The notes under the pieces were generated by a model. That model had not been told where the DNA came from. It saw nothing but the letters and a program-made list of their open reading frames with translations, and did not search any database. This document shows, one piece after another, positions 1 through 64,000 of a stretch of DNA of 64,000 nt. The DNA is taken from assembly GCF_016026235.1 (NCBI RefSeq), contig NZ_CP065613.1. One strand, given 5' to 3'. Made by a program: the position numbers and the translations under genes. The DNA is from Escherichia coli (lineage in GTDB: Bacteria; Pseudomonadota; Gammaproteobacteria; Enterobacterales; Enterobacteriaceae). Within the stretch, counting starts at the first letter, position 1; the number at the start of each line of letters is the position of its first letter.

Positions 1-1651
1 TCGCTGACTGATGTAGCATGACTGCGGCGTGAGCGATGATTTTCTCTTTTAATAATAGTGCCGCACTGCGCAGCGCAGGCGCGGCAACATAGCTCTGGCG
101 TGAGGCAAATGCGCCGGGATCGAACGGCGTAACGTCGGTATCTTGAGTTGAAATAACGCGAACGTCGCTGACGGGAACCCCCACGGTTTCTGCCACCATT
201 TGCGAGAAGACGGTGTCGGCACCCTGACCGATTTCCGTCGCGCCGCTTTGCACGTTGATGGTTCCATCCTGATTCATCAGAAGGCGCGCGCCTGCTATTT
301 CTACGCCGACAGGCCAGGTGTTAGAGGTGTAGCTAAAACAGGCGACGCCAACGCCGCGGCGCAAATTGCCTTGCTGGTTCTGGCATTCTGCACGGCGTTT
401 TTCCCATTCAAAGATTTTCCGGCCTTTTTCAAGACACTCCGGCAACCCTGCGCTGTAAATACGTTTGCCCGTGAGCGGATTAGCATCTCCTTCGCGGGCG
501 GCGTTGCGTAAACGAATTTCAGCAGGATCAATACCTAACGCTGTCGCGGCGTCATCAAGCATAGACTCAACGGCAAATACGACTTGTGGCGCGCCATAAC
601 CACGCATCGCACCAGCCGAGGGGTGGTTGGTATAGCAGGTCTTTGAACTGTAAGCGTAGGCACAACGAGGATAAAGGTAAGCGACTTTATTCCCCCCCGC
701 AGAAGCGATGGAGTGCCCGTGAGATGCATAAGCGCCGGTGTTAGACAGAACATCCAGACTATAACCTTTCAATGTTCCGTCGCGGTTCACGCCCATTTGC
801 CCGTCAATGGTAAAAGCGTGGCGGGTACGGGTTGCGAGGAAACACTCTTCACGGCTAAGGGAAACTTTCACCGGAATGCCGCCAAGCTTGCTGGTCAGGA
901 ATGCCGCCATTGGCTCTTCCAGTACATCCTGTTTATTACCAAAACCGCCACCGACAAATGGTTTGATGACTCGTACGCATGACCAGGGAATATCCAGCGC
1001 CTGACCAACCACGCGGCGAACAATGTGCGGGATCTGGGTGCTGGAAACGATGGTAATTCGCGAGTCATCCTCCATCCACGCCAGCGATGTTACGCTTTCC
1101 ATGTGACAATGTTGAATAACGGGGGTCTGATAGTGCCCCTGTACCTGGTAGTCGGCGGCATCGATTGTTTGTTGGACATTACCCGTCGACATCGTGCTTT
1201 GTTTCAGTAAATTGCCACCGTTATGGATTGGTGCAGCGTCTTCTGCCAGCGCCGCTTCTGGCGTGGTGATAACGGGTAATTCTTGCCACTCAATGCTGAC
1301 CAATTGCGCCGCTTTTTCTGCCGTGAGTTCATCGCGGGCCACGACGATGGCAACGGCGTCACCATGATGACGAACATGGCGAGTTAGCAGTGCGCGATCG
1401 GCGGTATCGCGCTTGTTTTCGTCAAGTGTCCAGGCATGCCCAGCTGTAGCGAATGGAATATCAGGCACATCTTCCCAGGTAAAAATCGCCAGTACGCCCG
1501 GCAAACTTCTGGCTTGTTCATCATTAATACTTACGGCATAACCATGTGCGATAGGGCTACGTACATATTTCGCATAACACATGCCCGCCATAACATAATC
1601 GTCAGTATATCGTGCCCGCCCGGTGACCTTAGCAATGGCATCGACGCGCAT
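1..1651 (-). CDS. xdhA: Xanthine dehydrogenase molybdenum-binding subunit XdhA, N-terminal part (gene runs off the window start)
   Basis: Reverse-complement of 1621-1690 translates MEAREATATGESCMRVDAIAKVTG; MRVDAIAKVTG matches the XdhA N-terminus as I recall it. Open frame continues to position 1. Divergent from ygeR as in K-12. An in-frame ATG at 1690 is an alternative start. Confidence 0.8.
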   Translation of the reverse strand, partial: MRVDAIAKVTGRARYTDDYVMAGMCYAKYVRSPIAHGYAVSINDEQARSLPGVLAIFTWEDVPDIPFATAGHAWTLDENKRDTADRALLTRHVRHHGDAVAIVVARDELTAEKAAQLVSIEWQELPVITTPEAALAEDAAPIHNGGNLLKQSTMSTGNVQQTIDAADYQVQGHYQTPVIQHCHMESVTSLAWMEDDSRITIVSSTQIPHIVRRVVGQALDIPWSCVRVIKPFVGGGFGNKQDVLEEPMAAFLTSKLGGIPVKVSLSREECFLATRTRHAFTIDGQMGVNRDGTLKGYSLDVLSNTGAYASHGHSIASAGGNKVAYLYPRCAYAYSSKTCYTNHPSAGAMRGYGAPQVVFAVESMLDDAATALGIDPAEIRLRNAAREGDANPLTGKRIYSAGLPECLEKGRKIFEWEKRRAECQNQQGNLRRGVGVACFSYTSNTWPVGVEIAGARLLMNQDGTINVQSGATEIGQGADTVFSQMVAETVGVPVSDVRVISTQDTDVTPFDPGAFASRQSYVAAPALRSAALLLKEKIIAHAAVMLHQSA

Positions 1652-2104
1652 GCATGATTCACCCGTAGCGGTTGCTTCCCGCGCTTCCATAGAAATCCCC
1701 TCGATTTGAACATTTGGTTCTTATGGCAAAGATTTAGTCTAAGCAGGCAAGATTTACGCCAGAAACGACGATAAGCGTTAGGGGAGGTAGGAAGTGTGAT
1801 GACGTTAAAAAAACACAGATATGATACGAAACAGGACTCTGAATAGGGGCAGTGATACGTATCAATATGAGTGGCGATAAAATCAATGTGATAAATTGGG
1901 ATTATTACGCATCAGGATGGGAAATAGGGTAAAAAGTCAGGAAGTTCGATACCTCTACAGCGAATATTTTGCTGATGATACTTCCCTTTGCCAAATGAAA
2001 TTAACCTCTTTCTCTATTACCACGTTTTTCCAGAAGCAAGAGATTGGGTATCAAGAGGCTGGCTGCTATGATAAGGCGTCTTGTTTTTTAAGCGAGGAAA
2101 GATT

Positions 2105-2860
2105 TTGAGTGCGGGACGCCTGAATAAAAAATCTCTGGGTATCGTGATGTTGTTATCGGTTGGACTGCTTTTGGCGGGCTGTTCGGGTAGCAAATCATCC
2201 GATACAGGAACGTATTCCGGCTCCGTTTACACCGTGAAACGGGGGGATACGCTATATCGTATTTCGCGCACCACGGGAACCAGCGTAAAAGAACTGGCGC
2301 GACTGAACGGCATTTCCCCCCCTTACACCATTGAAGTTGGTCAGAAACTAAAACTGGGTGGGGCGAAAAGTAGCAGTAGTACACGTAAATCAACCGCCAA
2401 ATCAACGACCAAAACCGCATCGGTTACACCGTCATCAGCGGTACCGAAATCTTCCTGGCCGCCAGTAGGGCAACGTTGTTGGTTATGGCCAACGACAGGG
2501 AAAGTTATCATGCCGTATTCGACAGCAGATGGCGGCAATAAAGGGATTGATATCTCAGCTCCACGGGGTACACCTATTTACGCCGCGGGTGCAGGAAAGG
2601 TGGTGTATGTGGGCAACCAGCTGCGTGGCTACGGTAATCTCATCATGATTAAACACAGTGAAGATTACATTACGGCTTACGCCCATAATGACACGATGCT
2701 GGTAAATAATGGGCAAAGCGTGAAGGCTGGGCAAAAAATCGCCACTATGGGGAGCACGGATGCGGCATCTGTTCGCCTGCATTTCCAGATTCGTTACCGT
2801 GCAACGGCAATTGATCCGCTACGTTACTTGCCGCCGCAGGGCAGCAAGCCAAAATGCTGA
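2105..2860 (+). CDS. ygeR: LysM/M23-peptidase lipoprotein YgeR
   Basis: ORF 2081-2860; signal peptide with lipobox LLAGCSG, LysM-like motif (YTVKRGDTLYRIS), C-terminal M23 peptidase-like region. A TTG at 2105 gives the 251-aa form; the ATG at 2081 is an alternative. Confidence 0.85.
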   Translation: MSAGRLNKKSLGIVMLLSVGLLLAGCSGSKSSDTGTYSGSVYTVKRGDTLYRISRTTGTSVKELARLNGISPPYTIEVGQKLKLGGAKSSSSTRKSTAKSTTKTASVTPSSAVPKSSWPPVGQRCWLWPTTGKVIMPYSTADGGNKGIDISAPRGTPIYAAGAGKVVYVGNQLRGYGNLIMIKHSEDYITAYAHNDTMLVNNGQSVKAGQKIATMGSTDAASVRLHFQIRYRATAIDPLRYLPPQGSKPKC

Positions 2861-2938
2861 TGGCGAATTAATCAGCAGTCAGCAGCGCGGCACTTGCTAA
2901 GGAGAGCGTAAGGTTTATAATGCCTTACGCATCTCGAA

Positions 2939-3012
2939 GCGGGCGTAGTTCAATGGTAGAACGAGAGCTTCCCAAGCTCTATACGAGGGTTCGATTCCCT
3001 TCGCCCGCTCCA
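2939..3012 (+). tRNA. glyU: tRNA-Gly (anticodon CCC)
   Basis: 74-nt sequence GCGGGCGTAGTTCAATGGTAGAACGAGAGCTTCCCAAGCTCTATACGAGGGTTCGATTCCCTTCGCCCGCTCCA; cloverleaf with anticodon loop CTTCCCAAG, T-loop GGTTCGATTCC, 3' CCA. Confidence 0.95.
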
Positions 3013-3245
3013 ATTTATCTTCACCTCATCAATCTGCCATTTTTGCTGTATCTGATTTTCTATATTATCTTAATTCAATCGCTTCAGACTTTTCGCAATC
3101 GCCGTAATATTTCCCCATTTTGTTGTAAATAAAAAGCGTTTACGCAATGCAATCCTTTTGTAACAACCCAGGTAAAACACCTTATTTTCAAGTTGTTAAA
3201 TAAGTGGTTATCTACGCTTTTAACAAACGATTGATGGAATATTTT

Positions 3246-3301
3246 ATGAAAGGGAAATCTGCATTAACTCTTCTGCTCGCTGGTATATTTTCGTGCGGCA
3301 C
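3246..3301 (+). pseudogene. 5' stub of a lipoprotein-like gene (MKGKSALTLLLAGIFSCGT) cut off by IS1
   Basis: ATG at 3246 followed by a signal-peptide/lipobox-like sequence; reading frame runs directly into the IS1 left inverted repeat at 3302. Confidence 0.35.
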
Positions 3302-3356
3302 GGTGATGCTGCCAACTTACTGATTTAGTGTATGATGGTGTTTTTGAGGTGCTCCA

Positions 3357-3632
3357 GTGGCTTCTGTTTCTATCAGCTGTCCCTCCTGTTCAGCTACTGA
3401 CGGGGTGGTGCGTAACGGCAAAAGCACCGCCGGACATCAGCGCTATCTCTGCTCTCACTGCCGTAAAACATGGCAACTGCAGTTCACTTACACCGCTTCT
3501 CAACCCGGTACGCACCAGAAAATCATTGATATGGCCATGAATGGCGTTGGATGCCGGGCAACTGCCCGCATTATGGGCGTTGGCCTCAACACGATTTTAC
3601 GTCACTTAAAAAACTCAGGCCGCAGTCGGTAA
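3357..3632 (+). CDS. insA: IS1 InsA (transposition repressor)
   Basis: 91-aa [40 protein letters not shown]... with zinc-finger-like CxxC...CxxC; standard IS1 organisation. Confidence 0.9.
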
Positions 3633-4054
3633 CCTCGCGCATACAGCCGGGCAGTGACGTCATCGTCTGCGCGGAAATGGACGAACAGTGGGGCTATGTC
3701 GGGGCTAAATCGCGCCAGCGCTGGCTGTTTTACGCGTATGACAGTCTCCGGAAGACGGTTGTTGCGCACGTATTCGGTGAACGCACTATGGCGACGCTGG
3801 GGCGTCTTATGAGCCTGCTGTCACCCTTTGACGTGGTGATATGGATGACGGATGGCTGGCCGCTGTATGAATCCCGCCTGAAGGGAAAGCTGCACGTAAT
3901 CAGCAAGCGATATACGCAGCGAATTGAGCGGCATAACCTGAATCTGAGGCAGCACCTGGCACGGCTGGGACGGAAGTCGCTGTCGTTCTCAAAATCGGTG
4001 GAGCTGCATGACAAAGTCATCGGGCATTATCTGAACATAAAACACTATCAATAA
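3551..4054 (+). CDS. insB: IS1 InsB (transposase made as InsAB' by -1 frameshift)
   Basis: 167-aa ORF overlapping the insA 3' end; slippery A-run TTAAAAAAC at about 3604-3612 inside the overlap. Confidence 0.9.
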
Positions 4055-4069
4055 GTTGGAGTCATTACC

Positions 4070-4249
4070 CGTCGGGTCAATGTCAATGGTGGCGCGATCG
4101 CACTCGGTCACCCGATAGGCGCTTCCGGTTGCCGAATCCTGGTTTCTCTGGTTCATGAAATGGTGAAACGTAATGCCCGCAAAGGGCTGGCAACGCTTTG
4201 TATCGGCGGGGGCCAGGGCGTGGCATTGACCATTGAACGTGACGAGTAG
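4070..4249 (+). pseudogene. yqeF: 3' remnant (59 codons) of acetyl-CoA acetyltransferase (thiolase) yqeF, truncated by IS1
   Basis: Frame starting immediately after the IS1 right end translates [59 protein letters not shown], a typical thiolase C-terminus; no start codon or N-terminal domain. Confidence 0.8.
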
Positions 4250-4406
4250 CTCTGCATTTCCTCCTTACCGATAAATATCTGCCGTCATTAATCTGTTGAA
4301 TAATGATGGCTGGCAAGTCGACATTCATTTTCTGGGCTCCCTCATTTTTCCATTCTCATGACATATTCGTGATCGACACTGCACTTTTTTTAATCCTTAA
4401 CTTAAA

Positions 4407-4492
4407 AATGAAACATTGTTTTATTTTTAATTGAAAACCCTAGCCCATGGGCATATCATCCCTTTATAGAGAAAACGAAACAGTGTTTCACT
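4407..4492 (+). promoter_or_regulatory. Two KdgR-type operator palindromes in the kduI promoter region
   Basis: AATGAAACATTGTTTTATT (4407-4425) and AACGAAACAGTGTTTCACT (4474-4492) both fit the KdgR box pattern AATRAAAYRNYGTTTYAWT; located 45-130 bp upstream of kduI. Confidence 0.45.
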
Positions 4493-4535
4493 ATCGTTTT
4501 CTATTTTCACGCTTCACTGATTATCGGAGGTTGAT

Positions 4536-5372
4536 GTGGACGTAAGACAGAGCATCCACAGTGCGCACGCAAAAACGCTGGATACCCAAGGGCTGCGCAA
4601 TGAATTTTTGGTTGAAAAGGTATTTGTCGCCGATGAGTACACCATGGTTTACAGCCACATTGACCGAATTATTGTTGGCGGCATTATGCCGATAACTAAA
4701 ACGGTTTCCGTTGGCGGGGAAGTTGGTAAACAACTCGGCGTAAGCTATTTCCTTGAACGTCGCGAGTTAGGTGTTATCAATATTGGCGGTGCCGGTACGA
4801 TTACTGTCGATGGCCAATGCTATGAAATCGGTCACCGCGACGCCCTGTATGTTGGTAAAGGTGCAAAAGAAGTTGTCTTTGCCAGTATTGATACCGCCAC
4901 TCCGGCAAAGTTTTATTACAATTGCGCACCCGCGCATACGACGTATCCCACCAAAAAAGTCACACCGGACGAAGTATCTCCAGTCACGTTAGGCGATAAC
5001 CTCACCAGTAACCGTCGCACAATTAACAAATATTTTGTCCCGGATGTGCTGGAAACCTGCCAATTGAGTATGGGGCTGACGGAGCTGGCTCCAGGTAACT
5101 TGTGGAACACCATGCCGTGTCACACTCACGAGCGCCGGATGGAAGTTTATTTCTATTTCAATATGGATGATGACGCCTGCGTTTTCCACATGATGGGGCA
5201 GCCGCAAGAAACGCGTCACATTGTGATGCATAACGAGCAGGCGGTGATCTCCCCGAGCTGGTCGATTCATTCCGGCGTCGGAACCAAAGCTTATACCTTT
5301 ATCTGGGGCATGGTCGGTGAAAACCAGGTCTTTGATGATATGGACCATGTGGCCGTTAAAGATTTGCGCTAG
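4536..5372 (+). CDS. kduI: 5-dehydro-4-deoxy-D-glucuronate isomerase
   Basis: 278-aa ORF ([24 protein letters not shown]...), GTG start preceded by GGAGG; synteny with kduD. Confidence 0.95.
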
Positions 5373-5401
5373 TTGTGGGCATAAACGAATAAGGTATTGT
5401 T

Positions 5402-6163
5402 ATGATTTTAAGTGCATTTTCTCTCGAAGGTAAAGTTGCGGTCGTCACTGGCTGTGATACTGGGCTGGGCCAGGGGATGGCGTTGGGGCTGGCGCAAGCG
5501 GGCTGTGACATTGTTGGCATTAACATCGTTGAACCTACTGAAACCATCAAGCAGGTCACGGCGCTGGGGCGTCGTTTTTTAAGCCTGACCGCCGATCTGC
5601 GAAAGATTGATGGTATTCCAGCACTGCTGGATCGCGCGGTAGCGGAGTTTGGTCATATTGATATCCTGGTGAATAACGCCGGATTGATTCGCCGCGAAGA
5701 TGCTCTCGAGTTCAGCGAAAAGGACTGGGACGATGTCATGAACCTGAATATCAAGAGCGTATTCTTCATGTCTCAGGCAGCGGCGAAACACTTTATCGCG
5801 CAAGGCAATGGCGGCAAGATTATCAATATCGCGTCAATGCTCTCCTTCCAGGGCGGGATCCGTGTGCCTTCTTATACCGCATCAAAAAGCGGCGTGATGG
5901 GTGTGACGCGATTGATGGCGAACGAATGGGCTAAACACAACATTAATGTTAATGCGATAGCTCCGGGTTACATGGCGACCAACAATACTCAACAACTACG
6001 GGCAGATGAACAACGTAGCGCGGAAATTCTCGACCGCATTCCAGCTGGTCGTTGGGGACTGCCGAGTGACCTGATGGGGCCGATAGTGTTCCTTGCCTCC
6101 AACGCTTCAGATTATGTGAATGGTTATACCATTGCCGTGGATGGCGGTTGGCTGGCGCGTTAA
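5402..6163 (+). CDS. kduD: 2-dehydro-3-deoxy-D-gluconate 5-dehydrogenase (SDR family)
   Basis: 253-aa ORF with SDR glycine motif VTGCDTGLG and catalytic YxxxK (YTASK). Confidence 0.95.
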   Translation: MILSAFSLEGKVAVVTGCDTGLGQGMALGLAQAGCDIVGINIVEPTETIKQVTALGRRFLSLTADLRKIDGIPALLDRAVAEFGHIDILVNNAGLIRREDALEFSEKDWDDVMNLNIKSVFFMSQAAAKHFIAQGNGGKIINIASMLSFQGGIRVPSYTASKSGVMGVTRLMANEWAKHNINVNAIAPGYMATNNTQQLRADEQRSAEILDRIPAGRWGLPSDLMGPIVFLASNASDYVNGYTIAVDGGWLAR

Positions 6164-6185
6164 TTCATTCTTCTTACTTTTATGA

Positions 6186-6210
6186 CCCTGCCGCATGGCA
6201 GGGTTTTTTA
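6186..6210 (+). terminator. Intrinsic terminator after kduD
   Basis: Hairpin CCCTGCCGCATGGCAGGG followed by a T-run. Confidence 0.6.
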
Positions 6211-6477
6211 TACCTGTAGATCATCATAATCCATATCATGGTTATGAAATAATCCATATTAATTATCAATCAATGAACTTTATGAATTTTATCTGCTGTA
6301 AAATTAGGTGGTTAATAATAATCTCAATAATTCAACTTATTTTGAAAATTGGAATATCCATCACATAACGACATGTCGCAGCAATTTAATCCATATTTAT
6401 GCTGTTTCCGACCTGACACCTGCGTGAGTTGTTCACGTATTTTTTCACTATGTCTTACTCTCTGCTGGCAGGAAAAA

Positions 6478-7896
6478 ATGGTTACTATCAATACGGAATC
6501 TGCTTTAACGCCACGTTCTTTGCGGGATACGCGGCGTATGAATATGTTTGTTTCGGTAGCTGCTGCGGTCGCAGGATTGTTATTTGGTCTTGATATCGGC
6601 GTAATCGCCGGAGCGTTGCCGTTCATTACCGATCACTTTGTGCTGACCAGTCGTTTGCAGGAATGGGTGGTTAGTAGCATGATGCTCGGCGCAGCAATTG
6701 GTGCGCTGTTTAATGGTTGGCTGTCGTTCCGCCTGGGGCGTAAATACAGCCTGATGGCGGGGGCCATCCTGTTTGTACTCGGTTCTATAGGGTCCGCTTT
6801 TGCGACCAGCGTAGAGATGTTAATCGCCGCTCGTGTGGTGCTGGGCATTGCTGTCGGGATCGCGTCTTACACCGCTCCTCTGTATCTTTCTGAAATGGCA
6901 AGTGAAAACGTTCGCGGTAAGATGATCAGTATGTACCAGTTGATGGTCACACTCGGCATCGTGCTGGCGTTTTTATCTGATACAGCGTTCAGTTATAGCG
7001 GTAACTGGCGCGCAATGTTGGGGGTTCTTGCTTTACCAGCAGTTCTGCTGATTATTCTGGTGGTCTTCCTGCCAAATAGCCCGCGCTGGCTGGCGGAAAA
7101 GGGGCGTCATATTGAGGCGGAAGAAGTATTGCGTATGCTGCGTGATACGTCGGAAAAAGCGCGAGAAGAACTCAACGAAATTCGTGAAAGCCTGAAGTTA
7201 AAACAGGGCGGTTGGGCACTGTTTAAGATCAACCGTAACGTCCGTCGTGCTGTGTTTCTCGGTATGTTGTTGCAGGCGATGCAGCAGTTTACCGGTATGA
7301 ACATCATCATGTACTACGCGCCGCGTATCTTCAAAATGGCGGGCTTTACGACCACAGAACAACAGATGATTGCGACTCTGGTCGTAGGGCTGACCTTTAT
7401 GTTCGCCACCTTTATTGCGGTGTTTACGGTAGATAAAGCAGGGCGTAAACCGGCTCTGAAAATTGGTTTCAGCGTGATGGCGTTAGGCACTCTGGTGCTG
7501 GGCTATTGCCTGATGCAGTTTGATAACGGTACGGCTTCCAGTGGCTTGTCCTGGCTCTCTGTTGGCATGACGATGATGTGTATTGCCGGTTATGCGATGA
7601 GCGCCGCGCCAGTGGTGTGGATCCTGTGCTCTGAAATTCAGCCGCTGAAATGCCGCGATTTCGGTATTACCTGTTCGACCACCACGAACTGGGTGTCGAA
7701 TATGATCATCGGCGCGACCTTCCTGACGCTGCTCGACAGCATTGGCGCTGCCGGTACGTTCTGGCTCTACACTGCGCTGAACATTGCGTTTGTGGGCATC
7801 ACTTTCTGGCTCATTCCGGAAACCAAAAATGTCACGCTGGAACATATCGAACGCAAACTGATGGCAGGCGAGAAGTTGAGAAATATCGGCATCTGA
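6478..7896 (+). CDS. araE: Arabinose:H+ symporter (MFS sugar porter)
   Basis: ORF 6349-7896; the ATG at 6478 gives the 472-aa protein [30 protein letters not shown]..., 12-TM sugar-porter signature. Confidence 0.95.
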
Positions 7897-7902
7897 TTTC
7901 AC

Positions 7903-7935
7903 GGGCCGGATGTGCTGTACATCCGGCCCTTTTTT
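7903..7935 (+). terminator. Intrinsic terminator after araE
   Basis: GC-rich hairpin GGGCCGGATGTGCTGTACATCCGGCCC followed by TTTTTT. Confidence 0.7.
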
Positions 7936-8024
7936 CGTTAATAGAGATTGGGCACTTGGCCGTTGAGGCGTTTGTCTCGTTCCTTATTCAGCCTTGTTGC
8001 GGTAACACACATCAGGAGAGAGGA

Positions 8025-8717
8025 ATGAAAACAATTGGTTTGCTGGGAGGAATGAGCTGGGAATCCACCATTCCTTACTATCGTTTGATAAATGAAGGCA
8101 TTAAACAGCGGCTTGGTGGGCTTCACTCTGCGCAAGTGCTGCTACATAGCGTCGATTTTCATGAAATAGAAGAGTGCCAGCGTCGCGGGGAATGGGATAA
8201 AACTGGGGACATTCTGGCTGAGGCGGCGCTTGGCTTACAGCGGGCGGGCGCAGAAGGTATTGTGTTATGTACCAATACGATGCATAAAGTGGCGGATGCC
8301 ATTGAGTCACGTTGCACTCTGCCTTTCTTACACATTGCGGATGCCACCGGACGTGCAATTACCGGGGCCGGAATGACTCGTGTGGCGCTGCTGGGTACGC
8401 GTTACACCATGGAACAGGATTTTTATCGCGGGCGGCTGACGGAACAATTTTCCATCAATTGTCTTATTCCTGAAGCGGATGAACGGGCGAAAATTAATCA
8501 GATTATTTTTGAAGAACTGTGTCTGGGGCAATTTACCGAAGCGTCACGCGCTTATTATGCGCAAGTGATTGCTCGCCTTGCAGAACAGGGCGCACAGGGC
8601 GTCATTTTTGGCTGCACAGAAATTGGTTTACTGGTGCCAGAAGAGCGCAGTGTTTTGCCTGTGTTTGATACTGCGGCGATCCATGCCGAGGATGCTGTCG
8701 CTTTTATGCTGTCGTAG
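8025..8717 (+). CDS. ygeA: Asp/Glu-racemase-family amino acid racemase YgeA
   Basis: ATG at 8025 with upstream AGGAGAGAGG gives the 230-aa protein [19 protein letters not shown]...; the longer ORF from 7650 overlaps araE and is rejected. Confidence 0.9.
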
Positions 8718-9639
8718 CTGACGACAAAATAGCGTCAAGAGAAGTGACCAGTTTCGGTAACCCCGCTTGTAAATGCCCACTAAACGCCTGAACCAGCGCT
8801 GATGACGGGCGGTGCAGGGGGCGGATCAGGCTGACGGTGAACGGAACCGCAATACTGAACCGCCGCACCACTAAACCGCTTGCCGCATAATCTAGTGCGG
8901 TGAGCGGGTTAACCACCGAAACACCTACCCCCGCCCGTACCATTGCGCAGACTGACGCGGCGCTGTGGGTTTCTACGATCATGCGTCGTTTAACCTGATG
9001 TTCAGTAAATAGCTGATCCAGCAACTGGCGATAGCTGTCAGTACGGGAAAGGCTGATGTAGTTCTCACCCTGAAAATCATCCGGCGTTAATACCTTTTTT
9101 ACCGCCAGCGGATGACCCGGAGGTAACACACACACTTCATCTAAAGAGAGTAATTCGGTACGTTCTGTTCCCGCAGGCGTATGGAGCGTTTCAGTGAGTC
9201 CTAAATCATGACGCTGGGCCGAGAGCCACTCTTCAAGTAGCGGTGATTCCTGGGGCACGATATTTAAGCTGACATCGGGATAACGTGCCAGAAAGGGTTG
9301 CAGGAGCTGCGGTAAAAAAGATTGCGAAAAGACCGGCAGGCAGGCAATAGACAGTTCTCCCTGGCGAAACTCGCGCAGACTTTCTGCGGCGCTGACAATG
9401 CGATCCAGTCCGTACCAGGATCGTTGCACTTCTTCAAACAGACGCAGTCCTTGCACGGTAGGATGTAATCGTCCACGTACGCGCTCAAACAATTTCAGCC
9501 CGATCACCTTCTCAAAGCGCGCAAGTTCGCGGCTGACGGTTGGCTGTGAGGTGTGTAGCAGGTGTGCCGCCTCAGTCAGGCTTCCGGCGGTCATTACCGC
9601 ATGAAAAATTTCAATATGACGTAAGTTAACGGCGGCCAT
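8704..9639 (-). CDS. lysR: LysR-type transcriptional activator of lysA
   Basis: 311-aa ORF with N-terminal HTH ([43 protein letters not shown]); divergent from lysA. Confidence 0.95.
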
Positions 9640-9760
9640 TAGCGCTCTCTCGCAATCCGGTAATCCATATCATTTTTGCATAGACTCGACATAAATCGAT
9701 ATTTTTTATTCTTTTTATGATGTGGCGTAATCATAAAAAAGCACTTATCTGGAGTTTGTT

Positions 9761-11023
9761 ATGCCACATTCACTGTTCAGCACCGATACCGATCTCACCG
9801 CCGAAAATCTGCTGCGTTTGCCCGCTGAATTTGGCTGCCCGGTGTGGGTCTACGATGCGCAAATTATTCGTCGGCAGATTGCAGCGCTGAAACAGTTTGA
9901 TGTGGTGCGCTTTGCACAGAAAGCCTGTTCCAATATTCATATTTTGCGATTAATGCGTGAGCAGGGCGTGAAAGTGGATTCCGTCTCGTTAGGCGAAATA
10001 GAGCGTGCGTTGGCGGCGGGTTACAATCCGCAAACGCACCCCGATGATATTGTTTTTACGGCAGATGTTATCGATCAGGCGACGCTTGAACGCGTCAGTG
10101 AATTGCAAATTCCGGTGAATGCGGGTTCTGTTGATATGCTCGACCAACTGGGCCAGGTTTCGCCAGGGCATCGGGTATGGCTGCGCGTTAACCCGGGGTT
10201 TGGTCACGGACATAGCCAAAAAACCAATACCGGTGGCGAAAACAGCAAGCACGGTATCTGGTACACCGATCTGCCCGCCGCACTGGACGTGATACAACGT
10301 CATCATCTGCAGCTGGTCGGCATTCACATGCACATTGGTTCTGGCGTTGATTATGCCCATCTGGAACAGGTGTGTGGTGCTATGGTGCGTCAGGTCATCG
10401 AATTCGGTCAGGATTTACAGGCTATTTCTGCGGGCGGTGGGCTTTCTGTTCCTTATCAACAGGGTGAAGAGGCGGTTGATACCGAACATTATTATGGTCT
10501 GTGGAATGCCGCGCGTGAGCAAATCGCCCGCCATTTGGGCCACCCTGTGAAACTGGAAATTGAACCGGGTCGCTTCCTGGTAGCGCAGTCTGGCGTATTA
10601 ATTACTCAGGTGCGGAGCGTCAAACAAATGGGGAGCCGCCACTTTGTGCTGGTTGATGCCGGGTTCAACGATCTGATGCGCCCGGCAATGTACGGTAGTT
10701 ACCACCATATCAGTGCCCTGGCAGCTGATGGTCGTTCTCTGGAACACGCGCCAACGGTGGAAACCGTCGTCGCCGGACCGTTATGTGAATCGGGCGATGT
10801 CTTTACCCAGCAGGAAGGGGGAAATGTTGAAACCCGCGCCTTGCCGGAAGTGAAGGCAGGTGATTATCTGGTACTGCATGATACAGGGGCATATGGCGCA
10901 TCAATGTCATCCAACTACAACAGCCGTCCGCTGTTACCAGAAGTTCTGTTTGATAATGGTCAGGCGCGGTTGATTCGCCGTCGCCAGACCATCGAAGAAT
11001 TACTGGCGCTGGAATTGCTTTAA
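9761..11023 (+). CDS. lysA: Diaminopimelate decarboxylase
   Basis: 420-aa ORF, PLP-dependent decarboxylase fold; divergent from lysR. Confidence 0.95.
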   Translation: MPHSLFSTDTDLTAENLLRLPAEFGCPVWVYDAQIIRRQIAALKQFDVVRFAQKACSNIHILRLMREQGVKVDSVSLGEIERALAAGYNPQTHPDDIVFTADVIDQATLERVSELQIPVNAGSVDMLDQLGQVSPGHRVWLRVNPGFGHGHSQKTNTGGENSKHGIWYTDLPAALDVIQRHHLQLVGIHMHIGSGVDYAHLEQVCGAMVRQVIEFGQDLQAISAGGGLSVPYQQGEEAVDTEHYYGLWNAAREQIARHLGHPVKLEIEPGRFLVAQSGVLITQVRSVKQMGSRHFVLVDAGFNDLMRPAMYGSYHHISALAADGRSLEHAPTVETVVAGPLCESGDVFTQQEGGNVETRALPEVKAGDYLVLHDTGAYGASMSSNYNSRPLLPEVLFDNGQARLIRRRQTIEELLALELL

Positions 11024-11029
11024 CTGCGG

Positions 11030-12061
11030 TTAGTCGCTGGTTGCATGATGACTTGCCTCCAGCGACGGAGTTGACACTGAATGACGACGTACCAGCGTCG
11101 GACTAAAGACATTAGTGATTTCCGGGAGAGGGCGATTATCCGCCAGCGCCAAAGCCAGTTCGGCAGCCTGGGTCGCCATCGTCACGATTGGGTAACGCAC
11201 GGTGGTCAGGCGCGGACGCACATAGCGTGACACCAGCACATCATCAAAGCCAATTAACGAAATCTCACCCGGTACATCAATACCATTATCATTGAGAACG
11301 CCCATCGCACCCGCCGCCATTGAATCGTTATAACAGGCTACCGCAGTGAAATTTCTTCCTCGTCCCAAAAGCTCGGTCATTGCCTGTTCGCCGCCGCTTT
11401 CGTCTGGTTCGCCAAATGTCACCAGCCGGTCATTGGCCGCAATACCACTTTCAGCAAGGGCATCGTAATACCCTTGCAGACGATCTTCGGCGTCAGAAAT
11501 AGAGTGGTTAGAGCACAGATAACCAATGCGGGTATGACCTTGCTGAATTAAATGACGCGTTGCCAGCCAGGCACCGTAACGATCGTCAAGAGCAATACAA
11601 CGGTTTTCAAAGCCAGGCAGGATACGGTTGATCAGCACCATACCGGGCATTTGTTTCATTAATGAGGCTAAATCGGCATCCGGGATCATTTTGGCATGGA
11701 CGACCAACGCAGCACAGCGATGGCGGATCAGTTGCTCAATAGCCTGACGCTCTTTTTGTTCGTTGTGGTAACCGTTGCCAATCAATAAGAAATTACCGGT
11801 GTGATAAGCCACCTGTTCGACCGCTTTCACCATTGCACCGAAAAACGGATCGGAAACATCACCAACGATCAGACCGACCGTTTCAGTGGTCTGCTGCGCC
11901 AGCGCACGGGCGTTGGCGTTCGGGTGATAGCTAAGAGACTCCATTGCACTATGCACAGCCAGCCGGGAAGCTTCGCTGGCTTTGGGTGAATTATTAATGA
12001 CGCGGGAAACGGTGGCGACTGAAACGCCTGCCAGTCGGGCTACATCCTTTATGGTCGCCAT
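11030..12061 (-). CDS. galR: Galactose operon repressor (LacI/GalR family)
   Basis: 343-aa ORF with N-terminal HTH MATIKDVARLAGVSVATVSRVINN. Confidence 0.95.
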   Translation of the reverse strand: MATIKDVARLAGVSVATVSRVINNSPKASEASRLAVHSAMESLSYHPNANARALAQQTTETVGLIVGDVSDPFFGAMVKAVEQVAYHTGNFLLIGNGYHNEQKERQAIEQLIRHRCAALVVHAKMIPDADLASLMKQMPGMVLINRILPGFENRCIALDDRYGAWLATRHLIQQGHTRIGYLCSNHSISDAEDRLQGYYDALAESGIAANDRLVTFGEPDESGGEQAMTELLGRGRNFTAVACYNDSMAAGAMGVLNDNGIDVPGEISLIGFDDVLVSRYVRPRLTTVRYPIVTMATQAAELALALADNRPLPEITNVFSPTLVRRHSVSTPSLEASHHATSD

Positions 12062-12274
12062 GAAAATACCTTAGTGGGTAAACGCTTACATTCTTTCAGT
12101 GTTACGGAAAACGCCCGTTGGTTCAAGGGGTGGCGTGTTTTCATCGTGGGAATGTGAGCCAAACGCAAATAAGTAAGACAAAAAAAGAGATTGCAAACCT
12201 TTGGTTACACTTTGCGAAACGCTGTTGCGATTGACCGCTGGTGGCGTTTGGCTTCAGGTTGCTAAAGTGGTGAT

Positions 12275-12357
12275 CCCAGAGGTATTGATAGGTGAAGTCA
12301 ACTTCGGGTTGAGCACATGAATTACACCAGCCTGCGCAGATGCGCAGGTTTTTTTTT
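12275..12357 (+). ncRNA. omrB: OmrB small RNA (RygB)
   Basis: Begins CCCAGAGGTATTGATAGGTGA and ends in the hairpin CCTGCGCAGATGCGCAGG plus a 9-T run; lies between galR and aas; matches the OmrB sequence as I recall it. Confidence 0.85.
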
Positions 12358-12471
12358 GCCGGTCATCAATCTGTAACAGTAACCGACAATTTACACACCT
12401 CGTTGCATTTCCCTTCATTCCTTTGCGTTTTCTCGCTGGCGAAGAGTCGTCGTGCAGACCACAATCAAGAT

Positions 12472-12559
12472 CCCAGAGGTATTGATTGGTGAGATTATTC
12501 GGTACGCTCTTCGTACCCTGTCTCTTGCACCAACCTGCGCGGATGCGCAGGTTTTTTTT
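12472..12559 (+). ncRNA. omrA: OmrA small RNA (RygA)
   Basis: Begins CCCAGAGGTATTGATTGGTGAGATT and ends in CCTGCGCGGATGCGCAGG plus an 8-T run; shares 5' and 3' ends with OmrB, about 200 bp downstream. Confidence 0.85.
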
Positions 12560-12625
12560 CGCACCTAATTTACTGTCGCTCGCGTTCTTTATCTCGTGTA
12601 ATCTCCCTCCATTCGCTTTTACTGA

Positions 12626-15992
<3,367 letters not shown>

Positions 15993-15997
15993 TATTT

Positions 15998-16019
15998 AAC
16001 GCCGGTTTGAACCGGCGTT
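15998..16019. terminator. Hairpin between convergent lplT and tas, possibly bidirectional
   Basis: Perfect inverted repeat AACGCCGGTTTGAACCGGCGTT between the two stop codons. Confidence 0.5.
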
Positions 16020-16023
16020 AATC

Positions 16024-17064
16024 TTATGGTGCAGGATAAGTATAAACCTGATGCACCGCTTCAATTTCAGCTAAAACTTCTTCGCTCAACTCCAGATGCA
16101 AACTTTCGACGTTAGTTTTCAGCTGCTCCATCGTGGTTGCGCCCAGCAGAGTGCTGGCAACAAACGGTTGACGGCGTACAAAAGCGAGCGCCAGCTGAGC
16201 AGGATCCAGCCCATGACGTCTGGCAATATCAACATACGCCGCGACGGCTTTTTGCGTTTGCTCACCGCTATAGCGGGTGAACCGACTAAAGAGCGTATTA
16301 CGTGCGCCAGCGGGTTTTGCACCGTTGAGATATTTCCCGGTCAGCGTGCCGAAACCCAGGCACGAATAGGCCAGCAGTTCGACCCCTTCATACTGGCTGA
16401 CTTCTGCCAGACCTACTTCAAAACTGCGGTTTAACAGACTGTAAGGGTTCTGAATGGTGACAATACGCGGCAGATCGTGTTTGTCCGCCAGATGCAGGTA
16501 GCGCATTACGCCAAATGCAGTTTCGTTCGACACGCCGATATAACGAATTTTTCCCGCTCGTTGGTACTCTGCCAGTGCGTCCAGCGTATCCAGCAGCGAA
16601 ACCGCAGGCGCAGAATCTGTCCAGCTATAACCGAGTTTGCCGAAGCAGTTGGTTGGGCGCTGCGGCCAGTGCACCTGATAAAGATCGAGGTAATCAGTCT
16701 GCAGACGCTTGAGGCTGTCATGCAACGCTTCGCGGATATTCTTCCGATCCAGCGCCTGATCCGGGCGGATGCCCTTGTCATTATTGCGCGACGGTCCGCT
16801 CACTTTGGAGGCGATAATTAACTTTTCGCGGCTGCCATGTTTCGCCAGCCAGTTGCCGACGTAGGTTTCGGTTAACCCTTGCGTTTCGGGGCGCGGAGGT
16901 ACTGGGTACATTTCGGCAACGTCGATAAGGTTAATGCCCTGAGCGACGGCATAGTCGAGTTGTGCGTGGGCGTCGGCTTCGCTGTTCTGTTCACCAAACG
17001 TCATCGTGCCAAGCCCCAGCGTGCTGACTTCCAGCGAACTGTGGGGTATACGGTGATATTGCAT
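16024..17064 (-). CDS. tas: NADP(H)-dependent aldo-keto reductase Tas
   Basis: The ATG at 17062-17064 gives the 346-aa protein MQYHRIPHSSLEVSTLGLGTMTFGEQ...; the 103-codon upstream extension in the ORF track is low-complexity and rejected. Confidence 0.9.
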   Translation of the reverse strand: MQYHRIPHSSLEVSTLGLGTMTFGEQNSEADAHAQLDYAVAQGINLIDVAEMYPVPPRPETQGLTETYVGNWLAKHGSREKLIIASKVSGPSRNNDKGIRPDQALDRKNIREALHDSLKRLQTDYLDLYQVHWPQRPTNCFGKLGYSWTDSAPAVSLLDTLDALAEYQRAGKIRYIGVSNETAFGVMRYLHLADKHDLPRIVTIQNPYSLLNRSFEVGLAEVSQYEGVELLAYSCLGFGTLTGKYLNGAKPAGARNTLFSRFTRYSGEQTQKAVAAYVDIARRHGLDPAQLALAFVRRQPFVASTLLGATTMEQLKTNVESLHLELSEEVLAEIEAVHQVYTYPAP

Positions 17065-17148
17065 AGCCGTTTCCTTTTTATAATCACGACATAAGGAATA
17101 TAAAAATGGCAGAGGGAAGGGAAAAGGGAAAGAGAAAAATCTTAAGGC

Positions 17149-17161
17149 CAGCCGGATGCTG
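17149..17161. repeat. IS4 target-site duplication, left copy (CAGCCGGATGCTG)
   Basis: 13-bp sequence identical to 18588-18600, immediately flanking the IS4 end. Confidence 0.85.
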
Positions 17162-18587
17162 TAATGCCAGTCAGTTAAGCAACTGACTGGCTCTTTTTCG
17201 GGGCTGTGGGGTATTTCCAGGGCCTCTCCTTTACCACTCTCGGGAAGGCCCTTCCCCTTCTCGTCGGTAATTTCACAAGTTGTCCCATACTTGCAAGATC
17301 GCGCATCAGCTCCGGTATACGTCCCGGTGAAGCGCCCTGCAATGTCATCAGCATTCTCATCACCATTCCGCATGATTCTGAGAAACTCAGTTGATTCGGC
17401 CAGTAACCTTTCAGATGTTCCGCCATTTTAATCATCTGATATCTCACCAGATTATAAGCCAGTAAGACACCCCACAGCTCTTGCTCCACAAGCTCCGGCT
17501 TTTTACTTCTCAGCGTCAGCCTGCTCAGTTGCATCGTCTGTTTTATCTCCCTGTATCCCAGTTCGATTTCCCAGCGATGACTGTACAGATCCGCCATTTC
17601 TCCTCCGGGGAAGCGCATGGCGTCCGTCATCGACGTCAGCAGATGGCAGACTTTTCCTTTGCGCGTCACGGTCAGCAGGCGGGCTGTCACTTCATTTCCC
17701 AGTCCCGGCCACTTTTTTCGTGCCTGCGGGCTGGTTTTCAGCTTCACCAGATGATCGCCTTTACCCAGTTTTCTGAGCTCTTCATATTGCGCTCCCTTTC
17801 TGAGAGGTATCATCCAGTGGCGGTGTTCTCCCGCCAGGCTCCAGGCATTTAACAGTCCCAGTGAGTAATAACCTTTATCCATTAACGTCAGAGTGTTATC
17901 GCCGGTTTGTTCTATAAGTTGCTCAGCAAGCTCATTTTCGCTGTTCTTCATCGTGCCGAAGGCTGCAGCCGTCAGCAGATGGCTGGTCAGTTCCATCTGG
18001 CAGACCATTTTGACCTGCGGGTAGAGCGCCGGGTTCCCGGCATGTGTCTGGCGGGGGAAGGCTGCATCGTTCTCTGGTGTATCCGGTGTGCGCCAGAACA
18101 CACCATCGATGGCCAGCAGGGTCAGGCCGCACCAGTGCGGATGCGGCGTGGCGTTATGCCAGAGCTGCGCTGTTTTCGTGAACACGCGGCGGACAGCCTC
18201 ACTTCCCAGGCGCTGGCGGGCCTGAATAACGGCACTGGGGGCAACGAAGGGGCGATTGCCCGGCAGCATGATGTCCAGGCGATTCACAATCTGGTGAAGA
18301 GGTTCTTTACGCTCAAGCGCCATGCCAACAATACACCAGACCATCATTTCGAGGGGAAGACGGCGCTTGCGTAGCGTTACAGTACCTGATTCGGCAAGGC
18401 AACGAGAGATGAGTTCGGGGTCGAGGTAATCCCCCAGAGAAGTCAGTGGGTTACGCAGAGAATCGTAACGGGATACCAGATCAAGAGCCTGTCCAATGTG
18501 CATAAAAAAATCCGGAAACAAGTGAGCGTTTCCGGATTCTTACACAGCCACTGGATCGGTCAACTGATCCTTAACTGATCGGCATTA
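17162..18587 (-). mobile_element. IS4 insertion sequence (1426 bp)
   Basis: Terminal inverted repeats TAATGCCAGTCAGTTAAG... (17162-) and ...CTTAACTGATCGGCATTA (-18587); 1426-bp length; one long transposase ORF; flanked by a 13-bp direct repeat. Confidence 0.9.
17175..18503 (-). CDS. insG: IS4 transposase (DDE family)
   Basis: ORF 17175-18521; likely start [18 protein letters not shown]... at 18503 (442 aa). Confidence 0.9.
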
Positions 18588-18600
18588 CAGCCGGATGCTG
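18588..18600. repeat. IS4 target-site duplication, right copy (CAGCCGGATGCTG)
   Basis: Identical to 17149-17161. Confidence 0.85.
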
Positions 18601-18610
18601 ACCTTATTTG

Positions 18611-18829
18611 TTAACGTTCAATAATTTGCGAAACATCATCACGGTTAATTTGCATCGCGTTACCTTGCTGATCGTGATAACTCACCAGCCCGGTATCATC
18701 ATCAATTTCAGGTTTTCCATCGGTCAAAATCATACGGCCATCTTTGGTCGCCATGACGTAATCACTGGAACACCCGGAAACAGCAAACGCCAGTCCGACT
18801 GCAGAAATTATTACTGCCCATTTTTTCAT
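18611..18829 (-). CDS. ygdR: Small DUF903-type lipoprotein YgdR
   Basis: 72-aa ORF with signal peptide and lipobox (AVSGCSS); paralogous to ygdI at 46954-47184. Confidence 0.9.
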
Positions 18830-18966
18830 CCGGTTATCCTCATTTGGCCCACCTATGATAATAGTCTGTTTATAAACTGACGTTATATATCTTGAAAGCA
18901 GGAAAATCTTAAACTGTGAGGGTAACAGGAGTGAGTACGCCCTCCCGCAGGAGAGCGTACGGAGTA

Positions 18967-19680
18967 TCAGAGCGGGTTCTTTTTGTTGCGAATCAGGTTG
19001 AGGCTTTCAACCGCAATAGAGAAGAACATCGCGAAGTAGATGTAACCTTTCGGTACGTGGATGTCGAAACTTTCCAGAATCAGGGTAAAGCCCACCAGAA
19101 TCAGGAAAGAGAGCGCCAGCATTTTTACCGAAGGATGGCGTTCGACAAAATCACCAATCGAGCGCGCGGCGAACATCATCACGCCTACGGCAATCACCAC
19201 GGCTGCCATCATAATAAACAGGTGATCTGACAGACCCACAGCGGTAATCACCGAGTCGAGGCTGAAGATAATATCCAGTAGCATAATCTGCACGATAGCG
19301 CCGAGGAATGATGAAACGCGTGTTTTCAGCCCTTCTTCTTCACCTTCAATGGATTCGTGGATTTCCTTGCTGGCTTTCCAGATAAGGAACAAGCCACCCA
19401 GAAGCAGAATCAAATCACGGGCAGAAATTTCCTGACTGAATATTGTAAAAAGCGGATTTGTCAGGCGCGTAACCCAGGCGATTGATGCCAGCAGCGCCAG
19501 ACGCATAACCATGGCTCCCGCCAACCCCAGACGGCGCGCATGAGCACGTTGTGCTGTGGGAAGCTTTGCCACCACCAGAGAAAGGAAAATAATATTGTCG
19601 ATCCCAAGAACGATCTCCAGCAGCGTCAGCGTACCGAGCGCAAGCCAGGCGTTAGGATCGGTTATCCATGCAAATAACAT
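18967..19680 (-). CDS. ygdQ: TerC/UPF0053-family inner membrane protein YgdQ
   Basis: 237-aa polytopic membrane ORF. Confidence 0.9.
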
Positions 19681-19748
19681 CTAAAAAGCCCTGCCAAAAA
19701 AATGAAGCGGTAATTATATGCCCGGAAAGCGGCAGGTCAAAGCGATGG

Positions 19749-20438
19749 CTACTGGATCAGAAAATGACGGGCCAGCAGCGCACTGGTGAAATTTTTCTTC
19801 AAATAAAAGCCGCGCGGCAGCGTCAGAATCCGTTCGCCCCGGGCACCAATGGCTTCGGTAAGCGCTTTCGCATTCGCTGCTTTCGGTCGTATCTGTAAAT
19901 ACTCCCCGTGACGAGCGGTAATCCGCTCAACCTGACCGAGAACAATCATATCCATTAATTCTTCCCAGTCTTCGCGTAGCTGCCGGTCTTCCTCTTCATT
20001 CGGGCTCCACAGCAACGGTGATCCTACGCGACGCTGCGCCAGCGGGATGCTGCGCTCGCCTTCAACCGGTATCCACAGTACGCGTTTGAGTTTGTGGCGC
20101 ACGTGGCTGGTTTCCCAGGTCACCCCGCTATTGCCCGTTAACGGGGCAACACAAACGAATGTTGTTTCCAGCGGACGACCAAGACTATCCACAGGGATAG
20201 TTTTAAGTTCCACGCCCAGAGCAGCAAAATCTTGCTCAGGTTTACTCCCTGCGCTGGCACCTAGCCAGATCTCCAGTAACACGCCAATCCAGCCCTTATC
20301 GCGTTTTAAATTCTCTGGCGTAACCAGCCCGGCAAGTGCCGCCAGTTCTCCCAATGTATAACCAGAAAGTTGCTGTGCTTGCGCTAACAACTGTTCTTCA
20401 GTTTCGGGAGGAGAGAGCAGTGGGCGAGGTTGGGACAT
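19749..20438 (-). CDS. mutH: Methyl-directed mismatch repair endonuclease MutH
   Basis: 229-aa [36 protein letters not shown]... Confidence 0.95.
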
Positions 20439-20616
20439 GTCATGATACCTTGGTTAAAAAACAAACAGCAATTATGTGCCGAATATTCGCAGTGTAACTT
20501 TTTCCACATGCGTTGTTCAATTCTCTGATTTATATTGCTTTTTAGGTTACCGGTAATCGAGTTGCGCAACACTGCAACGGGTTTTCCAAATCTGGTCACT
20601 GAAAATAAACAGGATC

Positions 20617-20763
20617 TTACACCATGTTATCCACAGAAAGCTGGGATAACTGTGAAAAACCTCCACTACTGTTTCCATTTACAGCCTTGACGTGCGACGA
20701 AACTCCAGTTTTTAGTGGTTCAGTGCTTAACTTAGTGGCACATTCTGTGGATAAATACGGCAT
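20617..20763 (-). CDS. Possible small ORF (48 aa) inside the mutH-rppH intergenic region, possibly ygdT
   Basis: Internal Met of ORF 20617-20811 gives MPYLSTECATKLSTEPLKTG...; no convincing Shine-Dalgarno and it overlaps the DnaA-box cluster, so coding status is doubtful. Confidence 0.25.
   Translation of the reverse strand: MPYLSTECATKLSTEPLKTGVSSHVKAVNGNSSGGFSQLSQLSVDNMV
20627..20754. promoter_or_regulatory. DnaA-box cluster consistent with the DARS2 core
   Basis: TTATCCACA (20627-20635), inverted CTGGGATAA = TTATCCCAG (20641-20649, 5-bp spacer) and inverted TGTGGATAA (20746-20754); a further CTATCCACA at 20943-20951. Sits in the 684-bp mutH-rppH divergent intergenic region, where DARS2 has been described. 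Confidence 0.55.
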
Positions 20764-21122
20764 TGGTTGATCTTTCGCCAACCCGTAAATGAGAGGTGTG
20801 ACCTGGGTCACGAATTACTCTTTTTCATTACTCAAATTACATGTAATGCATTGACTAATAATGAATATTTTAAAATGTCTATATCGGGATTATTCAGAAT
20901 GCTCCGGGTTTTCCCGTAGTAATTCCGTAGTTCTTCACAACTCTATCCACAGAAAAGGTGAATAAAAACGGCTATCCACCCCTTCCTCTGTTTATAACTC
21001 TGCACATAACTGTGAGTTATTCAATTGTTATTAGTGTGTAATGCCCTGCAGAGAGTGGTTTACCGTCTTCCTGGAGTATGAAACAATCATTCGTATATAA
21101 AGCTTTATATTGAGGTAGTCCG

Positions 21123-21653
21123 GTGATTGATGACGATGGCTACCGCCCAAACGTAGGTATCGTGATTTGTAATCGCCAGGGGCAGGTAATGTGGGCCCGG
21201 CGATTTGGTCAGCACTCCTGGCAATTTCCGCAAGGCGGAATTAACCCCGGAGAATCCGCAGAGCAGGCGATGTACCGTGAATTGTTTGAAGAAGTAGGAT
21301 TAAGCCGCAAAGACGTTCGAATCCTTGCTTCAACGCGTAACTGGTTGCGCTACAAATTACCGAAACGTTTGGTGCGTTGGGACACGAAGCCGGTTTGTAT
21401 CGGCCAAAAACAAAAATGGTTTCTCTTGCAGCTGGTGAGCGGCGATGCAGAAATCAATATGCAAACCAGCAGTACACCAGAGTTTGACGGCTGGCGATGG
21501 GTAAGTTACTGGTATCCGGTCAGACAGGTGGTGTCATTTAAACGTGATGTCTACCGTAGGGTAATGAAAGAGTTCGCGAGTGTGGTGATGTCACTGCAGG
21601 AAAATACGCCAAAACCACAAAACGCATCTGCTTATCGACGTAAAAGAGGTTAA
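21123..21653 (+). CDS. rppH: RNA pyrophosphohydrolase (Nudix)
   Basis: 176-aa ORF, GTG start, Nudix box [23 protein letters not shown]. Confidence 0.95.
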
Positions 21654-21665
21654 GTCACGCCAATT

Positions 21666-23912
21666 ATGCTCACTCGCCTGCGCGAAATAGTCGAAAAGGT
21701 AGCCAGCGCACCACGCCTGAATGAGGCGTTAAATATTCTGGTTACCGACATCTGTCTTGCGATGGATACCGAGGTCTGTTCGGTCTACCTGGCCGATCAT
21801 GATCGACGTTGTTACTACCTGATGGCGACCCGGGGGCTGAAAAAACCACGCGGTCGCACTGTAACGCTTGCGTTTGATGAAGGGATCGTCGGCCTGGTTG
21901 GCAGGCTGGCGGAACCGATAAACCTTGCAGATGCGCAAAAGCACCCCAGCTTCAAATACATCCCCTCCGTAAAAGAAGAGCGTTTCCGCGCGTTTTTAGG
22001 CGTACCAATTATTCAACGTCGCCAGTTGCTTGGTGTACTGGTGGTACAGCAACGAGAGTTGCGCCAGTATGACGAAAGTGAAGAATCCTTCCTGGTGACG
22101 CTTGCCACCCAGATGGCAGCGATTCTTTCTCAGTCGCAGTTGACTGCCTTGTTTGGGCAATATCGCCAGACGCGAATCCGCGCATTACCGGCAGCACCTG
22201 GTGTGGCGATTGCCGAAGGCTGGCAGGATGCCACGTTACCTTTAATGGAACAGGTGTATCAGGCATCAACGCTGGATCCGGCTCTGGAACGCGAACGACT
22301 GACCGGGGCGCTGGAAGAAGCGGCAAACGAGTTTCGCCGCTACAGCAAACGCTTTGCCGCCGGTGCACAAAAAGAAACGGCGGCTATTTTCGATCTTTAC
22401 TCGCACCTGCTTTCGGACACCCGGCTGCGTCGCGAATTGTTTGCCGAGGTTGATAAAGGCTCGGTGGCAGAGTGGGCGGTAAAAACGGTCATTGAAAAAT
22501 TTGCCGAACAGTTTGCCGCGCTAAGCGATAACTATCTCAAAGAGCGCGCTGGCGATTTACGTGCGCTGGGTCAGCGATTGCTGTTTCATCTTGATGACGC
22601 TAATCAAGGGCCGAACGCCTGGCCGGAACGTTTCATTCTGGTGGCAGATGAACTGTCAGCGACAACTCTTGCTGAGCTGCCCCAGGATCGCTTAGTGGGT
22701 GTTGTCGTGCGAGATGGCGCAGCCAACTCCCATGCTGCGATCATGGTACGTGCGCTGGGGATCCCTACCGTGATGGGCGCGGATATTCAGCCTTCGGTGC
22801 TGCATCGTAGGACGCTGATCGTTGATGGCTATCGCGGTGAATTGCTGGTCGATCCGGAGCCGGTACTGCTGCAAGAATATCAGCGGCTAATTAGTGAAGA
22901 GATTGAGCTTAGCCGTCTGGCGGAAGATGACGTCAATTTACCCGCGCAGTTAAAAAGCGGTGAGCGTATAAAAGTCATGCTCAATGCTGGTTTAAGCCCG
23001 GAACATGAAGAAAAACTGGGCAGCCGTATTGATGGCATCGGTCTTTATCGCACTGAAATCCCATTCATGCTGCAAAGTGGTTTCCCGTCGGAAGAAGAAC
23101 AGGTGGCGCAGTATCAGGGGATGCTGCAAATGTTCAATGATAACCCCGTCACCTTGCGTACGCTGGATGTCGGAGCAGATAAGCAGCTGCCTTACATGCC
23201 GATCAGCGAAGAGAATCCATGCCTGGGTTGGCGTGGGATTCGCATTACGCTCGATCAGCCGGAGATCTTCTTGATCCAGGTGCGGGCGATGCTGCGTGCT
23301 AATGCCGCTACGGGCAACCTGAATATTCTGTTGCCGATGGTCACCAGCCTCGATGAAGTTGATGAAGCACGCCGCCTGATTGAACGTGCCGGACGTGAAG
23401 TCGAGGAGATGATCGGTTACGAAATTCCCAAACCACGTATCGGCATCATGCTGGAAGTGCCGTCAATGGTATTTATGCTGCCGCATCTGGCAAAGCGGGT
23501 CGATTTCATCTCTGTTGGCACCAACGATCTGACTCAATACATTCTGGCCGTTGATCGCAACAATACCCGGGTGGCGAACATTTATGACAGTCTTCATCCT
23601 GCAATGTTACGAGCTCTGGCGATGATCGCCCGGGAAGCGGAAATACATGGTATCGATCTCCGTTTGTGCGGTGAAATGGCGGGCGATCCCATGTGCGTGG
23701 CAATCCTCATTGGGCTTGGGTATCGCCATCTGTCTATGAACGGACGTTCTGTAGCGCGGGTAAAATACCTGCTGCGGCGCATTGATTTTGCCGAAGCAGA
23801 AAATCTTGCGCAGCGTAGTCTGGAAGCGCAACTGGCGACCGAAGTTCGTCATCAGGTTGCAGCCTTTATGGAGCGTCGTGGCATGGGCGGGCTGATTCGC
23901 GGAGGGTTATAG
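21666..23912 (+). CDS. ptsP: Nitrogen-PTS enzyme I (GAF domain + PEP-utilising domains)
   Basis: 748-aa ORF: N-terminal GAF domain and C-terminal enzyme I PEP-utilising domain; follows rppH by 12 bp. Confidence 0.95.
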   Translation: MLTRLREIVEKVASAPRLNEALNILVTDICLAMDTEVCSVYLADHDRRCYYLMATRGLKKPRGRTVTLAFDEGIVGLVGRLAEPINLADAQKHPSFKYIPSVKEERFRAFLGVPIIQRRQLLGVLVVQQRELRQYDESEESFLVTLATQMAAILSQSQLTALFGQYRQTRIRALPAAPGVAIAEGWQDATLPLMEQVYQASTLDPALERERLTGALEEAANEFRRYSKRFAAGAQKETAAIFDLYSHLLSDTRLRRELFAEVDKGSVAEWAVKTVIEKFAEQFAALSDNYLKERAGDLRALGQRLLFHLDDANQGPNAWPERFILVADELSATTLAELPQDRLVGVVVRDGAANSHAAIMVRALGIPTVMGADIQPSVLHRRTLIVDGYRGELLVDPEPVLLQEYQRLISEEIELSRLAEDDVNLPAQLKSGERIKVMLNAGLSPEHEEKLGSRIDGIGLYRTEIPFMLQSGFPSEEEQVAQYQGMLQMFNDNPVTLRTLDVGADKQLPYMPISEENPCLGWRGIRITLDQPEIFLIQVRAMLRANAATGNLNILLPMVTSLDEVDEARRLIERAGREVEEMIGYEIPKPRIGIMLEVPSMVFMLPHLAKRVDFISVGTNDLTQYILAVDRNNTRVANIYDSLHPAMLRALAMIAREAEIHGIDLRLCGEMAGDPMCVAILIGLGYRHLSMNGRSVARVKYLLRRIDFAEAENLAQRSLEAQLATEVRHQVAAFMERRGMGGLIRGGL

Positions 23913-24062
23913 CGCGGATCATATACATATCTTTTAACGGTATCCGGCAACCAGCCAGGTCCCCTTGTGCTATTATTCGCACCTTTGGAGCGCCTGAAAC
24001 CTGCGGCGCGCATTTCAATCGCTGTTCTCTTTCAGCGAAATAACAAGAACTTGTGGTGACAG

Positions 24063-24938
24063 ATGACCAGTAGCTATCTGCATTTTCCGGAGTTTGATCC
24101 GGTCATTTTCTCAATAGGACCCGTGGCGCTTCACTGGTACGGCCTGATGTATCTGGTGGGTTTCATTTTTGCAATGTGGCTGGCAACACGTCGGGCGAAT
24201 CGTCCGGGCAGCGGCTGGACCAAAAATGAAGTTGAAAACTTACTCTATGCGGGCTTCCTCGGCGTCTTCCTCGGGGGACGTATTGGTTATGTTCTGTTCT
24301 ACAATTTCCCGCAGTTTATGGCCGATCCGCTGTATCTGTTCCGTGTCTGGGACGGCGGCATGTCCTTCCACGGCGGCCTGATTGGCGTTATCGTGGTGAT
24401 GATTATCTTTGCCCGCCGTACTAAACGTTCCTTCTTCCAGGTTTCTGATTTTATCGCACCACTCATTCCGTTTGGTCTTGGTGCCGGGCGTCTGGGCAAC
24501 TTTATTAACGGTGAATTGTGGGGCCGCGTTGACCCGAACTTCCCGTTTGCCATGCTGTTCCCAGGCTCCCGTACAGAAGATATTTTGCTGCTGCAAACCA
24601 ACCCGCAGTGGCAATCCATTTTCGACACTTACGGTGTGCTGCCGCGCCACCCATCACAGCTTTACGAGCTGCTGCTGGAAGGTGTGGTGCTGTTTATTAT
24701 CCTCAACCTGTATATTCGTAAACCGCGGCCAATGGGAGCTGTCTCAGGCTTGTTCCTGATTGGCTACGGCGCGTTTCGCATCATTGTTGAGTTTTTCCGC
24801 CAGCCCGACGCGCAGTTTACTGGTGCCTGGGTGCAGTACATCAGCATGGGGCAAATTCTTTCCATCCCGATGATTGTCGCGGGTGTGATCATGATGGTCT
24901 GGGCATATCGTCGCAGCCCACAGCAACACGTTTCCTGA
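24063..24938 (+). CDS. lgt: Prolipoprotein diacylglyceryl transferase
   Basis: 291-aa membrane [37 protein letters not shown]... Confidence 0.95.
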
Positions 24939-24944
24939 GGAACC

Positions 24945-25739
24945 ATGAAACAGTATTTAGAACTGATGCAAAAAGTGCTCGACGAAGGCACACAGAAAAA
25001 CGACCGTACCGGAACCGGAACGCTTTCCATTTTTGGTCATCAGATGCGTTTTAACCTGCAGGATGGATTCCCGCTGGTGACAACTAAACGTTGCCACCTG
25101 CGTTCCATCATCCATGAACTGCTGTGGTTTCTGCAGGGCGACACTAACATTGCTTATCTACACGAAAACAATGTCACCATCTGGGACGAATGGGCCGATG
25201 AAAACGGCGACCTCGGGCCAGTGTATGGTAAACAGTGGCGCGCCTGGCCAACGCCAGATGGTCGTCATATTGACCAGATCACTACGGTACTGAACCAGCT
25301 GAAAAACGACCCGGATTCGCGCCGCATTATTGTTTCAGCGTGGAACGTAGGCGAACTGGATAAAATGGCGCTGGCACCGTGCCATGCATTCTTCCAGTTC
25401 TATGTGGCAGACGGCAAACTCTCTTGTCAGCTTTATCAGCGCTCCTGTGACGTCTTCCTCGGCCTGCCGTTTAACATTGCCAGCTACGCGTTACTGGTGC
25501 ATATGATGGCGCAGCAGTGCGATCTGGAAGTGGGTGATTTTGTCTGGACCGGTGGCGACACGCACCTGTACAGCAACCATATGGATCAAACTCATCTGCA
25601 ATTAAGCCGCGAACCGCGTCCGCTGCCGAAGTTGATTATCAAACGTAAACCCGAATCCATCTTCGACTACCGTTTCGAAGACTTTGAGATTGAAGGATAC
25701 GATCCACATCCGGGCATTAAAGCGCCGGTGGCTATCTAA
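24945..25739 (+). CDS. thyA: Thymidylate synthase
   Basis: 264-aa [29 protein letters not shown]..., starting 6 bp after the lgt stop. Confidence 0.95.
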
Positions 25740-25760
25740 TTACGAAACATCCTGCCAGAG

Positions 25761-25788
25761 CCGACGCCAGTGTGCGTCGGTTTTTTTT
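25761..25788 (+). terminator. Intrinsic terminator after thyA
   Basis: Hairpin CCGACGCCAGTGTGCGTCGG followed by eight T. Confidence 0.65.
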
Positions 25789-25923
25789 ACCCTCCGTTAA
25801 ATTCTTCGAGACGCCTTCCCGAAATTTTGCAACCTCCTGCAACGGCGTAAATAGTCCGGAAGATGCGCCGAAGAAATAGAAACTGGCCCTCGTCTTTTTT
25901 TCTCCTCGCTCCATACTGCCGGC

Positions 25924-26394
25924 ATGAAAACACAACGTGGTTATACGCTGATTGAAACGCTGGTCGCGATGCTGATTTTGGTCATGCTAAGCGCAAGTGG
26001 ACTCTATGGCTGGCAATACTGGCAGCAGTCGCAACGGCTTTGGCAAACCGCCAGCCAGGCGCGGGACTATTTGCTCTATTTACGTGAAGATGCCAACTGG
26101 CATAACCGCGACCACAGTATCAGTGTTATCAGGGAGGGGACGTTATGGTGCCTTGTGAGTTCCGTTGCTGGGGCGAATACCTGTCATGGCAGTTCACCAT
26201 TGGTCTTTGTGCCACGCTGGCCCGAAGTCGAAATGAGCGACCTGACACCTTCGCTTGCTTTCTTTGGCCTACGCAATACCGCATGGGCCGGGCATATTCG
26301 CTTCAAAAACTCAACGGGCGAGTGGTGGCTGGTGGTTTCGCCGTGGGGAAGACTCCGGCTTTGTCAGCAAGGAGAAACAGAAGGATGCCTGTGA
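25924..26394 (+). CDS. ppdA: Prepilin-peptidase-dependent pseudopilin PpdA
   Basis: 156-aa ORF with a type-IV-pilin-like N-terminus ([17 protein letters not shown]). Confidence 0.9.
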
Positions 26395-26948
26395 AAGAGC
26401 AAGGTTTTTCTCTGCTGGAAGTGTTGATTGCTATGGCGATCAGTAGCGTATTGTTGCTGGGGGCTGCACGCTTTCTGCCTGCGTTACAGCGTGAAAGTTT
26501 AACGAGCACCCGTAAGCTGGCGCTGGAAGATGAAATCTGGCTGCGGGTATTTACCGTCGCGAAGCATCTCCAGAGGGCGGGTTATTGTCATGGCAGCTGT
26601 ACCGGCGAAGGGCTGGAAATTGTCGGACAGGGTGACTGTATCATTGTGCAGTGGGATGCGAACAGTAACGGTATCTGGGATCGCGAACCGGTAAAAGAGT
26701 CCGACCAGATTGGATTTCGTCTGAAGGAGCATGTGCTGGAAACGCTACGCGGTGCGACATCCTGTGAAGGTAAGGGCTGGGATAAAGTCACTAATCCGGA
26801 TGCCATCATTATCGACACTTTTCAGGTCGTACGTCAGGATGTCAGCGGCTTCTCGCCGGTGTTGACGGTTAATATGCGTGCTGCCAGTAAGTCTGAACCG
26901 CAAACCGTGGTGAATGCCAGCTATAGCGTGACAGGATTCAACCTGTGA
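26385..26948 (+). CDS. ppdB: Prepilin-peptidase-dependent pseudopilin PpdB
   Basis: 187-aa protein from the ATG at 26385 ([24 protein letters not shown]), prepilin-like N-terminus; overlaps the ppdA end. Confidence 0.85.
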
Positions 26949-27352
26949 ACCGCGAAAAGGGTGTTTCGTCACTGGCTCTGGTCCTGATGCTGCTGGTTTT
27001 GGGTAGCTTGCTATTACAAGGAATGAGCCAACAGGATCGCAGTTTTGCCTCTCGCGTGAGCATGGAAAGTCAGTCATTGCGCCGCCAGGCCATCGTTCAG
27101 TCGGCGCTGGCGTGGGGAAAAATGCACTCCTGGCAGACGCAGCCAGCAGTTCAGTGCTCGCAGTACGCTGGAACCGATGCCCGTGTTTGTTTGCGTTTAT
27201 TGGCAGATAATGAAGCCTTATTGATTGCCGGTTATGAAGGCGTTTCGTTGTGGCGAACAGGTGAAGTCATCGATGGAAACATTGGTTTTTCGCCACGCGG
27301 CTGGAGCGATTTTTGTCCGCTGAAAGAGGGGGCGTTATGTCAGCTTCCCTGA
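26945..27352 (+). CDS. ygdB: DUF2509-type protein YgdB (pseudopilin-cluster member)
   Basis: 135-aa ORF, GTG start overlapping the ppdB stop, hydrophobic N-terminus. Confidence 0.85.
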
Positions 27353-27660
27353 AGAATCAACAAGGCTTTAGCCTGCCGGAGGTAATGTTGGCGATGGTGC
27401 TGATGGTGATGATTGTCACTGCGTTATCGGGTTTCCAGCGAACATTAATGAACAGTCTTGCCAGCAGAAACCAGTACCAACAGCTCTGGCGGCATGGTTG
27501 GCAGCAAACGCAACTGCGCGCGATTTCGCCACCTGCCAACTGGCAGGTCAACCGAATGCAGACATCGCAGGCGGGATGTGTCAGCATCAGCGTTACGCTA
27601 GTTTCACCCGGGGGCAGAGAAGGCGAGATGACCCGCCTGCATTGCCCGAATCGTCAGTAG
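27337..27660 (+). CDS. ppdC: Prepilin-peptidase-dependent pseudopilin PpdC
   Basis: 107-aa protein from the ATG at 27337 ([27 protein letters not shown]), prepilin-like N-terminus. Confidence 0.8.
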
Positions 27661-27672
27661 TCAGGAGCCGCT

Positions 27673-30600
27673 ATGTTAAGGGTCTACCATTCCAATCGTC
27701 TGGACGTGCTGGAAGCGTTGATGGAGTTTATTGTCGAACGCGAACGGCTGGACGATCCTTTCGAACCAGAGATGATTCTGGTGCAAAGTACCGGTATGGC
27801 ACAGTGGCTGCAAATGACCCTGTCGCAAAAGTTTGGTATTGCGGCAAACATTGATTTTCCGCTGCCTGCGAGCTTTATCTGGGATATGTTCGTCCGGGTG
27901 TTACCGGAGATCCCCAAAGAGAGCGCCTTTAACAAACAGAGCATGAGCTGGAAACTGATGACTCTGCTGCCGCAATTGCTGGAGCGCGAAGACTTTACCC
28001 TGTTGCGGCATTATCTGACTGACGATAGCGACAAGCGAAAGCTGTTCCAGCTTTCCTCAAAAGCGGCGGACCTGTTTGACCAGTATCTGGTCTATCGTCC
28101 GGACTGGCTGGCACAGTGGGAAACAGGACATTTGGTTGAAGGGCTGGGAGAGGCACAGGCCTGGCAAGCGCCGTTGTGGAAGGCGCTGGTGGAATATACA
28201 CATGAACTCGGACAACCGCGTTGGCACCGCGCCAATCTCTATCAGCGCTTTATCGAAACGCTGGAGTCCGCGACGACCTGCCCGCCGGGGTTACCTTCGC
28301 GCGTCTTTATATGCGGTATTTCCGCGTTACCGCCTGTTTATCTCCAGGCGCTCCAGGCGCTGGGTAAACATATTGAAATCCATCTCCTGTTTACCAACCC
28401 CTGCCGTTATTACTGGGGCGATATTAAAGATCCTGCTTATCTGGCGAAACTGCTGACCCGTCAGCGTCGACACAGTTTTGAAGATCGCGAATTGCCGCTA
28501 TTTCGCGATAGCGAAAATGCCGGACAGCTCTTTAACAGCGATGGTGAACAGGATGTCGGCAACCCGCTGCTGGCTTCATGGGGTAAGCTTGGGCGCGACT
28601 ACATTTATCTCCTTTCTGATCTGGAGAGCAGCCAGGAGCTGGACGCTTTTGTCGATGTCACGCCAGATAACCTGCTGCATAACATTCAGTCTGACATTCT
28701 GGAACTGGAAAACCGCGCCGTTGCTGGTGTGAACATCGAAGAGTTTTCCCGTAGCGATAACAAACGCCCGCTTGATCCACTGGATAGCAGTATCACCTTC
28801 CACGTTTGCCATAGCCCGCAGCGTGAAGTTGAAGTTTTGCACGATCGCCTGCTGGCGATGCTGGAGGAAGACCCGACACTTGCTCCGCGCGACATCATCG
28901 TGATGGTGGCCGACATCGACAGCTACAGTCCGTTTATTCAGGCAGTGTTTGGTAGCGCACCTGCGGATCGTTACCTGCCTTACGCCATTTCCGACCGTCG
29001 TGCGCGGCAGTCACATCCGGTACTGGAAGCGTTTATCAGCCTGTTATCACTGCCTGACAGTCGCTTTGTGTCAGAGGATGTGCTGGCGCTGCTGGATGTG
29101 CCGGTGCTGGCGGCGCGGTTTGACATCACCGAAGAAGGGCTGCGTTATTTACGCCAGTGGGTCAACGAGTCCGGCATTCGTTGGGGCATAGATGACGACA
29201 ACGTTCGCGAGCTGGAACTCCCCGCCACCGGACAACACACCTGGCGATTTGGCCTGACGCGTATGTTGTTGGGCTACGCGATGGAGAGCGCGCAGGGCGA
29301 GTGGCAATCGGTTCTACCTTATGATGAATCGAGCGGCTTAATTGCAGAACTGGTGGGGCATCTGGCTTCACTGCTAATGCAGCTAAACATCTGGCGTCGC
29401 GGGCTGGCACAGGAGCGTCCGCTGGAAGAGTGGTTGCCGGTTTGTCGCGATATGCTCAACGCCTTCTTCCTGCCGGATGCGGAAACCGAAGCGGCGATGA
29501 CGCTGATCGAACAACAATGGCAGGCGATTATCGCCGAAGGTTTAGGTGCGCAGTATGGCGATGCGGTGCCGCTGTCACTATTGCGTGATGAACTGGCACA
29601 GCGCCTGGATCACGAACGTATCAGCCAGCGTTTTCTCGCCGGGCCTGTTAACATTTGTACTCTGATGCCAATGCGTTCAATTCCGTTCAAAGTGGTTTGC
29701 CTGCTGGGAATGAACGACGGCGTTTATCCACGTCAGCTTGCGCCATTGGGCTTTGACCTGATGAGCCAGAAACCGAAGCGTGGCGACCGTAGCCGTCGCG
29801 ATGACGACCGCTACCTGTTCCTGGAAGCGTTAATTTCCGCGCAGCAAAAACTCTATATCAGCTATATCGGGCGTTCCATTCAGGATAACAGTGAACGTTT
29901 CCCGTCGGTACTGGTGCAGGAACTGATCGACTACATCGGGCAAAGTCATTATCTACCGGGCGATGAAGCGCTCAACTGTGATGAAAGCGAGGCAAGGGTA
30001 AAAGCGCATCTTACTTGCCTCCATACCCGGATGCCGTTTGATCCACAAAACTACCAGCCAGGCGAACGACAAAGCTATGCTCGTGAATGGCTACCTGCGG
30101 CCAGCCAGGCTGGTAAAGCACATTCTGAATTTGTTCAGCCGCTGCCGTTTACCTTACCGGAAACCGTGCCGCTGGAAACGCTACAACGATTCTGGGCACA
30201 TCCGGTGCGGGCGTTCTTCCAGATGCGTTTGCAGGTGAACTTCCGTACTGAAGACAGCGAAATCCCCGACACCGAGCCATTTATTCTGGAAGGACTTAGC
30301 CGTTATCAAATCAATCAGCAGTTATTGAATGCACTGGTTGAGCAGGATGATGCCGAACGCTTGTTCCGTCGCTTCCGGGCGGCAGGGGATTTACCGTATG
30401 GCGCTTTTGGTGAAATTTTCTGGGAAACACAGTGCCAGGAGATGCAGCAGCTTGCCGACAGAGTCATTGCCTGTCGCCAGCCGGGGCAGAGTATGGAAAT
30501 TGATCTCGCCTGCAACGGTGTGCAGATAACTGGCTGGTTGCCGCAGGTGCAGCCGGATGGCTTGTTGCGCTGGCGTCCCTCTTTATTAAGTGTGGCGCAG

Positions 30601-31041
30601 GGAATGCAACTTTGGCTGGAACACCTTGTCTACTGTGCCAGCGGTGGTAATGGTGAAAGTCGCCTTTTTCTACGCAAAGACGGCGAGTGGCGTTTTCCGC
30701 CGCTTGCAGCCGAACAGGCTTTGCATTACCTCTCACAACTGATTGAGGGGTATCGTGAAGGGATGTCCGCGCCATTGCTGGTGTTACCTGAAAGTGGCGG
30801 CGCGTGGCTAAAAACCTGTTATGACGCGCAAAACGATGCCATGCTGGATGACGATTCCACGTTGCAAAAAGCCCGTACGAAATTCCTTCAGGCTTACGAA
30901 GGCAACATGATGGTGCGTGGCGAAGGTGATGATATCTGGTATCAAAGGCTCTGGCGGCAATTAACACCAGAGACAATGGAGGCAATCGTTGAACAGTCGC
31001 AACGTTTCCTGTTACCGCTGTTTCGCTTTAATCAGTCATGA
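27673..31041 (+). CDS. recC: Exodeoxyribonuclease V gamma subunit RecC
   Basis: 1122-aa ORF starting 13 bp after ppdC; synteny recC-ptrA-recB-recD. Confidence 0.95.
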   Translation: MLRVYHSNRLDVLEALMEFIVERERLDDPFEPEMILVQSTGMAQWLQMTLSQKFGIAANIDFPLPASFIWDMFVRVLPEIPKESAFNKQSMSWKLMTLLPQLLEREDFTLLRHYLTDDSDKRKLFQLSSKAADLFDQYLVYRPDWLAQWETGHLVEGLGEAQAWQAPLWKALVEYTHELGQPRWHRANLYQRFIETLESATTCPPGLPSRVFICGISALPPVYLQALQALGKHIEIHLLFTNPCRYYWGDIKDPAYLAKLLTRQRRHSFEDRELPLFRDSENAGQLFNSDGEQDVGNPLLASWGKLGRDYIYLLSDLESSQELDAFVDVTPDNLLHNIQSDILELENRAVAGVNIEEFSRSDNKRPLDPLDSSITFHVCHSPQREVEVLHDRLLAMLEEDPTLAPRDIIVMVADIDSYSPFIQAVFGSAPADRYLPYAISDRRARQSHPVLEAFISLLSLPDSRFVSEDVLALLDVPVLAARFDITEEGLRYLRQWVNESGIRWGIDDDNVRELELPATGQHTWRFGLTRMLLGYAMESAQGEWQSVLPYDESSGLIAELVGHLASLLMQLNIWRRGLAQERPLEEWLPVCRDMLNAFFLPDAETEAAMTLIEQQWQAIIAEGLGAQYGDAVPLSLLRDELAQRLDHERISQRFLAGPVNICTLMPMRSIPFKVVCLLGMNDGVYPRQLAPLGFDLMSQKPKRGDRSRRDDDRYLFLEALISAQQKLYISYIGRSIQDNSERFPSVLVQELIDYIGQSHYLPGDEALNCDESEARVKAHLTCLHTRMPFDPQNYQPGERQSYAREWLPAASQAGKAHSEFVQPLPFTLPETVPLETLQRFWAHPVRAFFQMRLQVNFRTEDSEIPDTEPFILEGLSRYQINQQLLNALVEQDDAERLFRRFRAAGDLPYGAFGEIFWETQCQEMQQLADRVIACRQPGQSMEIDLACNGVQITGWLPQVQPDGLLRWRPSLLSVAQGMQLWLEHLVYCASGGNGESRLFLRKDGEWRFPPLAAEQALHYLSQLIEGYREGMSAPLLVLPESGGAWLKTCYDAQNDAMLDDDSTLQKARTKFLQAYEGNMMVRGEGDDIWYQRLWRQLTPETMEAIVEQSQRFLLPLFRFNQS

Positions 31042-31216
31042 GCGCTGTATAAAAATTGCGCAATCTATCCGCTTACTTTATGATGCGCACCAGTCACGGA
31101 CTGATGGTTATATAAACATAGGCTGACTCGTGCAGCACAAGATTAAATTCTGGCAGATGATTTGCGTTAACCTGTTGAATCTGGCCAGAAAATAAAGTTG
31201 ATTATGAGGTCCGTGA

Positions 31217-34105
31217 ATGCCCCGCAGCACCTGGTTCAAAGCATTATTGTTGTTAGTTGCCCTTTGGGCACCCTTAAGTCAGGCAGAAACGGGATGGCAG
31301 CCGATTCAGGAAACCATCCGTAAAAGTGATAAAGATAACCGCCAGTATCAGGCTATACGTCTGGATAACGGTATGGTGGTCTTGCTGGTTTCTGATCCGC
31401 AGGCAGTTAAATCGCTATCGGCGCTGGTGGTGCCCGTTGGGTCGCTGGAAGATCCCGAGGCGTACCAGGGGCTGGCACATTACCTTGAACATATGAGTCT
31501 GATGGGGTCGAAAAAGTACCCGCAGGCTGACAGTCTGGCCGAATATCTCAAAATGCACGGCGGTAGTCACAATGCCAGCACTGCGCCGTATCGCACGGCT
31601 TTCTATCTGGAAGTTGAGAACGACGCCTTGCCCGGTGCGGTAGACCGCCTGGCCGATGCTATTGCAGAACCCTTGCTCGACAAGAAATACGCCGAACGTG
31701 AGCGTAATGCAGTGAACGCTGAATTAACCATGGCGCGTACGCGTGACGGGATGCGCATGGCACAGGTCAGCGCAGAAACCATTAACCCGGCACACCCCGG
31801 TTCAAAGTTTTCTGGTGGTAACCTCGAAACTTTAAGCGACAAACCTGGTAATCCGGTGCAGCAGGCGCTGAAAGATTTCCACGAGAAGTACTATTCCGCC
31901 AATTTGATGAAGGCGGTTATTTACAGTAATAAACCGCTGCCGGAGTTGGCAAAAATGGCGGCGGACACCTTTGGTCGCGTGCCGAACAAAGAGAGCAAAA
32001 AACCGGAAATCACCGTGCCGGTAGTCACCGACGCGCAAAAGGGCATTATCATTCATTACGTCCCAGCGCTGCCGCGTAAAGTTCTGCGCGTTGAGTTTCG
32101 CATCGATAACAACTCAGCGAAGTTCCGCAGTAAAACGGATGAATTGATTACCTATCTGATTGGTAATCGCAGCCCAGGTACACTTTCTGACTGGCTGCAA
32201 AAGCAGGGATTAGTTGAGGGCATTAGCGCCAACTCCGATCCTATCGTCAACGGCAACAGCGGTGTATTAGCGATCTCTGCGTCTTTAACCGATAAAGGTC
32301 TGGCGAATCGCGATCAGGTTGTGGCGGCCATTTTTAGCTACCTCAATCTGTTACGTGAAAAAGGGATCGATAAACAATACTTCGATGAACTGGCGAATGT
32401 GCTGGATATCGACTTCCGTTATCCGTCAATCACCCGTGATATGGATTACGTCGAATGGCTGGCAGATACCATGATTCGCGTTCCTGTTGAGCATACGCTG
32501 GATGCAGTCAATATTGCCGATCGGTACGATGCTAAAGCAGTAAAAGAACGTCTTGCGATGATGACGCCGCAGAATGCGCGTATTTGGTATATCAGCCCGA
32601 AAGAGCCGCACAACAAAACGGCTTACTTTGTCGATGCGCCGTATCAGGTCGATAAAATCAGCGAACAAACTTTCGCTGACTGGCAGCAAAAAGCTGCCAA
32701 TATTGCGCTCTCCTTACCGGAGCTTAACCCCTATATTCCTGACGATTTCTCGCTGATTAAGTCAGAGAAGAAATATGACCATCCAGAGCTGATTGTTGAT
32801 GAGTCGAATCTGCGCGTGGTGTATGCGCCAAGCCGTTATTTTTCCAGCGAACCCAAAGCTGATGTCAGCCTGATTTTGCGTAATCCGAAAGCCATGGACA
32901 GCGCCCGCAATCAGGTGATGTTTGCGCTCAATGATTATCTCGCAGGGCTGGCGCTTGATCAGTTAAGCAACCAGGCGTCGGTTGGTGGCATAAGTTTTTC
33001 CACCAACGCTAACAACGGCCTTATGGTTAATGCCAATGGTTACACCCAGCGCCTGCCGCAGCTGTTCCAGGCATTGCTCGAGGGGTACTTTAGCTATACC
33101 GCTACGGAAGATCAGCTTGAGCAGGCGAAGTCCTGGTATAACCAGATGATGGATTCCGCAGAAAAGGGCAAAGCGTTCGAGCAGGCGATTATGCCCGCGC
33201 AGATGCTCTCCCTGGTACCTTACTTCTCGCGAGATGAACGGCGCAAAATTTTGCCCTCCATTACGTTGAAAGAGGTGCTGGCCTATCGCGACGCCTTAAA
33301 ATCAGGGGCTCGACCAGAGTTTATGGTTATCGGCAACATGACCGAGGACCAGGCAACAACGCTGGCACGCGATGTGCAAAAACAGTTGGGCGCTGATGGT
33401 TCAGAGTGGTGTCGAAACAAAGATGTAGTGGTCGATAAAAAACAATCCGTCATCTTTGAAAAAGCCGGTAACAGCACCGACTCCGCACTGGCAGCGGTAT
33501 TTGTACCGACTGGCTACGATGAATACACCAGCTCAGCCTATAGCTCTCTGTTGGGGCAGATCGTACAGCCGTGGTTCTACAATCAGTTGCGTACCGAAGA
33601 ACAATTGGGCTATGCCGTATTTGCGTTTCCAATGAGCGTGGGGCGTCAGTGGGGCATGGGCTTCCTTTTGCAAAGCAATGATAAACAGCCTTCATTCTTG
33701 TGGGAGCGTTACAAGGCGTTTTTCCCAACCGCAGAGGCAAAATTGCGAGCGATGAAGCCAGATGAGTTTGCGCAAATCCAGCAGGCGGTAATTACCCAGA
33801 TGCTGCAGGCACCGCAAACGCTCGGCGAAGAAGCATCGAAGTTAAGTAAAGATTTCGATCGCGGCAATATGCGCTTCGATTCGCGTGATAAAATCGTGGC
33901 CCAGATAAAACTGCTGACGCCGCAAAAACTTGCTGATTTCTTCCATCAGGCGGTGGTCGAGCCGCAAGGCATGGCTATTCTGTCGCAGATTTCCGGCAGC
34001 CAGAACGGGAAAGCCGAATATGTGCATCCTGAAGGCTGGAAAGTGTGGGAGAACGTCAGCGCGTTGCAGCAAACAATGCCCCTGATGAGTGAAAAGAATG
34101 AGTGA
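31217..34105 (+). CDS. ptrA: Periplasmic protease III (pitrilysin, M16 family)
   Basis: 962-aa ORF with signal peptide and inverted zinc-binding motif HYLEH. Confidence 0.95.
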   Translation: MPRSTWFKALLLLVALWAPLSQAETGWQPIQETIRKSDKDNRQYQAIRLDNGMVVLLVSDPQAVKSLSALVVPVGSLEDPEAYQGLAHYLEHMSLMGSKKYPQADSLAEYLKMHGGSHNASTAPYRTAFYLEVENDALPGAVDRLADAIAEPLLDKKYAERERNAVNAELTMARTRDGMRMAQVSAETINPAHPGSKFSGGNLETLSDKPGNPVQQALKDFHEKYYSANLMKAVIYSNKPLPELAKMAADTFGRVPNKESKKPEITVPVVTDAQKGIIIHYVPALPRKVLRVEFRIDNNSAKFRSKTDELITYLIGNRSPGTLSDWLQKQGLVEGISANSDPIVNGNSGVLAISASLTDKGLANRDQVVAAIFSYLNLLREKGIDKQYFDELANVLDIDFRYPSITRDMDYVEWLADTMIRVPVEHTLDAVNIADRYDAKAVKERLAMMTPQNARIWYISPKEPHNKTAYFVDAPYQVDKISEQTFADWQQKAANIALSLPELNPYIPDDFSLIKSEKKYDHPELIVDESNLRVVYAPSRYFSSEPKADVSLILRNPKAMDSARNQVMFALNDYLAGLALDQLSNQASVGGISFSTNANNGLMVNANGYTQRLPQLFQALLEGYFSYTATEDQLEQAKSWYNQMMDSAEKGKAFEQAIMPAQMLSLVPYFSRDERRKILPSITLKEVLAYRDALKSGARPEFMVIGNMTEDQATTLARDVQKQLGADGSEWCRNKDVVVDKKQSVIFEKAGNSTDSALAAVFVPTGYDEYTSSAYSSLLGQIVQPWFYNQLRTEEQLGYAVFAFPMSVGRQWGMGFLLQSNDKQPSFLWERYKAFFPTAEAKLRAMKPDEFAQIQQAVITQMLQAPQTLGEEASKLSKDFDRGNMRFDSRDKIVAQIKLLTPQKLADFFHQAVVEPQGMAILSQISGSQNGKAEYVHPEGWKVWENVSALQQTMPLMSEKNE

Positions 34106-37100
34106 TGTCGCCGAGACACTAGATCCTTTGCGCTTGCCCTTACAGGGCGAGCGCCTGATTGAAGCCTCTGCCGGCACAGGCAAAACCTTTACGATTGCGG
34201 CGCTCTATTTGCGCCTGTTACTTGGACTAGGCGGTTCCGCCGCCTTTCCCCGCCCGCTGACCGTTGAAGAACTGCTGGTGGTCACCTTTACCGAGGCTGC
34301 CACGGCAGAATTGCGCGGTCGTATCCGTAGCAATATCCACGAGTTGCGCATCGCCTGTCTGCGTGAAACCACCGACAATCCACTGTACGAACGCCTGCTG
34401 GAAGAGATCGACGATAAAGCGCAAGCCGCGCAGTGGTTGTTGTTAGCCGAACGGCAGATGGATGAAGCGGCAGTCTTTACTATTCACGGCTTTTGCCAGC
34501 GCATGCTCAACCTGAATGCCTTTGAATCCGGCATGCTGTTTGAGCAGCAGCTGATTGAAGATGAGTCTCTGCTACGTTACCAGGCCTGCGCCGATTTCTG
34601 GCGTCGCCACTGCTACCCGCTGCCGCGTGAAATAGCCCAGGTCGTCTTTGAAACCTGGAAAGGGCCGCAGGCGTTGCTGCGCGATATTAATCGTTATCTG
34701 CAAGGCGAAGCGCCGGTTATCAAAGCACCGCCGCCCGATGATGAAACGCTGGCTTCCCGCCACGCGCAAATTGTGGCGCGTATTGCTACGGTAAAACAGC
34801 AGTGGCGCGACGCAGTGGGTGAACTGGATGCGCTGATCGAATCTTCTGGTATTGACCGACGCAAGTTTAACCGTAGCAATCAGGCTAAATGGATCGACAA
34901 GATCAGCGCCTGGGCAGAAGAAGAGACCAACAGTTATCAGTTGCCGGAGTCGCTGGAAAAATTCTCCCAGCGTTTCTTAGAAGATCGCACGAAGGCCGGG
35001 GGGGAAACCCCGCGACATCCACTGTTTGAGGCGATCGATCAACTGCTTGCAGAACCATTGTCGATCCGCGATCTGGTGATCACCCGCGCATTGGCTGAGA
35101 TCCGCGAAACAGTAGCGCGTGAAAAACGCCGCCGTGGCGAATTGGGTTTTGATGACATGTTAAGTCGGCTCGATTCCGCGCTGTGTAGCGAAAGCGGTGA
35201 GGTGTTGGCAGCGGCGATCCGTACGCGATTCCCGGTGGCAATGATCGATGAATTTCAGGATACCGACCCCCAGCAGTACCGAATTTTTCGCCGTATCTGG
35301 CACCATCAGCCGGAAACCGCATTGTTGCTAATTGGCGACCCGAAGCAGGCCATATATGCATTCCGGGGTGCGGATATCTTCACTTATATGAAGGCGCGTA
35401 GCGAAGTTCACGCCCACTACACTTTAGACACCAACTGGCGTTCCGCACCAGGAATGGTGAACAGCGTGAACAAGCTTTTCAGCCAGACTGATGACGCGTT
35501 CATGTTTCGCGAAATACCGTTTATTCCAGTGAAATCAGCCGGGAAAAATCAGGCGTTACGTTTTGTATTTAAAGGTGAAACGCAGCCTGCGATGAAAATG
35601 TGGCTGATGGAAGGCGAAAGCTGCGGCGTTGGCGATTATCAAAGTACCATGGCGCAGGTATGTGCTGCGCAAATCCGCGACTGGCTACAAGCCGGACAGC
35701 GAGGCGAAGCGTTGCTGATGAACGGCGACGACGCGCGTCCGGTGCGTGCTTCGGACATCAGCGTGCTGGTGCGCAGCCGCCAGGAGGCCGCCCAGGTGCG
35801 CGATGCCTTAACGTTGCTGGAAATCCCTTCCGTTTACCTTTCGAACCGCGACAGTGTTTTTGAAACTCTGGAAGCGCAGGAAATGCTTTGGTTGTTGCAG
35901 GCGGTGATGACGCCCGAACGTGAGAACACCCTGCGTAGTGTGCTGGCAACGTCAATGATGGGGCTGAACGCGCTGGATATCGAAACGCTGAATAATGACG
36001 AACATGCGTGGGACGCGGTGGTCGAAGAGTTCGATGGTTATCGGCAAATTTGGCGCAAACGTGGCGTTATGCCGATGCTGCGGGCGCTGATGTCGGCGCG
36101 TAACATTGCAGAAAACTTGCTGGCAACGGCAGGCGGTGAGCGGCGTCTTACCGATATCTTGCATATCAGCGAACTGCTACAAGAAGCCGGAACGCAGCTG
36201 GAAAGTGAACATGCCCTGGTACGCTGGTTATCGCAACATATCCTCGAGCCAGACAGTAATGCCTCCAGCCAACAAATGCGCCTCGAAAGTGATAAACATC
36301 TGGTGCAGATTGTCACGATCCATAAATCGAAAGGGCTGGAATATCCGCTTGTCTGGTTGCCATTTATTACCAATTTCCGCGTCCAGGATCAGGCGTTTTA
36401 TCACGATCGCCACTCGTTTGAGGCTGTTCTGGATCTTAACGCTGCGCCAGAAAGTGTCGATCTCGCGGAGGCCGAACGTCTGGCGGAAGATCTGCGTTTG
36501 CTTTACGTGGCGCTGACGCGTTCGGTTTGGCATTGCAGTCTCGGCGTTGCACCGCTGGTGCGCCGTCGTGGCGATAAAAAAGGTGACACCGACGTCCACC
36601 AAAGTGCGCTCGGGCGTTTGCTGCAAAAAGGGGAACCGCAAGATGCGGCAGGGCTTCGCACCTGTATTGAAGCGTTATGCGATGATGATATTGCCTGGCA
36701 AACGGCACAAACTGGTGATAACCAGCCCTGGCAGGTTAATGATGTTTTAACTGCAGAACTGAATGCGAGGACGCTACAACGATTGCCCGGCGATAACTGG
36801 CGTGTCACCAGCTACTCCGGTTTGCAGCAGCGTGGTCACGGTATCGCTCAGGATCTGATGCCACGGCTGGATGTTGATGCCGCAGGCGTGGTCAGCGTCG
36901 TTGAAGAACCGACGTTAACACCGCATCAATTCCCGCGCGGTGCGTCACCGGGGACATTCTTGCACAGTTTGTTTGAAGACCTCGATTTTACCCAGCCGGT
37001 TGACCCGAACTGGGTGCGGGAAAAACTGGAACTCGGCGGCTTTGAATCGCAGTGGGAACCGGTATTGACCGAGTGGATCACGTCTGTCCTCCAGGCACCT

Positions 37101-37640
37101 CTCAATGAAACCGGCGTAAGCCTGAGTCAACTTTCCGCCCGCAATAAACAGGTGGAGATGGAGTTTTATCTGCCGATTAGTGAACCGCTTATCGCCAGTC
37201 AGCTTGATACGTTAATCCGCCAGTTTGACCCGCTATCCGCTGGCTGCCCGCCGCTGGAGTTCATGCAGGTACGCGGCATGTTAAAAGGCTTTATCGACCT
37301 TGTGTTCCGCCACGAAGGGCGTTATTACCTGCTCGACTATAAATCCAACTGGTTGGGTGAAGACAGTTCGGCTTACACCCAACAGGCTATGGCAGCGGCG
37401 ATGCAGGCACACCGCTATGATCTGCAATATCAGCTTTATACCCTGGCGCTGCACCGTTATCTGCGCCATCGCATTGCTGATTACGACTATGAGCGCCACT
37501 TTGGCGGCGTTATTTATCTATTCCTGCGTGGTGTTGATAAAGAACATCCGCAACAAGGGATTTACACAACCCGCCCCAACGCCGAGTTGATTGACCTGAT
37601 GGATGAGATGTTTGCCGGTATGATCCTGGAGGAGGCGTAA
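34098..37640 (+). CDS. recB: Exodeoxyribonuclease V beta subunit RecB (helicase-nuclease)
   Basis: 1180-aa protein from the ATG at 34098 ([13 protein letters not shown]...), Walker A GTGKT; overlaps the ptrA stop by 8 bp. Confidence 0.95.
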
Positions 37641-39466
37641 TGAAATTGCAAAAGCAATTACTGGAAGCTGTGGAGCACAAACAGCTACGCCCGCTGGATG
37701 TGCAATTTGCCCTGACCGTGGCGGGAGATGAACATCCTGCCGTCACCATCGCGGCGGCACTGTTAAGTCATGATGCCGGAGAGGGACACGTTTGTTTGCC
37801 GCTTTCACGACTGGAAAATAACGAGGCGTCGCATCCGCTGTTGGCGACCTGTGTCAGTGAAATCGGTGAGCTACAAAATTGGGAAGAATGCTTGTTGGCT
37901 TCTCAAGCGGTCAGCAGGGGAGATGAACCCACGCCGATGATCCTCTGTGGCGATCGTCTTTATTTGAATCGCATGTGGTGTAACGAGCGGACGGTAGCGC
38001 GCTTCTTCAATGAGGTGAATCATGCCATCGAGGTTGATGAAGCTCTATTGGCGCAAACCCTGGACAAACTTTTTCCAGTAAGCGATGAAATTAACTGGCA
38101 AAAAGTTGCAGCGGCAGTGGCGCTGACGCGGCGGATCTCGGTGATTTCCGGCGGCCCTGGCACCGGTAAAACGACCACCGTAGCGAAGTTGCTGGCAGCG
38201 TTAATTCAAATGGCCGACGGCGAACGCTGCCGTATCCGTCTGGCTGCACCAACGGGTAAAGCTGCCGCGCGCTTAACCGAATCTCTCGGCAAGGCTTTGC
38301 GACAGTTACCGCTGACCGATGAACAAAAGAAACGCATTCCGGAAGATGCCAGCACTTTGCACCGATTGCTGGGCGCGCAGCCGGGTAGCCAGCGTTTACG
38401 TCATCATGCCGGTAACCCGCTGCATCTTGATGTGCTGGTGGTAGATGAAGCGTCAATGATCGATCTGCCTATGATGTCGAGACTGATCGACGCCTTGCCA
38501 GATCATGCGCGAGTGATCTTTCTCGGCGATCGTGATCAACTGGCCTCGGTTGAGGCTGGGGCTGTGCTGGGCGATATCTGCGCTTATGCCAACGCGGGCT
38601 TTACCGCCGAGCGTGCCAGGCAGCTAAGCCGCCTGACGGGGACTCACGTTCCGGCAGGAACTGGCACAGAAGCGGCATCTTTGCGCGACAGTCTCTGCCT
38701 GCTGCAAAAAAGCTATCGTTTCGGCAGCGATTCTGGCATTGGTCAGTTAGCTGCGGCGATCAACCGTGGTGATAAAACGGCAGTGAAAACCGTTTTTCAG
38801 CAGGATTTTACTGATATCGAAAAACGACTTTTACAGAGCGGCGAAGATTATATTGCGATGCTTGAGGAAGCTCTTGCGGGTTACGGACGTTATCTGGATC
38901 TGCTGCAAGCGCGTGCCGAGCCGGATTTAATCATTCAGGCGTTCAATGAGTACCAGCTTTTGTGCGCCCTGCGGGAAGGGCCGTTTGGCGTGGCTGGACT
39001 GAATGAGCGAATTGAGCAGTTTATGCAACAGAAGCGCAAAATTCATCGTCATCCGCACTCTCGTTGGTACGAAGGTCGACCAGTGATGATTGCCCGTAAT
39101 GACAGCGCGCTTGGGTTGTTTAATGGCGATATCGGTATTGCGCTGGATCGCGGGCAGGGGACGCGCGTCTGGTTTGCGATGCCGGACGGCAATATTAAGT
39201 CTGTGCAACCGAGTCGCTTGCCAGAGCACGAAACTACGTGGGCGATGACGGTACATAAATCGCAGGGATCGGAGTTCGACCATGCGGCGTTGATTTTACC
39301 GAGCCAACGCACGCCGGTAGTAACGCGAGAGCTGGTATACACCGCGGTGACCCGCGCGCGTCGCCGTCTGTCGCTGTATGCCGATGAGCGTATATTAAGT
39401 GCGGCAATCGCCACTCGTACTGAGCGGCGCAGTGGTCTGGCGGCGTTGTTTAGTTCGCGGGAATAA
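37640..39466 (+). CDS. recD: Exodeoxyribonuclease V alpha subunit RecD
   Basis: 608-aa ORF with Walker [10 protein letters not shown]; start overlaps the recB stop. Confidence 0.95.
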
Positions 39467-39474
39467 ACGTAATT

Positions 39475-39515
39475 GCCGGATGCGACGCACGAGTGTTACG
39501 CCTGCCGCATCCGGC
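39475..39515. repeat. REP-like palindromic element between convergent recD and argA
   Basis: GCCGGATGCGACGCAC...GCCGCATCCGGC inverted repeat. Confidence 0.55.
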
Positions 39516-39527
39516 GATTTTCATCGC

Positions 39528-40859
39528 TTACCCTAAATCCGCCATCAACACTTTGGATTTACGCTGGTAGTTGTACAACTGCTTTTTGCTCTCGGGCAGT
39601 AAATCAATATCCACCGGGGTAAATCCACGTTCCTGGAACCAGTGAATACTGCGCGTGGTCAGCACAAACAATTTGCTTAAGCCGCTCTGCTTCGCCTGAG
39701 CGGCAATGCGTTCCAGCAGAACCTCGCCCCGTGATGAACTGCGGTAATCCGGGTGAACAGCCACACAGGCCATTTCCCCAATCTTCTCTTCCGGGAACGG
39801 ATAGAGCGCGGCGCAGGCAATAGTCGTGTTATCGCGCTGAATAATAGTGAATTTATCGATTTCCATCTCCAGCTGCTCGCGAGAACGGCGTACCAGAATA
39901 CCTTGCTGCTCCAGTGGGCGAATCAACTCCAGAATACCGCCAATATCGTTGATTGTTGCGCGACGAATCTGCTCGGCGCTTTCCATCACAATCTGCGTAC
40001 CGATACCGTCGCGTGAGAACAACTCTTGCAACAGCGCGCCATCTTCCTGATAACTGATTAAATGACAGCGACGCACGCCGCTGCGGCAGGCTTTCACTGC
40101 GCCACGCAAAAAGCGCACCGTACCGGAGTTGTAATCGCCTTTCTCTTCCTGGGCTTCTACCCGCGATTGCGCTTCGTTAGGGAAAAGTTCGGAGACAATA
40201 TCACCGTCGTCATTAGTGACGCCCTGGGAAGAGCAAAAACCAATCATCTTTTCAGCTTTCAGTTTGATGGCCAGTTGAGTAGCAATCTCTTCCGAGGTCA
40301 GATTAAAGCTCTCGCCAGTGACTGAAACAGCGACCGGCCCCATTAGCACTATTGCACTGCTGTCCAGTTGACGATGGATCGCGTCTTCATCAATCCGCCG
40401 GATACGCCCGCTATGGCAGTAATCCACGCCGTCATCGACGCCCAGCGGCTGGGCAATAATAAAATTGCCACTGACGACGTTGATATGCGCGCCCTGTAGC
40501 GGCGTGTTATTGAGACTCATCGACAGGCGAGCAGTAATATCCAGTTGCAATGTTCCCGCAGCCTGCTTCACCAGTTCCAGTGTTTTGGCGTCGGTCACAC
40601 GTATATTCTTGTGATACAGCGGTTCGTGGTGATGCGCAGCCAGATTTGCGTCGATCTGCGGACGTGCGCCATAGACCACCACCAGACGGATGCCGAGGCT
40701 GTGCAACAACCCGATATCATTAACGATACTGGAGAAATTCTCATGCTCAATGGCTTCACCGCCGAGCATGATGACAAACGTTTTTCCCCGGTGGGTATTG
40801 ATATAGGGAACCGAATGGCGGAATCCCTCGACCAGCTCGGTTTTACGTTCCTTTACCAC
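39528..40859 (-). CDS. argA: Amino-acid N-acetyltransferase (N-acetylglutamate synthase)
   Basis: 443-aa protein from the GTG at 40859 ([34 protein letters not shown]...); the longer ATG-initiated ORF to 40925 is rejected. Confidence 0.9.
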
Positions 40860-41090
40860 GGCACACCTCTTTGCATGATTATTCGAAATTATTGTATTTT
40901 TATTCTGTTTTTTCGCAGGGTGCAAGTGTAAATTTTATGCGAGAGCGACTTTTTTATCAGTAATGCCGTGAATATAAAAAGAATGTTTACCGTTTATTAG
41001 ATGACAGATTATGCGTCTTTCGCTAAAGTTTCCGATCAAATTAGTCGTTTACTTGTTACACAGCTTAGATTTCTTTTGCTCGGGAGAGGC

Positions 41091-42344
41091 ATGTCAGGAT
41101 CCAACACTGCAATCAGCCGTCGTCGTTTACTGCAAGGCGCGGGTGCCATGTGGCTATTGAGCGTAAGTCAGGTCAGTCTGGCTGCGGTCAGCCAGGTCGT
41201 GGCGGTGCGCGTCTGGCCTGCGTCCAGCTACACCCGCGTGACGGTAGAATCAAATCGTCAGCTGAAATATAAGCAGTTCGCGTTGAGTAACCCGGAACGC
41301 GTGGTGGTGGATATCGAAGATGTAAACCTGAACTCGGTACTCAAGGGGATGGCGGCACAAATTCGTGCAGACGACCCGTTCATCAAGTCGGCGCGCGTCG
41401 GGCAATTTGACCCGCAAACCGTACGGATGGTTTTTGAATTAAAGCAAAACGTAAAACCGCAGCTGTTTGCCCTTGCGCCGGTCGCCGGGTTTAAAGAGCG
41501 TCTGGTGATGGACCTCTATCCGGCCAATGCACAGGATATGCAGGACCCGCTGCTGGCGCTGCTGGAGGATTACAACAAAGGCGACCTCGAAAAGCAGGTG
41601 CCACCAGCGCAAAGTGGTCCACAACCAGGTAAAGCAGGGCGCGATCGTCCGATTGTCATTATGCTTGACCCTGGCCACGGTGGCGAAGACTCCGGTGCGG
41701 TGGGGAAATACAAAACGCGCGAAAAAGACGTGGTATTGCAAATAGCTCGCCGTCTGCGCTCTCTGATCGAGAAAGAGGGCAATATGAAGGTGTACATGAC
41801 GCGCAATGAAGACATCTTCATTCCGTTGCAAGTGCGCGTTGCAAAAGCCCAGAAACAGCGTGCTGACCTGTTTGTCTCTATCCATGCCGACGCCTTTACC
41901 AGTCGTCAGCCGAGCGGTTCCTCTGTGTTTGCGCTCTCAACCAAAGGTGCAACCAGTACTGCGGCAAAATATCTGGCACAAACCCAGAACGCCTCGGACT
42001 TGATTGGTGGCGTGAGCAAAAGCGGTGACCGCTATGTCGACCACACCATGTTCGATATGGTGCAGTCGCTGACCATTGCCGACAGCCTGAAGTTTGGTAA
42101 AGCGGTACTGAATAAGCTCGGTAAAATCAACAAGCTGCATAAAAATCAAGTTGAACAGGCCGGGTTTGCCGTACTAAAGGCACCAGATATTCCCTCCATT
42201 CTGGTCGAAACGGCGTTTATCAGTAACGTTGAGGAAGAGCGTAAACTGAAAACGGCGACCTTCCAGCAGGAAGTTGCAGAGTCTATTCTTGCAGGGATTA
42301 AAGCGTATTTTGCCGATGGAGCGACGCTGGCGAGAAGGGGATGA
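41091..42344 (+). CDS. amiC: N-acetylmuramoyl-L-alanine amidase AmiC (Tat signal peptide)
   Basis: 417-aa protein from the ATG at 41091; twin-arginine motif [10 protein letters not shown]; amidase_3 domain. Confidence 0.9.
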
Positions 42345-42417
42345 TAAAAAGGCGCTGAATGGCGCTTTTTTATAGGAGACCAGAAACAAAAAAACACCTG
42401 CTAGGGTGTTCAATAAT

Positions 42418-42494
<77 letters not shown>

Positions 42495-42528
42495 TCACCG
42501 TACTGCTTTTACTTCATCAAATTTTGAT

Positions 42529-42605
<77 letters not shown>

Positions 42606-42648
42606 TCACCGTACTGCTTTACTTCATCAAATTTTAATTGGTTGCGGG

Positions 42649-42725
<77 letters not shown>

Positions 42726-42923
42726 CGCACTATACTCCGCTCGCGTTTTCATGCAACCTTTTTTTTACCCCGATCACGGATCTGGCATGATTTTGAACAA
42801 AAACAAATCACTAAAGCCTATTTTTTGTGCAAAATTTGCGTCAGGGAGAGGCTGCTCATTTCATTAAACGCGGTGGTTTGTTATCTTCGTTGCGCCTTAT
42901 TTTTTAACCTGAAGAAGAGAACA

Positions 42924-44021
42924 ATGAAAGGACGTTGGGTAAAGTACCTTCTTATGGGCACGGTTGTGGCAATGCTTGCCGCCTGCTCTTCCAAACCAAC
43001 CGATCGCGGACAGCAATATAAAGACGGGAAATTTACCCAGCCTTTCTCTCTGGTGAACCAGCCAGATGCCGTTGGCGCGCCGATTAACGCCGGTGATTTT
43101 GCCGAGCAAATTAACCATATCCGTAATTCATCACCGCGTCTGTATGGCAACCAGAGTAATGTTTATAACGCGGTGCAAGAGTGGCTGCGCGCAGGCGGTG
43201 ATACCCGCAATATGCGCCAGTTCGGCATTGATGCCTGGCAGATGGAAGGTGCCGACAATTATGGTAACGTGCAGTTTACAGGCTATTACACGCCGGTAAT
43301 TCAGGCGCGCCATACCCGCCAGGGCGAGTTCCAGTATCCGATTTACCGTATGCCGCCAAAACGTGGTCGTCTGCCGTCTCGTGCGGAGATCTACGCGGGG
43401 GCATTGAGCGATAAATACATCCTCGCTTACAGCAACTCTCTGATGGATAATTTCATTATGGATGTGCAGGGTAGTGGGTATATCGACTTTGGTGATGGCA
43501 GTCCGCTTAACTTTTTCAGCTATGCAGGGAAAAACGGTCATGCCTATCGCAGCATTGGTAAGGTGCTGATCGACCGTGGCGAAGTGAAAAAAGAAGATAT
43601 GTCGATGCAGGCGATTCGTCACTGGGGCGAAACACACAGTGAAGCCGAGGTTCGCGAGCTGCTGGAACAGAACCCGTCTTTCGTTTTCTTTAAACCGCAA
43701 TCTTTTGCACCGGTGAAAGGGGCAAGTGCGGTGCCGCTGGTTGGCCGTGCTTCTGTTGCCTCTGATCGTTCAATTATTCCGCCAGGTACAACCTTGCTGG
43801 CAGAAGTGCCGCTGCTGGATAATAACGGCAAATTTAACGGTCAGTATGAACTGCGTCTGATGGTGGCACTGGATGTCGGTGGCGCAATCAAAGGCCAACA
43901 CTTCGATATCTATCAAGGGATCGGGCCGGAAGCCGGACACCGCGCAGGTTGGTACAACCACTATGGACGTGTCTGGGTGCTGAAAACGGCTCCGGGCGCA
44001 GGTAACGTCTTTAGCGGCTGA
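42924..44021 (+). CDS. mltA: Membrane-bound lytic murein transglycosylase A (lipoprotein)
   Basis: 365-aa protein from the ATG at 42924 (MKGRWVKYLLMGTVVAMLAACSSK, lipobox); the ORF-track extension back to 42642 reads through the tRNA genes and is rejected. Confidence 0.95.
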   Translation: MKGRWVKYLLMGTVVAMLAACSSKPTDRGQQYKDGKFTQPFSLVNQPDAVGAPINAGDFAEQINHIRNSSPRLYGNQSNVYNAVQEWLRAGGDTRNMRQFGIDAWQMEGADNYGNVQFTGYYTPVIQARHTRQGEFQYPIYRMPPKRGRLPSRAEIYAGALSDKYILAYSNSLMDNFIMDVQGSGYIDFGDGSPLNFFSYAGKNGHAYRSIGKVLIDRGEVKKEDMSMQAIRHWGETHSEAEVRELLEQNPSFVFFKPQSFAPVKGASAVPLVGRASVASDRSIIPPGTTLLAEVPLLDNNGKFNGQYELRLMVALDVGGAIKGQHFDIYQGIGPEAGHRAGWYNHYGRVWVLKTAPGAGNVFSG

Positions 44022-44108
44022 TGTGATATTCTGTATGCCGTTTTTACGGATATGACAGGGTGAGGGATAACCTCACATCCTGATTATTGACTAAGTGCGC
44101 GTTGTTCA

Positions 44109-44207
44109 TGCCGGATGCGGCGTGAACGCCTTATCCAGCCTACAAATCATGCAAATCCAAAATATTGCAGGAGTTATGTAGGCCTGATAAGCGTAGCGCA
44201 TCAGGCA
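44109..44207. repeat. BIME-like pair of inverted REP elements
   Basis: GCCGGATGCGGCGTGAACGCCTTATCCAGCCTACA and TGTAGGCCTGATAAGCGTAGCGCATCAGGCA in opposite orientation; the segment is flanked by an 18-bp direct repeat (44057-44074 and 44219-44236). Confidence 0.6.
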
Positions 44208-44259
44208 TTTATGCGTTTAGGGTGAGGGATAACCTCGCCCTTTTTAATTCTGAGGTGCT

Positions 44260-45066
44260 ATGTCTGTGGTAATTAGTGATGCATGGCGTCAGCGTTTTGG
44301 TGGCACAGCGCGTCTGTATGGTGAAAAAGCGTTGCAACTGTTTGCTGACGCGCATATTTGTGTGGTCGGTATTGGCGGTGTCGGTTCCTGGGCGGCGGAA
44401 GCGCTGGCGCGCACGGGGATTGGCGCAATCACGCTTATCGATATGGATGATGTGTGCGTCACCAATACCAATCGGCAAATTCATGCCCTGCGCGATAACG
44501 TTGGGCTGGCAAAAGCGGAAGTTATGGCGGAGCGTATTCGCCAGATTAACCCGGAGTGCCGTGTAACGGTGGTGGATGATTTCGTGACGCCGGATAACGT
44601 AGCGCAGTATATGAGCGTGGGTTATTCGTACGTGATTGATGCCATTGATAGTGTACGGCCCAAAGCGGCGCTGATTGCTTATTGTCGGCGCAATAAAATC
44701 CCACTGGTCACAACCGGTGGCGCGGGTGGGCAAATTGACCCGACGCAGATTCAGGTTACCGATCTGGCGAAAACGATTCAGGACCCGCTGGCGGCGAAGT
44801 TGCGTGAGCGCCTGAAAAGCGATTTTGGCGTAGTGAAAAACAGTAAAGGTAAGCTCGGCGTGGATTGCGTGTTCTCTACCGAAGCATTGGTGTATCCGCA
44901 GTCAGATGGTACGGTTTGTGCGATGAAAGCCACGGCGGAAGGGCCAAAGCGGATGGATTGTGCATCTGGATTTGGCGCGGCAACGATGGTGACCGCCACC
45001 TTTGGTTTTGTTGCGGTTTCTCATGCGCTGAAGAAGATGATGGCGAAAGCGGCGCGTCAGGGGTAA
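44260..45066 (+). CDS. tcdA: tRNA threonylcarbamoyladenosine dehydratase (E1-like, ThiF/MoeB fold)
   Basis: 268-aa ORF with nucleotide-binding motif VVGIGGVGSWAAEALAR. Confidence 0.9.
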   Translation: MSVVISDAWRQRFGGTARLYGEKALQLFADAHICVVGIGGVGSWAAEALARTGIGAITLIDMDDVCVTNTNRQIHALRDNVGLAKAEVMAERIRQINPECRVTVVDDFVTPDNVAQYMSVGYSYVIDAIDSVRPKAALIAYCRRNKIPLVTTGGAGGQIDPTQIQVTDLAKTIQDPLAAKLRERLKSDFGVVKNSKGKLGVDCVFSTEALVYPQSDGTVCAMKATAEGPKRMDCASGFGAATMVTATFGFVAVSHALKKMMAKAARQG

Positions 45067-45075
45067 ACAATCAGG

Positions 45076-45104
45076 TCGGATGCGACGCAAACGTCTTATC
45101 CGAC
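45076..45104. repeat. REP-like element after tcdA
   Basis: GTCGGATGCGACGCAAACGTCTTATCCGAC palindromic unit. Confidence 0.5.
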
Positions 45105-45116
45105 CCGGTTCTGTGC

Positions 45117-45560
45117 TTAAACCTGCTTCGTCGCAGCGATAATCGCCTCGCTTAACGCATTTAACCCCTGGCTGCGTGAGGCGCTAAGTTGCGCACGCAA
45201 TCCCAGCTCATCAAACAATGCCAGCGGCGACTGTGCCTGCAATTCGGCGGCGGTTTTCCCCTCAACGGCAGTCAACAGCACCGCCAGCAGGCCGCGCACT
45301 ATACGTCCTTCGCTGTCGCCAAAGAAGTGCATTTTACCGTTTTCAGCCACGGTATATCCCAGCCAGACGCGGTTTTCGCATCCGGCAATCTCTTTAGCCT
45401 GCGCTTTTAACTCGTCTGGCAAAGCCGGAAGCTGTTTCCCCAGCATGATCAACTGGCGATATTTATCTTCCCATTGCGTCAACGGTGCGAAGGTATTGCG
45501 TAACGTTTCTGCGGTTACGGTTGTGCCGAACGGATGTCCGGCGAATTGCGGGTTTGTCAT
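45117..45560 (-). CDS. csdE: Sulfur acceptor protein CsdE (SufE-like)
   Basis: 147-aa ORF immediately downstream of csdA on the same strand. Confidence 0.9.
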
Positions 45561-46765
45561 TAATCCACCAATAATTCCAGCGCGCGGTCAACGGCATTCA
45601 CCAGCGCATCCACATCACTCTTTGTATTATATGGCGCAAAAGAGGCGCGCAGTGTGCCGGTTACGCCTAATTCTGCCAGTAGCGGCTGAGCGCAATGTTG
45701 CCCGGCCCGCAAGGCAATACCGTACTCCGCCAGCAGCGTCACCATATCGCTGTGATGAACGCCAGCAAAATCAAAGGCCAGCTGGCTGGAATCCTGACAG
45801 CGGAATGAACGGAAGCCTGGACGTTTCGCCAGCGCATCTTCCGCCAGTGTTGCTAAACTACGGCTCCAGCTTTCGGCCTGGTTGATATCGTAATCTGCCA
45901 GCCATTCCAGCGCCGCGCTTAATCCTATGACACCAGCCACATTTGGCGTTCCTGCTTCCAGTTTCCACGGCGCAGATTGAGTCGTGAATCCGTCAAAACT
46001 CACTTCGTGAATCATTTTGCCGCCACCCAGCCAGGGCGACATCGCTTCCAGCAGTTCTGATTTGCCATACAGCACGCCGATACCCGTCGGGCCATACAGT
46101 TTGTGACCAGAGAAAGCATAGAAATCGATATCCAGTTGCTGAACATCCGCGGGGAAATGCACCGCCCCCTGAGCACCATCAACCATCACCACCATCCCGG
46201 CTGAATGAGCAAAGGTAATCGCTCGCGCCAGATCCGGGCAACCGCCAGTAACGTTCGACATCTGACCCAACGCCAGAATCCGACTACGGGGAGTAATCAG
46301 TTCTGGCAACAAATCGACATCCGGCAGTCGCTGCGCATTAAGCGGCAATTTCACCACTTTGGCTCCAGTTTGTTGGGCAACCATCAGCCAGGGGACGAGG
46401 TTAGCGTGGTGTTCTGCCACGCTGACAATAATCTCATCGCCCGGTTGCAGACGCGGACGCGCATAGCATTGTGCCACCATGTTGATGGATTCAGTGGTGC
46501 CGCGCGTCCAGACGATAGTTTTATCATCCGGTGCATTCAGTAATTGCGCCACTTTCTCTCGTGCAGCTTCATAACGCGCGGTCAGGCGTTGGGCTTCGGC
46601 AAACTGGCTGCGATGGACGTTTCCGGCGCTCAGGCTGTAAAACTGTCGAGTGGCTTCAACCACGGCTTCAGGTTTAAGCGCGGTCGCGGCGCTATCGAGA
46701 TAGACGCCCGCATCCTGTAGTGCGGGAAACTGGGCGCGAAACTGCGCGGGATTAAAAACGTTCAT
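45560..46765 (-). CDS. csdA: Cysteine desulfurase CsdA (class-V aminotransferase)
   Basis: 401-aa protein from the ATG at 46765 ([32 protein letters not shown]...); PLP-lysine context [10 protein letters not shown]. Confidence 0.9.
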
Positions 46766-46953
46766 GGTACTCCTCGGCTTGATGCACCGATCGTGACGCA
46801 AAATTCACTTTGATACAAGGAGAGTGCTAACCATCAGAATTATCTGGATATCCTGGCGAAGCCGCGTAAGTAACATATGCTGAATAGTGTTAGGCGTTAA
46901 TTTTAGCCTGTTAATCAATACTATTAAGATTTATTAATCGCTTTAAGGAGAAG

Positions 46954-47184
46954 ATGATGAAAAAGACTGCCGCAATTATTTCTGCCTGTATGCTGACTTT
47001 TGCCCTGAGCGCCTGTTCCGGTTCGAACTATGTGATGCACACCAATGACGGACGTACCATCGTCTCTGACGGCAAACCACAGACTGATAACGATACCGGT
47101 ATGATTTCGTATAAAGACGCTAATGGCAACAAACAGCAGATCAACCGTACTGACGTGAAAGAGATGGTCGAACTGGATCAGTAA
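46954..47184 (+). CDS. ygdI: Small DUF903-type lipoprotein YgdI
   Basis: 75/76-aa [26 protein letters not shown]; paralogue of ygdR. Confidence 0.85.
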
Positions 47185-47200
47185 TTCGCGATCGCAAGGT

Positions 47201-47406
47201 AAAAAAAAGCACCGCAATTAGGCGGTGCTACATTAATCACTATGGACAGACAGGGTAAATGTACAGGAAGTGAAAAAAGGTAGCTTTGCTACCATGGTCT
47301 GAATCGCAGACCAATTGCAAACACAACAACACAACATCACAACCGTAAGCCAAAAGTTCACCAGAACACGCATTCCGATAAAACTTTTCGTTCCGGCTCA
47401 GGAAGT
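47201..47406 (-). ncRNA. gcvB: GcvB small RNA
   Basis: Minus-strand sequence begins ACTTCCTGAGCCGGAACGAAAAG..., contains the G/U-rich stretch GTTGTGATGTTGTGTTGTTGTGTTTG and ends in the hairpin AGCACCGCCTAATTGCGGTGCT plus a T-run; divergent from gcvA. Confidence 0.85.
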
Positions 47407-47534
47407 GCCGCCACTATAGGTATTTGCTGGTAGAAGCTCAACGGACAATTTATAATGGCTCAGATTAAAAAAACTAATAGGTTACACAGTGTAATCTAAT
47501 TGTTAAATTCATTTAACATCAAAGTTTAAAAGCC

Positions 47535-48452
47535 ATGTCTAAACGATTACCACCGCTAAATGCCTTACGAGTTTTTGATGCCGCAGCACGCCATTTAAGT
47601 TTCACTCGCGCAGCAGAAGAGCTTTTTGTGACCCAGGCCGCAGTAAGTCATCAAATCAAGTCTCTTGAGGATTTTTTTGGGCTAAAACTGTTCCGCCGCC
47701 GTAATCGTTCACTCCTGCTGACCGAGGAAGGGCAAAGCTATTTCCTCGATATCAAAGAGATATTTTCGCAATTAACCGAAGCGACGCGTAAACTCCAGGC
47801 CCGTAGCGCCAAGGGGGCGTTGACGGTCAGTTTACTCCCCAGTTTCGCCATTCATTGGTTGGTTCCGCGACTTTCCAGCTTTAATTCAGCTTATCCGGGA
47901 ATTGACGTTCGAATCCAGGCGGTTGATCGTCAGGAAGATAAGCTGGCGGATGATGTTGATGTGGCGATATTTTATGGTCGGGGCAACTGGCCGGGGCTAC
48001 GGGTGGAAAAACTGTACGCCGAATATTTATTGCCGGTGTGTTCGCCGCTACTGCTGACAGGCGAAAAACCCTTGAAGACCCCGGAAGATCTGGCTAAACA
48101 TACGTTATTACATGATGCGTCACGCCGTGACTGGCAGACATATACCCGACAGTTGGGGTTAAATCATATCAACGTTCAGCAAGGGCCAATTTTTAGTCAT
48201 AGCGCCATGGTGCTGCAAGCGGCTATTCACGGGCAGGGAGTGGCGCTGGCAAATAACGTGATGGCGCAATCTGAAATCGAGGCCGGACGTCTTGTTTGCC
48301 CGTTTAATGATGTTCTGGTCAGTAAAAACGCTTTTTATCTGGTTTGTCATGACAGCCAGGCAGAACTGGGTAAAATAGCCGCCTTTCGCCAATGGATCCT
48401 GGCGAAAGCCGCTGCTGAACAAGAAAAATTCCGCTTTCGTTATGAACAATAA
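47535..48452 (+). CDS. gcvA: Glycine cleavage system transcriptional activator (LysR family)
   Basis: 305-aa ORF with N-terminal HTH (LNALRVFDAAARHLSFTRAAEELFVTQAAVSHQIK). Confidence 0.95.
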   Translation: MSKRLPPLNALRVFDAAARHLSFTRAAEELFVTQAAVSHQIKSLEDFFGLKLFRRRNRSLLLTEEGQSYFLDIKEIFSQLTEATRKLQARSAKGALTVSLLPSFAIHWLVPRLSSFNSAYPGIDVRIQAVDRQEDKLADDVDVAIFYGRGNWPGLRVEKLYAEYLLPVCSPLLLTGEKPLKTPEDLAKHTLLHDASRRDWQTYTRQLGLNHINVQQGPIFSHSAMVLQAAIHGQGVALANNVMAQSEIEAGRLVCPFNDVLVSKNAFYLVCHDSQAELGKIAAFRQWILAKAAAEQEKFRFRYEQ

Positions 48453-48470
48453 TTTACGTAGGGTACGACC

Positions 48471-48866
48471 ATGACCAGCCGTTTTATGCTGATTTTCGCC
48501 GCCATTAGCGGCTTCATTTTTGTGGCTCTGGGCGCTTTTGGCGCGCATGTGTTAAGTAAAACCATGGGGGCCGTTGAGATGGGCTGGATCCAGACCGGCC
48601 TCGAATACCAGGCGTTTCATACGCTGGCGATCTTAGGTCTGGCGGTGGCAATGCAGCGTCGCATCAGTATCTGGTTTTACTGGAGTAGCGTTTTCCTCGC
48701 GTTAGGCACGGTGTTGTTCAGCGGCAGCCTTTATTGCCTGGCGCTGTCCCATCTGCGTTTGTGGGCGTTTGTCACTCCGGTTGGCGGCGTGAGCTTCCTC
48801 GCGGGCTGGGCGTTAATGTTAGTTGGTGCTATCCGTTTAAAGCGCAAGGGCGTAAGTCATGAATAA
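48471..48866 (+). CDS. ygdD: DUF423 inner membrane protein YgdD
   Basis: 131-aa hydrophobic ORF; overlaps the rlmM start by 8 bp. Confidence 0.85.
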
Positions 48867-49959
48867 GGTTGTATTGCTGTGCCGTCCGGGCTTTGAAAAA
48901 GAGTGCGCCGCAGAAATTACCGATAAAGCCGGCCAGCGGGAAATTTTCGGTTTTGCCCGCGTGAAAGAGAATGCGGGTTATGTCATTTATGAATGTTATC
49001 AACCTGATGATGGCGATAAGTTAATCCGTGAGCTGCCGTTCAGTTCATTAATTTTTGCCCGCCAGTGGTTTGTGGTGGGGGAACTCCTGCAGCATTTGCC
49101 GCCAGAAGATCGTATTACCCCCATTGTCGGCATGTTACAGGGCGTAGTAGAGAAGGGCGGTGAACTGCGTGTTGAAGTTGCCGATACCAACGAAAGCAAA
49201 GAGTTACTGAAATTCTGCCGTAAATTTACTGTTCCGCTACGCGCTGCCTTGCGCGATGCCGGGGTGCTGGCGAACTATGAAACGCCGAAGCGTCCGGTTG
49301 TGCATGTATTCTTTATTGCACCAGGCTGCTGCTATACCGGTTACTCATACAGCAACAATAATTCGCCGTTCTATATGGGCATTCCGCGCCTGAAATTTCC
49401 GGCAGATGCGCCGAGTCGTTCCACGCTCAAACTGGAAGAGGCATTTCATGTGTTTATTCCTGCGGATGAGTGGGATGAACGCCTGGCGAACGGGATGTGG
49501 GCGGTGGATTTAGGCGCTTGCCCTGGCGGCTGGACCTACCAACTGGTGAAGCGCAACATGTGGGTTTATTCCGTCGACAACGGCCCGATGGCGCAAAGTC
49601 TGATGGATACCGGACAGGTGACGTGGCTGCGGGAAGACGGTTTCAAATTCCGTCCGACGCGCAGCAATATCTCCTGGATGGTATGCGATATGGTTGAAAA
49701 ACCGGCGAAAGTTGCGGCATTGATGGCGCAGTGGCTGGTTAATGGCTGGTGCCGTGAAACCATTTTCAACCTCAAACTGCCGATGAAAAAACGCTACGAA
49801 GAAGTGTCACACAATCTGGCGTATATTCAGGCACAGCTTGATGAACATGGCATAAATGCTCAGATTCAGGCGCGGCAGTTGTATCACGATCGCGAAGAAG
49901 TGACGGTGCACGTCCGCCGCATCTGGGCTGCGGTGGGTGGTCGTCGCGACGAGCGATAA
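48859..49959 (+). CDS. rlmM: 23S rRNA (cytidine2498-2'-O)-methyltransferase
   Basis: 366-aa ORF with a Rossmann-like SAM-binding segment ([11 protein letters not shown]). Confidence 0.9.
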
Positions 49960-49966
49960 CAGGCAA

Positions 49967-49989
49967 GGCCGGGGCGTCGTCTCCGGCCT
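49967..49989. terminator. Hairpin between convergent rlmM and fucR
   Basis: Inverted repeat GGCCGGGGCGTCGTCTCCGGCC. Confidence 0.45.
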
Positions 49990-50002
49990 GCTACCCTTTC
50001 CG

Positions 50003-50734
50003 TCAGGCTGTTACCAAAGAAGTTGCAACCTGGCGCTCATCAGAAATAATGTGCGTTACCTCATCCAGATGCCCGATGCGGGCTTCCCCTGAACGATTAA
50101 ATTTACTTTTATCAATCAATAACAACGATTGCGCGGCACGTTTTAATAGCATCGATTTGTAATCAGCGTTGATCGCATTGGAGTCCCACAGTGCGCCGCT
50201 GCTATCGATCCCTTCACAAGAAAAAATAAACAGATCGATTTCCAGCGATTTAAGTTGGGAAATCAGCGAGGGATTGACGTAACAGCCATATTTGCGCTCA
50301 AGTGTGCCGCCGGAACTGATCAGTTGAATGCGTTCGCGTTTACCGAGTTCATGGCAAATCGGATGGCTATTGGTGAAGACCTGAATGTTGATGTCAGGCA
50401 ACTGGCGTGCCAGATACCAGCAAGTTGAACTGGCGTCTAAGGCTATCACCATCCCTTCTTCAATCCACGCGAGCGCCTCGCGCGCGATATCTGCTTTATG
50501 CGCATAATGGCTTTTCAGCCTGATGTGAAAGGGAGCGCCACTGTCTTGATTTTGACGGTGGATATATTTAGCGCGTCCATGATTGCGCAGAATTTTACCC
50601 TGCGTCTGTAATTCATTGAGATCGCGACGAATGGTTTCTTTACTGACCTTTAGCTGTTCAGAGAGAGCTTCCGTGGTCAGGCTGGTATGGTTCAGCAGCA
50701 GGTCGACTATCGCTTGCTGGCGTGCCGCTTTCAT
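50003..50734 (-). CDS. fucR: L-fucose operon activator (DeoR family)
   Basis: 243-aa protein from the ATG at 50734 (MKAARQQAIVDLLLNHTSLTTEALSEQLKVSKETIRRDL), HTH plus DeoR C-terminal domain. Confidence 0.9.
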   Translation of the reverse strand: MKAARQQAIVDLLLNHTSLTTEALSEQLKVSKETIRRDLNELQTQGKILRNHGRAKYIHRQNQDSGAPFHIRLKSHYAHKADIAREALAWIEEGMVIALDASSTCWYLARQLPDINIQVFTNSHPICHELGKRERIQLISSGGTLERKYGCYVNPSLISQLKSLEIDLFIFSCEGIDSSGALWDSNAINADYKSMLLKRAAQSLLLIDKSKFNRSGEARIGHLDEVTHIISDERQVATSLVTA

Positions 50735-50791
50735 ATTTTTCACCCCATCATTCGATAACCGCCCGCGTCATGCGGGCGTACCGGTATGAGA

Positions 50792-51214
50792 TTACGGTGT
50801 TACCCCTTTTTTTAAAAGAATATTCCCGTACTTCGCTCGTTCGCCTGTGATAACGATCGCAAAGGCTTTTTGCGCCCGTTCATAAAACGCAAAACGATTG
50901 ATGCGGATGATGTCAGGACACGGGGCTTGTAGTGAAAGCGCATTACGGTAACGTCGTTCTACTTCAGGATCGAGAGTGTCACCTTCTACCGCCGCCATCA
51001 TCACCAGCGGCGGTGCATAACTGTCCAGTTCAAATAACGGGATAATCGCCTGGAGCAAGTCGCTCACCAACAGGCCATCAGCGCGGATCACCTGCGGTCC
51101 CATCGAATGGGCGGGAAAGTGAGCATCGGAAAAAATAATTTCATCTCCATGTCCCATCTCTGCCAGCACTTTCAATAGTTCGGGAGAAATTAACGGCGAA
51201 ATTGTTTTCAGCAT
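50792..51214 (-). CDS. fucU: L-fucose mutarotase
   Basis: 140-aa ORF (RbsD/FucU family), immediately downstream of fucK. Confidence 0.9.
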
Positions 51215-51215
51215 T

Positions 51216-52664
51216 TCACACTTCCTCTATAAATTCAGGTTCAGTTTGCGGGTAGAAATAACGGTACTGATAATGAATCTGTGCGCGGGCTTCTTCCGGG
51301 CTGTTAAATTCCCCTACGCCATACCAACCGAACAGCGCAGCTCCTGCGACGGTCGTTTCGGCGTCGTCGAGAACTTTTACCGGAATATCAAGCATATTGG
51401 CTTTAATCTGATTCCACAATGTGTTGCGACTTCCTCCACCGACTAACAATAATTCAGAGGCCTTAAAGTGCCCGATTTTTTCCAGCATCTGTAGATTGCG
51501 CTGTAATTGCGCAGTTAACCCTTCCAGCGCCGCGCGATAGAAATGCCCCCGCGTGGTATTAAGCGTCACTCCTTGCCAGCCAGCGTTCTGACACGACAAT
51601 AAATCACACTGCATTTTTACGCCATCCGCGCCAGGCGCGATCAGACGAGCTTCTTCAATCAACATTTGCCAGGGTGTTTCAGCCGTCCAGAACAGTTTTC
51701 TCACCCATTCCAGCACGCCGGATGCCAGCCATTGCATACCTGGGTTATACAACCCTGCCTGGCTATCCAGTTCGCAGGTGGAACCGGCGTACTGACTTAA
51801 CAGCGAAGTATCAACCTGGGCGCTACGGACCATTAAAATTTCCCATGTACCGGAAGAGAGCACGGGTTCATTTTGGTCGGCACCAGCGCCAAAAAGGGCG
51901 AACTGGGTATCGTGACCTGCGGAAATCACCGGTATGCCAACGGGTAAGCCGAGCATTGCTGCGGCGCTGTTCTGTAGCGTACCAATCTGTTCACCCGCTT
52001 CCACCAGACGAGGGAAGAGTCGGCGTGGAATACCGGTGGCTTGTAAAATTTGCGGACTGAAATCGCGTTGCTGGATATCCAGCATCTGGCTGGTTCCGGC
52101 CATCGTGATATCAGTAGTGAATTCGCCGGTTAAACGGTGGTTAATCAGCGACGAAATAAAGAGCCAGGCGTGCGCGCGTTCCAGCAGTTGTGGATGATTT
52201 TCTTTCAACCACACCAACTTATATAACGTATTGAAACTAAAGGCTCCGACGCCAGAAATAGCCTGCAACCGCTGTGCGGAGATCAACTGTTCAATATTGT
52301 CCATAACCGCTGCTGTTCGCGGACATTTCCAGCTAATGATCGGATAGAGCAGATTGCCTTGCTTATCTACCAGAGCGCCATCCACACCAAAGGTGGTGAC
52401 GGCGATACCGCGGATGTGGCATTCAGTCAGTTCACTATTGATTTGCCGACAGCAATCAGCAAAGCGTTGCAAAATGGCGTCTAAAGACCACTGGTGCCAG
52501 GTGTTGTTTTCCATCGCGATATCGCTGGCATTAGGCGTTGAGGCGCGGGCAACAATTTTTCCCTGCCGATTAACCGCGATGGCCCTGACATTGGTCGCGC
52601 CACAGTCGAGTACCAGGATAACTTCTTGTTTCATAATCGCTCCTGCAATATAGCCGGATAACAT
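51216..52664 (-). CDS. fucK: L-fuculokinase
   Basis: FGGY-family kinase ORF. The longest form is 482 aa; an internal ATG at 52634 has a strong AGGAG Shine-Dalgarno (472-aa form, [17 protein letters not shown]...) and may be the true start. Confidence 0.9.
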
Positions 52665-52742
52665 TGCTTATCCGGCTAACCACTCTTGCTTGTTCAGGCC
52701 CGGTAGCCGGAGCGACCGGGCATCACATCAGGGAGTAATGTA

Positions 52743-54518
52743 TTAACGCTTGTACAACGGACCGTAGTTCTGGCAAGCGCGGTAATCCTGGCCTTCAATA
52801 TCCATGCCGTGCGCAGCCCAGGCAGAAGGACGATACACTTTGGTCTCTTCAACGTTGTGCATACATACCGGGATACGCAGCATGGAGGCGAGAGTGATAA
52901 AGTCAGCGCCAACGTGGCCGATGGTCAGAACCCCATGGTTAGCGCCCCAGTTCGCCATTACCGAGTACACATCCGTAAACGGCCCTTTACCGGTGAGGCG
53001 CGGTGCAAACCAGGTGGTTGGCCAGGTTGAGTTGGTGCGTTTGTTGAGGATGTCATGCACATCCTTCGGCAATTCCACGCTCCAGCCTTCCGCGATTTGC
53101 AGTACCGGTCCCAGGCCTTTGATGATGTTGACACGAGTCATGGTGAACGGGACGCCGCCTTCGGTAAGGAAGCGGGAAGAGTAACCGCCGCCACGGAAGT
53201 ATTCGTGGATCGCCGGGCACCATTCGGTAGCGGCGAGGCAAGCGTCAGCCTCTTGCTGAGAGATTTCCCAGTGCGGCTTCATCGTCGGGTTACCTTCGCT
53301 GTCGCGTTGTTTACAGGAACCGTCCAGCGCAGCAGAACCTGAGTTGATCAAATGGATGATGCCGTGTTCTGCCAGTCCATCGAGTTTATGCCCCGTTACA
53401 CGCTCAATTGCTTCTGGTGACCAGTAGGTACGCACATCGGCAAATACCTGAGCGGTGCCGGTGAGCTGGTGACCCATTAGCATTGCCACGCCGTTAAGAC
53501 TGTCGTTTTCGGTCGCCACGACAAAGGGTTCGCGCACGCCATTCCAGTCAAATGAACTGTTGAGGATCGCTTCGGCGGTGTCACCATTGGGATATTGATC
53601 GGTCCAGTGACGTTGCCCCTGGAAGCCCGCAGCGATGGCGTTGTAGCCAAGTGATTCTTCCACGCGACCAATATCGGCCAGTTTGCTGTTGCCTTGCATC
53701 ATGTCGCGGATACACATCGCCATCAGTAAACTTTCGCGCAGAACTGCGCGACTTTGCTCGGCATTACGTTGATACTGTTTGTTATTTTCATCTTCGCCAT
53801 AGCGGAAGTTTTTATCAGCCCAGGCCAGTGCCATTTCCAGTTCGGCTTCGTCGTAAATCTTCTGATCGATACGGCGACGCAGTTCGGTCATATCCACCGC
53901 CTGGACTTTCATTCCCAGCCAGGATTCAAAGAAGTTGTGATCAACAATAGAACCGGCGATACCCATCGAAACGCCGCCCAGCGACAGATAGCTTTTACCT
54001 TTCATGCTGGCGACGGCCAAACCGGCGCGGGCAAAGCGCAGCAGTTTTTCTTCAACATCGGCAGGAATCGATGTGTCATCGGCATCCTGAACGTCATGAC
54101 CGTAAATGGAGAATGCTGGGATGCCTTTCTGGCTGTGAGCTGCCAGAGCCGCTGCCAGGTAAACAGCGCCGGGACGTTCAGTGCCGTTAAAGCCCCAAAT
54201 GGCTTTCGGGCGGGTTGGATCCATGTCGATGGTTTCACTGCCATAGCACCAGCAAGGCGTTACCGTAATGGTGAGGCCTACATTCTGACTGCTGAATTTT
54301 TCTTCGCAAGCAGCGGCTTCAGCCATACCCGCGATACAGGTATCGGAAATGACACACTCGACGGCAGCTCCGCAGGCATGGCGCAGTTTCTCGGTCAGCA
54401 GTGCGGCCGTAGCTTTCGCCATATTCATTGTTTGTTCTTCAAGCGACTCACGAACACCCATGCGACGACCGTCAATAACCGGGCGGATACCAATTTTCGG
54501 TAAGCTGATTTTTTTCAT
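52743..54518 (-). CDS. fucI: L-fucose isomerase
   Basis: 591-aa [33 protein letters not shown]... Confidence 0.95.
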
Positions 54519-54550
54519 TACAGATTCCTCACTTTATTCGGAAAATATGT

Positions 54551-55867
54551 TCAGTTAGTTGCCGTTTGAGAACGGAAACGGGCAAAGATAAAGATGACCG
54601 CGAAGCAGAGTGCGGGGATCAGTTCAGCAGTGGGGATGTTGCCCGCCGCGTCACTGACAAAACCCATGACCGGAGTGACAATACCGCCGCCAATGATGGT
54701 CATAACGATGAAGGACGAACCGTATTTGGTGTCCTGGCCGAGATTCTTAATGCCCAGCGAGAAGATTGTTGGGTACTGAATCGACATAAAGGCGCTGCAT
54801 AAAGTCAGGGCTATTAAGCCCACATGACCGCCAGCGAAGGCTGAGATCAGGCACAGTGCCATAGCGATTAATGCGTAGGCGGCCAGGACTTTGTGTGGTG
54901 CGAAGCGACTGATGAGCCAGGTACCGGTGAAACGACCAATAAAGAAGCACACCATGGTTCCGGTTAAATAGTTAGCGGCAAAGCCTGCAGTCATACCTGG
55001 AATTTCTTCTACAGCGTAGCGAATCAAATAGCTCCAGCAGGCCGTTTGTGCGCCAACGTAGCAGAATTGCGCTAATACTGCCCAGCGCCAGTGGCGAATA
55101 CGCGCCAGGCGAGAAAGCGATGCGGAGAACGATCCTTGTTTGGCGTCACTGTGATTATCACTCTGCAATGCCGGGAATTTCGTCAGCATGATCAGCAGGG
55201 CGACCAGTAACACGATAGCCACGATGATCATATAAGGTGTCTGTACCGATAATACCAGGCTGTGTTTATACGCACTCAATTGCTCTGGAGACATTTTATC
55301 GAGAACGTCTTGCGATTGATGTGGCACGTTAGACAAAATAAGACTTTGCCCAAAGACAACCGCGATAATTGCGCCAAACGAGTTAAATGTTTGCGCAAGA
55401 TTTAAGCGGAAGTGACCACTGCTTTCCGGCCCTAATACCGTAACAAAAGGGTTTGCGGCAGTTTCCAGACAACCTAATCCGGCTGCAATAATAAATAGGC
55501 CAACTAAAAATAAGGTGTAGTTCATTATTTCTGCAGCGGGCCAGAATAATGCAGCGCCCAAGGCATATAAAAATAATCCGGTAATAATCCCTGCTTTATA
55601 ACTGAGTTTTTTCATCAATATCCCAGCAGGGATTGGGATAATGAAATAACCAAAGTAAAAGGCCGATTGGATCAGGCCAGCCTGGAAATTTGTCAGCGTA
55701 AAAGCCTGCTGGAATTGAGGTAATAAAATGTCGTTAAGGTTATTGGCTACCGCCCAAAGAAAAAACAGTGAGCACAGCAGCGCGAATGGAATAATGTAAC
55801 TTCTGCTTTGCCCTGCATCTTTATCTACCGCACGGTAACTCTGCGTTTGTATTGATGTGTTTCCCAT
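54551..55867 (-). CDS. fucP: L-fucose:H+ symporter (MFS)
   Basis: 438-aa 12-TM ORF; first gene of the fucPIKUR operon. Confidence 0.95.
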   Translation of the reverse strand: MGNTSIQTQSYRAVDKDAGQSRSYIIPFALLCSLFFLWAVANNLNDILLPQFQQAFTLTNFQAGLIQSAFYFGYFIIPIPAGILMKKLSYKAGIITGLFLYALGAALFWPAAEIMNYTLFLVGLFIIAAGLGCLETAANPFVTVLGPESSGHFRLNLAQTFNSFGAIIAVVFGQSLILSNVPHQSQDVLDKMSPEQLSAYKHSLVLSVQTPYMIIVAIVLLVALLIMLTKFPALQSDNHSDAKQGSFSASLSRLARIRHWRWAVLAQFCYVGAQTACWSYLIRYAVEEIPGMTAGFAANYLTGTMVCFFIGRFTGTWLISRFAPHKVLAAYALIAMALCLISAFAGGHVGLIALTLCSAFMSIQYPTIFSLGIKNLGQDTKYGSSFIVMTIIGGGIVTPVMGFVSDAAGNIPTAELIPALCFAVIFIFARFRSQTATN

Positions 55868-56045
55868 AGCATCCTCTTAGGTTCAGAAGCTTAAGCACGT
55901 AATCGGTTATGTTTTCAAAAGTGCAAAACCAGCGAGTTCGGGCTTCATATCAGTGAATATTTGCCTGTCTGAAATGAACTCATGGATTCATTTTCAAATA
56001 AAAAACGCTCTGTAATATGACGGCGGTCACACTTATTAGCTGGAA

Positions 56046-56061
56046 GGTGACTTTATGTGAC
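56046..56061. promoter_or_regulatory. Candidate CRP site in the fucP/fucA divergent control region
   Basis: TGTGACTACCATCACT matches the TGTGA-N6-TCACA pattern with one mismatch. Confidence 0.4.
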
Positions 56062-56413
56062 TACCATCACTTTAATAATCGAAATTTCATGCCCGTTTCA
56101 GAAAATAAATCATAAAAAACACAAACCAGATGACCGTATTAATTGTTTATGCCGAAAACGGGCATTCCTGGCTTGAGTGAATAGAAAAATGACCGTTTTG
56201 ATAAATATTTTTAAGAGCGGTCATTTTTAATGGGGTTATAAAAAGAGAACTTGCAGTTATTTACTGTGATTAGTTGAACCAGGTCACAAAATATAAGCTT
56301 GTGAATTTCTTTCTGGTTAATCAGGAAGAAGATGGTGGGTAATTAAACGGCTAATTCAATAGTGTGAAAGGAACAACATTATTGCCCTGTTTTGAATCAG
56401 AGAGAGGTAGCTA

Positions 56414-57061
56414 ATGGAACGAAATAAACTTGCTCGTCAGATTATTGACACTTGCCTGGAAATGACCCGCCTGGGACTGAACCAGGGGACAGCGGGGAAC
56501 GTCAGTGTACGTTATCAGGATGGGATGCTGATTACGCCTACAGGCATTCCATATGAAAAACTGACGGAGTCGCATATTGTCTTTATTGATGGCAACGGTA
56601 AACATGAGGAAGGAAAGCTCCCCTCAAGCGAATGGCGTTTCCATATGGCGGCCTATCAAAGCAGACCGGATGCCAACGCGGTTGTTCACAATCATGCCGT
56701 TCATTGCACGGCAGTTTCCATTCTTAACCGATCGATCCCCGCTATTCACTACATGATTGCGGCGGCTGGCGGTAATTCTATTCCTTGCGCGCCTTATGCG
56801 ACCTTTGGAACACGTGAACTTTCTGAACATGTTGCGCAGGCTCTCAAAAATCGTAAGGCAACTTTGTTACAACATCATGGGCTTATCGCTTGTGAGGTGA
56901 ATCTGGAAAAAGCGTTATGGCTGGCGCATGAAGTTGAAGTGCTGGCGCAACTTTACCTGACGACCCTGGCGATTACGGACCCGGTGCCAGTGCTGAGCGA
57001 TGAAGAGATTGCCGTAGTGCTGGAGAAATTCAAAACCTATGGGTTACGAATTGAAGAGTAA
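56414..57061 (+). CDS. fucA: L-fuculose-phosphate aldolase (class II)
   Basis: 215-aa ORF MERNKLARQIIDTCLEMTRLGLNQGTAGNVSVRY... Confidence 0.95.
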   Translation: MERNKLARQIIDTCLEMTRLGLNQGTAGNVSVRYQDGMLITPTGIPYEKLTESHIVFIDGNGKHEEGKLPSSEWRFHMAAYQSRPDANAVVHNHAVHCTAVSILNRSIPAIHYMIAAAGGNSIPCAPYATFGTRELSEHVAQALKNRKATLLQHHGLIACEVNLEKALWLAHEVEVLAQLYLTTLAITDPVPVLSDEEIAVVLEKFKTYGLRIEE

Positions 57062-57085
57062 TTTCGTAAAGCAACAAGGAGAAGG

Positions 57086-58237
57086 ATGATGGCTAACAGA
57101 ATGATTCTGAACGAAACGGCATGGTTTGGTCGGGGTGCTGTTGGGGCTTTAACCGATGAGGTGAAACGCCGTGGTTATCAGAAGGCGCTGATCGTCACCG
57201 ATAAAACGCTGGTGCAATGCGGCGTGGTGGCGAAAGTGACCGATAAGATGGATGCTGCAGGGCTGGCATGGGCGATTTACGACGGCGTAGTGCCCAACCC
57301 AACAATTACTGTCGTCAAAGAAGGGCTCGGTGTATTCCAGAATAGCGGCGCGGATTACCTGATCGCTATTGGTGGTGGTTCTCCACAGGATACTTGTAAA
57401 GCGATTGGCATTATCAGCAACAACCCGGAGTTTGCCGATGTGCGTAGCCTGGAAGGACTTTCCCCGACCAATAAACCCAGTGTACCGATTCTGGCAATCC
57501 CCACCACAGCAGGCACTGCGGCAGAAGTGACCATTAACTACGTGATCACTGACGAAGAAAAACGGCGCAAGTTTGTTTGCGTTGATCCGCATGATATCCC
57601 GCAGGTGGCGTTTATTGACGCTGACATGATGGATGGTATGCCTCCAGCGCTGAAAGCTGCGACGGGTGTCGATGCGCTCACTCATGCTATTGAGGGGTAT
57701 ATTACCCGTGGCGCGTGGGCGCTAACCGATGCACTGCACATTAAAGCGATTGAAATCATTGCTGGGGCGCTGCGAGGATCGGTTGCTGGTGATAAGGATG
57801 CCGGAGAAGAAATGGCGCTCGGGCAGTATGTTGCGGGTATGGGCTTCTCGAATGTTGGGTTAGGGTTGGTGCATGGTATGGCGCATCCACTGGGCGCGTT
57901 TTATAACACTCCACACGGTGTTGCAAACGCCATCCTGCTACCGCATGTCATGCGCTATAACGCTGACTTTACCGGTGAGAAGTACCGCGATATCGCGCGC
58001 GTTATGGGCGTGAAAGTGGAAGGTATGAGCCTGGAAGAGGCGCGTAATGCCGCTGTTGAAGCGGTGTTTGCTCTCAACCGTGATGTCGGTATTCCGCCAC
58101 ATTTGCGTGATGTTGGGGTACGCAAGGAAGACATTCCGGCACTGGCGCAGGCGGCACTGAATGATGTTTGTACCGGTGGCAACCCGCGTGAAGCAACGCT
58201 TGAGGATATTGTAGAGCTTTACCATACCGCCTGGTAA
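57086..58237 (+). CDS. fucO: L-1,2-propanediol oxidoreductase (iron-containing alcohol dehydrogenase)
   Basis: 383-aa ORF (possible start one codon later at 57089), Fe-ADH family. Confidence 0.95.
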   Translation: MMANRMILNETAWFGRGAVGALTDEVKRRGYQKALIVTDKTLVQCGVVAKVTDKMDAAGLAWAIYDGVVPNPTITVVKEGLGVFQNSGADYLIAIGGGSPQDTCKAIGIISNNPEFADVRSLEGLSPTNKPSVPILAIPTTAGTAAEVTINYVITDEEKRRKFVCVDPHDIPQVAFIDADMMDGMPPALKAATGVDALTHAIEGYITRGAWALTDALHIKAIEIIAGALRGSVAGDKDAGEEMALGQYVAGMGFSNVGLGLVHGMAHPLGAFYNTPHGVANAILLPHVMRYNADFTGEKYRDIARVMGVKVEGMSLEEARNAAVEAVFALNRDVGIPPHLRDVGVRKEDIPALAQAALNDVCTGGNPREATLEDIVELYHTAW

Positions 58238-58254
58238 ATGCGCTGATGTGATAA

Positions 58255-58284
58255 TGCCGGATACGACGTTTGCGGCGTATCCGG
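58255..58284. repeat. REP-like element between convergent fucO and xni
   Basis: GCCGGATACGACGTTTGCGGCGTATCCGGC palindromic unit. Confidence 0.5.
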
Positions 58285-58291
58285 CTCGCCG

Positions 58292-59158
<867 letters not shown>

Positions 59159-60526
59159 TTAATCGCAGGCAACGATCTTCATTGCCAGGCCGCCGCGAGA
59201 GGTTTCGCGGTACTTGGCGTTCATATCTTTACCTGTTTCGTACATGGTTTCGATAACTTTATCGAGGCAGACGCGCGGCTCGCTGGTACGGCGTAGCGCC
59301 ATACGTGCGGCGTTCACCGCTTTTACTGCCGCAATGGCGTTACGCTCGATGCATGGCACCTGGACCTGTCCGGCGACCGGGTCACACGTCAGACCGAGGT
59401 TGTGCTCCATGGCGATTTCCGCCGCGATGCACACCTGCGCCGGGCTTGCACCTAACAGTTCTGCCAGACCAGCCGCCGCCATTGAGCACGCCACACCAAC
59501 TTCACCCTGGCAGCCGACTTCAGCACCAGAAATTGACGCGTTCATCTTATAAAGAGAACCAATGGCACTGGCTACCAGCAGGTAACGAGCCAGTGAGTTA
59601 GCGTTCACTTCGCGGATAAACTTGTCGTAGTACGCCAGCACTGCCGGGATAATCCCGCACGCACCGTTAGTCGGCGCAGTCACCACGCGTCCGCCAGCAG
59701 CGTTCTCTTCGTTCACTGCCAGTGCAAACATGTTGATCCAGTCAACAACCGCCATCGGGTCAGTGGTGGTTTTATCCTGGCTGACCAGCATCCGGCGTAG
59801 TGCCGCAGCACGGCGTGGAACGCGCAGTTTGCCAGGCAACACGCCTTCGGTGGAAATACCGCGCTCAATACCGCCACGCATGACTTCCCATACGTTCGCC
59901 AGGTGCTGTTCCAGCTCTTCTTTGCTGTGCAGCGCCAGCTCATTTTTCATCATCAGGCCAGAGAGTGACAGCCCGGTTTCCTGACAATGTTTTTGCAGAT
60001 CGGCTGCTGAACTGTACGGATAAGGAACTTCAACCGGTGCGCTATTCTGCTGGCCAAAATGCTCTTCATCAACGATAAAGCCACCGCCAATAGAGTAGTA
60101 AGTCTGGCTGTAAACGACTTTATCGCCCGCCAGCGCGGTAATGCGCATACCGTTTTCATGCAGAGAAAGGTTGTCTGCATGGAAGTTCATGCACTGATCA
60201 ACCGGGAACTCCACTTCATGCTGACCGTTTGCCAGCATCAGGCGACCATGAGTATTCACATCCTGAATAAAACCAGGGATGGAATCGATATCCACGGTAT
60301 CCGGCAGGTTACCCGCCAGGCCCATAATAATGGCGATATCAGTGTGGTGGCCTTTACCGGTCAGAGAGAGCGAGCCGTACACGTCAACCACCACGCGGGT
60401 CACGTCTTTAAGCAGATTACGGGCAATCAGATCGTCGGTAAATTGTTTACCCGCTTTCATTGGTCCAACGGTATGAGAACTGGAAGGGCCAATGCCGATT
60501 TTGAAAATATCGAATACGCTAATCAT
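59159..60526 (-). CDS. sdaB: L-serine dehydratase 2 (Fe-S)
   Basis: 455-aa [32 protein letters not shown]...; downstream of sdaC. Confidence 0.95.
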
Positions 60527-60583
60527 AGGAAATACATCGCGTTAAAACGGAGGAAGCGCCGCCCGAAAGCGGCGCGAAAGGAC

Positions 60584-61873
60584 TTAGCTGAACAGAGAGT
60601 AGAAGATTGCGGAGATTGCAATCAGACCCATCACGACAACGAATACGTTGCTGATGTGACCGCTGTACTTACGCATTGCCGGTACTTTCTGAATTGCGTA
60701 CATCGGCATCAGGAACAGGATCATCGCGATGATTGGGCCGCCCAGGGTTTCAATCATACCCAGGATGCTCGGGTTCAGGGTGGCAACAATCCAGGTCGTT
60801 ACCAGCATGAACAGCGCAGTGATACGGTTCAGCTTGTTGATTTCGATAGACTTACCTTTACCACGCAGAGATTTAATCACCATACCGTTGAAGCCTTCAC
60901 GTGCGCCCAGGTAGTGGCCGAGGAAGGATTTGGTGATAGCGATAATCGCGATAATCGGAGCCATCCACGCGATAACCGGTGCGTTAAAGTGGTTAGCCAG
61001 GTAAGACAGAATCGAGATGTTCTGCTCTTTAGCCGCAGCCAGGTCTGCCGGAGTCAGGCTCAGTACACAGCTGAAGACGAAGAACATTACGGTCAGCACC
61101 ATCATGATGTGTGCGAATGCCAGGATCTTCGAGCATTTCTGTTCTGCCATATCGCCGTACTCTTCACGCTTCGCAACGGCGAAAGAAGAGATGATCGGAG
61201 AGTGGTTGAACGAGAACACCATTACCGGAATTGCCAGCCACAGGGTCATCCACAGACCGTTTCCGGTTGCAGATGCAGTGTCCAGAGACAGCGTTTCCAG
61301 TGCTGCGCCGTTCCACTGCGGGATCAGGTACAGAGCCAGCAGCATCAATACGCCAACAAACGGGAACACCAGAATACTCATCGCTTTAACGATCATCTGC
61401 TCACCGAAGCGAACGATGGTCATCATACCCACGATCAGGATCAGCGACAGAATCGCACGCGGCGGTGGCGTCATACCCAGCTGGTGAGACATGAAGCTTT
61501 CAACTGTATTGGTGATTGCCACGCTATAAACCAGCAGGATCGGGTAGATAGCGAAGAAGTAGAGCAGGGTAATCAGTTTACCTGCGCCAATACCAAAGTG
61601 TTCTTCTACAACCTCGGTGATGTCTTCGCCCGGGTTTTTACCAGACAGTACGAAGCGAGTCAGGCCGCGGTGAGCAAAAAACGTCATCGGGAACGCAAGG
61701 ATAGCCATGATGATCAGCGGGATCATACCGCCAACACCGGCGTTGATTGGCAGGAACAGCACGCCCGCGCCGATTGCCGTGCCGTAAAGGCCCAGCATCC
61801 ACATGGTGTCTGTCTTGCGCCAGGCACTACGAGAGTCTTTCGACGCAATCGTGCTGGTTTGAGTCGTTTCCAT
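60584..61873 (-). CDS. sdaC: Serine:H+ symporter (HAAAP family)
   Basis: 429-aa polytopic membrane ORF. Confidence 0.95.
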
Positions 61874-62429
61874 CTATTTCTCCTGGAGGAATGCAAATAA
61901 TTCAGCTTTTAGCCAGTTCAGCCCGGGAAGGTGCCTGACCGTAAAAATGAAATCTGTCTATCGGCGATGGCTTAATCATTTACCGCCGTAATAATTTGAG
62001 GGCGGAAAGATACACACAAGTTATGTATCTATCAGTGATCTTGATCCCAAATACAATAATCTACTTGGAAGATAGATTATCCCAACGCTTTACTCTGTAA
62101 ATTAAAAGTAAAAGAGAATTTAAGGGCAATATTTGCCCATTAAACGACATCTGACTTCTTCCGGGGCGCGCAATATATGTAGGTTGAACTGAAAAAATCA
62201 ATACTTTTAGTTAATCATGGCGATAATTTCTTTTTCATAGCGATAAAATACGGTTTATGAAAATAGGGAAACGTTTGCATTGCAACATAAATTGTATGAC
62301 ATATTAACTGTGATGATATTTGTCGCGTGAGGGTGGTAAGAAACATTCATATAACAAATGAAATGAGTTGATGAGTAAGTGACCAAAAACGAGAAAACCC
62401 GGCAACAAACGTCACCGGGGGAGGGGAGA

Positions 62430-63794
62430 TTACGTGCAGATTTCGTAGCAAGGGATGTAGGCTGAGCCTGGCAACTTCATACGATGCTGGGCAACAAAAC
62501 CCTGTAGCAGGTCGTCCATACGACGCATAATCTCTTTATCGCCGTTGATTTTGTAAGGACCAAACTCTTCAATGGCGCGAATACCGACTTCTTTTACGTT
62601 ACCCGCCACAATACCGGAGAACGCACGGCGCAGGTCGGCAGCCAGCACTTCAACAGGTTGATCCGGGTAAAGCTTCAGATTAGCCATATTCTCGTGAGAC
62701 GGCTCAAACGGCATTTGCAAATCTGGCGCAATGCGCATTGACCAGTTAAAGCTGTAGGCATCGCCTGTATCACGGCGATTTTCTTTCACCAGCGGCATCG
62801 ATTTTTTCATCTGACGAGCGACTTCAGCGGCGTCATCAATGATGATGCGGTAATGGCGGCGCGCGTTTTCACCCAGCGTATGCACGACAAACTCGTCCAG
62901 TACGCGGAAGTAGTCGGCGCTCTCTTTCGGGCCGGTGAGGATCAATGGTAAAACCTGATCTTTGTTGGCCGGGTTCATTAAAATTCCCAGCAAATAGAGC
63001 AACTCTTCTGCCGTACCCACACCGCCAGGGAAGATAATGATACCGTGAGCGATACGGACAAACGCTTCCAGACGTTTTTCGATATCTGGCATGATGATCA
63101 ATTCGTTGACCAGCGGGTTAGGCGGTTCAGCGGCGATAATCGACGGCTCTGTCATACCAATAAAACGACTGTCTTTGTAACGCTGCTGCGCGTGTCCGAC
63201 CGCAGCACCTTTCATCGGCGCTTCCATCGCTCCCGGACCACAGCCGGTGCAGATATTCAGCTCACGCAGGCCCAGCTGGTTTCCGACGCGACGGGCATAC
63301 AAATACTCGTTTTCGTTAATTGAGTGACCGCCCCAGCAGACCACCATATTTGGCGCTTCACCCACATGCAGCGCGCGAGCGTTACGCAAGATGGAAAAGA
63401 CCAGGTTAGTGATGTGGACGGAGTTGTCGAGATTCAGGTTGGGAAAACGAACGGTGTTATGGATTTGCCCGTAAACGAAGAGAATGTCACGCAGGACCGC
63501 GAACAAGTTGGCCTGCAAAGCGCGAATAATTCGCCCATCGACAAAAGCCTCTTCCGGGGGATTAATCAGTTCCAGCTTTACGCCGCGTTCACGGCGCAAG
63601 ACGTTAATATCGAAATTTTCAAAACGAGACAGCAATTCTTTGCTGTTATCGGTCAAACTACCGGAGTTCAGTACGGCAAGTGAACAGTTGCGAAACAGTT
63701 GATAGAGGTCGCTGCTGGCGGTGCGTTTAAGCATATCCACTTCCAGCTGCGACAACATATCCATGGAGCCAAGCGGGCTAATATGTGTAATCAA
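62430..63794 (-). CDS. ppnN: Nucleotide 5'-monophosphate nucleosidase PpnN (LOG-family, YgdH)
   Basis: 454-aa ORF with LOG-family motif ([12 protein letters not shown]). Confidence 0.9.
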
Positions 63795-63905
63795 GAAAAA
63801 CTCCTTATGGGACGAATATCGTCATTCCCTTTGATTACAATAGCCCTGCCTGATGACCTTTCACAACCTTCTGCGTGAATCCAGCACGCAAAATTGAGAA
63901 AAAAT

Positions 63906-64000
63906 TTATTGCCGAACCAGTCTTGTGGTCGATGGGACAAAATCGCTATTACTGCGCCACGGGTTAATGTCCAGACCGCCACGACGGGTATAACGTGCGT
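63906..64000 (-). CDS. queF: NADPH-dependent 7-cyano-7-deazaguanine reductase QueF, C-terminal end (gene enters from the window end)
   Basis: Minus-strand frame ends ...[30 protein letters not shown] with the stop at 63906-63908, matching the QueF C-terminus as I recall it; synteny with ppnN. Confidence 0.6.

Follow-up and report, generated by a model that had tools for sequence, protein, structure and literature searches.

The IS1 element found between glyU and kduI in this Escherichia coli DNA sits at a deletion scar, which we consider likely to have arisen through adjacent deletion promoted by IS1, in what were probably two or more steps, at a locus that had already lost ETT2. The DNA analyzed is a stretch of 64,000 nucleotides (the window), in which IS1 joins the first codons of ygeQ directly to the last codons of the thiolase gene yqeF. 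The evidence comes from assemblies of the same clone, which agree at the left junction of IS1 but differ at the right junction, and from the closest relatives of the clone, in which the type III secretion (T3SS) genes are already missing.

IS1 and the DNA on its two sides

The gene order beyond the scar is the usual one (xdhA-actS-glyU ... yqeF-kduI-kduD-araE), with actS (ygeR) as the conserved neighbor to the left of glyU (Table 1). glyU is the tRNA locus beside which ETT2 is integrated, and a P4-like element is likewise integrated there in one relative. Rfam and promoter/terminator scans of positions 2700-4700 and 2860-4560 found nothing beyond glyU and unremarkable consensus matches.

Table 1. 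Features of the glyU-kduI locus in the window, from left to right
Feature	Position	Strand	Description
actS (ygeR)	2105-2860	+	LysM/M23 amidase activator; from the ORF and the RefSeq annotation of the 100%-identical FDAARGOS_943 stretch
glyU, tRNA-Gly(CCC)	2939-3012	+	ARAGORN; Rfam tRNA, 71.6 bits; K-12 annotation
glyU-ygeQ intergenic	3013-3245		AT-rich, 32% G+C
ygeQ 5' stub	3246-3301	+	18 codons plus 2 nt, lipoprotein signal peptide, interrupted by IS1
IS1, complete, IS1A type	3302-4069	+	768 bp; IRL 3302-3324, IRR 4047-4069
IS1 coding	insA 3357-3632	+	A6C frameshift site 3608-3614; insB' frame ends at 4054
yqeF 3' remnant (thiolase)	4070-4249	+	Codons 335-393 plus stop, 59 codons
yqeF-kduI intergenic	4250-4535		286 bp; promoter-like site 4431-4459
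kduI	4536-5372	+	First intact gene right of the scar; kduD and araE beyond

An AT-rich stretch of about 290 bp after glyU, noted in the initial annotation, was found to be 289 bp long (3013-3301), with a G+C content of 34% compared with 51.5% for the window as a whole; about 234 bp of it is intergenic and 56 nt is coding. These 289 bp match thousands of E. coli genomes, and the first ~142 bp after glyU are also found in genomes without an annotated gene under the match. The genomes that match solely the first 142 bp are probably ETT2-less B2-type strains, and the 142-bp limit of the glyU-side match appears to be the approximate left edge of the island DNA, with the remaining spacer on the island side. 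A segment of 73 bp just past glyU (window 3026-3098) is missing in K-12 and present in most other E. coli genomes.

The coding part of this stretch starts with an ATG at 3246 and is translated as MKGKSALTLLLAGIFSCG. This ATG is the annotated start of ygeQ, the product of which is called putative lipoprotein YgeQ in K-12 and, where it is full length in other genomes, is a 536-aa protein of glycoside hydrolase family 15 (GH15). The lipoprotein-like stub that had been counted as 19 codons is present and is the start of ygeQ, although its length is 18 codons plus 2 nt. Its end is the left deletion end point, which is common to the whole clone. On the other side, yqeF is cut to its last 59 codons and ends 286 bp before kduI, as had been described (about 290 bp). 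The start of the remnant at 4070 is the right deletion end point of the window variant.

The element between the two end points is complete, as had been reported, and measures exactly 768 bp; copies that are 100% identical to it are annotated as IS1A in RefSeq. Given its canonical end repeats (imperfect, ~23 bp, GGTGATGCTGCCAACTTACTGAT / GGTAATGACTCCAACTTATTGAT, with 18 of the 23 positions matching between the ends), an insA of 91 aa, the A6C site (AAAAAAC at 3608) and a fused InsAB' frame that stays open over 232 aa, the IS1 of the window looks functional. Pfam analysis of the 232-aa product of an identical copy (L014) identified the domains Zn_ribbon_InsA (PF03811), HTH_Tnp_IS1 (PF12759) and DDE_Tnp_IS1 (PF03400).

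A simple insertion is expected to leave a direct repeat of 8-9 bp on both sides of the element. Re-inspection of the 9-mers that flank IS1 found no identical repeats: GTGCGGCAC (3293-3301) differs from CGTCGGGTC (4070-4078), and target-site duplication is therefore absent. The two flanks are 6.6-30 kb apart in every reference. Homology to K-12, 504239, O157:H7 and FDAARGOS_943 breaks exactly at 3301 and restarts exactly at 4070; the alignment against K-12 and O157 that had been proposed thus maps the deletion end points, and the earlier reading that this is not a simple insertion is borne out. IS1 is retained and the deletion begins precisely at an IS1 terminus, as in an adjacent deletion.

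The IS load of the window, which had prompted the idea of a Shigella origin, is two elements in 64 kb, and obvious pseudogenes were not found; together with a nearest complete relative that is an E. coli, this speaks neither for nor against such an origin. The other element is an IS4 of 1,426 bp (17162-18587) between tas and ygdR. A target duplication of 13 bp without mismatch (CAGCCGGATGCTG) lies on its two sides, and, unlike IS1, it is a simple insertion. IS4 is carried by the clone members of the window type and of the GCA_031665325.1 type. It is absent from FDAARGOS_943, GCA_901482675.2 and ERR3372538 and also, as judged from contig extent, from the clone variant in which IS1 is joined to yqeG.

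Right junctions of the clone and the mode of deletion

The scar belongs to a clone of about 28-33 assemblies with rare XdhA and KduD alleles. Three kinds of right junction were found in this clone, and the orientation of IS1 is identical in all of them. In GCA_902503985.1 (L054), the contig opens with the final 76 bp of IS1, which run straight into yqeG at position 6476 of the FDAARGOS_943 stretch (L003), 1,525 bp to the left of the right junction of the window, and yqeF is intact. This assembly carries all three clone-defining SNPs and one private SNP. The 96-aa yqeG fragment was read in six more contigs, and in the three that were displayed (3/3) it lies at most 33 bp from the contig end; the end of the fragment in those three contigs is the point where GCA_902503985.1 enters IS1. 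The left junction of this type is beyond view, as every such contig stops in IS1. The right end of IS1 meets codon 335 of yqeF (L003 8001) in the window and in most members of the clone. In GCA_031665325.1 (L014/L052/L061), IRR abuts window position 4302 (L003 8233), so that 232 bp more are missing, comprising the yqeF remnant and 52 further bases; 234 bp of the yqeF-kduI spacer are left, whereas the window retains the spacer. GCA_031665325.1 is 100% identical to the window over positions 1-4069, a stretch that takes in the ygeQ|IRL junction and all of IS1. The window and GCA_031665325.1 thus form a nested pair, with a common left junction and right junctions at 4070 and 4302.

Either adjacent deletion or recombination between two IS1 copies had been offered as the origin of the scar. 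The left junction is common to clone mates and the right one varies among them, which is why we favor the first of these. The second would start from two direct IS1 copies, one in ygeQ and one in yqeF, and a RecA-dependent crossover would leave one hybrid IS1. It predicts the same picture in a single genome, with exact IS ends and unlike 9-mers, and double insertions do occur, as one lineage has two IS1 copies at the locus. In formal terms, a sequence by itself does not tell one-ended transposition from an insertion with later homologous recombination. The 5' part of ygeQ is also often hit by IS1 (11 positions in 24 complete genomes). However, to arrive at three right junctions, three further copies of IS1 would have to have inserted in one orientation inside 1.8 kb, with a crossover after every insertion, and a second IS1 in the interval was seen in no relative. 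We therefore regard homologous recombination as improbable.

Under adjacent deletion, the ancestral locus would have been arranged as glyU-ygeQ'-IS3-(truncated yqeH-IS2)-yqeG-yqeF-kduI, the T3SS genes having been lost through an older IS3-ended deletion. IS1 would then have entered ygeQ at codon 19, oriented so that insA is read toward yqeF. A simple insertion at this ygeQ anchor would have IRR followed by GTGCGGCACATGCCAGG as its right junction. Such a precursor, with IS1 at the anchor, a 9-bp duplication and the adjacent DNA present, was found in none of 5,426 complete E. coli genomes. By intramolecular transposition, InsAB' would move IRR into nearby DNA of the same chromosome while the ygeQ end stayed in place, presumably from the first step on. 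The intervening DNA would leave as a non-replicating circle, and IS1 and its left junction would be kept without target-site duplication. Repeats of this event would shift the IRR junction from yqeG to codon 335 of yqeF, which is the state of the window, and in one sub-lineage would carry it 232 bp further into the yqeF-kduI spacer.

The net loss comprises the rest of ygeQ, IS3, any leftovers of yqeH and IS2, yqeG and 85% of yqeF. Intact ygeQ, yqeG and a working yqeF are missing from the clone, and kduI and its upstream region with the promoter-like site are intact.

IS1-promoted adjacent deletions are known from the classical deletions of the gal region and are attributed to intramolecular replicative transposition of IS1. 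As in the window, IS1 is kept in these deletions, the missing DNA begins at the exact terminus of the element, there is no duplication, and one end is fixed while the other is variable. The classical deletions were selected as laboratory mutants, whereas the clone described here consists of natural isolates and the insertion that preceded its deletion was not recovered. A second parallel is IS150 in the E. coli long-term evolution experiment, where insertion is followed by adjacent deletion and later extension with no duplications around the IS (PMC11708052). The deletions in that experiment, like those of the window clone, grow stepwise beside a resident IS without duplication; IS150, however, belongs to the IS3 family and its time series was directly observed, whereas for IS1 in the window the order of the steps would follow from the comparison of clone mates. 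The scar is another case of a known mechanism at a locus with a known pattern of ETT2 decay, and provides a natural example of stepwise adjacent deletion by a resident IS that matches laboratory evolution.

The locus before IS1

The nearest genomes without the IS1 of the window are FDAARGOS_943 (L003), the Logan run ERR3372538 (L016/L020) and GCA_901482675.2 (L015/L073). Over the 13.1 kb of the right flank, 7, 7 and 4 SNPs, respectively, separate them from the window (about 99.95-99.97% identity), compared with an identity of merely 99.4% for the next-best complete genomes. Among complete genomes the nearest is FDAARGOS_943, an E. coli of 5.27 Mb. Its tandem tRNA-Met genes between amiC and mltA number two, compared with three in the window (42416-42717; unit of ~111 bp).

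In FDAARGOS_943, the locus reads glyU-ygeQ'(533 bp)-IS3-truncated yqeH-IS2-yqeG-yqeF(internal stop)-kduI. In GCA_901482675.2, glyU is followed by a 14.1-kb P4-like element and then by the same spacer and ygeQ'|IS3 junction, and the other end of IS3 is fused to a yqeG that is shortened by 71 codons. Not one type III secretion gene is present in either genome. Four unrelated genomes (L006, L012, L013 and L045; 99.4-99.5% identity) have the ygeQ'-IS3-yqeH junctions of FDAARGOS_943 as well, and since it occurs in these more distant genomes, the ygeQ'-IS3 isoform is old.

The SNP comparison covered 9 variable sites in 12.9 kb. Three derived SNPs (6102A, 6271C and 8204T) are present in all IS1-bearing members examined, and the first of these positions is also the site of a derived non-synonymous change in the KduD allele of the clone. 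One derived SNP is common to the IS1-bearing members and GCA_901482675.2, three are found in FDAARGOS_943 and ERR3372538, and two are private to single genomes. The SNPs point to the branching ((IS1 clade, GCA_901482675.2), FDAARGOS_943 group), in which the sister relation rests on the one shared derived SNP. By phylogenetic bracketing, the ancestor of the IS1 clade almost certainly already had ygeQ'-IS3 and was without the ETT2 core. We conclude that ETT2 was probably gone before IS1 acted, because both closest relatives are without the T3SS genes and have the same ygeQ'|IS3 junction.

The initial annotation had IS1 remove the whole island, which it put at about 20 kb in K-12. In K-12, 13.4 kb separate glyU from yqeF, and the window is short of 14,182 bp relative to K-12 MG1655, 22,397 bp relative to strain 504239, 30,033 bp relative to O157:H7 strain Z1832 with its full-length ETT2, and 6,568 bp relative to FDAARGOS_943. 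The apparent size of the lost interval varies with the chosen reference, and with K-12 or O157 as a yardstick the share of the resident IS is overstated; a reconstruction of the steps needs the nearest relatives. Most likely, IS1 itself removed about 4-6.6 kb of leftovers, that is, ~4.0 kb from a predecessor like GCA_901482675.2 or 6.6 kb from one like FDAARGOS_943. The DNA removed would comprise 478 bp of ygeQ', IS3, yqeG together with the interval that separated it from IS3, and 334 codons of yqeF, a gene that is already a pseudogene in FDAARGOS_943 and ERR3372538.

The claim that IS1 took out the whole island thus finds no support in the closest relatives. A full or K-12-like ETT2 (14-30 kb) could also have been removed from an ETT2-positive ancestor by one IS1 event, as the intervals missing relative to K-12, 504239 and O157:H7 (14.2, 22.4 and 30.0 kb) would fit, as IS1-associated loss of ETT2 is seen in other lineages such as YZ22PE67 and 2017.01.04CC, and as some genomes with the XdhA allele of FDAARGOS_943 still have ETT2 genes. 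Both closest relatives, however, are devoid of secretion genes and have a single ygeQ'|IS3 junction in common, which is also present in more distant genomes and which bracketing places in the clone ancestor as well. This makes a single event very improbable, and we keep to adjacent deletion by IS1 at a locus that had already been emptied.

The IS3 of the relatives mirrors IS1 (L073 16920-18147 versus L003 1911-5729). Its left junction in ygeQ is common to both genomes and its right end differs, lying in truncated yqeH in FDAARGOS_943 and in truncated yqeG in GCA_901482675.2, with a further deletion of 2.56 kb beside IS3. In another genome (L043 4085-4120), the ygeQ'/yqeH deletion junction is present without IS3 and differs from the IS3-bearing form by 4 bp (TAGA); either IS3 came into a deletion that already existed, or its later loss was almost precise.

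The P4-like element of GCA_901482675.2 (L073 2010-16105) lies at the 3' end of glyU, with a repeat of the last part of the tRNA, 19 bp long, at its borders. It carries genes for an integrase, AlpA, a D5-type primase, a ProQ-like protein, PerC, an IS110-family transposase and SocA. The presence of this element indicates that glyU is still used as an integration site.

Distribution of the scar and IS1 at ygeQ in other strains

The right junction (IRR|yqeF codon 335) was found in 0 of 5,426 complete RefSeq E. coli genomes, and the left junction (ygeQ|IRL) likewise in 0 of 5,426 as a single alignment. The right junction was also absent from the species representatives scanned. Since the complete genomes include B strains, a comparison with the E. 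coli B lineage, which had been suggested, gave neither junction, and an origin from E. coli B was rejected. No mention of a glyU-IS1-yqeF junction was found in the literature searched.

The clone was found by exact-protein look-ups with its lineage-specific Aas, KduD and XdhA alleles, which are listed in 33, 33 and 28 collection blocks, respectively. The best match is UGFA01000002.1 (GCA_900449985.1), a contig of 4.56 Mb that is 100% identical to the window over positions 1-12163. Draft assemblies of the clone break at IS1. They contain a contig of ~13 kb, which runs from within IS1 over the yqeF junction up to IS4, and a contig of ~25.6 kb, which stops at or within IS1 at the ygeQ junction. 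All three XdhA-allele contigs displayed reach or enter IS1 at the identical ygeQ position, and the other 20 were assigned to those three or to L061 by gene neighborhood. Look-ups with KduI, AraE and the common form of YqeF matched proteins in thousands of unrelated genomes and were uninformative about the lineage, although they made the variability of the locus evident. A 304-aa YqeF fragment was rejected as a marker, as the displayed matches, L020 excepted, are genes cut at contig ends.

The earlier view that the scar defines the strain lineage is therefore upheld, with no complete genome set against the assemblies of one clone. A small E. coli clone (~30 public assemblies) can be recognized by the junctions ygeQ codon 19|IRL and IRR|yqeF codon 335, and the variable right junction splits it into subgroups. 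Contigs misjoined through IS1, which is multi-copy and at which the drafts break, are a negligible prospect, as NCBI and Logan assemblies made independently of one another contain both junctions, as does the identical 4.56-Mb contig, so that the junctions are real.

IS1 is present in the 5' region of ygeQ, in the same orientation, in 24 complete genomes, with the insertions lying 22-481 bp past the window junction. In two of the three ygeQ-IS1 genomes inspected, the ETT2 DNA to the right of IS1 is deleted. YZ22PE67, 2017.01.04CC and strain 203740 resemble the window in that IS1 interrupts the first ~90 bp of ygeQ and points the same way, but differ from it in the point of insertion (+22, +52 and +86 bp). 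In YZ22PE67 (glyU-IS1-yqeG) and 2017.01.04CC (glyU-IS1-truncated ygeH), the DNA right of IS1 is missing as in the window, with the T3SS genes absent directly right of IS1 in the current state of the two genomes. The right end points of these other IS1-bounded deletions are in ygeH or upstream of yqeG, unlike that of the window in yqeF. CP078574.1, located by a route separate from the 24, likewise carries an IS1 in the glyU-yqeG interval, there on the other strand.

IS1-driven loss of ETT2 thus occurs in E. coli, though, as far as the evidence goes, not in the window clone. It is possible, though we hold this only tentatively, that the first ~500 bp of ygeQ, at the AT-rich edge of ETT2 next to glyU, are an IS1 hotspot whose one-ended deletions repeatedly strip ETT2 across unrelated lineages. 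If so, IS1 would be a main driver of the familiar, though mechanistically unexplained, "mutational attrition" of ETT2, and the window clone would be an extreme end state, in which erosion has gone past the island into the core genes yqeG and yqeF.

Attrition of ETT2 was reportedly described by Ren et al. in 2004. The scar adds to the evidence that IS elements shape the decay of ETT2 and has no bearing on questions of ETT2 function; its practical value is small. ETT2 mostly persists as deletion isoforms, often with IS elements (PMC11068852), and the window shares with these isoforms the glyU locus and the theme of decay. The window isoform goes beyond the other genomes inspected in that yqeG and most or all of yqeF are also gone, and differs from other ETT2 isoforms in that the final step would have been taken by IS1 on a locus that IS3 had emptied.

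In strain 203740 and seven relatives (L077), two inverted IS1 copies surround a GH15/ygeQ fragment beside a truncated yqeH. This arrangement would be the inversion-type or composite form expected of intramolecular IS1 transposition.

Follow-up and report, generated by a model that had tools for sequence, protein, structure and literature searches.

An IS1-interrupted ygeQ/pkgA stub at the glyU-proximal edge of ETT2 in Escherichia coli

Locus organization

The locus studied here lies in the window, i.e., the whole 64-kb stretch of Escherichia coli DNA that was analysed, and comprises the 289 bases (3013-3301) located between the tRNA gene glyU and a complete copy of IS1. The gene actS/ygeR, which encodes a LysM plus M23-peptidase protein, precedes glyU, and to the right of IS1 a remnant of yqeF is followed by kduI, kduD and araE, in that order. 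The homologous position of glyU is annotated as tRNA-Gly in all the reference genomes compared. The features recognized at this locus are the following:

2939-3012, + strand: glyU, tRNA-Gly(CCC) (ARAGORN; Rfam RF00005, 71.6 bits)
3013-3154 (142 bp): core spacer 3' of glyU, 33.1% G+C, 94-95% identity to the ETT2-free strain MS7163
3155-3245 (91 bp), + strand: proximal ETT2 edge, region 5' of ygeQ/pkgA, 29.7% G+C, assigned by homology comparison
3246-3301 (56 nt, 18 codons plus 2 nt), + strand: 5' stub of ygeQ/pkgA, encoding the predicted signal peptide MKGKSALTLLLAGIFSCG
3246-3323, + strand: apparently accidental fusion ORF of 25 codons, made of the ygeQ stub plus 7 IS1 codons; translation MKGKSALTLLLAGIFSCGTVMLPTY, then a stop codon
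3302-4069 (768 bp), + strand: complete IS1, delimited by its terminal repeats, which were read directly, and by Pfam
3302-3324: IS1 left inverted repeat (IRL), GGTGATGCTGCCAACTTACTGAT
3357-3632, + strand: insA
3551-4054, + strand: insB' frame
3606-3614: A6C -1 frameshift motif TTAAAAAAC, in the insA/insB' overlap
4047-4069: IS1 right inverted repeat (IRR), reverse complement GGTAATGACTCCAACTTATTGAT
4070-4249, + strand: 3' remnant of yqeF (acetyl-CoA C-acetyltransferase), nt 1003-1182, last 59 codons plus stop (Pfam Thiolase_C)

The first-pass annotation had described 3013-3301 as AT-rich when compared with flanking DNA, and this was borne out by a G+C content of 34.3%, versus an average of 51.5% for the 64-kb window, 50.5% for actS and 53.3% for IS1; only 0.7% of the 289-bp windows within the 64 kb are equally low in G+C. 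Other spacers in the window are also low in G+C (yqeF-kduI, 36.4%; kduD-araE, 32.8%; xdhA-actS, 39.7%), and the value observed at 3013-3301 is not special for a spacer. Further, AT-richness is no mark of an island edge at this site, because 3013-3154 are equally AT-rich in ETT2-free strains, in which the spacer displays a G+C content of 32%. Low G+C beside a tRNA gene does not, on its own, indicate foreign DNA.

Conserved glyU spacer and boundary of the ETT2 island

ETT2 has been described as an island of low G+C that adjoins glyU (PMC3977695), and has been reviewed elsewhere (PMC3977695; PMC11068852). When the 3013-3301 segment was used as a megablast query, some part of it was matched in 5246 of the 5426 complete E. 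coli genomes, always beside glyU. The matches fall into two halves. Similarity to ETT2-free strains ends at 3154/3155, and persists beyond this point in the ETT2-bearing O55:H7, in strain 504239 and in K-12. The island-specific half (3155-3301; 147 bp, 35.4% G+C) was found in 4012 of the 5426 genomes, versus 5246 for the whole query, and about 1,200 genomes retain the core half without it. In O55:H7, 3155-3301 align to positions 339-485 of the reference locus (L005), inside a 98.1% identical block, and they are missing from MS7163.

Strain MS7163 carries no ETT2, and its yqeG begins 316 bp after glyU. Its counterpart of 3013-3154 runs straight on into the yqeG-proximal spacer; bases 1-142 of the MS7163 spacer correspond to L005 197-338, and bases 143-330 to L005 27855-28042. 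ETT2 of O55:H7 is the intervening block, L005 339-27854, of 27,516 bp and 35.8% G+C, located 142 bp downstream of glyU. By these alignments, 3013-3154 are to be read as ordinary conserved glyU-yqeG spacer and not as island DNA, and the true ETT2 boundary as lying at 3154/3155, 142 bp past glyU. The initial proposal that the 290 bp represent the proximal edge of a tRNA-associated island holds for 3155-3301, but not for 3013-3154, which are core spacer in ETT2-free strains.

Classical tRNA-integrated genomic islands are inserted at the 3' end of a tRNA gene, are flanked by att direct repeats and carry an integrase. At the ETT2 ends of O55:H7 we found neither flanking direct or att-like repeats, with no common repeat longer than 7 bp, nor a copy of the tRNA 3' end, and no integrase is annotated within the 27.5-kb island of this strain. 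Because of its distance of 142 bp from the tRNA gene and its lack of flanking direct repeats, ETT2 does not resemble a classical tRNA-integrated island, and its acquisition would not have followed the classical tRNA-att route. No ETT2 gene was mapped anywhere in the window, be it for the type III secretion apparatus or for a regulator.

Within 3013-3245, Rfam gave nothing beyond the tRNA, the predicted fold was not significant (z = -1.7), and no terminator-like site was found after glyU. K-12 MG1655 (L002) lacks 78 bp of the spacer (window 3021-3098), starting 8 nt past glyU, and these are kept in most other E. coli, ETT2-free strains included; their absence in K-12 suggests that this spacer segment is dispensable.

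The ygeQ/pkgA stub and its parent gene

The stub is no chance ORF: in thousands of E. coli genomes its ATG (3246) is where ygeQ, also recorded as 'glycoside hydrolase family 15 protein', is annotated to start, and the stub peptide is identical to residues 1-18 of the 536-aa protein of O55:H7. In strain O55:H7 USDA5905, ygeQ (L005 430-2040) starts at the same ATG and spans 1611 bp (536 aa); downstream of it lie a GhoT/OrtT-like toxin gene, an HTH regulator, sctC and the remaining ETT2 type III secretion genes. The first-pass annotation had seen at this place an ATG-initiated signal-peptide/lipobox stub interrupted by IS1, and the 5' end of a lost gene. Its description is accurate (ATG at 3246, IS1 after 56 nt), and the search that it proposed, with 3013-3301 as query, named the gene: ygeQ/pkgA, the GH15-annotated, glyU-proximal gene of ETT2. 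That annotation had also named an opposite outcome, an ordinary core match with no full-length gene anywhere; the core match was found for 3013-3154 only, and full-length homologues exist.

These homologues are found in Escherichia albertii (76% identity), Yersinia enterocolitica (58-60%), Commensalibacter and many uncultured bacteria. The full-length O55:H7 protein matches the GH15 profile PF00723 with 25 bits over residues 94-413 (cut-off, 22 bits), and is weakly similar to phosphorylase kinase regulatory subunits (E = 0.0016). Both similarities are consistent with the gene name pkgA, which derives from 'phosphorylase kinase and glucoamylase' and designates an ETT2 end gene (ECs3736-3737; PMC3977695). 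They likewise agree with a published account in which EC042_3075, located at an end of ETT2, is called glucoamylase-like (PMC2808357).

Across E. coli, including the copies known as ECs3736-3737 in O157:H7 Sakai and EC042_3075 in EAEC 042, the region upstream of ygeQ/pkgA and its first 56 nt are 97.6-100% identical, with the same start codon and the same place as first gene past glyU. Compared with the intact gene, the stub retains 18 of the 536 codons and nothing of the GH15-like domain (residues 94-413). The truncated ygeQ of K-12 (b2863) was broken later in the gene by IS2-associated decay, whereas the window copy was broken by IS1 at nt 56. We propose that 3246-3301 be annotated as a ygeQ/pkgA pseudogene fragment. 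The stub is a known gene fragment joined to a known element, at a well-documented decaying locus, and is in kind already known.

The stub peptide has a charged n-region (K2, K4) and the h-region ALTLLLAGIF, and a Sec-type signal peptide is well supported by these predicted features. The permissive PROSITE-type rule for a lipobox reads {DERK}(6)-[LIVMFWSTAG](2)-[LIVMFYSTAGCQ]-[AGS]-C. The stretch LTLLLAGIFSC, ending in IFSC, matches this rule but not the canonical [LVI][ASTVI][GAS]C. Cys17 is shared by the E. coli and E. albertii proteins. About half of the 23 more distant homologues read lack a cysteine close to the signal-peptide end, including the Yersinia proteins P0005-P0008 and P0004 (e.g., ...GLAQA/TPS); others have one, in some cases within a lipobox-like context of their own (Commensalibacter P0016 and P0019, LLAC; P0015, ITYC). 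To call the stub a lipoprotein start is to over-read the lipobox, and lipidation at the YgeQ signal peptide is plausible but unproven.

The GH15-like YgeQ family (homologues P0002-P0085) is widespread, with members in E. albertii, Yersinia, Commensalibacter, Elusimicrobiota, Bifidobacterium and others. A hydrophobic, signal-peptide-like start was seen in most of the 25 family sequences read, P0050 and P0085 being exceptions, and such starts fit awkwardly with the tentative idea in the literature of a type III effector.

The IS1 element and its junctions

Elements of the IS1 family measure about 768 bp, carry imperfect terminal inverted repeats of about 23 bp and generate a target duplication of 8-9 bp upon simple insertion. 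The window element is 768 bp long and yields the Pfam domains PF03811, PF12759 and PF03400 (Zn_ribbon_InsA, HTH_Tnp_IS1 and DDE_Tnp_IS1) with E-values of 1e-21 to 6e-78; it is 99.7% identical to an annotated IS1A-family copy in another E. coli genome (L007). No 9-bp target duplication is present around it, the flanks being GTGCGGCAC on one side and CGTCGGGTC on the other, which indicates that it is not a simple insertion. The missing duplication is no argument against the identity of the element, because such a loss is expected after a deletion. For comparison, a simple IS1 insertion in strain 203740 (L008), located 86 bp further into ygeQ, has the duplication AAAGTTATT on both sides. A promoter-like hybrid, TTGGCA-17-GAAAAT, extends across the left end of IS1 and the ygeQ stub (window 3287-3315, minus strand) and is directed toward glyU; this is no more than a consensus match.

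On the right side, the yqeF remnant covers positions 68-123 of the 123 positions of the Thiolase_C profile. The IS1 flank was placed at yqeF nt 1003 in a sister strain (L024), and is collinear with O55:H7 from L005 30515 on. Relative to O55:H7, 30,029 bp (L005 486-30514) are replaced by IS1, a comparison figure and not the size of an event; the replaced interval holds the rest of ygeQ, all other ETT2 genes, yqeG, and yqeF up to its nt 1002. In the nearest IS1-free relative, E. coli FDAARGOS_943, about 99.95% identical over 57 kb, the corresponding interval (L009 31901-38704) is already reduced to about 6.6 kb, and contains ygeQ' (535 bp), IS3, a 665-bp yqeH fragment, IS2, yqeG, and a yqeF with an internal stop. 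The actual deletion event may have been smaller than 30 kb. Further, the internal stop in FDAARGOS_943 suggests that yqeF was probably a pseudogene in this lineage already before the IS1 deletion.

The left junction is contiguous in none of the 5426 RefSeq E. coli genomes, and the right junction was likewise found in none of the 5426; furthermore, a 39-nt string across the left junction is absent from the GTDB species representatives and from the JGI metagenomes. Lineage mates were retrieved by means of the window's exact Aas protein, AraE being too widespread for this purpose; as a progenitor probe, the 304-aa truncated YqeF matched mostly contig-end truncations and was uninformative. Among the relatives, the contigs of three draft assemblies (L026-L028) start in the right end of IS1 and bear the exact right junction. 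An independent 3.45-Mb contig (L023) matches the window over 20.5 kb with a single mismatch. It shares the left junction exactly, and its 768-bp IS1 is identical to that of the window; its IRR flank, however, begins at window 4302, so that it lacks another 232 bp, made up of the yqeF remnant and 52 bp more. Both IS1 junctions are real, as they are seen in independent assemblies. The strain has completely lost ETT2, along with yqeG and yqeF.

Origin of the junction

With the integration of these comparisons, we consider it highly probable that 3013-3301 are a composite of the ancestral glyU spacer and of the last ETT2 DNA of this strain, cut off by IS1. In the course of events that we favour, IS1 would have inserted after nt 56 of ygeQ, and an IS1-mediated adjacent deletion, i.e., intramolecular transposition from the IRR end in one or more rounds, would then have removed all rightward DNA as far as yqeF nt 1002, including the rest of ygeQ, the remaining ETT2 of the ancestor, yqeG and most of yqeF, leaving a single IS1 without target duplication. 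We infer adjacent deletion as the specific mechanism, and favour it because the window and L023 share the IRL-ygeQ junction but differ in the IRR endpoint, by 232 bp; such endpoints, nested on a single fixed IS end, are the expected outcome of successive IS1 adjacent deletions. The order of events is likewise what we infer, since searches of the 5426 RefSeq E. coli genomes, the GTDB species representatives and the JGI metagenomes yielded no progenitor in which IS1 had simply inserted at ygeQ nt 56.

Adjacent deletion is a classical behaviour of IS1, and IS1-promoted deletions are known in gal and in plasmids. As in those cases, one intact IS1 is kept and no target duplication is present, with a fixed end on one side and, on the other, an endpoint that differs between closely related strains; the deletion proposed here differs from them in that the case for it comes from comparative genomics. 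The L023 comparison would provide a natural snapshot of ongoing IS1-driven reductive evolution, with 232 bp more lost from the same anchored junction. When set against ETT2 as generally described, the remnant is alike in its glyU-side location, in its low G+C (35.8% for the island, 35.4% for the remnant) and in its IS-associated deletional loss, as in many strains; it differs in that almost nothing of the island survives (147 bp), and in that the loss extends 2.66 kb into the core genes yqeG and yqeF.

A single IS1 lacking a target duplication is also just what would be expected from homologous recombination between two directly oriented IS1 copies, one at ygeQ nt 56 and the other at yqeF nt 1002/1003, with excision of the interval and retention of one hybrid IS1. 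The 5' region of ygeQ is indeed repeatedly struck by IS1 in E. coli, and one strain has two IS1 copies in the locus; however, IS1 at the yqeF position occurs in no genome searched, and the different IRR endpoint of L023 would require an extra IS1 insertion plus a second recombination, whereas repeated adjacent deletion from one end accounts for it more simply; we regard the recombination route as unlikely. A false join between ygeQ' and yqeF', created by the collapse of two IS1 copies during assembly, has to be weighed given that IS elements commonly break or misjoin assemblies and that the drafts of this lineage do break at the window IS1 and IS4, but the left junction recurs in L023 and the right one in three other assemblies, and no other part of the window contains the missing interval, which leaves such an artefact with hardly any probability. 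Virtually no credence is given either to the whole 289-bp segment being ordinary core DNA unrelated to any island: 3013-3154 do match island-free strains at 94-95%, and the core spacers in the window are equally AT-rich, but 3155-3301 have no counterpart in island-free strains, are missing from about 1,200 genomes in which the core half is present, and lead in O55:H7 into the gene for the 536-aa protein and then into type III secretion genes. An all-core origin is refuted for 3155-3301 and holds for 3013-3154 only.

We also considered whether the stub is kept because it is used, with the ygeQ upstream region driving either an exported, lipid-modified 25-codon product or transcription into IS1. 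The ATG, the upstream region and the signal peptide with its permissive lipobox are all intact, as this reading would have it; however, no sigma-70 promoter consensus was matched on the plus strand upstream of the ATG (3013-3245), no more than a weak GGA is seen 7 nt before the start codon, just 9 residues would remain after cleavage, and other lineages carry IS1 at many positions here, also upstream of the ATG. Since the IS1 positions vary among lineages, there is no sign of selection for the fusion seen in the window, and we hold a retained use to be very improbable. The narrower proposal that 3246-3323 constitute a new micro-lipoprotein gene, driven by the surviving ygeQ upstream region, whose product would be exported, lipidated at Cys17 and yield the 9-residue lipopeptide CGTVMLPTY, appears just as improbable; if true, the remnant would be a de novo micro-lipoprotein gene and not dead DNA. 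The 25-codon ORF is best taken as an accident of the junction, and a 39-aa GTG-started ORF across the same junction is not on record as a called gene. In our preferred reading, insertion of IS1 followed by adjacent deletion, 3013-3301 would be a composite, non-functional remnant of which no function is expected, and the finding matters little beyond correct annotation.

Recurrent IS1 insertions in ygeQ

In the RefSeq set, 25 genomes carry a same-orientation IS1 within about 600 bp of the position of the window junction, at about a dozen distinct offsets. IS1 has repeatedly struck the stretch that runs from the ygeQ upstream region to ygeQ nt ~640 (equivalent to window 3221-3940), and the insertions are accompanied by various adjacent ETT2 deletions. 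Three of these 25 genomes (L006, L007 and L008) were checked directly:

L006: IS1 at ygeQ +78, deletion reaching ygeH
L007: IS1 at ygeQ +108, whole island deleted, stopping just short of yqeG
L008: IS1 at ygeQ +142, simple insertion, plus a second IS1 further on

L006 and L007 belong to independent lineages and display the same IS1-plus-deletion pattern with different deletion extents, in support of the deletion mechanism. As these loci show, IS-driven erosion of ETT2 from its glyU end is common. ETT2 is said to have undergone 'widespread mutational attrition', a phrase that later papers attribute to Ren et al. in 2004, and the recurrent IS1 erosion agrees with it.

Other differences among the close relatives

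A 1426-bp IS4 with a 13-bp target duplication is located in the tas-ygdR spacer (window 17162-18587); it is present in L023 and absent from FDAARGOS_943, L024 and L025, and the lineage drafts break at this element. The relatives are rich in IS elements, for which reason a Shigella origin was considered; the window's exact RecC protein carries the label Escherichia coli in its sources. At window 42418-42715, three tandem tRNA-Met genes (metZWV-like) are found, versus only two in the 99.95%-identical FDAARGOS_943, a copy-number difference between the two strains.

Follow-up and report, generated by a model that had tools for sequence, protein, structure and literature searches.

The window analysed here, a 64,000-nucleotide stretch of Escherichia coli DNA, is a chromosome segment matching the K-12 gene order xdhA-actS-glyU ... 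kduI-kduD-araE. Extrapolated from the mapping of its flanks, and assuming synteny, it would correspond to about 2.925-3.002 Mb in K-12 coordinates, with kdgR lying elsewhere. The part that concerns us runs from a glycine tRNA gene to the kduI-kduD operon, and its features are collected in Table 1. The IS1 element in this part carries insA and insB on the + strand, reading toward kduI, and its open reading frames have an IS1-family transposase annotation in matched genomes. It is followed by what is left of yqeF, which encodes a thiolase C-terminal fragment (Pfam Thiolase_C, E = 5.7e-25, profile positions 68-123 of 123) and ends in a TAG stop codon at 4247-4249. An intergenic region of 286 bp (4250-4535) then separates yqeF from kduI. 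Further along the window there is an IS4 insertion at 17162-18587.

Table 1. Features of the kduI control region and its surroundings (positions in the window; distances from the predicted transcription start)
Feature	Position	Strand	Basis or remark
tRNA-Gly(CCC)	2939-3012		
IS1, 768 bp, sole copy in the window	3302-4069	+	self-BLAST, flank inspection, ORFs
yqeF remnant, last 180 bp of 1182	4070-4249	+	K-12 yqeF mapping, locus L085 positions 6591-6412
CRP-like core CGTGA-N6-CTGCA, candidate activator site (tentative)	4368-4383	.	centre about -90.5
Operator O1, KdgR-type box AAATGAAACATTGTTTTATTT	4406-4426	.	centre 4416 (about -50); PWM1 29.7 bits, PWM2 28.1 bits
Sigma-70 core promoter TTGAAA-17-TATCAT, predicted start about 4466	4431-4459	+	sole promoter-like site in 4050-4600
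Operator O2, KdgR-type box AAACGAAACAGTGTTTCACTA	4473-4493	.	centre 4483 (about +18); PWM1 26.8 bits, PWM2 24.0 bits
TCGTTTTCT, complementary to AGAAAACGA (4470-4478, overlapping the O2 left arm); possible leader stem	4494-4502	+	
Shine-Dalgarno GGAGG of kduI	4527-4531	+	invariant in alignments
kduI, 278 aa, GTG start, intact	4536-5372	+	ORF; Pfam KduI, E = 1.2e-38; K-12 counterpart annotation
kduD, 253 aa, intact	5402-6163	+	ORF; Pfam adh_short, E = 6.1e-58

Compared with K-12, the strain lacks 14,182 bp. The missing stretch, which holds the ETT2 remnant, has the first 1002 bp of yqeF at one end and most of ygeQ at the other. The two chromosomes share the 3' end of yqeF, the sequence at 4360-4540, the promoter hexamers (PMC3946193) and the downstream genes, and they differ upstream of 4070, where the window has IS1 in place of the missing DNA. 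The left flank of IS1 maps next to glyU, into the 5' end of ygeQ, while the right flank maps inside yqeF. A single IS1 therefore joins sequences that are normally distant, and it does so without a target-site duplication, the flanking 9-mers being different, as is expected for an IS-mediated deletion. The nearest complete genome, FDAARGOS_943, shows 7 differences over 13 kb and was already without most of ETT2, lost there to IS3 and IS2; measured against that genome, the IS1 deletion amounts to 6,568 bp. The same pair of IS1 junctions was absent from 5426 complete E. coli genomes, and the single record with at least 80% coverage has a different, three-piece arrangement.

How close does this deletion come to the kduI control region? 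The first-pass annotation had placed its end about 290 bp upstream of kduI. Since the right end of IS1 is at 4069 and the GTG codon of kduI at 4536, the true distance is 466 bp; the shorter figure (286) measures the gap between the yqeF stop codon and kduI. This correction makes the conclusion about retention safer. Between the edge and O1 there are 337 bp, and 298 bp remain before the outermost conserved element is reached; every conserved cis element falls within 4368-4538, untouched. The statement that the deletion left both operators in place was correct: the whole intergenic region and 180 bp of yqeF are retained, and the 181 bp at 4360-4540 are identical to K-12. The kduI cis-regulatory region is fully retained. 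In addition, galacturonate or glucuronate raised expression from a kduI promoter fragment studied by Rothe et al. 7- to 54-fold (PMC3578941); the fragment maps to 4212-4568, wholly downstream of IS1 and inside the retained DNA, as does the forward primer of their complementation construct (4249-4268).

The two operators had been described as a pair of 19-bp palindromes of KdgR type at 4407-4425 and 4474-4492, and both the coordinates and the motif match proved exact. The first 19-mer, AATGAAACATTGTTTTATT, is symmetric in 8 of its 9 pairs; the second, AACGAAACAGTGTTTCACT, is symmetric in 7 of 9 and contains a perfect 13-bp core, GAAACAGTGTTTC. Centre to centre the two lie 67 bp from each other. 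A degenerate pattern in the style of KdgR boxes, RAAAYRNYRTTTY, matches the 64-kb window exactly twice, at O1 and at O2, where 0.49 matches were expected.

Two position weight matrices gave a sharper measure of this likeness. The first, PWM1, was built from the orthologous kduI boxes of non-Escherichia species. Below the two operators (Table 1), its next best site in the window reaches 14.1 bits, and the maximum in 200 simulated windows averaged 11.7 bits and never rose above 21.0. The second, PWM2, is a symmetrised 21-bp matrix made from 51 KdgR-type boxes, none of them orthologous to O1 or O2, namely those beside ogl and kdgM in other genera together with those of K-12 kdgT and kdgK; these boxes were themselves collected using PWM1, so that the independence of PWM2 from the kduI boxes is only partial. 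The comparison boxes lie before canonical genes of the KdgR regulon (ogl, Pfam Pectate_lyase22, E = 3.4e-202; kdgM, Pfam KdgM, E = 1.4e-63). With PWM2 the next best site in the 64-kb window scores 11.1 bits, and when the window was simulated 200 times with a first-order Markov model, the maximum averaged 9.8 bits (sd 3.4) and never exceeded 19.1. The matrix scan that had been proposed as a check therefore puts both boxes far above background, at 28.1 and 24.0 bits against that null maximum. Similarly, in the reverse direction, the top match of PWM1 in an 11-kb K-12 locus is the box upstream of kdgT (28.0 bits), and in a 15-kb K-12 locus it is the box upstream of kdgK (21.3 bits); both genes are classical targets of KdgR repression (PMC6892915). 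O1 and O2 match the motif beyond chance.

Apart from O1 and O2, the matrices detected no KdgR box in the retained part of yqeF or elsewhere between yqeF and kduI, whereas other genera have a third box further upstream. Likewise, kduD, which has been reported to have a promoter of its own, shows no KdgR-type box in the 460 bp upstream of it (best matrix score -1.4 bits, 4991-5450). The region around CGTGATC was considered as a degenerate KdgR box and rejected for E. coli, where it scores -8 bits.

We then asked how far this layout extends in the family. A KduI scan of species-representative genomes returned 80 loci, of which 79 were usable; locus L005, whose KduI is 100% identical, was dropped as a chimeric metagenome contig carrying E. 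coli kduI. A further 76 species of Enterobacteriaceae share conserved versions of O1, the -35 element, the length of the 17-bp spacer, the -10 element, O2 and the ribosome-binding site. In an alignment of 24 genera the footprint reads, in order, CGTGATC, O1, an invariant TTGAAA, a 17-bp spacer of variable sequence, TAnnAT, O2, GGAGG and GTG, and in each of the 76 loci from outside Escherichia TTGAAA is followed after exactly 17 bp by TAnnWT. The O1 pattern TGAAAC-N3-GTTTTA is kept in essentially all of the 79 related loci, its three central nucleotides being free. The O2 pattern CGRAAC-N3-GTTTY, also with a free centre, is found by strict regular expression in 66 of 76 loci, with recognisable variants in most of the others. 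Spacing is nearly as constant: the two boxes are 67 bp apart in 42 loci, 68 bp in 19 and 65, 66 or 69 bp in 5, so that 61 of 66 fall at 67-68 bp. Across genera, moreover, each box keeps its own flavour (TGAAAC...GTTTTA for O1, CGRAAC...GTTTCG for O2).

Within E. coli itself, 5418 of the 5426 complete genomes contain the 181-bp region, and only 8 of these copies fall below 95% identity. Among three divergent strains, most changes spare the half-site cores and affect the spacer, the flanks or the central bases; the exception is a C>T change at 4414, inside the GAAAC core of O1, in the strain that diverges most (93.9% identity).

The gene upstream of kduI varies among the species. It is a divergent ogl in 43 of 79, often accompanied by kdgM, each with a KdgR-type box of its own, and a yqeF-type thiolase in 35, including Escherichia. 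In at least 19 species of the thiolase type the 'ogl' box has been kept without ogl; in Escherichia it has been lost.

One could suppose that the palindromes are a functionless symmetry thrown up by chance in AT-rich DNA. The region is indeed AT-rich, and with the loosest pattern two or more matches to RAAAYRNYRTTTY turn up in 10 of 100 shuffles. However, the matrix scores stand 5-9 bits above the best of the 200 simulated windows, both matches fall within 67 bp at one promoter, and conservation across 76 species with a half-site spacer that varies effectively refutes chance symmetry. The genetic evidence for KdgR control (PMC6958661, PMC6892915) also counts against it. We give this explanation next to no probability.

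The promoter between the boxes has its -35 hexamer, TTGAAA, at 4431-4436 and its -10 hexamer, TATCAT, at 4454-4459, and identical kduI hexamers are catalogued in a genomic SELEX study of RpoD (PMC3946193). No measured kduI transcription start was found in the literature, and the start at about 4466 is a prediction. Relative to it, O1 would extend from about -60 to -40, ending 4 bp before the -35 element, and O2 from about +8 to +28, just downstream of the start. A separation of 67-68 bp is about 6.4-6.5 helical turns, which puts the boxes on nearly opposite faces of the helix. For this reason DNA looping or cooperative binding between O1 and O2 was judged unlikely. We favour independent binding of the two boxes over looping because of these near-opposite faces, unlike the tandem arrangement of IclR-family sites, typically 18-22 bp from centre to centre (PMC8222616); O1 and O2, at 67 bp, bracket the promoter instead.

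Upstream of O1, the left half of the CRP-like box, CGTGATC (4368-4374), is near-invariant in the 24-genus alignment. Set against TGTGA-N6-TCACA, its right half is weak in E. coli (CTGCA, 2 of 5 positions) and better in Citrobacter (TTACA, 4 of 5).

The boxes have several relatives with which they can be compared. KdgR operators of Dickeya, Pectobacterium and other gamma-proteobacteria follow the consensus RWWGAAACGNCGTTTCAKKA, as the work of Rodionov (2004) is quoted in PMC8222616. Like these operators of pectinolysis genes, O1 and O2 have a GAAAC-N3-GTTTC core and AT-rich flanks, but in E. coli A/T takes the place of G/C on either side of the centre, and by hand count each box has 4 mismatches in 19 positions. 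The hosts differ too: E. coli K-12 is without pectinases. Both boxes also fit the group 2 motif of the IclR family, TGRAACA-N1-2-TGTTYCA (Suvorova and Gelfand 2021, PMC8222616), O1 aligning as TGAAACA-T-TGTTTTA and O2 as CGAAACA-G-TGTTTCA, whereas the three-box, alternating-direction arrangement described in the same paper is absent at kduI. Two KdgR-binding sites have also been attributed to the kduID operon of Bacillus subtilis (Lin and Shaw 2007, as cited in PMC6353982). The operon, the two operators and the name of the repressor are shared with that system by analogy, not homology. The Bacillus KdgR belongs to the LacI family and is not related to the KdgR of enterobacteria, an IclR-family protein.

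The boxes thus have the core, the flanks and the scores of KdgR operators, they lie at the promoter of a regulon gene in a place compatible with repression, and they recur in orthologous upstream regions. Published studies place kduI in the KdgR regulon (PMC6958661, PMC6127512, PMC8612250), as a core member in one of them (PMC6127512). In K-12, kduD mRNA rises in a kdgR mutant on Northern blots (PMC6958661), and RNA-seq shows kduI and kduD over-expressed in a strain with a 39-gene deletion that includes kdgR (PMC6892915). In Klebsiella, too, losing KdgR raises kduD expression (PMC8612250). The PlaR paper (PMC6958661) states that comparative genomics had already predicted the KdgR boxes of kduI in 2000-2004. 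The searchable literature, which did not cover Rodionov 2000/2004, contained no gel shift or footprint of E. coli KdgR on kduI.

A second regulator of the same family has to be weighed here. The boxes could mainly be operators of PlaR (YiaJ), or the two paralogues, KdgR and PlaR, could have one box each. The published PlaR box, ATnTGAAACnnnGTTCAnTT (Shimada et al. 2019, PMC6958661), has a half-site nearly identical to those of O1 and O2, and both boxes fit its degenerate consensus. kduI is among the targets of PlaR in genomic SELEX, with in vitro binding to the kduI region, and kduD mRNA is markedly up in a plaR mutant; gel shifts confirmed twelve PlaR target probes, but the gel-shift section does not name them, so that a gel shift for kduI is unconfirmed (PMC6958661). 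The distinct flavours of O1 and O2 across genera also count toward a division of one box each. Against this, those gel shifts used 1-5 uM protein, kduD is derepressed in a kdgR mutant as well, and kdgR and plaR alter each other's mRNA, so the effect of plaR could be partly indirect (PMC6958661). Moreover, at the strongest target of PlaR, the plaR-yiaK spacer, the site reads GAAAT in place of GAAAC and its score is poor: the best KdgR-type match there, ATTTGAAATCAAGTTTCGCAT, reaches 7.1 bits, against 27-30 for the kduI boxes, which therefore resemble the boxes of ogl, kdgM, kdgT and kdgK far more closely. Because the strongest site of PlaR scores so low on a matrix that fits kduI, the boxes are of KdgR type in the first place, and PlaR is a probable secondary occupant; a reading in which PlaR is the main occupant, or holds one box of its own, seems to us unlikely.

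Another possibility is that O2 acts also, or instead, at the level of RNA, as part of a stem-loop in the 5' leader of the kduI mRNA that affects its stability or translation. The predicted leader, 4466-4535, has a folding energy of -16.7 kcal/mol (z = -2.6), with AGAAAACGA pairing with TCGTTTTCT. In several other genera O2 is likewise followed by a box that is complementary to its left arm, and the two change together (AACGGA/TCCGTT, AAGCGGA/TCCGCTT, AAACGGAAC/GTTCCGTTT and AAATGGAAC/GTTCCATTT). By per-sequence shuffling, 18 of 73 leaders have p < 0.05, where about 3.7 would be expected, but the leader sequences are phylogenetically related and the count overstates their independence. Furthermore, RNAalifold found no consensus structure among 76 distinct kduI leaders, Enterobacter, Lelliottia and Kluyvera have no such extra box and the cryptic Escherichia clades a weak one, and O1, which is not transcribed, is equally strong in extended symmetry (19-nt arms, z = -3.9), so that the symmetry can be a property of the DNA. 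The register of the pairing between arm and box differs by 1-2 nt between genera, and an alignment that fitted the pairing, as a column-wise count of covariation needs, would be fitted to the hypothesis. An Rfam scan of 4000-4700 (E <= 1) recovered no known RNA element, only a spurious plant microRNA (21 bits against a threshold of 74). We regard an RNA-level role for O2 as very unlikely. The same low probability attaches to two related ideas, that O2 is dual-coded, serving KdgR on the DNA and forming a leader stem with 4494-4502 in the mRNA, or that the extra box is a third half-site giving a second KdgR/PlaR register. If such a stem-loop did exist, it would set the stability or translation of the kduI mRNA independently of the repressor. 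Joint change of the O2 arm and the box was seen in E. coli, Citrobacter, Trabulsiella/Yokenella and Kosakonia.

The cis elements could also be intact and regulation nevertheless lost, through loss or mutation of kdgR, through read-through from IS1 by way of the yqeF remnant, or through altered silencing by H-NS. The IS1 genes are oriented toward kduI, and no terminator-like site was detected in 4050-4600, so read-through could change basal expression. H-NS is listed on the yqeF-kduI spacer in the RpoD catalogue (PMC3946193), and loss of the adjacent AT-rich island could have a similar effect. The regulator gene, kdgR, lies outside the window, and IS events are building up in the lineage, as IS1 here and the IS4 mentioned above show. 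On the other side, no hybrid promoter was detected at the IS1/yqeF junction within 4050-4600, a hairpin of -15.5 kcal/mol (4281-4310) lies 3' of the yqeF stop codon, and wild-type yqeF is likewise transcribed toward kduI, which leaves the orientation unchanged. The fragment 4212-4568, carried on a plasmid and so outside its chromosomal context, was still inducible by hexuronates (PMC3578941). As to the island that was lost, no paper in the searchable literature names ETT2 regulators together with kduI. We hold loss of regulation despite intact cis elements to be decidedly unlikely, and a material change of kduI regulation in this strain hardly probable. The earlier expectation that regulation of kduI-kduD probably survives the deletion is supported for the cis elements, kdgR being outside the window.

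Taken together, the best explanation is that O1 and O2 are KdgR operators of the kduI-kduD operon that flank its sigma-70 promoter, the cis elements being intact after the IS1 deletion, and we put the probability of this reading at about 85%. Which protein occupies which box, the exact start of transcription, the steric mechanism and a working kdgR in this strain are the parts of it that we infer.

A scheme of repression may be proposed on this basis. 2-keto-3-deoxygluconate is the inducer of KdgR, and in 1992 Nasser et al. (a paper cited in PMC7843439) reportedly observed that a pectin catabolite relieves KdgR repression. Without inducer, repressor dimers would sit on both boxes: occupancy of O1 would block the docking of RNA polymerase together with activation from upstream, and occupancy of O2 would block open-complex formation or promoter escape. 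When breakdown of pectin or hexuronates yields 2-keto-3-deoxygluconate, KdgR would leave and the operon would be expressed. The conserved CRP-like box at about -90 may add activation, and the paralogue PlaR (YiaJ), which recognises a similar box, probably co-represses.

KdgR control of kduI-kduD in E. coli is already known, since the sequence is that of the K-12 promoter, its boxes were predicted earlier and the dependence on KdgR has been shown genetically; the IS1 context is a local annotation point only. Within that frame, with the edge of the deletion now correctly placed, the hexuronate/pectin-product genes kduI and kduD can be annotated as normally regulated, as the IS1 deletion, which took away the ETT2 remnant and the greater part of yqeF, spared every recognisable control element. 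Finally, the conserved layout of CRP-like box, O1, -35, -10, O2 and ribosome-binding site could guide studies of the interplay between KdgR and PlaR.

Upstream of the KdgR-type operator O1, one of the two that bracket the predicted kduI promoter, the genus alignment reveals a near-invariant CGTGATC, kept in 23 of the 24 genera. It lies about 42 bp from the O1 centre, and the box that contains it reads CGTGA-N6-CTGCA in E. coli and CGTGA-N6-TTACA in Citrobacter. Judged by its sequence, CGTGATC resembles a strong CRP half-site; the centre of this candidate site would fall at about -90.5 relative to the predicted kduI start. A KdgR-type box was also considered as the identity of this element and was rejected.

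Features around kduI, at the IS1 deletion and elsewhere (window coordinates unless a locus is named)
Feature	Location	Remark
CRP-like box with CGTGATC	4368-4383	genus alignment
Left arm of O2	4470-4478	complementary to 4494-4502
Box after O2	4494-4502	complementary to 4470-4478
Inverted repeat, 13-bp arms GCCGTCATTAATC/GAATAATGATGGC	4281-4310	shortly past the yqeF stop
Third KdgR-type box, example	L068 2250-2270	
Third KdgR-type box, example	L018 2140-2160	
Segment between glyU and ygeQ 5' end	3026-3098	about 73 bp
ETT2 site of FDAARGOS_943	L090 13376-20179	
Insertion at tas/ygdR	17162-18587	about 1.4 kb
JACZXR010000090.1, carrying kduI	L005 1-560	MAG contig

On the other side of the promoter, the complement of the left arm of O2, the downstream operator, is found 1-5 nt past its right half. 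This downstream box varies in step with the arm in several genera, appearing as TCGTTTTC, TCCGTT, TCCGCTT, GTTCCGTTT and GTTCCATTT (the pair is seen in kduI loci L013, L046, L057, L075 and L078, among others), and it is missing from Enterobacter, Lelliottia and Kluyvera. A per-sequence shuffle gave p < 0.05 in 18 of 73 kduI leaders, and RNAalifold returned no consensus structure. Such complementarity might reflect a hairpin in the leader, a third half-site or quasi-palindrome-templated mutation.

A separate, hexuronate-inducible kduD promoter fragment has been described within the 3' part of kduI (Rothe et al., PMC3578941); in the region upstream of kduD (window 4991-5450) we found no KdgR-type box, the top score being -1.4 bits. 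The inverted repeat after yqeF folds at -15.5 kcal/mol (z = -2.8) and is not followed by a T-run. It might terminate transcription, weakly or with the help of Rho, or stabilise the 3' end of the yqeF mRNA.

In FDAARGOS_943, the nearest complete genome, most of ETT2 is already gone, leaving a ygeQ fragment, IS3, a hypothetical gene, IS2 and yqeG, and yqeF is a pseudogene with an internal stop. Therefore, the IS1 deletion in the window took out an already decayed remnant. The segment of about 73 bp that lies between glyU and the ygeQ 5' end is present in FDAARGOS_943 and absent from this place in K-12. Because many other E. coli genomes carry IS1 about 50-750 bp from the same glyU-proximal point, this point is suggested to be an IS1 insertion hot spot.

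Elsewhere, the insertion between tas and ygdR (location by FDAARGOS_943 annotation) is an IS4 according to the annotation of matching genomes; it is missing in FDAARGOS_943, and its flanks share a 13-bp overlap consistent with target duplication. Separately, a public MAG contig labelled Deltaproteobacteria (JACZXR010000090.1) has an E. coli kduI, 100% identical, to which unrelated DNA joins 14 nt upstream of the GTG; this contig is a chimeric assembly or contamination.

In other Enterobacteriaceae (L009-L084), a third KdgR-type box with the pattern TATCAAAACnnnGTTTCAwtr lies some 240-400 bp ahead of kduI; it has no counterpart in Escherichia. It precedes a divergent ogl in 43 of 79 species, with kdgM further out behind a box of its own, and is retained in at least 19 species in which a yqeF-type thiolase takes the place of ogl. 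In these thiolase-type species, it would be a relic or an auxiliary operator.

Follow-up and report, generated by a model that had tools for sequence, protein, structure and literature searches.

Two small RNA genes between galR and aas

The DNA analysed here, hereafter the window, is a stretch of 64,000 nucleotides from an Escherichia coli chromosome. Between galR (11030..12061, minus strand) and aas (12647..14806, plus strand) it carries two small RNA genes, omrB at 12275..12356 (82 nt according to the K-12 annotation) and omrA at 12472..12559 (88 nt). Both are located on the plus strand, i.e. they are divergent from galR and run in the same direction as aas, which starts 88 nt past the end of OmrA.

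The earlier note had proposed an OmrB/OmrA pair between galR and aas, in this order, and had named an Rfam scan as a check. We scanned the whole 64-kb window with Rfam 15. The OmrA-B family (RF00079, gathering score 40 bits) matches at 12275-12356 with 86.1 bits and at 12472-12559 with 96.6 bits, in both cases over the full length of the covariance model (positions 1-87 of 87). The first element is 100% identical over 82 nt to omrB of E. coli K-12 MG1655 (b4445, RygB), and the second is 100% identical over 88 nt to omrA (b4444, RygA). According to the K-12 annotation, the ncRNA gene omrB adjoins galR and the ncRNA gene omrA adjoins aas; order, strand, orientation, flanks and spacing are the same in the window. 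The proposal and the order of the two genes are confirmed by the family matches, the identity to K-12 and the shared neighbours.

Over the 586 nt of the galR-aas intergenic region the sole difference from K-12 is an extra T in the run after the OmrB terminator, with 9 T in the window (12349-12357) and 8 in MG1655. The 9-T variant is shared, at 100% identity, by many other E. coli strains. The promoter bases that characterise the K-12 genes are also the same, namely -12C in omrA and -12T, T-75 and A-68 in omrB. Judged by its sequence, the interval 12275-12559 is OmrB plus OmrA, the already known reference pair of K-12 itself, base for base. The RNAs show no departure from the K-12 reference, and every defining feature that can be read from a sequence is present.

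Among 5426 complete E. coli genomes, 5423 contain a match to a 701-nt query over the region, flanked by galR and aas; the identity is at least 99% in 5335. The other 3 genomes gave no match. In this collection, the matching places are chromosomal in 5426 of 5428 cases, with a median of one place per genome. The other two places are plasmid records, and in 18 matching records less than 80% of the query is covered.

OmrA and OmrB are textbook enterobacterial small RNAs that link the EnvZ-OmpR envelope stress response to outer-membrane proteins, iron uptake, motility and biofilm. The value of the observation lies in correct annotation: a PGAP-annotated E. coli strain with 100% identity lists no feature in the omrB-omrA interval, and spotting the pair prevents spurious ORF calls where PGAP genomes list nothing.

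Repeat structure, terminators and folding

A repeat search finds two blocks that are shared by the elements. The 5' repeat is 24 nt long (12272-12295 and 12469-12492, 96% identity, 197 nt from start to start) and the 3' repeat is 38 nt long (12322-12359 and 12525-12562, 89% identity, 203 nt from start to start). The window has exactly two instances of the 15-mer CCCAGAGGTATTGAT, at 12275 and at 12472, both on the plus strand. By chance, about 0.08 would be expected even if two mismatches are tolerated, and none of 100 shuffles yielded two matches. The conserved 5' end CCCAGAGGUAUUGAU is present without change at the transcript start of both copies.

Aligned with each other, omrB and omrA differ at only one of the first 21 positions (position 16 is A in omrB and T in omrA), the middles diverge and the last ~30 nt are nearly identical. 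This agrees with the previous description of two units of ~85 nt with near-identical 5' ends and differing middles, the actual lengths being 82 and 88 nt. The first 21 nt, 12275..12295 in OmrB and 12472..12492 in OmrA (both plus strand), are assigned as the target-pairing region from conservation, from the predicted folds and pairing, and from published compensatory mutations (PMC2588501).

A terminator scan shows that each element finishes with a 9-bp, G+C-rich hairpin and, after it, a T-run. The OmrB intrinsic terminator (12329..12357, plus strand) has an AGAT loop and 9 T, and the OmrA intrinsic terminator (12532..12559, plus strand) has a GGAT loop and 8 T. The CCTGCGC/GCGCAGG stem is common to both, so the claim of the earlier note that the terminator hairpins are identical holds for the stems; it does not hold for the loops, which are one base apart, for the base preceding the stem (G in omrB, A in omrA) or for the length of the T-run.

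Single-sequence minimum free energy folds of the two RNAs of the window are more stable than those of shuffled sequences (z = -2.9 and -2.7). In the predicted fold of OmrA nucleotides 1-15 are unpaired. In that of OmrB nucleotides 7-15 are weakly paired, and the consensus fold of 33 sequences leaves nucleotides 1-16 free. Consensus folding was performed on 33 OmrB-position and 28 OmrA-position sequences. Both consensus folds leave nucleotides 1-16 free. The central hairpin, which is variable, is closed by a GGUG/CACC helix, and the terminator comes last. The helix is invariant in both sets, and within the central hairpin four pairs (OmrB-position) and three pairs (OmrA-position) are kept through two-sided changes. 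The copies in the window share this family architecture, i.e. a free 5' end, the GGUG...CACC helix, the central hairpin and a terminator with a U-tail.

Conservation across Enterobacterales

Homologues were gathered from contigs with one genome per species using the terminator alone (CCTGCGCNGATGCGCAGGTTTTT), so that the test of the 5' end is not circular. The search retrieved 120 other enterobacterial loci from more than 20 genera, including Citrobacter, Enterobacter, Kluyvera, Cedecea, Mangrovibacter, Pluralibacter, Pantoea, Erwinia and Mixta. These loci contain 152 terminator matches, one of which is incomplete because its locus ends there. The other 151 are complete copies and all of them (151/151) carry the exact 15-nt 5' end, CCCAGAGGTATTGAT, located 69-89 nt upstream of the terminator match. 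The lack of a conserved 5' seed, which had been named as the observation that would speak against the pair, is thus not what the terminator-retrieved homologues show.

Two copies are present in 61 of the 120 loci, with a spacing of 191-273 nt in 50 of these 61. Both galR and aas flank the copies in 66 loci, one of the two genes in 38 and neither in 16; many of the loci are short or truncated. Beside the copies selected by the pattern, we found variant terminators (CCCACGC...GCGTGGG, CCTGCG-TTTATA-CGCAGG and CCTGCGCCAGTGGCGCAGG). All of them keep the hairpin, two pairs by compensatory swaps.

In Enterobacter and relatives (L007, L014, L022, L030, L050, L076, L104) the terminator stem at the OmrB position is shortened, CCTGCG-TTTATA-CGCAGG, and the neighbouring OmrA copy in the same loci has the canonical hairpin. 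In Mangrovibacter (L015, L055, L069) both tandem copies are OmrB-like, with an A at position 16 and nearly the same central regions. Their likeness suggests that gene conversion or an independent duplication may have taken the place of the usual divergence between OmrA and OmrB.

A different arrangement is found in the Erwiniaceae, i.e. in the Pantoea and Erwinia loci (L020, L034, L043, L057, L072, L078, L082, L095, L100, L112, L119). In this family the Omr copies have the 15-nt 5' end unchanged, together with the GGUG...CACC helix and a terminator made of a hairpin and a U-tail; they lie in the same galR-aas interval and match RF00079 at 67-82 bits (L034, L043, L072, L100 and others). They are on the same strand, but 2.03-2.14 kb apart instead of the ~200 nt seen in E. 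coli (in L034 the copies are at 746-821 and 2792-2883). Of the two, the first copy is the shorter one (73-84 nt against 91-110 nt for the second), and the second lies ~215 nt upstream of aas, with a CCCACGC/GCGTGGG terminator stem that contains two compensatory pair changes. Between the two copies sits an FtsI/PBP3-like ORF of ~575 aa. It is probably a PBP3 paralogue, since its score to NF011685 (685.7 bits) is under the cutoff of 737.

Open reading frames in the interval

ORFs of 38-78 codons are present on both strands of the interval, and it could be argued that these encode one or more small proteins, e.g. 12486-12722 or the 54-codon frame 12254-12418 (minus strand), and that the repeats are a duplicated coding sequence. 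We consider this reading very improbable. Pfam gives no significant match for any of the intergenic ORFs (E=0.043 and 13.8 bits at best, the cutoff being 27), and no CDS is annotated in the interval either in K-12 or in the PGAP-annotated strain. The longest frame, 12486-12722, has 78 codons and a TTG start; it reads through the OmrA terminator and overlaps aas in a different frame. Across 44 other species it is open for 0-94 codons only and its peptide is changed by frameshift; in one of these copies it stays open as far as aas over the 600 nt that were scanned. Conservation is highest at the 5' and 3' ends of the elements and tracks base-pairing instead of codons. The protein-coding reading of the intergenic ORFs is rejected on the missing Pfam matches and the unconserved frame, and the view of 12486-12722 as an artefact, already put forward in the earlier note, is borne out by the same results together with the missing annotation. 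The small protein SamT, described in a 2026 paper, was also considered as a candidate for the interval and rejected, as SamT corresponds to ydgU, which lies elsewhere, at the asr locus.

Promoters and upstream boxes

The transcription start (+1) was set at 12275 for omrB and at 12472 for omrA, and the -10 elements were placed from the known +1 and from conservation, using an alignment of 49 distinct promoter sequences for each copy. The omrB promoter has an extended -10 element, TGcTAAAGT (12260..12268, plus strand), with the TG at -15/-14, a T at -12 and the hexamer TAAAGT at 12263-12268. The TG and the TA..T are conserved among the 49 sequences. The -10 element of omrA is CCACAAT (12459..12465, plus strand), with C at both -13 and -12 and the hexamer CACAAT at 12460-12465, and it is also conserved. 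According to published work, the C at -12 is the sigma-S determinant and the T at -12 a sigma-70 feature, and through this difference in the -10 element omrA depends on sigma-S and omrB on sigma-70 (PMC12692685). When 12000-12700 was scanned for generic sigma-70 promoters, no site came up; this result does not count against the promoters, because both are activator-dependent and have a poor -35.

Upstream of omrB we mark a putative activator region at 12196..12241 (plus strand) with two conserved blocks, AAnCTTTnnTTACACTTTGC at -79..-60 and GCTGTTGCGATTG at -54..-42. Here GTTACA at -71 and GTTGCG at -51 are 20 bp apart and are followed by CTGG at -37. The upstream region of omrA (12372..12439, plus strand) contains TGTAACA (-100..-94, 12372-12378), then GTTGCA at -70 and TTTGCG at -50, again 20 bp apart, and CTGG at -36; among the 49 sequences a block ATTCCnTTGCnTTTT is conserved around -55..-41. 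The two regions share the skeleton KTTRCR-N14-KTTGCG-N8-CTGG, which in the 64-kb window occurs only at these two promoters. The pattern was defined post hoc, after both sequences had been viewed, and its chance expectation of zero is therefore descriptive only.

Several published observations bear on these motifs. In omrB the double change T-75C plus A-68G lowers the activation by OmpR from 81-fold to 3.3-fold (PMC13425233), and the mutated bases correspond in the window to the T at 12200 and to the A of GTTACA at 12207. In vitro, phosphorylated OmpR activates both promoters on fragments from -114 to +50 of the identical K-12 sequence; the report describes activation and gives no footprint coordinates (PMC5175337). 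OmpR was also found at both promoters by ChIP (PMC3945435). The upstream motifs are consistent with OmpR boxes, although they are not proof of them, because the OmpR consensus is weak (PMC3945435). The search for OmpR-binding direct repeats, suggested in the earlier note, hence yields candidate boxes, i.e. a skeleton common to both copies at a place that agrees with the mutational data (PMC13425233).

OmpR does not explain all of the highly conserved promoter boxes. It is conceivable, if somewhat doubtful, that they bind further regulators and so provide a separate input for each paralogue. A 2026 study of the omrB boxes could not show direct binding of RstA (PMC13425233). If true, the reading would refine a known system and would not amount to a new kind of element.

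Target pairing and proposed mechanism

To predict target pairing, nucleotides 1-24 of the window RNAs were paired in silico with K-12 target mRNAs using RNAduplex, with shuffled seeds as control. For ompT, nucleotides 1-9 pair with +12..+20 within a full duplex at -5..+21 of -19.9 kcal/mol, and 1% of the shuffled seeds are as good. The predicted ompR site is in the 5' UTR at -37..-10, with -19.4 kcal/mol and 1.2% of the shuffled seeds as good. For cirA the site is at -36..-9, with -15.9 kcal/mol, and is not significant on its own, as 16% of the shuffled seeds do as well. All three sites coincide with sites validated by compensatory mutations (PMC2588501). The pairing with cirA rests on the published mutational evidence because its duplex energy is indistinguishable from that of shuffled seeds.

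In the established model from the literature, the 5' ends of the RNAs pair in an Hfq-dependent manner with translation-initiation regions, which leads to decay by RNase E and to negative feedback on ompR-envZ (PMC2588501, PMC12692685). The dependence on Hfq was published for identical RNAs (PMC2588501), and its sequence correlate, a terminator hairpin with a U-tail of at least 8, is present in both copies of the window.

We therefore interpret the interval as two independently transcribed paralogous small RNAs that depend on Hfq and act in trans, OmrB at 12275-12356 and OmrA at 12472-12559, and we put the probability of this reading at about 98%; none of the data speak against it. Identity, anatomy, the pattern of conservation, promoter motifs and in-silico pairing come from this analysis; dependence on OmpR and sigma-S, dependence on Hfq and pairing in vivo are taken from the literature and not from this strain. 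In the proposed mechanism each transcript would be ended by its intrinsic terminator, whose hairpin and U-tail would also be the site bound by Hfq. The 5' end (nucleotide 1 to about 21), which is invariant and for the most part single-stranded, would pair with the translation-initiation regions of mRNAs, the expected targets including ompT, cirA, fecA, fepA, ompR-envZ, csgD, flhDC and flgM. Pairing would block translation and trigger decay by RNase E. As a result, the outer membrane would be remodelled and OmpR, the activator of the two RNAs, would be subject to negative feedback.

The position of OmrA, on the aas strand and with its end only 88 nt before the aas start codon, would also fit a cis-acting leader or attenuator of aas, with the first element as a decayed copy and neither acting as an independent RNA in trans; in the Erwiniaceae an Omr copy likewise lies ~215 nt upstream of aas. 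Against this, each copy has a conserved -10 element and upstream boxes of its own and ends in a strong terminator with 8-9 U. They are annotated as separate ncRNA genes and have been published as individual transcription units that act in trans on distant genes (PMC13425233, PMC2588501), and the predicted duplexes pair the 5' end with unlinked targets. We regard a leader function as having only a very slight chance of being correct. The least probable reading is a generic intergenic repeat of the REP/BIME type, or a pair of duplicated terminators, with no specific function. It would account for the G+C-rich hairpins, which are almost the same in the two elements and lie 203 nt apart between genes. 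Against it, the motif does not recur in the rest of the window, and a genome typically has one copy of the locus, which is not the pattern of dispersed REP elements. Conservation does not stop at the hairpin; it continues for another 60-70 nt on the upstream side, up to an invariant 5' end whose distance is fixed. Finally, a family-specific covariance model matches over its full length.

The trans-acting OmrB/OmrA pair resembles in its logic other duplicated Hfq-dependent small RNAs with a shared seed, namely Qrr1-5 in Vibrio and PrrF1/2 in Pseudomonas. In these paralogues the pairing region and the terminator are conserved, and the rest of the RNA and the promoters have diverged, so that different inputs reach a common regulon. 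The likeness is an analogy of logic only, as there is no sequence relationship to the Omr RNAs and the regulators and targets are others.

Other features of the window

A full-length GcvB small RNA is found at 47201-47406 on the minus strand (RF00022, 199 bits). A tRNA-Gly(CCC) gene is located at 2939-3012 on the plus strand, ~8 kb beyond galR, which we take to be much nearer to the galR side than glyU is in the K-12 map. The position of GcvB, like that of the tRNA-Gly, suggests insertions or deletions relative to K-12. Three tandem tRNA-Met(CAT) genes are present at 42418-42715 on the minus strand. About 1.4 kb from this cluster, at 44143-44185 on the plus strand, there is a short Rfam match to the small RNA ES036 (CssrF) with 46.5 bits, the gathering score being 37.6.

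Follow-up and report, generated by a model that had tools for sequence, protein, structure and literature searches.

The 64-kb stretch of Escherichia coli DNA analysed here (hereafter the window) carries, between the genes ygdR and tas, a complete IS4 element of 1426 bp (17162..18587, minus strand), the bounds of which are set by flanking 13-bp repeats and by its inverted ends. Both neighbouring genes are encoded on the same strand and are intact. The gene tas (16024..17064) encodes an NADP(H)-dependent aldo-keto reductase of 346 amino acids that matches NCBIfam NF007912 over its full length (772 bits) and is 4 amino acids apart from the K-12 protein, and ygdR (18611..18829) encodes a 72-amino-acid lipoprotein (NCBIfam NF033216) identical to that of K-12. 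The element ends 97 bp from the start codon of tas (17064-17062, minus strand) and 23 bp from the stop codon of ygdR (18613-18611), so that no coding sequence is broken by the insertion. The flanking repeats, CAGCCGGATGCTG, form an exact direct repeat at 17149..17161 on the tas side and 18588..18600 on the ygdR side. These are the only two exact copies of this 13-mer in the window; if one mismatch or fewer is accepted, there are four matches, against 0.14 expected by chance.

In silico deletion of IS4 together with one copy of the repeat yields a 107-bp spacer with no differences from that of K-12 MG1655, where ygdR (2971271-2971489) and tas (2971597-2972637) are separated by an uninterrupted 107 bp. 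The first-pass annotation of this DNA had described a complete 1426-bp IS4 with a perfect 13-bp target duplication, placed it past the end of ygdR and 97 bp ahead of tas, and took K-12 to have no insertion sequence there. The mapping of the repeats and ends, the coordinates and the unbroken MG1655 spacer bear out this description.

The transposase gene of the element is a single uninterrupted ORF, without frameshift, that encodes 442 amino acids from its ATG (17175-18503, minus strand), or 448 if the TTG start of a PGAP-style annotation is used (17175-18521, minus strand). The protein is a predicted DDE transposase: it matches the profile of IS4 family transposases (NCBIfam NF033592, E=1.4e-90, 303.8 bits for a cutoff of 115) and carries the YREK signature, Y-(2)-R-(3)-E-(6)-K, at residue 307. 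The terminal inverted repeats are imperfect and 18 bp long: the tas-proximal repeat, downstream of the transposase stop, reads TAATGCCAGTCAGTTAAG (17162..17179), and the ygdR-proximal repeat, upstream of the transposase (18570..18587), has the reverse complement TAATGCCGATCAGTTAAG, both agreeing at 16 of 18 positions. The IS4 subgroup is defined by a YREK/DDE transposase, ends of the form -AATR--------WTW----, a size of 1400-1650 bp and direct repeats of 10-13 bp (PMC2266710), and the transposase, ends, 1426-bp size and 13-bp duplication of the window element all correspond to this definition.

At the level of the isoform, the element differs at 6 of 1426 nucleotides (99.6% identity) from the K-12 copy annotated as 'insertion sequence:IS4', i.e., insG (NC_000913.3 4502090-4503515), and at 4 amino acids from InsG. 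Both copies are 1426 bp long, have the same terminal repeats (TAATGCC...), encode one DDE/YREK transposase ORF and are bordered by a 12-13-bp duplication. They differ in location, yjgZ|nanX for the K-12 copy and ygdR|tas for the window copy, and in allele, the former being a chromosomal variant and the latter a variant of Shigella and E. coli IncF plasmids. The window copy is moreover indistinguishable (100% identity) from many that bear the annotation 'IS4-like element IS4 family transposase'. It is thus a genuine, intact copy of a well-known E. coli insertion sequence, the behaviour of which is already known. Given its intact ORF and ends, its perfect duplication and its absence from the nearest relative (see below), the element is probably transposition-competent. 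In mutation-accumulation lines of K-12, the transposition rate of IS4 was low: the element accounted for 8 of 758 new insertions (PMC5009759).

The reconstructed target coincides with a predicted RNA hairpin just downstream of ygdR. Read on the minus strand from 4 nt past the ygdR stop, the native spacer consists of AAGGUCAGC-AUCCG-GCUGGCCUU followed by AAGAUUUUU. RNA folding of the reconstructed spacer predicts a stem of 10 bp (-15.5 kcal/mol, z = -4.1) with a U-run immediately after it, which is the form of an intrinsic (Rho-independent) terminator, and we consider it a predicted terminator on this structural basis. The 13 duplicated base pairs correspond to the exact centre of this hairpin, with a loop-to-core offset of 0.

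IS4 is said to insert at a pseudo-palindromic target with the consensus AAA-N20-TTT. We reconstructed the targets of eight other IS4 insertions, i.e., those downstream of rpoD/mug, metK, eno, argH and emrR, the site of the K-12 resident copy, a site in an IS66 carried by a large plasmid and one site in a coding sequence. All nine targets, the ygdR site included, show 12-14-bp duplications within the architecture AAA..GC[CAGC-N5-GCTG]GC..TTT, and strong hairpins are centred 0-3 nt from the duplicated core in six of the nine, again including ygdR. Like the ygdR site, those behind eno, metK, rpoD/mug and emrR have a 12-14-bp core centred on a G+C-rich hairpin between an A-run and a T-run. The ygdR target is a weaker match than these: one position of its stem is a G-U/C-A pair and its A-run is offset. 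From A-run to T-run the spacing is 28 bp at ygdR, as opposed to 19-20 bp for rpoD, metK and eno. The occupancy of the ygdR site is also far lower, since IS4 is found at the eno terminator in 75 genomes and at the metK terminator in 45, compared with five at ygdR-tas. Because this target architecture is shared, BLAST alignments of other IS4 copies run 18-29 bp past the ends of the element into the ygdR-tas flanks. The recurrence at ygdR described below fits the documented strong target specificity of IS4, a preference that is already known.

A preference for extragenic palindromes, with insertions that are mostly intergenic and recurrent, also characterizes the insertion sequences that target REP or other palindromic elements, such as IS1397, ISKpn1 and ISRm22 (PMC1525189). 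The ygdR target differs from theirs in being a single-copy terminator hairpin outside the REP family, and IS4 itself was associated with REPs in only 3 of its 11 copies in S. flexneri 2457T (Tobes and Pareja, 2006; PMC1525189).

The insertion splits the hairpin downstream of ygdR and keeps 97 bp of native DNA upstream of tas. On the tas side, the remnant (17135..17161, minus strand) reads CAGC-ATCCG-GCTGGCCTT and then AAGATTTTT; it has lost the AAGGT 5' arm, and folding leaves it with a 4-bp stem and the U-run. On the ygdR side, the spacer remnant CAAATAAGGT (18601..18610, minus strand) contains the 5' arm of the split hairpin, and this side folds into the 5' arm and a 4-bp stem with no U-run behind it. 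The element has a hairpin of its own at the ygdR-proximal end, detected both as an inverted repeat and by RNA folding: a 15-bp stem followed by U7 (18506..18541, minus strand) that lies directly 5' of the transposase ATG. The minus-strand fold of the surrounding region (18490-18610) reaches -49.2 kcal/mol (z = -6.2). According to this folding model, read-through from ygdR would probably be stopped by the IS4 hairpin and its U7 before the transposase start. A promoter-like site (TTGACC-16-AAGAAT, 18563 to 18536) overlaps the 5' arm of the same hairpin; transcripts initiated at this site might therefore be devoid of the hairpin, and external read-through transcripts would contain it. This would be the familiar strategy of insertion sequences against activation from outside.

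At the opposite, tas-proximal end of IS4, a perfect 11-bp hairpin (17166..17191) is followed by a T-run on the plus strand only, which makes it terminator-like only for plus-strand, i.e., inward, transcription. With no U-run behind this hairpin on the minus strand, transposase transcripts could in principle run on into tas. Where IS4 borders the tas upstream DNA, the promoter and consensus scans detected no hybrid outward promoter, and a strict promoter scan of the tas upstream region returned no sigma-70 site. The sole -10-like hexamer upstream of tas is TATATT (17102-17097), with weak -35 candidates, and it is located inside the 97 bp that were kept; judging from these consensus scans, tas probably retains its own candidate promoter. 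The first-pass annotation had proposed that the element cuts tas off from the native sequence upstream of it. This holds for ygdR and for the left half of the terminator hairpin, which are displaced, and does not hold for the 97 bp that include the TATATT hexamer.

In the only literature co-mention of the two genes that our search returned, a microarray list, ygdR and tas show similar acid-shift induction (PMC2270276). Our literature search found no experimentally determined tas promoter or transcription start, no report of ygdR-tas co-transcription and no mapping of the ygdR 3' end. From the folding and consensus scans, the insertion is most likely near-neutral, and our best estimate is that its effect on tas is small or nil. 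That IS4 alters the expression of tas is pure conjecture.

The distribution of the insertion was determined in 5,426 complete E. coli genomes, the site being scored as empty when the reconstructed spacer was found at ≥80% coverage. By this measure the ygdR-tas site is empty in 5,417 genomes. Both IS4 junctions are present at ygdR-tas in five complete genomes only (VR50, CUVM3, CPww7, AR_0013 and the isolate AF57), a frequency of about 0.1%; the best junction identity to the window is 99.5%. The first-pass annotation had suggested a comparison with K-12 and B-lineage genomes; none of these is among the five filled genomes. IS4 as a whole is far from rare in the same set, where it occurs in 2,686 of the 5,426 genomes and at 5,478 places, with up to 32 per genome. 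Exact scans for the junctions returned no match in species-representative genomes, nor did a scan of metagenome contigs with a pattern covering both orientations.

The best match to the 24 kb surrounding the element is the genome FDAARGOS_943, which is 100.0% identical across all but IS4. It differs from the window by a single SNP in the 6,961 bp of nearest flank and by 14 SNPs in about 34.5 kb. The ygdR-tas site of FDAARGOS_943 is empty, and its chromosome has no IS4 elsewhere. The insertion is recent, since this genome is nearly identical in the flank and yet has an empty site, and the perfect duplication fits an insertion after a very recent split from FDAARGOS_943. The view that the transposition was probably recent, already expressed in the first-pass annotation, thus gains from the perfect duplication, from the 100% identity of the copy to others and from the empty site of this relative.

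Five public genomes already contain the ygdR-tas insertion, annotated in RefSeq as an IS4-like element. In all five, the insertion nucleotide and the orientation of IS4 are those of the window, and a 13-bp duplication flanks the element, with one mismatch in one copy of the duplication in AR_0013 and AF57. We built a SNP matrix of the 6,961 bp around the site for the window and for filled and empty genomes. The window differs from VR50 by 92 SNPs, from CUVM3/CPww7 by 77 and from AR_0013/AF57 by 174, and only 4 SNPs separate VR50 from K-12, the site of which is empty. Together with the window, the filled genomes therefore represent four chromosomal backgrounds and do not form a clade. The IS4 alleles found at ygdR-tas also differ between these lineages, by 6-11 nt. 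The window allele shows no differences from the IncF-plasmid copies of S. flexneri and E. coli and from CFSAN029787, the VR50 allele none from K-12 insG, and the AR_0013 allele none from two other copies in strain CE10; the CUVM3 allele is 9-13 differences away from every other allele examined. Because four alleles occur in four backgrounds at one site, there were at least four independent transpositions of IS4 into ygdR-tas. IS4 in the opposite orientation was found at ygdR-tas in no genome; a single orientation in four independent events is weak evidence for an orientation bias (p ~0.125).

The window allele is matched at 100% identity by copies on IncFIA/IncFIC plasmids of 217-294 kb from S. 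flexneri and E. coli, and likewise by those of CFSAN029787, FDAARGOS_945 and Shigella flexneri plasmids. Plasmid copies from S. sonnei, S. boydii and S. dysenteriae share 99.9% identity with it. An IS4 variant of Shigella and EIEC that is distinct from the E. coli chromosomal IS4, and that was probably spread via pINV, has been described (Hawkey et al., 2020; PMC7373316), and the supplements of this Shigella IS survey make no mention of ygdR, tas or ygdQ. The allele identity suggests that the donor copy was of the Shigella/IncF-plasmid type. Plasmid CP065612, which carries the identical allele, was considered as a candidate donor and set aside: it belongs to FDAARGOS_945 and not to the nearest relative FDAARGOS_943. 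The window also contains an IS1-bounded deletion of 14 kb. The IncF-type allele and this deletion, taken together, suggest a Shigella/EIEC-like strain.

With high confidence, we favour the reading that IS4 has recently transposed, by cut-and-paste and as a strain-specific event, into the predicted terminator hairpin just downstream of ygdR. The DDE transposase of IS4 would have cut the two strands with a 13-bp stagger centred on the loop of the hairpin, and repair would then have duplicated the core CAGC-CGGAT-GCTG. The site would have been picked for its match to the preferred IS4 target, i.e., a G+C-rich pseudo-palindrome between an A-run and a T-run. As the target is a preferred one, the same nucleotide would thereby have been used independently in at least four lineages.

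Two histories with a single insertion could also place IS4 at one nucleotide in several genomes. If the element had been acquired once, long ago, and inherited vertically before being precisely excised from nearly all E. coli, the nucleotide, orientation and 13-bp duplication common to all six genomes would be expected, and the repeat mismatch in AR_0013/AF57 does suggest some age in that lineage. This scenario would require thousands of precise excisions to account for 5,417 perfect empty sites, in a species where the filled genomes are non-monophyletic: the window is one SNP away from the empty FDAARGOS_943 and VR50 four away from the empty K-12, whereas the filled lineages are 50-174 SNPs apart. 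Furthermore, three of the four IS4 alleles at the site are identical to copies typical of their own background. The non-clade distribution and the distinct alleles effectively refute an ancient insertion, to which we attribute virtually no probability. Homologous recombination could instead have carried an IS4-bearing segment from one lineage to another; E. coli recombines often, and identical junctions would be expected. The alleles 6-11 nt apart between lineages speak against such transfers, as do the flanks, which keep the SNP pattern of the recipient lineage up to the junction and reveal no shared imported haplotype. The lone flank SNP between the window and FDAARGOS_943 is at -121, the nearest SNPs between VR50 and K-12 are more than 1 kb off, and the window and VR50 differ already 250 bp from the junction. 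Spread by recombination is accordingly extremely improbable. The chance that a collapsed or misplaced repeat put IS4 at ygdR-tas during assembly, an outcome raised by the first-pass annotation, is close to nil. Insertion sequences are common sites of misassembly, but here the element is complete and has a perfect duplication of IS4-typical length, its removal gives back the native spacer exactly, and the same arrangement recurs in five independent complete assemblies; we therefore reject an artefact.

Independent transposition into a preferred target, as we propose, leaves room for a role of selection, if IS4 in this orientation altered the expression of tas or ygdR, e.g., by read-through from the transposase promoter or by loss of ygdR termination. 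The four independent insertions in one orientation, with none reversed, are compatible with this idea, and so are the co-directionality of the transposase with tas and the possible read-through into tas past an end hairpin that has no minus-strand U-run. However, target preference alone suffices to explain the pattern, and other terminators are used more (75 and 45 genomes, against 5); the frequency of about 0.1% gives no signal of a sweep, no hybrid outward promoter was detected and the orientation bias is not significant at n = 4. Positive selection is thus very unlikely. A bolder proposal, still a long shot in our estimation, sees IS4 as a dedicated terminator-seeking element that recognizes bidirectional intrinsic-terminator palindromes by their structure or sequence. 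The single-orientation capture of ygdR would then rewire ygdR-tas transcription, e.g., by placing tas under the transposase promoter or linking it to read-through from ygdR, and would be kept by selection in Shigella/EIEC-like and other lineages.

The insertions in VR50, CUVM3/CPww7 and AR_0013/AF57 share with the window the insertion nucleotide, the orientation and the 13-bp duplication, and differ from it in alleles 6-11 nt off and in backgrounds 77-174 SNPs apart per 7 kb. What is added here to these annotated insertions is modest, namely the recency of the event in this lineage, the recurrent use of a terminator as target and the Shigella/IncF-plasmid type of the allele. The aldo-keto reductase encoded by tas has an uncertain role in physiology, and an effect on its expression, if true, would be of minor interest. 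That the window allele matches IS4 copies of large IncF plasmids from Shigella and some E. coli agrees with a published proposal in which plasmids of this kind deliver IS4 to chromosomes. Missing from the nearest sequenced relative and rare in E. coli, the insertion provides a clean marker of its lineage. More generally, insertion sequences with strong target specificity produce homoplasic insertions, in which separate events arrive at an identical site, and these could mislead phylogenetic markers based on insertion sequences.

IS4 copies were also found at sites other than the ygdR-tas junction. Terminator-like palindromes located 3′ of rpoD/mug, metK, eno, argH and emrR each carry a copy of the element, with the eno site occupied in 75 complete genomes and the metK site in 45, and the orientation of IS4 relative to the upstream gene differs from one of these sites to another. 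Within the IS4 of the window, at 18506-18563 on the minus strand, a hairpin with a 15-bp stem followed by U7 lies directly 5′ of the transposase ATG, and a promoter-like site, TTGACC-16-AAGAAT, overlaps its 5′ arm. Transcripts reading through from outside could thereby be terminated or occluded, and those initiated at the element's own promoter spared.

At the ygdR-tas junction of AR_0013 and AF57, two of the five complete Escherichia coli genomes with IS4 at this place, the tas-side target duplication (locus positions 4188-4200) reads CAGCCGGCTGCTG and has one mismatch to the other copy. Both genomes also present an additional SNP in the ygdR-side flank (ATTTTTT in place of ATTTGTT). Together, the imperfect duplication and the flank SNP imply an older insertion, common to two isolates of a single clone.

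The window contains a complete IS1 of 768 bp (3302-4069), whose ORFs, for InsA and InsB′, match IS1 transposase in NCBIfam. No 9-bp direct repeat flanks this IS1, which bridges K-12 coordinates 2984590 and 2998773; about 14.2 kb of K-12 sequence is absent at this place, comprising part of yqeF, yqeG-yqeK and ygeF-ygeQ, i.e., the ETT2 remnant region. These features fit an adjacent deletion mediated by IS1. The nearest relative of the window, FDAARGOS_943, differs at this locus in carrying IS3, IS2, yqeG and a yqeF pseudogene. The only internal repeats of the window, tandem units of about 110 bp (42414-42717), correspond to the ordinary metZ-metW-metV initiator tRNA gene triplet, as judged by their colinearity with K-12 2947387-2947683.

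Within 7 kb, the IS4 flanks differ from FDAARGOS_943 only by a nonsynonymous SNP at window position 17040, in tas codon 9, which specifies Cys in FDAARGOS_943 and Ser in both the window and K-12. No IS4 was found on the FDAARGOS_943 chromosome, and Shigella flexneri and E. coli (CFSAN029787 and FDAARGOS_945) carry large IncFIA/IncFIC plasmids with IS4 copies 100% identical to that of the window (17162-18587). This allele identity, combined with the IS4-free chromosome of the nearest relative, suggests that the donor of the window IS4 was plasmid-borne and that the window itself comes from a Shigella/EIEC-like strain.

Follow-up and report, generated by a model that had tools for sequence, protein, structure and literature searches.

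Small DUF903 lipoprotein genes ygdR and ygdI as probable, anciently diverged paralogues in an Escherichia coli chromosome carrying IS4 in the ygdR terminator

The 64,000-nucleotide stretch of E. coli DNA analysed here (the window) carries two small open reading frames of 72 and 75 codons, which a first-pass annotation had described as lying on opposite strands about 28 kb apart and had named ygdR and ygdI. We found both at the positions given there. The ygdR coding sequence occupies 18611..18829 on the minus strand (72 aa) and is defined by its open reading frame, by matches to the DUF903 and NF033216 profiles and by the annotation WP_000758655.1 in colinear E. coli genomes; ygdI lies at 46957..47184 on the plus strand (75 aa), is defined by its open reading frame and the same two profiles, and is annotated as ygdI in E. 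coli VR50. The two start codons are separated by 28,127 nt. For ygdI, an extra in-frame ATG at 46954 would give a protein of 76 aa, but RefSeq uses the second ATG, at 46957, whose spacing from the AAGGAG Shine-Dalgarno sequence is more favourable than that of the first. The window is colinear with VR50 at 98.9% identity across 48.9 kb, and the RefSeq names in that genome are likewise ygdR and ygdI. Orthology to the K-12 genes is also given by position, as the gene orders mutH-ygdQ-ygdR-tas and gcvA-GcvB-ygdI/csdA are both present according to the VR50 annotation. YgdR is the same protein in five compared E. coli genomes, and YgdI differs from its VR50 counterpart by a single substitution, A16S, in the signal peptide. 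A tblastn search of the window found no third DUF903 copy. Both genes are intact and already catalogued in E. coli, and the original observation is correct but ordinary.

Each gene has a neighbour at its 3' end. On the ygdI side this is the GcvB small RNA gene (47201..47406, minus strand; Rfam RF00022, 199 bits), which is convergent with ygdI. A terminator scan placed a hairpin at 47208-47229, 24 nt past the ygdI stop codon, and this hairpin may terminate both the ygdI and the GcvB transcripts. On the ygdR side the neighbour is an insertion sequence. The first-pass annotation had noted that ygdR adjoins IS4, and comparison of the junctions places the element at 17162..18587 on the minus strand, downstream of ygdR, within its terminator, and between ygdR and the aldo-keto reductase gene tas (16024..17064, minus strand), which lies downstream of ygdR. 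IS4 is a neighbour of the paralogue pair and not part of it.

The element is 1426 bp long, is bounded by imperfect 18-bp terminal inverted repeats (TAATGCCAGTCAGTTAAG and CTTAACTGATCGGCATTA) and carries a transposase open reading frame of about 442 aa (17175-18521) that is oriented like ygdR; in folding, a terminator-like hairpin appears inside the element (18506-18541), immediately ahead of the transposase ATG. It is flanked by a 13-bp target-site duplication, CAGCCGGATGCTG, with the left copy at 17149..17161 and the right copy at 18588..18600. The right copy begins 10 nt past the ygdR stop codon and is a remnant of the intrinsic-terminator hairpin of ygdR. IS4 itself lies 23 nt past that stop codon, within the hairpin, and 97 nt separate its other end from the tas ATG further downstream. 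A genome with the empty site (L005) has one copy of the 13-bp target sequence, and the ygdR terminator of the empty site forms a hairpin of -15.5 kcal/mol, with a 10-bp stem and a U-tract after it. IS4 is expected to be about 1.4 kb long, with 18-bp inverted repeats, a DDE transposase and a duplication in the 11-13-bp range, and the element agrees with this description.

The two proteins are clearly related along their length. BLASTP aligned YgdR with YgdI at 43/72 identities (60%, E 1e-31), covering the whole mature part, and the mature parts alone shared 31 of 53 residues with a z score of 17.9; none of 2000 shuffles reached the observed score. The refuting condition set by the first-pass annotation, an absence of similarity outside the signal peptide, clearly does not apply. 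Both proteins contain the proposed core, DG(R/K)..DGKP..D..TG...Y.D..GN..QINR..V, together with the signal peptide and the lipobox cysteine that had been described with it. Family assignment by hidden Markov models agreed: PF06004 (DUF903) scored 85.9 bits for YgdR and 83.9 bits for YgdI (cut-off 27), and NF033216 (lipo_YgdI_YgdR) scored 105.9 and 113.2 bits, respectively (cut-off 42), with the full model, positions 1-71, covered. Both proteins are thus far above the curated cut-offs, and the family, names and architecture first given to them are all upheld. No other Pfam or NCBIfam family matched YgdR or YgdI at E <= 0.01.

The short distance between the genes (28 kb on one chromosome) and their shared length and architecture would fit a recent segmental duplication or gene conversion within the region. 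However, their DNA is only 59% identical, third codon positions are 36% identical, which is near saturation, and the same codon is used at just 20 of the 43 identical residues. No similarity between the flanks of ygdR and ygdI was detectable within 1.5 kb on either side. Moreover, ygdR and ygdI are each matched by a separate syntenic orthologue in distant Enterobacterales, on contigs where MutH and CsdA are just 75% and 58% identical to the window proteins. One homologue (P0011), located between mutH and tas-lplT, is closer to mature YgdR (66% identity) than to YgdI (45%); the other (P0033), divergent from csdA-csdE-tcdA-mltA, is closer to YgdI (69%) than to YgdR (51%). These contigs belong to two different metagenomic organisms, with one copy seen in each. 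A recent origin of the pair is effectively refuted, its probability being close to nil. Because third-codon identity is so low, the flanks are dissimilar and orthologues occupy the matching positions in distant Enterobacterales, the duplication is, as judged from these comparisons, ancient.

The same positional evidence bears on whether one copy might be a horizontally acquired xenologue instead of a vertically inherited paralogue. The G+C content of the genes (43% and 46%) is below that of the window (51.5%), and the distribution of the family is patchy: other Enterobacteriaceae have additional copies at different loci. Short, AT-rich signal-peptide genes are commonly low in G+C, however, and the positions of both genes are conserved in distant Enterobacterales. 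Moreover, practically every E. coli has both genes; the region of ygdR, for one, was matched in 5425 of 5426 complete genomes. We consider acquisition of either copy from outside very improbable and retain vertical descent of both from an ancient duplication.

Both proteins have the organization of exported lipoproteins, with a Sec-type signal peptide. In YgdR, residues 1-19 form the signal peptide, which ends in a V-S-G-C lipobox (...AFAVSG|C; Cys20 codon at 18770-18772), and the mature part is a 53-residue DUF903 barrel. In YgdI the lipobox is L-S-A-C (...FALSA|C; Cys20 codon at 47014-47016) and the mature barrel has 56 residues. Both carry serine at position +2, as do 73% of 77 family members. 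Among 57 diverse family members Cys20 was invariant and G31, P40 and G56 were each at least 90% conserved, and among 100 homologues with lengths of 60-90 aa, 75 matched a lipobox pattern. By established lipoprotein biology, Cys20 would receive diacylglycerol from Lgt, LspA would cleave before it and Lnt would N-acylate it. Since the +2 residue is serine and not aspartate, the Lol system would be expected to deliver YgdR and YgdI to the inner leaflet of the outer membrane, with the barrel facing the periplasm. YgdI is listed among verified lipoproteins (PMC8767339), and another study made use of it as a vesicle-entering lipoprotein of the outer membrane (PMC8284480).

The fold of the mature proteins is a compact small β-barrel of about 50 residues with Sm/Hfq-like topology. 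YgdR residues 21-72 are identical to PDB 2JN0/3FIF, and the AlphaFold model of YgdR (pLDDT 86.7) overlays on 3FIF at 0.9 Å across 52 residues; for YgdI the fold is taken from strong matches to solved orthologues from Salmonella (2RA2, E 2.4e-29) and Klebsiella (5CAI, E 1.3e-27). A fold search outside the family returned solely generic small barrels of the Sm/Hfq, Tudor and SH3-like kinds, which indicate no function. The topology could be taken to mean that YgdR and YgdI build Hfq-like rings and bind nucleic acid. However, the likeness of YgdR to Sm, LSm and Hfq barrels is one of fold, with 6-19% identity to Hfq/LSm and no significant sequence match, and neither an LSM nor an Hfq profile matched. 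Sm, LSm and Hfq proteins have an N-terminal Sm helix, whereas YgdR has none; residues 1-19 of its model are the signal-peptide helix, which is removed. Two family members (2JN0 and 2K57) are single chains by solution NMR, and the crystal chain count gives no support for a ring. Because they are exported, YgdR and YgdI are not classed with these RNA binders: a lipid anchor would hold them in the periplasm, and RNA is unexpected there. A nucleic-acid-binding ring can be set aside as having next to no likelihood, and we treat both proteins as small, probably periplasmic barrels.

Of 5426 complete E. coli genomes, only five had the same-site IS4 insertion; their backgrounds are divergent, and RefSeq annotates the insertion there as 'IS4-like element IS4 family transposase'. 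The copy in the window differs at 6-11 positions from the same-site copies in other genomes. The occurrence of the same insertion on divergent backgrounds points to the ygdR terminator as a possible target hotspot for IS4. This element is known for strong target selectivity; it rarely transposes, according to the literature, and our literature search returned nothing specific on its target preference. The insertion in the ygdR terminator is the one strain-specific point of the locus, rare and apparently recurrent.

The ygdR coding sequence and promoter side are untouched by IS4. The ygdQ-ygdR intergenic region (18830..18966, minus strand), with the ygdR ribosome-binding site GAGGA and the presumed promoter, whose position is inferred, is intact. 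Transcripts of ygdR probably now end at the hairpin inside IS4, and any read-through from ygdR to tas would be cut by the element. Such an insertion could alter ygdR 3'-end formation or tas expression; it is of minor interest, for IS4 target choice. It might instead have functionally damaged ygdR in this strain and left ygdI as the sole working copy, given that the 10-bp terminator stem is split 10 nt past the stop codon and that an mRNA deprived of its 3' hairpin can become less stable. Yet the protein is identical in the five compared genomes, one of them with an empty IS4 site, the promoter side is unaffected, and the strong IS4 hairpin and its U-run, about 70-100 nt downstream, can replace the terminator. 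Functional loss of ygdR is accordingly improbable in our estimate.

Published data describe both genes as induced by envelope or general stress. Expression of ygdI is sigma-S dependent and is reduced in a cpxRA deletion (PMC6153362; PMC5437024). When lipoprotein transport was blocked by a LolCDE inhibitor, ygdI rose 25-53 fold and ygdR, described as Rcs-induced, 8-12 fold (PMC5105897). In a consensus scan, no strong sigma-70 site was found upstream of ygdR or ygdI. The literature searched gave no biochemical function, ligand or clear phenotype for YgdI or YgdR. Peptide uptake is presumably a role of ygdD, a neighbouring gene, rather than of ygdR. The gene neighbourhoods of four family members were unrelated to one another, so that context offers no functional partner. 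We infer that both copies may share one non-enzymatic task, each serving as a small tethered module for binding or as an adaptor that would aid the envelope under stress, and that both may have been retained since they are wired to different stress regulons. If they are redundant, their role would be masked and an envelope phenotype would be expected only in a double mutant (plus any third paralogue in other species).

Taken as a whole, including the proposed role and the effect of IS4, the pair is very probably best explained as anciently diverged chromosomal paralogues of the YgdI/YgdR (DUF903) family of small lipoproteins. A bolder joint reading, which we offer as speculation with the balance tilted against it, would make YgdI and YgdR redundant, stress-wired periplasmic adaptor barrels, one under sigma-S/Cpx and the other under Rcs, and would separately make the ygdR terminator hairpin a recurrent IS4 hotspot, where several lineages of E. 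coli would have gained the element independently, in each case losing read-through from ygdR into tas.

These features can be set against several known systems. The solved DUF903 structures, namely 2RA2 (the YgdI orthologue) and 2RD1 from Salmonella, 5CAI from Klebsiella, 3BDU (Q6D8G1), 2RB6 (Q8EI81) and 2K57 (Pseudomonas syringae), have the same fold at 0.4-1.6 Å rmsd. These relatives are 27-62% identical to YgdR and share with YgdR and YgdI the lipobox architecture and the conserved G/P/D turn residues. Some of them belong to additional paralogue types, encoded at different loci such as one beside kefF-kefC-folA; these types are absent from the window. The insertion corresponds to E. coli IS4, the prototype of the IS4 family, in its 1426 bp, 18-bp imperfect repeats, 13-bp duplication and transposase of about 442 aa. 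Finally, YgdR and YgdI are the same genes as in E. coli K-12, with proteins that show no difference and with gene order, RefSeq names and HMM scores in agreement. They are textbook small 'y-gene' lipoproteins, with solved structures, known stress regulation and no assigned function, and the window leaves this picture unchanged. The ygdR locus departs from that of K-12 in that its terminator carries IS4, an arrangement limited to the five complete E. coli genomes noted above.

Both small ORFs that the first-pass annotation had described as paralogues are present where it placed them. ygdR is a 72-aa ORF on the minus strand (18611-18829), and ygdI lies on the plus strand, where the ORF list gives 46954-47184 (76 aa, from an ATG-ATG start) and the RefSeq start gives 46957-47184 (75 aa). 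The second ATG, annotated by RefSeq, has the better Shine-Dalgarno spacing, 6 nt from AAGGAG as against 3 nt for the first. Aligned from one end to the other, YgdR and YgdI share 43/72 identities (E 1e-31), and both contain the core motif that had been quoted for them. This similarity extends beyond the signal peptide, since 31 of 53 residues are identical between the mature proteins, whose alignment score lies 17.9 standard deviations above that of 2000 shuffles. Both proteins match the profiles Pfam PF06004 (DUF903) at 84-86 bits (cut-off 27 bits) and NCBIfam NF033216 ('YgdI/YgdR family lipoprotein') at 106-113 bits (cut-off 42 bits), the latter with all 71 model positions covered; these matches agree with the annotation of the E. 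coli VR50 chromosome on the family and on the gene names. The earlier observation and its interpretation were both correct, and tblastn found no additional DUF903-type copy in the window.

The signal peptides end in ...AFAVSG-C-SS in YgdR and ...FALSA-C-SGS in YgdI, with the cysteine at position 20 in each. Searching 1.84 billion representative proteins gave 168 hits at E <= 0.001. Among 57 diverse homologues drawn from these hits Cys20 never varies, and conservation is at least 90% for G31, P40 and G56; a 77-sequence set gives 73-83% conservation for Y24, T28, D30, K39, D43, T46, G47 and Y51 and 68% for D53, and has Ser at +2 in 73% of its members. Lipoproteins are processed by Lgt, LspA and Lnt and then transferred by Lol to the outer membrane if they lack Asp at +2. 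These features imply that YgdR and YgdI would be Lgt/LspA/Lnt substrates, with Lol-dependent transfer to the outer membrane predicted because neither has Asp at +2. YgdI has been termed a verified lipoprotein (PMC8767339) and employed as an outer-membrane lipoprotein entering vesicles (PMC8284480). Among the hits of the representative search, many (P0005-P0013, P0046, P0056, P0069, P0076) are YgdR or YgdI whose C-terminus is frameshifted or scrambled. Such entries make the clusters look more numerous and probably reflect errors of assembly or sequencing in public data. Lgt carries out the first lipidation of lipoproteins of this kind, and its gene is one of those separating ygdR from ygdI (VR50 40144-41019, roughly window 24060-24940), together with thyA, ptsP, recBCD-ptrA, amiC and mltA; this placement of lgt is probably a coincidence.

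At the DNA level, ygdR and ygdI share 59% identity (36% at third codon positions), use the same codon at 20 of the 43 conserved residues, and show no flanking similarity in the 1.5 kb compared. The distant homologue P0011 shares 66% identity with mature YgdR and 45% with YgdI; it is encoded after mutH and before tas-lplT, on a contig whose MutH and Tas are each 75% identical to the window proteins. P0033, also distant, shares 69% identity with YgdI and 51% with YgdR, and is encoded divergently from csdA-csdE-tcdA-mltA, with a CsdA 58% identical to that of the window. Hence ygdR and ygdI each have a separate orthologue at the matching position in distant Enterobacterales, and the duplication is older than those splits. 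Paralogues of other types occupy unrelated loci, P0038 between kefF-kefC-folA and a gene for an MFS transporter, P0026 at a different locus, and no functional partner emerges from gene context across these four traced loci.

No biochemical function is assigned to YgdI or YgdR in the literature we found. ygdI is strongly sigma-S dependent and reduced in a Citrobacter cpxRA mutant (PMC6153362), and Salmonella ygdI encodes a small protein under sigma-S control (PMC5437024). A compound that inhibits LolCDE increases expression of ygdI by 25-53 fold and of ygdR by 8-12 fold; the latter gene is tabulated as Rcs-induced upon cell-wall damage (PMC5105897). Both genes are up upon acid shock (PMC2270276) and cathelicidin treatment (PMC6737244). 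Our best reading is that YgdI and YgdR would be binding modules of one kind, both tethered in the periplasm, with two copies retained under different stress regulons.

As had been reported, an IS4 element adjoins ygdR. It spans 17162-18587 (1426 bp, imperfect 18-bp terminal repeats), with its transposase in the same direction as ygdR, and is flanked by a 13-bp direct repeat, CAGCCGGATGCTG, at 17149-17161 and 18588-18600. The insertion point is 23 nt past the ygdR stop codon, and 97 nt separate the far end of IS4 from the start of the downstream gene tas, which encodes an aldo-keto reductase. In the empty-site genome FDAARGOS_943, the single 13-mer forms the top of a 10-bp hairpin that begins a few nt past the ygdR stop codon and is followed by a U-run, an intrinsic terminator of -15.5 kcal/mol. 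Therefore, IS4 split the ygdR terminator. A strong hairpin with a U-run within IS4 (18506-18541), immediately before the transposase ATG, could now end ygdR transcripts. In acid-shock array tables, tas and ygdR (window 16024-18829) have nearly equal ratios at both time points (PMC2270276), which hints at ygdR-to-tas read-through; if so, IS4 would interrupt such transcription.

Of 5426 complete E. coli genomes, only 5 have IS4 at this site. Its position and orientation are exactly equal in the four whose junctions were read, the fifth being counted from a full-query match. The flanks of these four genomes diverge from the window by 0.65-2.1% and those of the empty-site genome by 0.06%; the IS4 copies themselves show 0.4-0.8% divergence. 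The target flanks are palindromic (TAAGG...CCTTA). The simplest reading of these comparisons suggests that the ygdR terminator is a preferred IS4 target with recurrent insertion. This fits the target selectivity for which IS4 is known, on which our literature search found no open paper.

Elsewhere in the window, a 769-bp IS1 copy (3301-4069) stands where E. coli KFu022 has ~9.7 kb in the interval bounded by tRNA-Gly(ccc) (window 2939-3012) and the yqeF 3' end. The window is without the GH15 gene, type III secretion (ETT2) remnants, yqeI, yqeH, yqeG and most of yqeF, an IS1-associated deletion. Rfam matches on the plus strand comprise the OmrA/OmrB small RNA pair (12275-12356 and 12472-12559) and a short match to ES036 (CssrF) just over threshold (44143-44185), and three tandem tRNA-Met genes lie on the minus strand (42418-42715).

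Across 48.9 kb the window and the VR50 chromosome are colinear, with 98.9% identity, and the annotation there has ygdQ and tas on either side of ygdR, and gcvA and csdA on either side of ygdI. The GcvB small RNA gene (47201-47406, minus strand) adjoins ygdI, as on the E. coli K-12 map, and is convergent with it. Its terminator hairpin (47208-47229), 24 nt past the ygdI stop codon, may act in both directions, because an A-run flanks it on the plus strand. All five compared genomes encode the window's YgdR unchanged, and VR50 YgdI (17900-18127) differs from window YgdI (46957-47184) only by A16S in the signal peptide. The finding is an ordinary one, in that both genes are already catalogued and structures already solved: PDB 2JN0/3FIF is identical in sequence to YgdR residues 21-72, and YgdI has solved orthologues in 5CAI (Klebsiella) and 2RA2 (Salmonella), the latter tied to Salmonella ygdI (PMC5437024).
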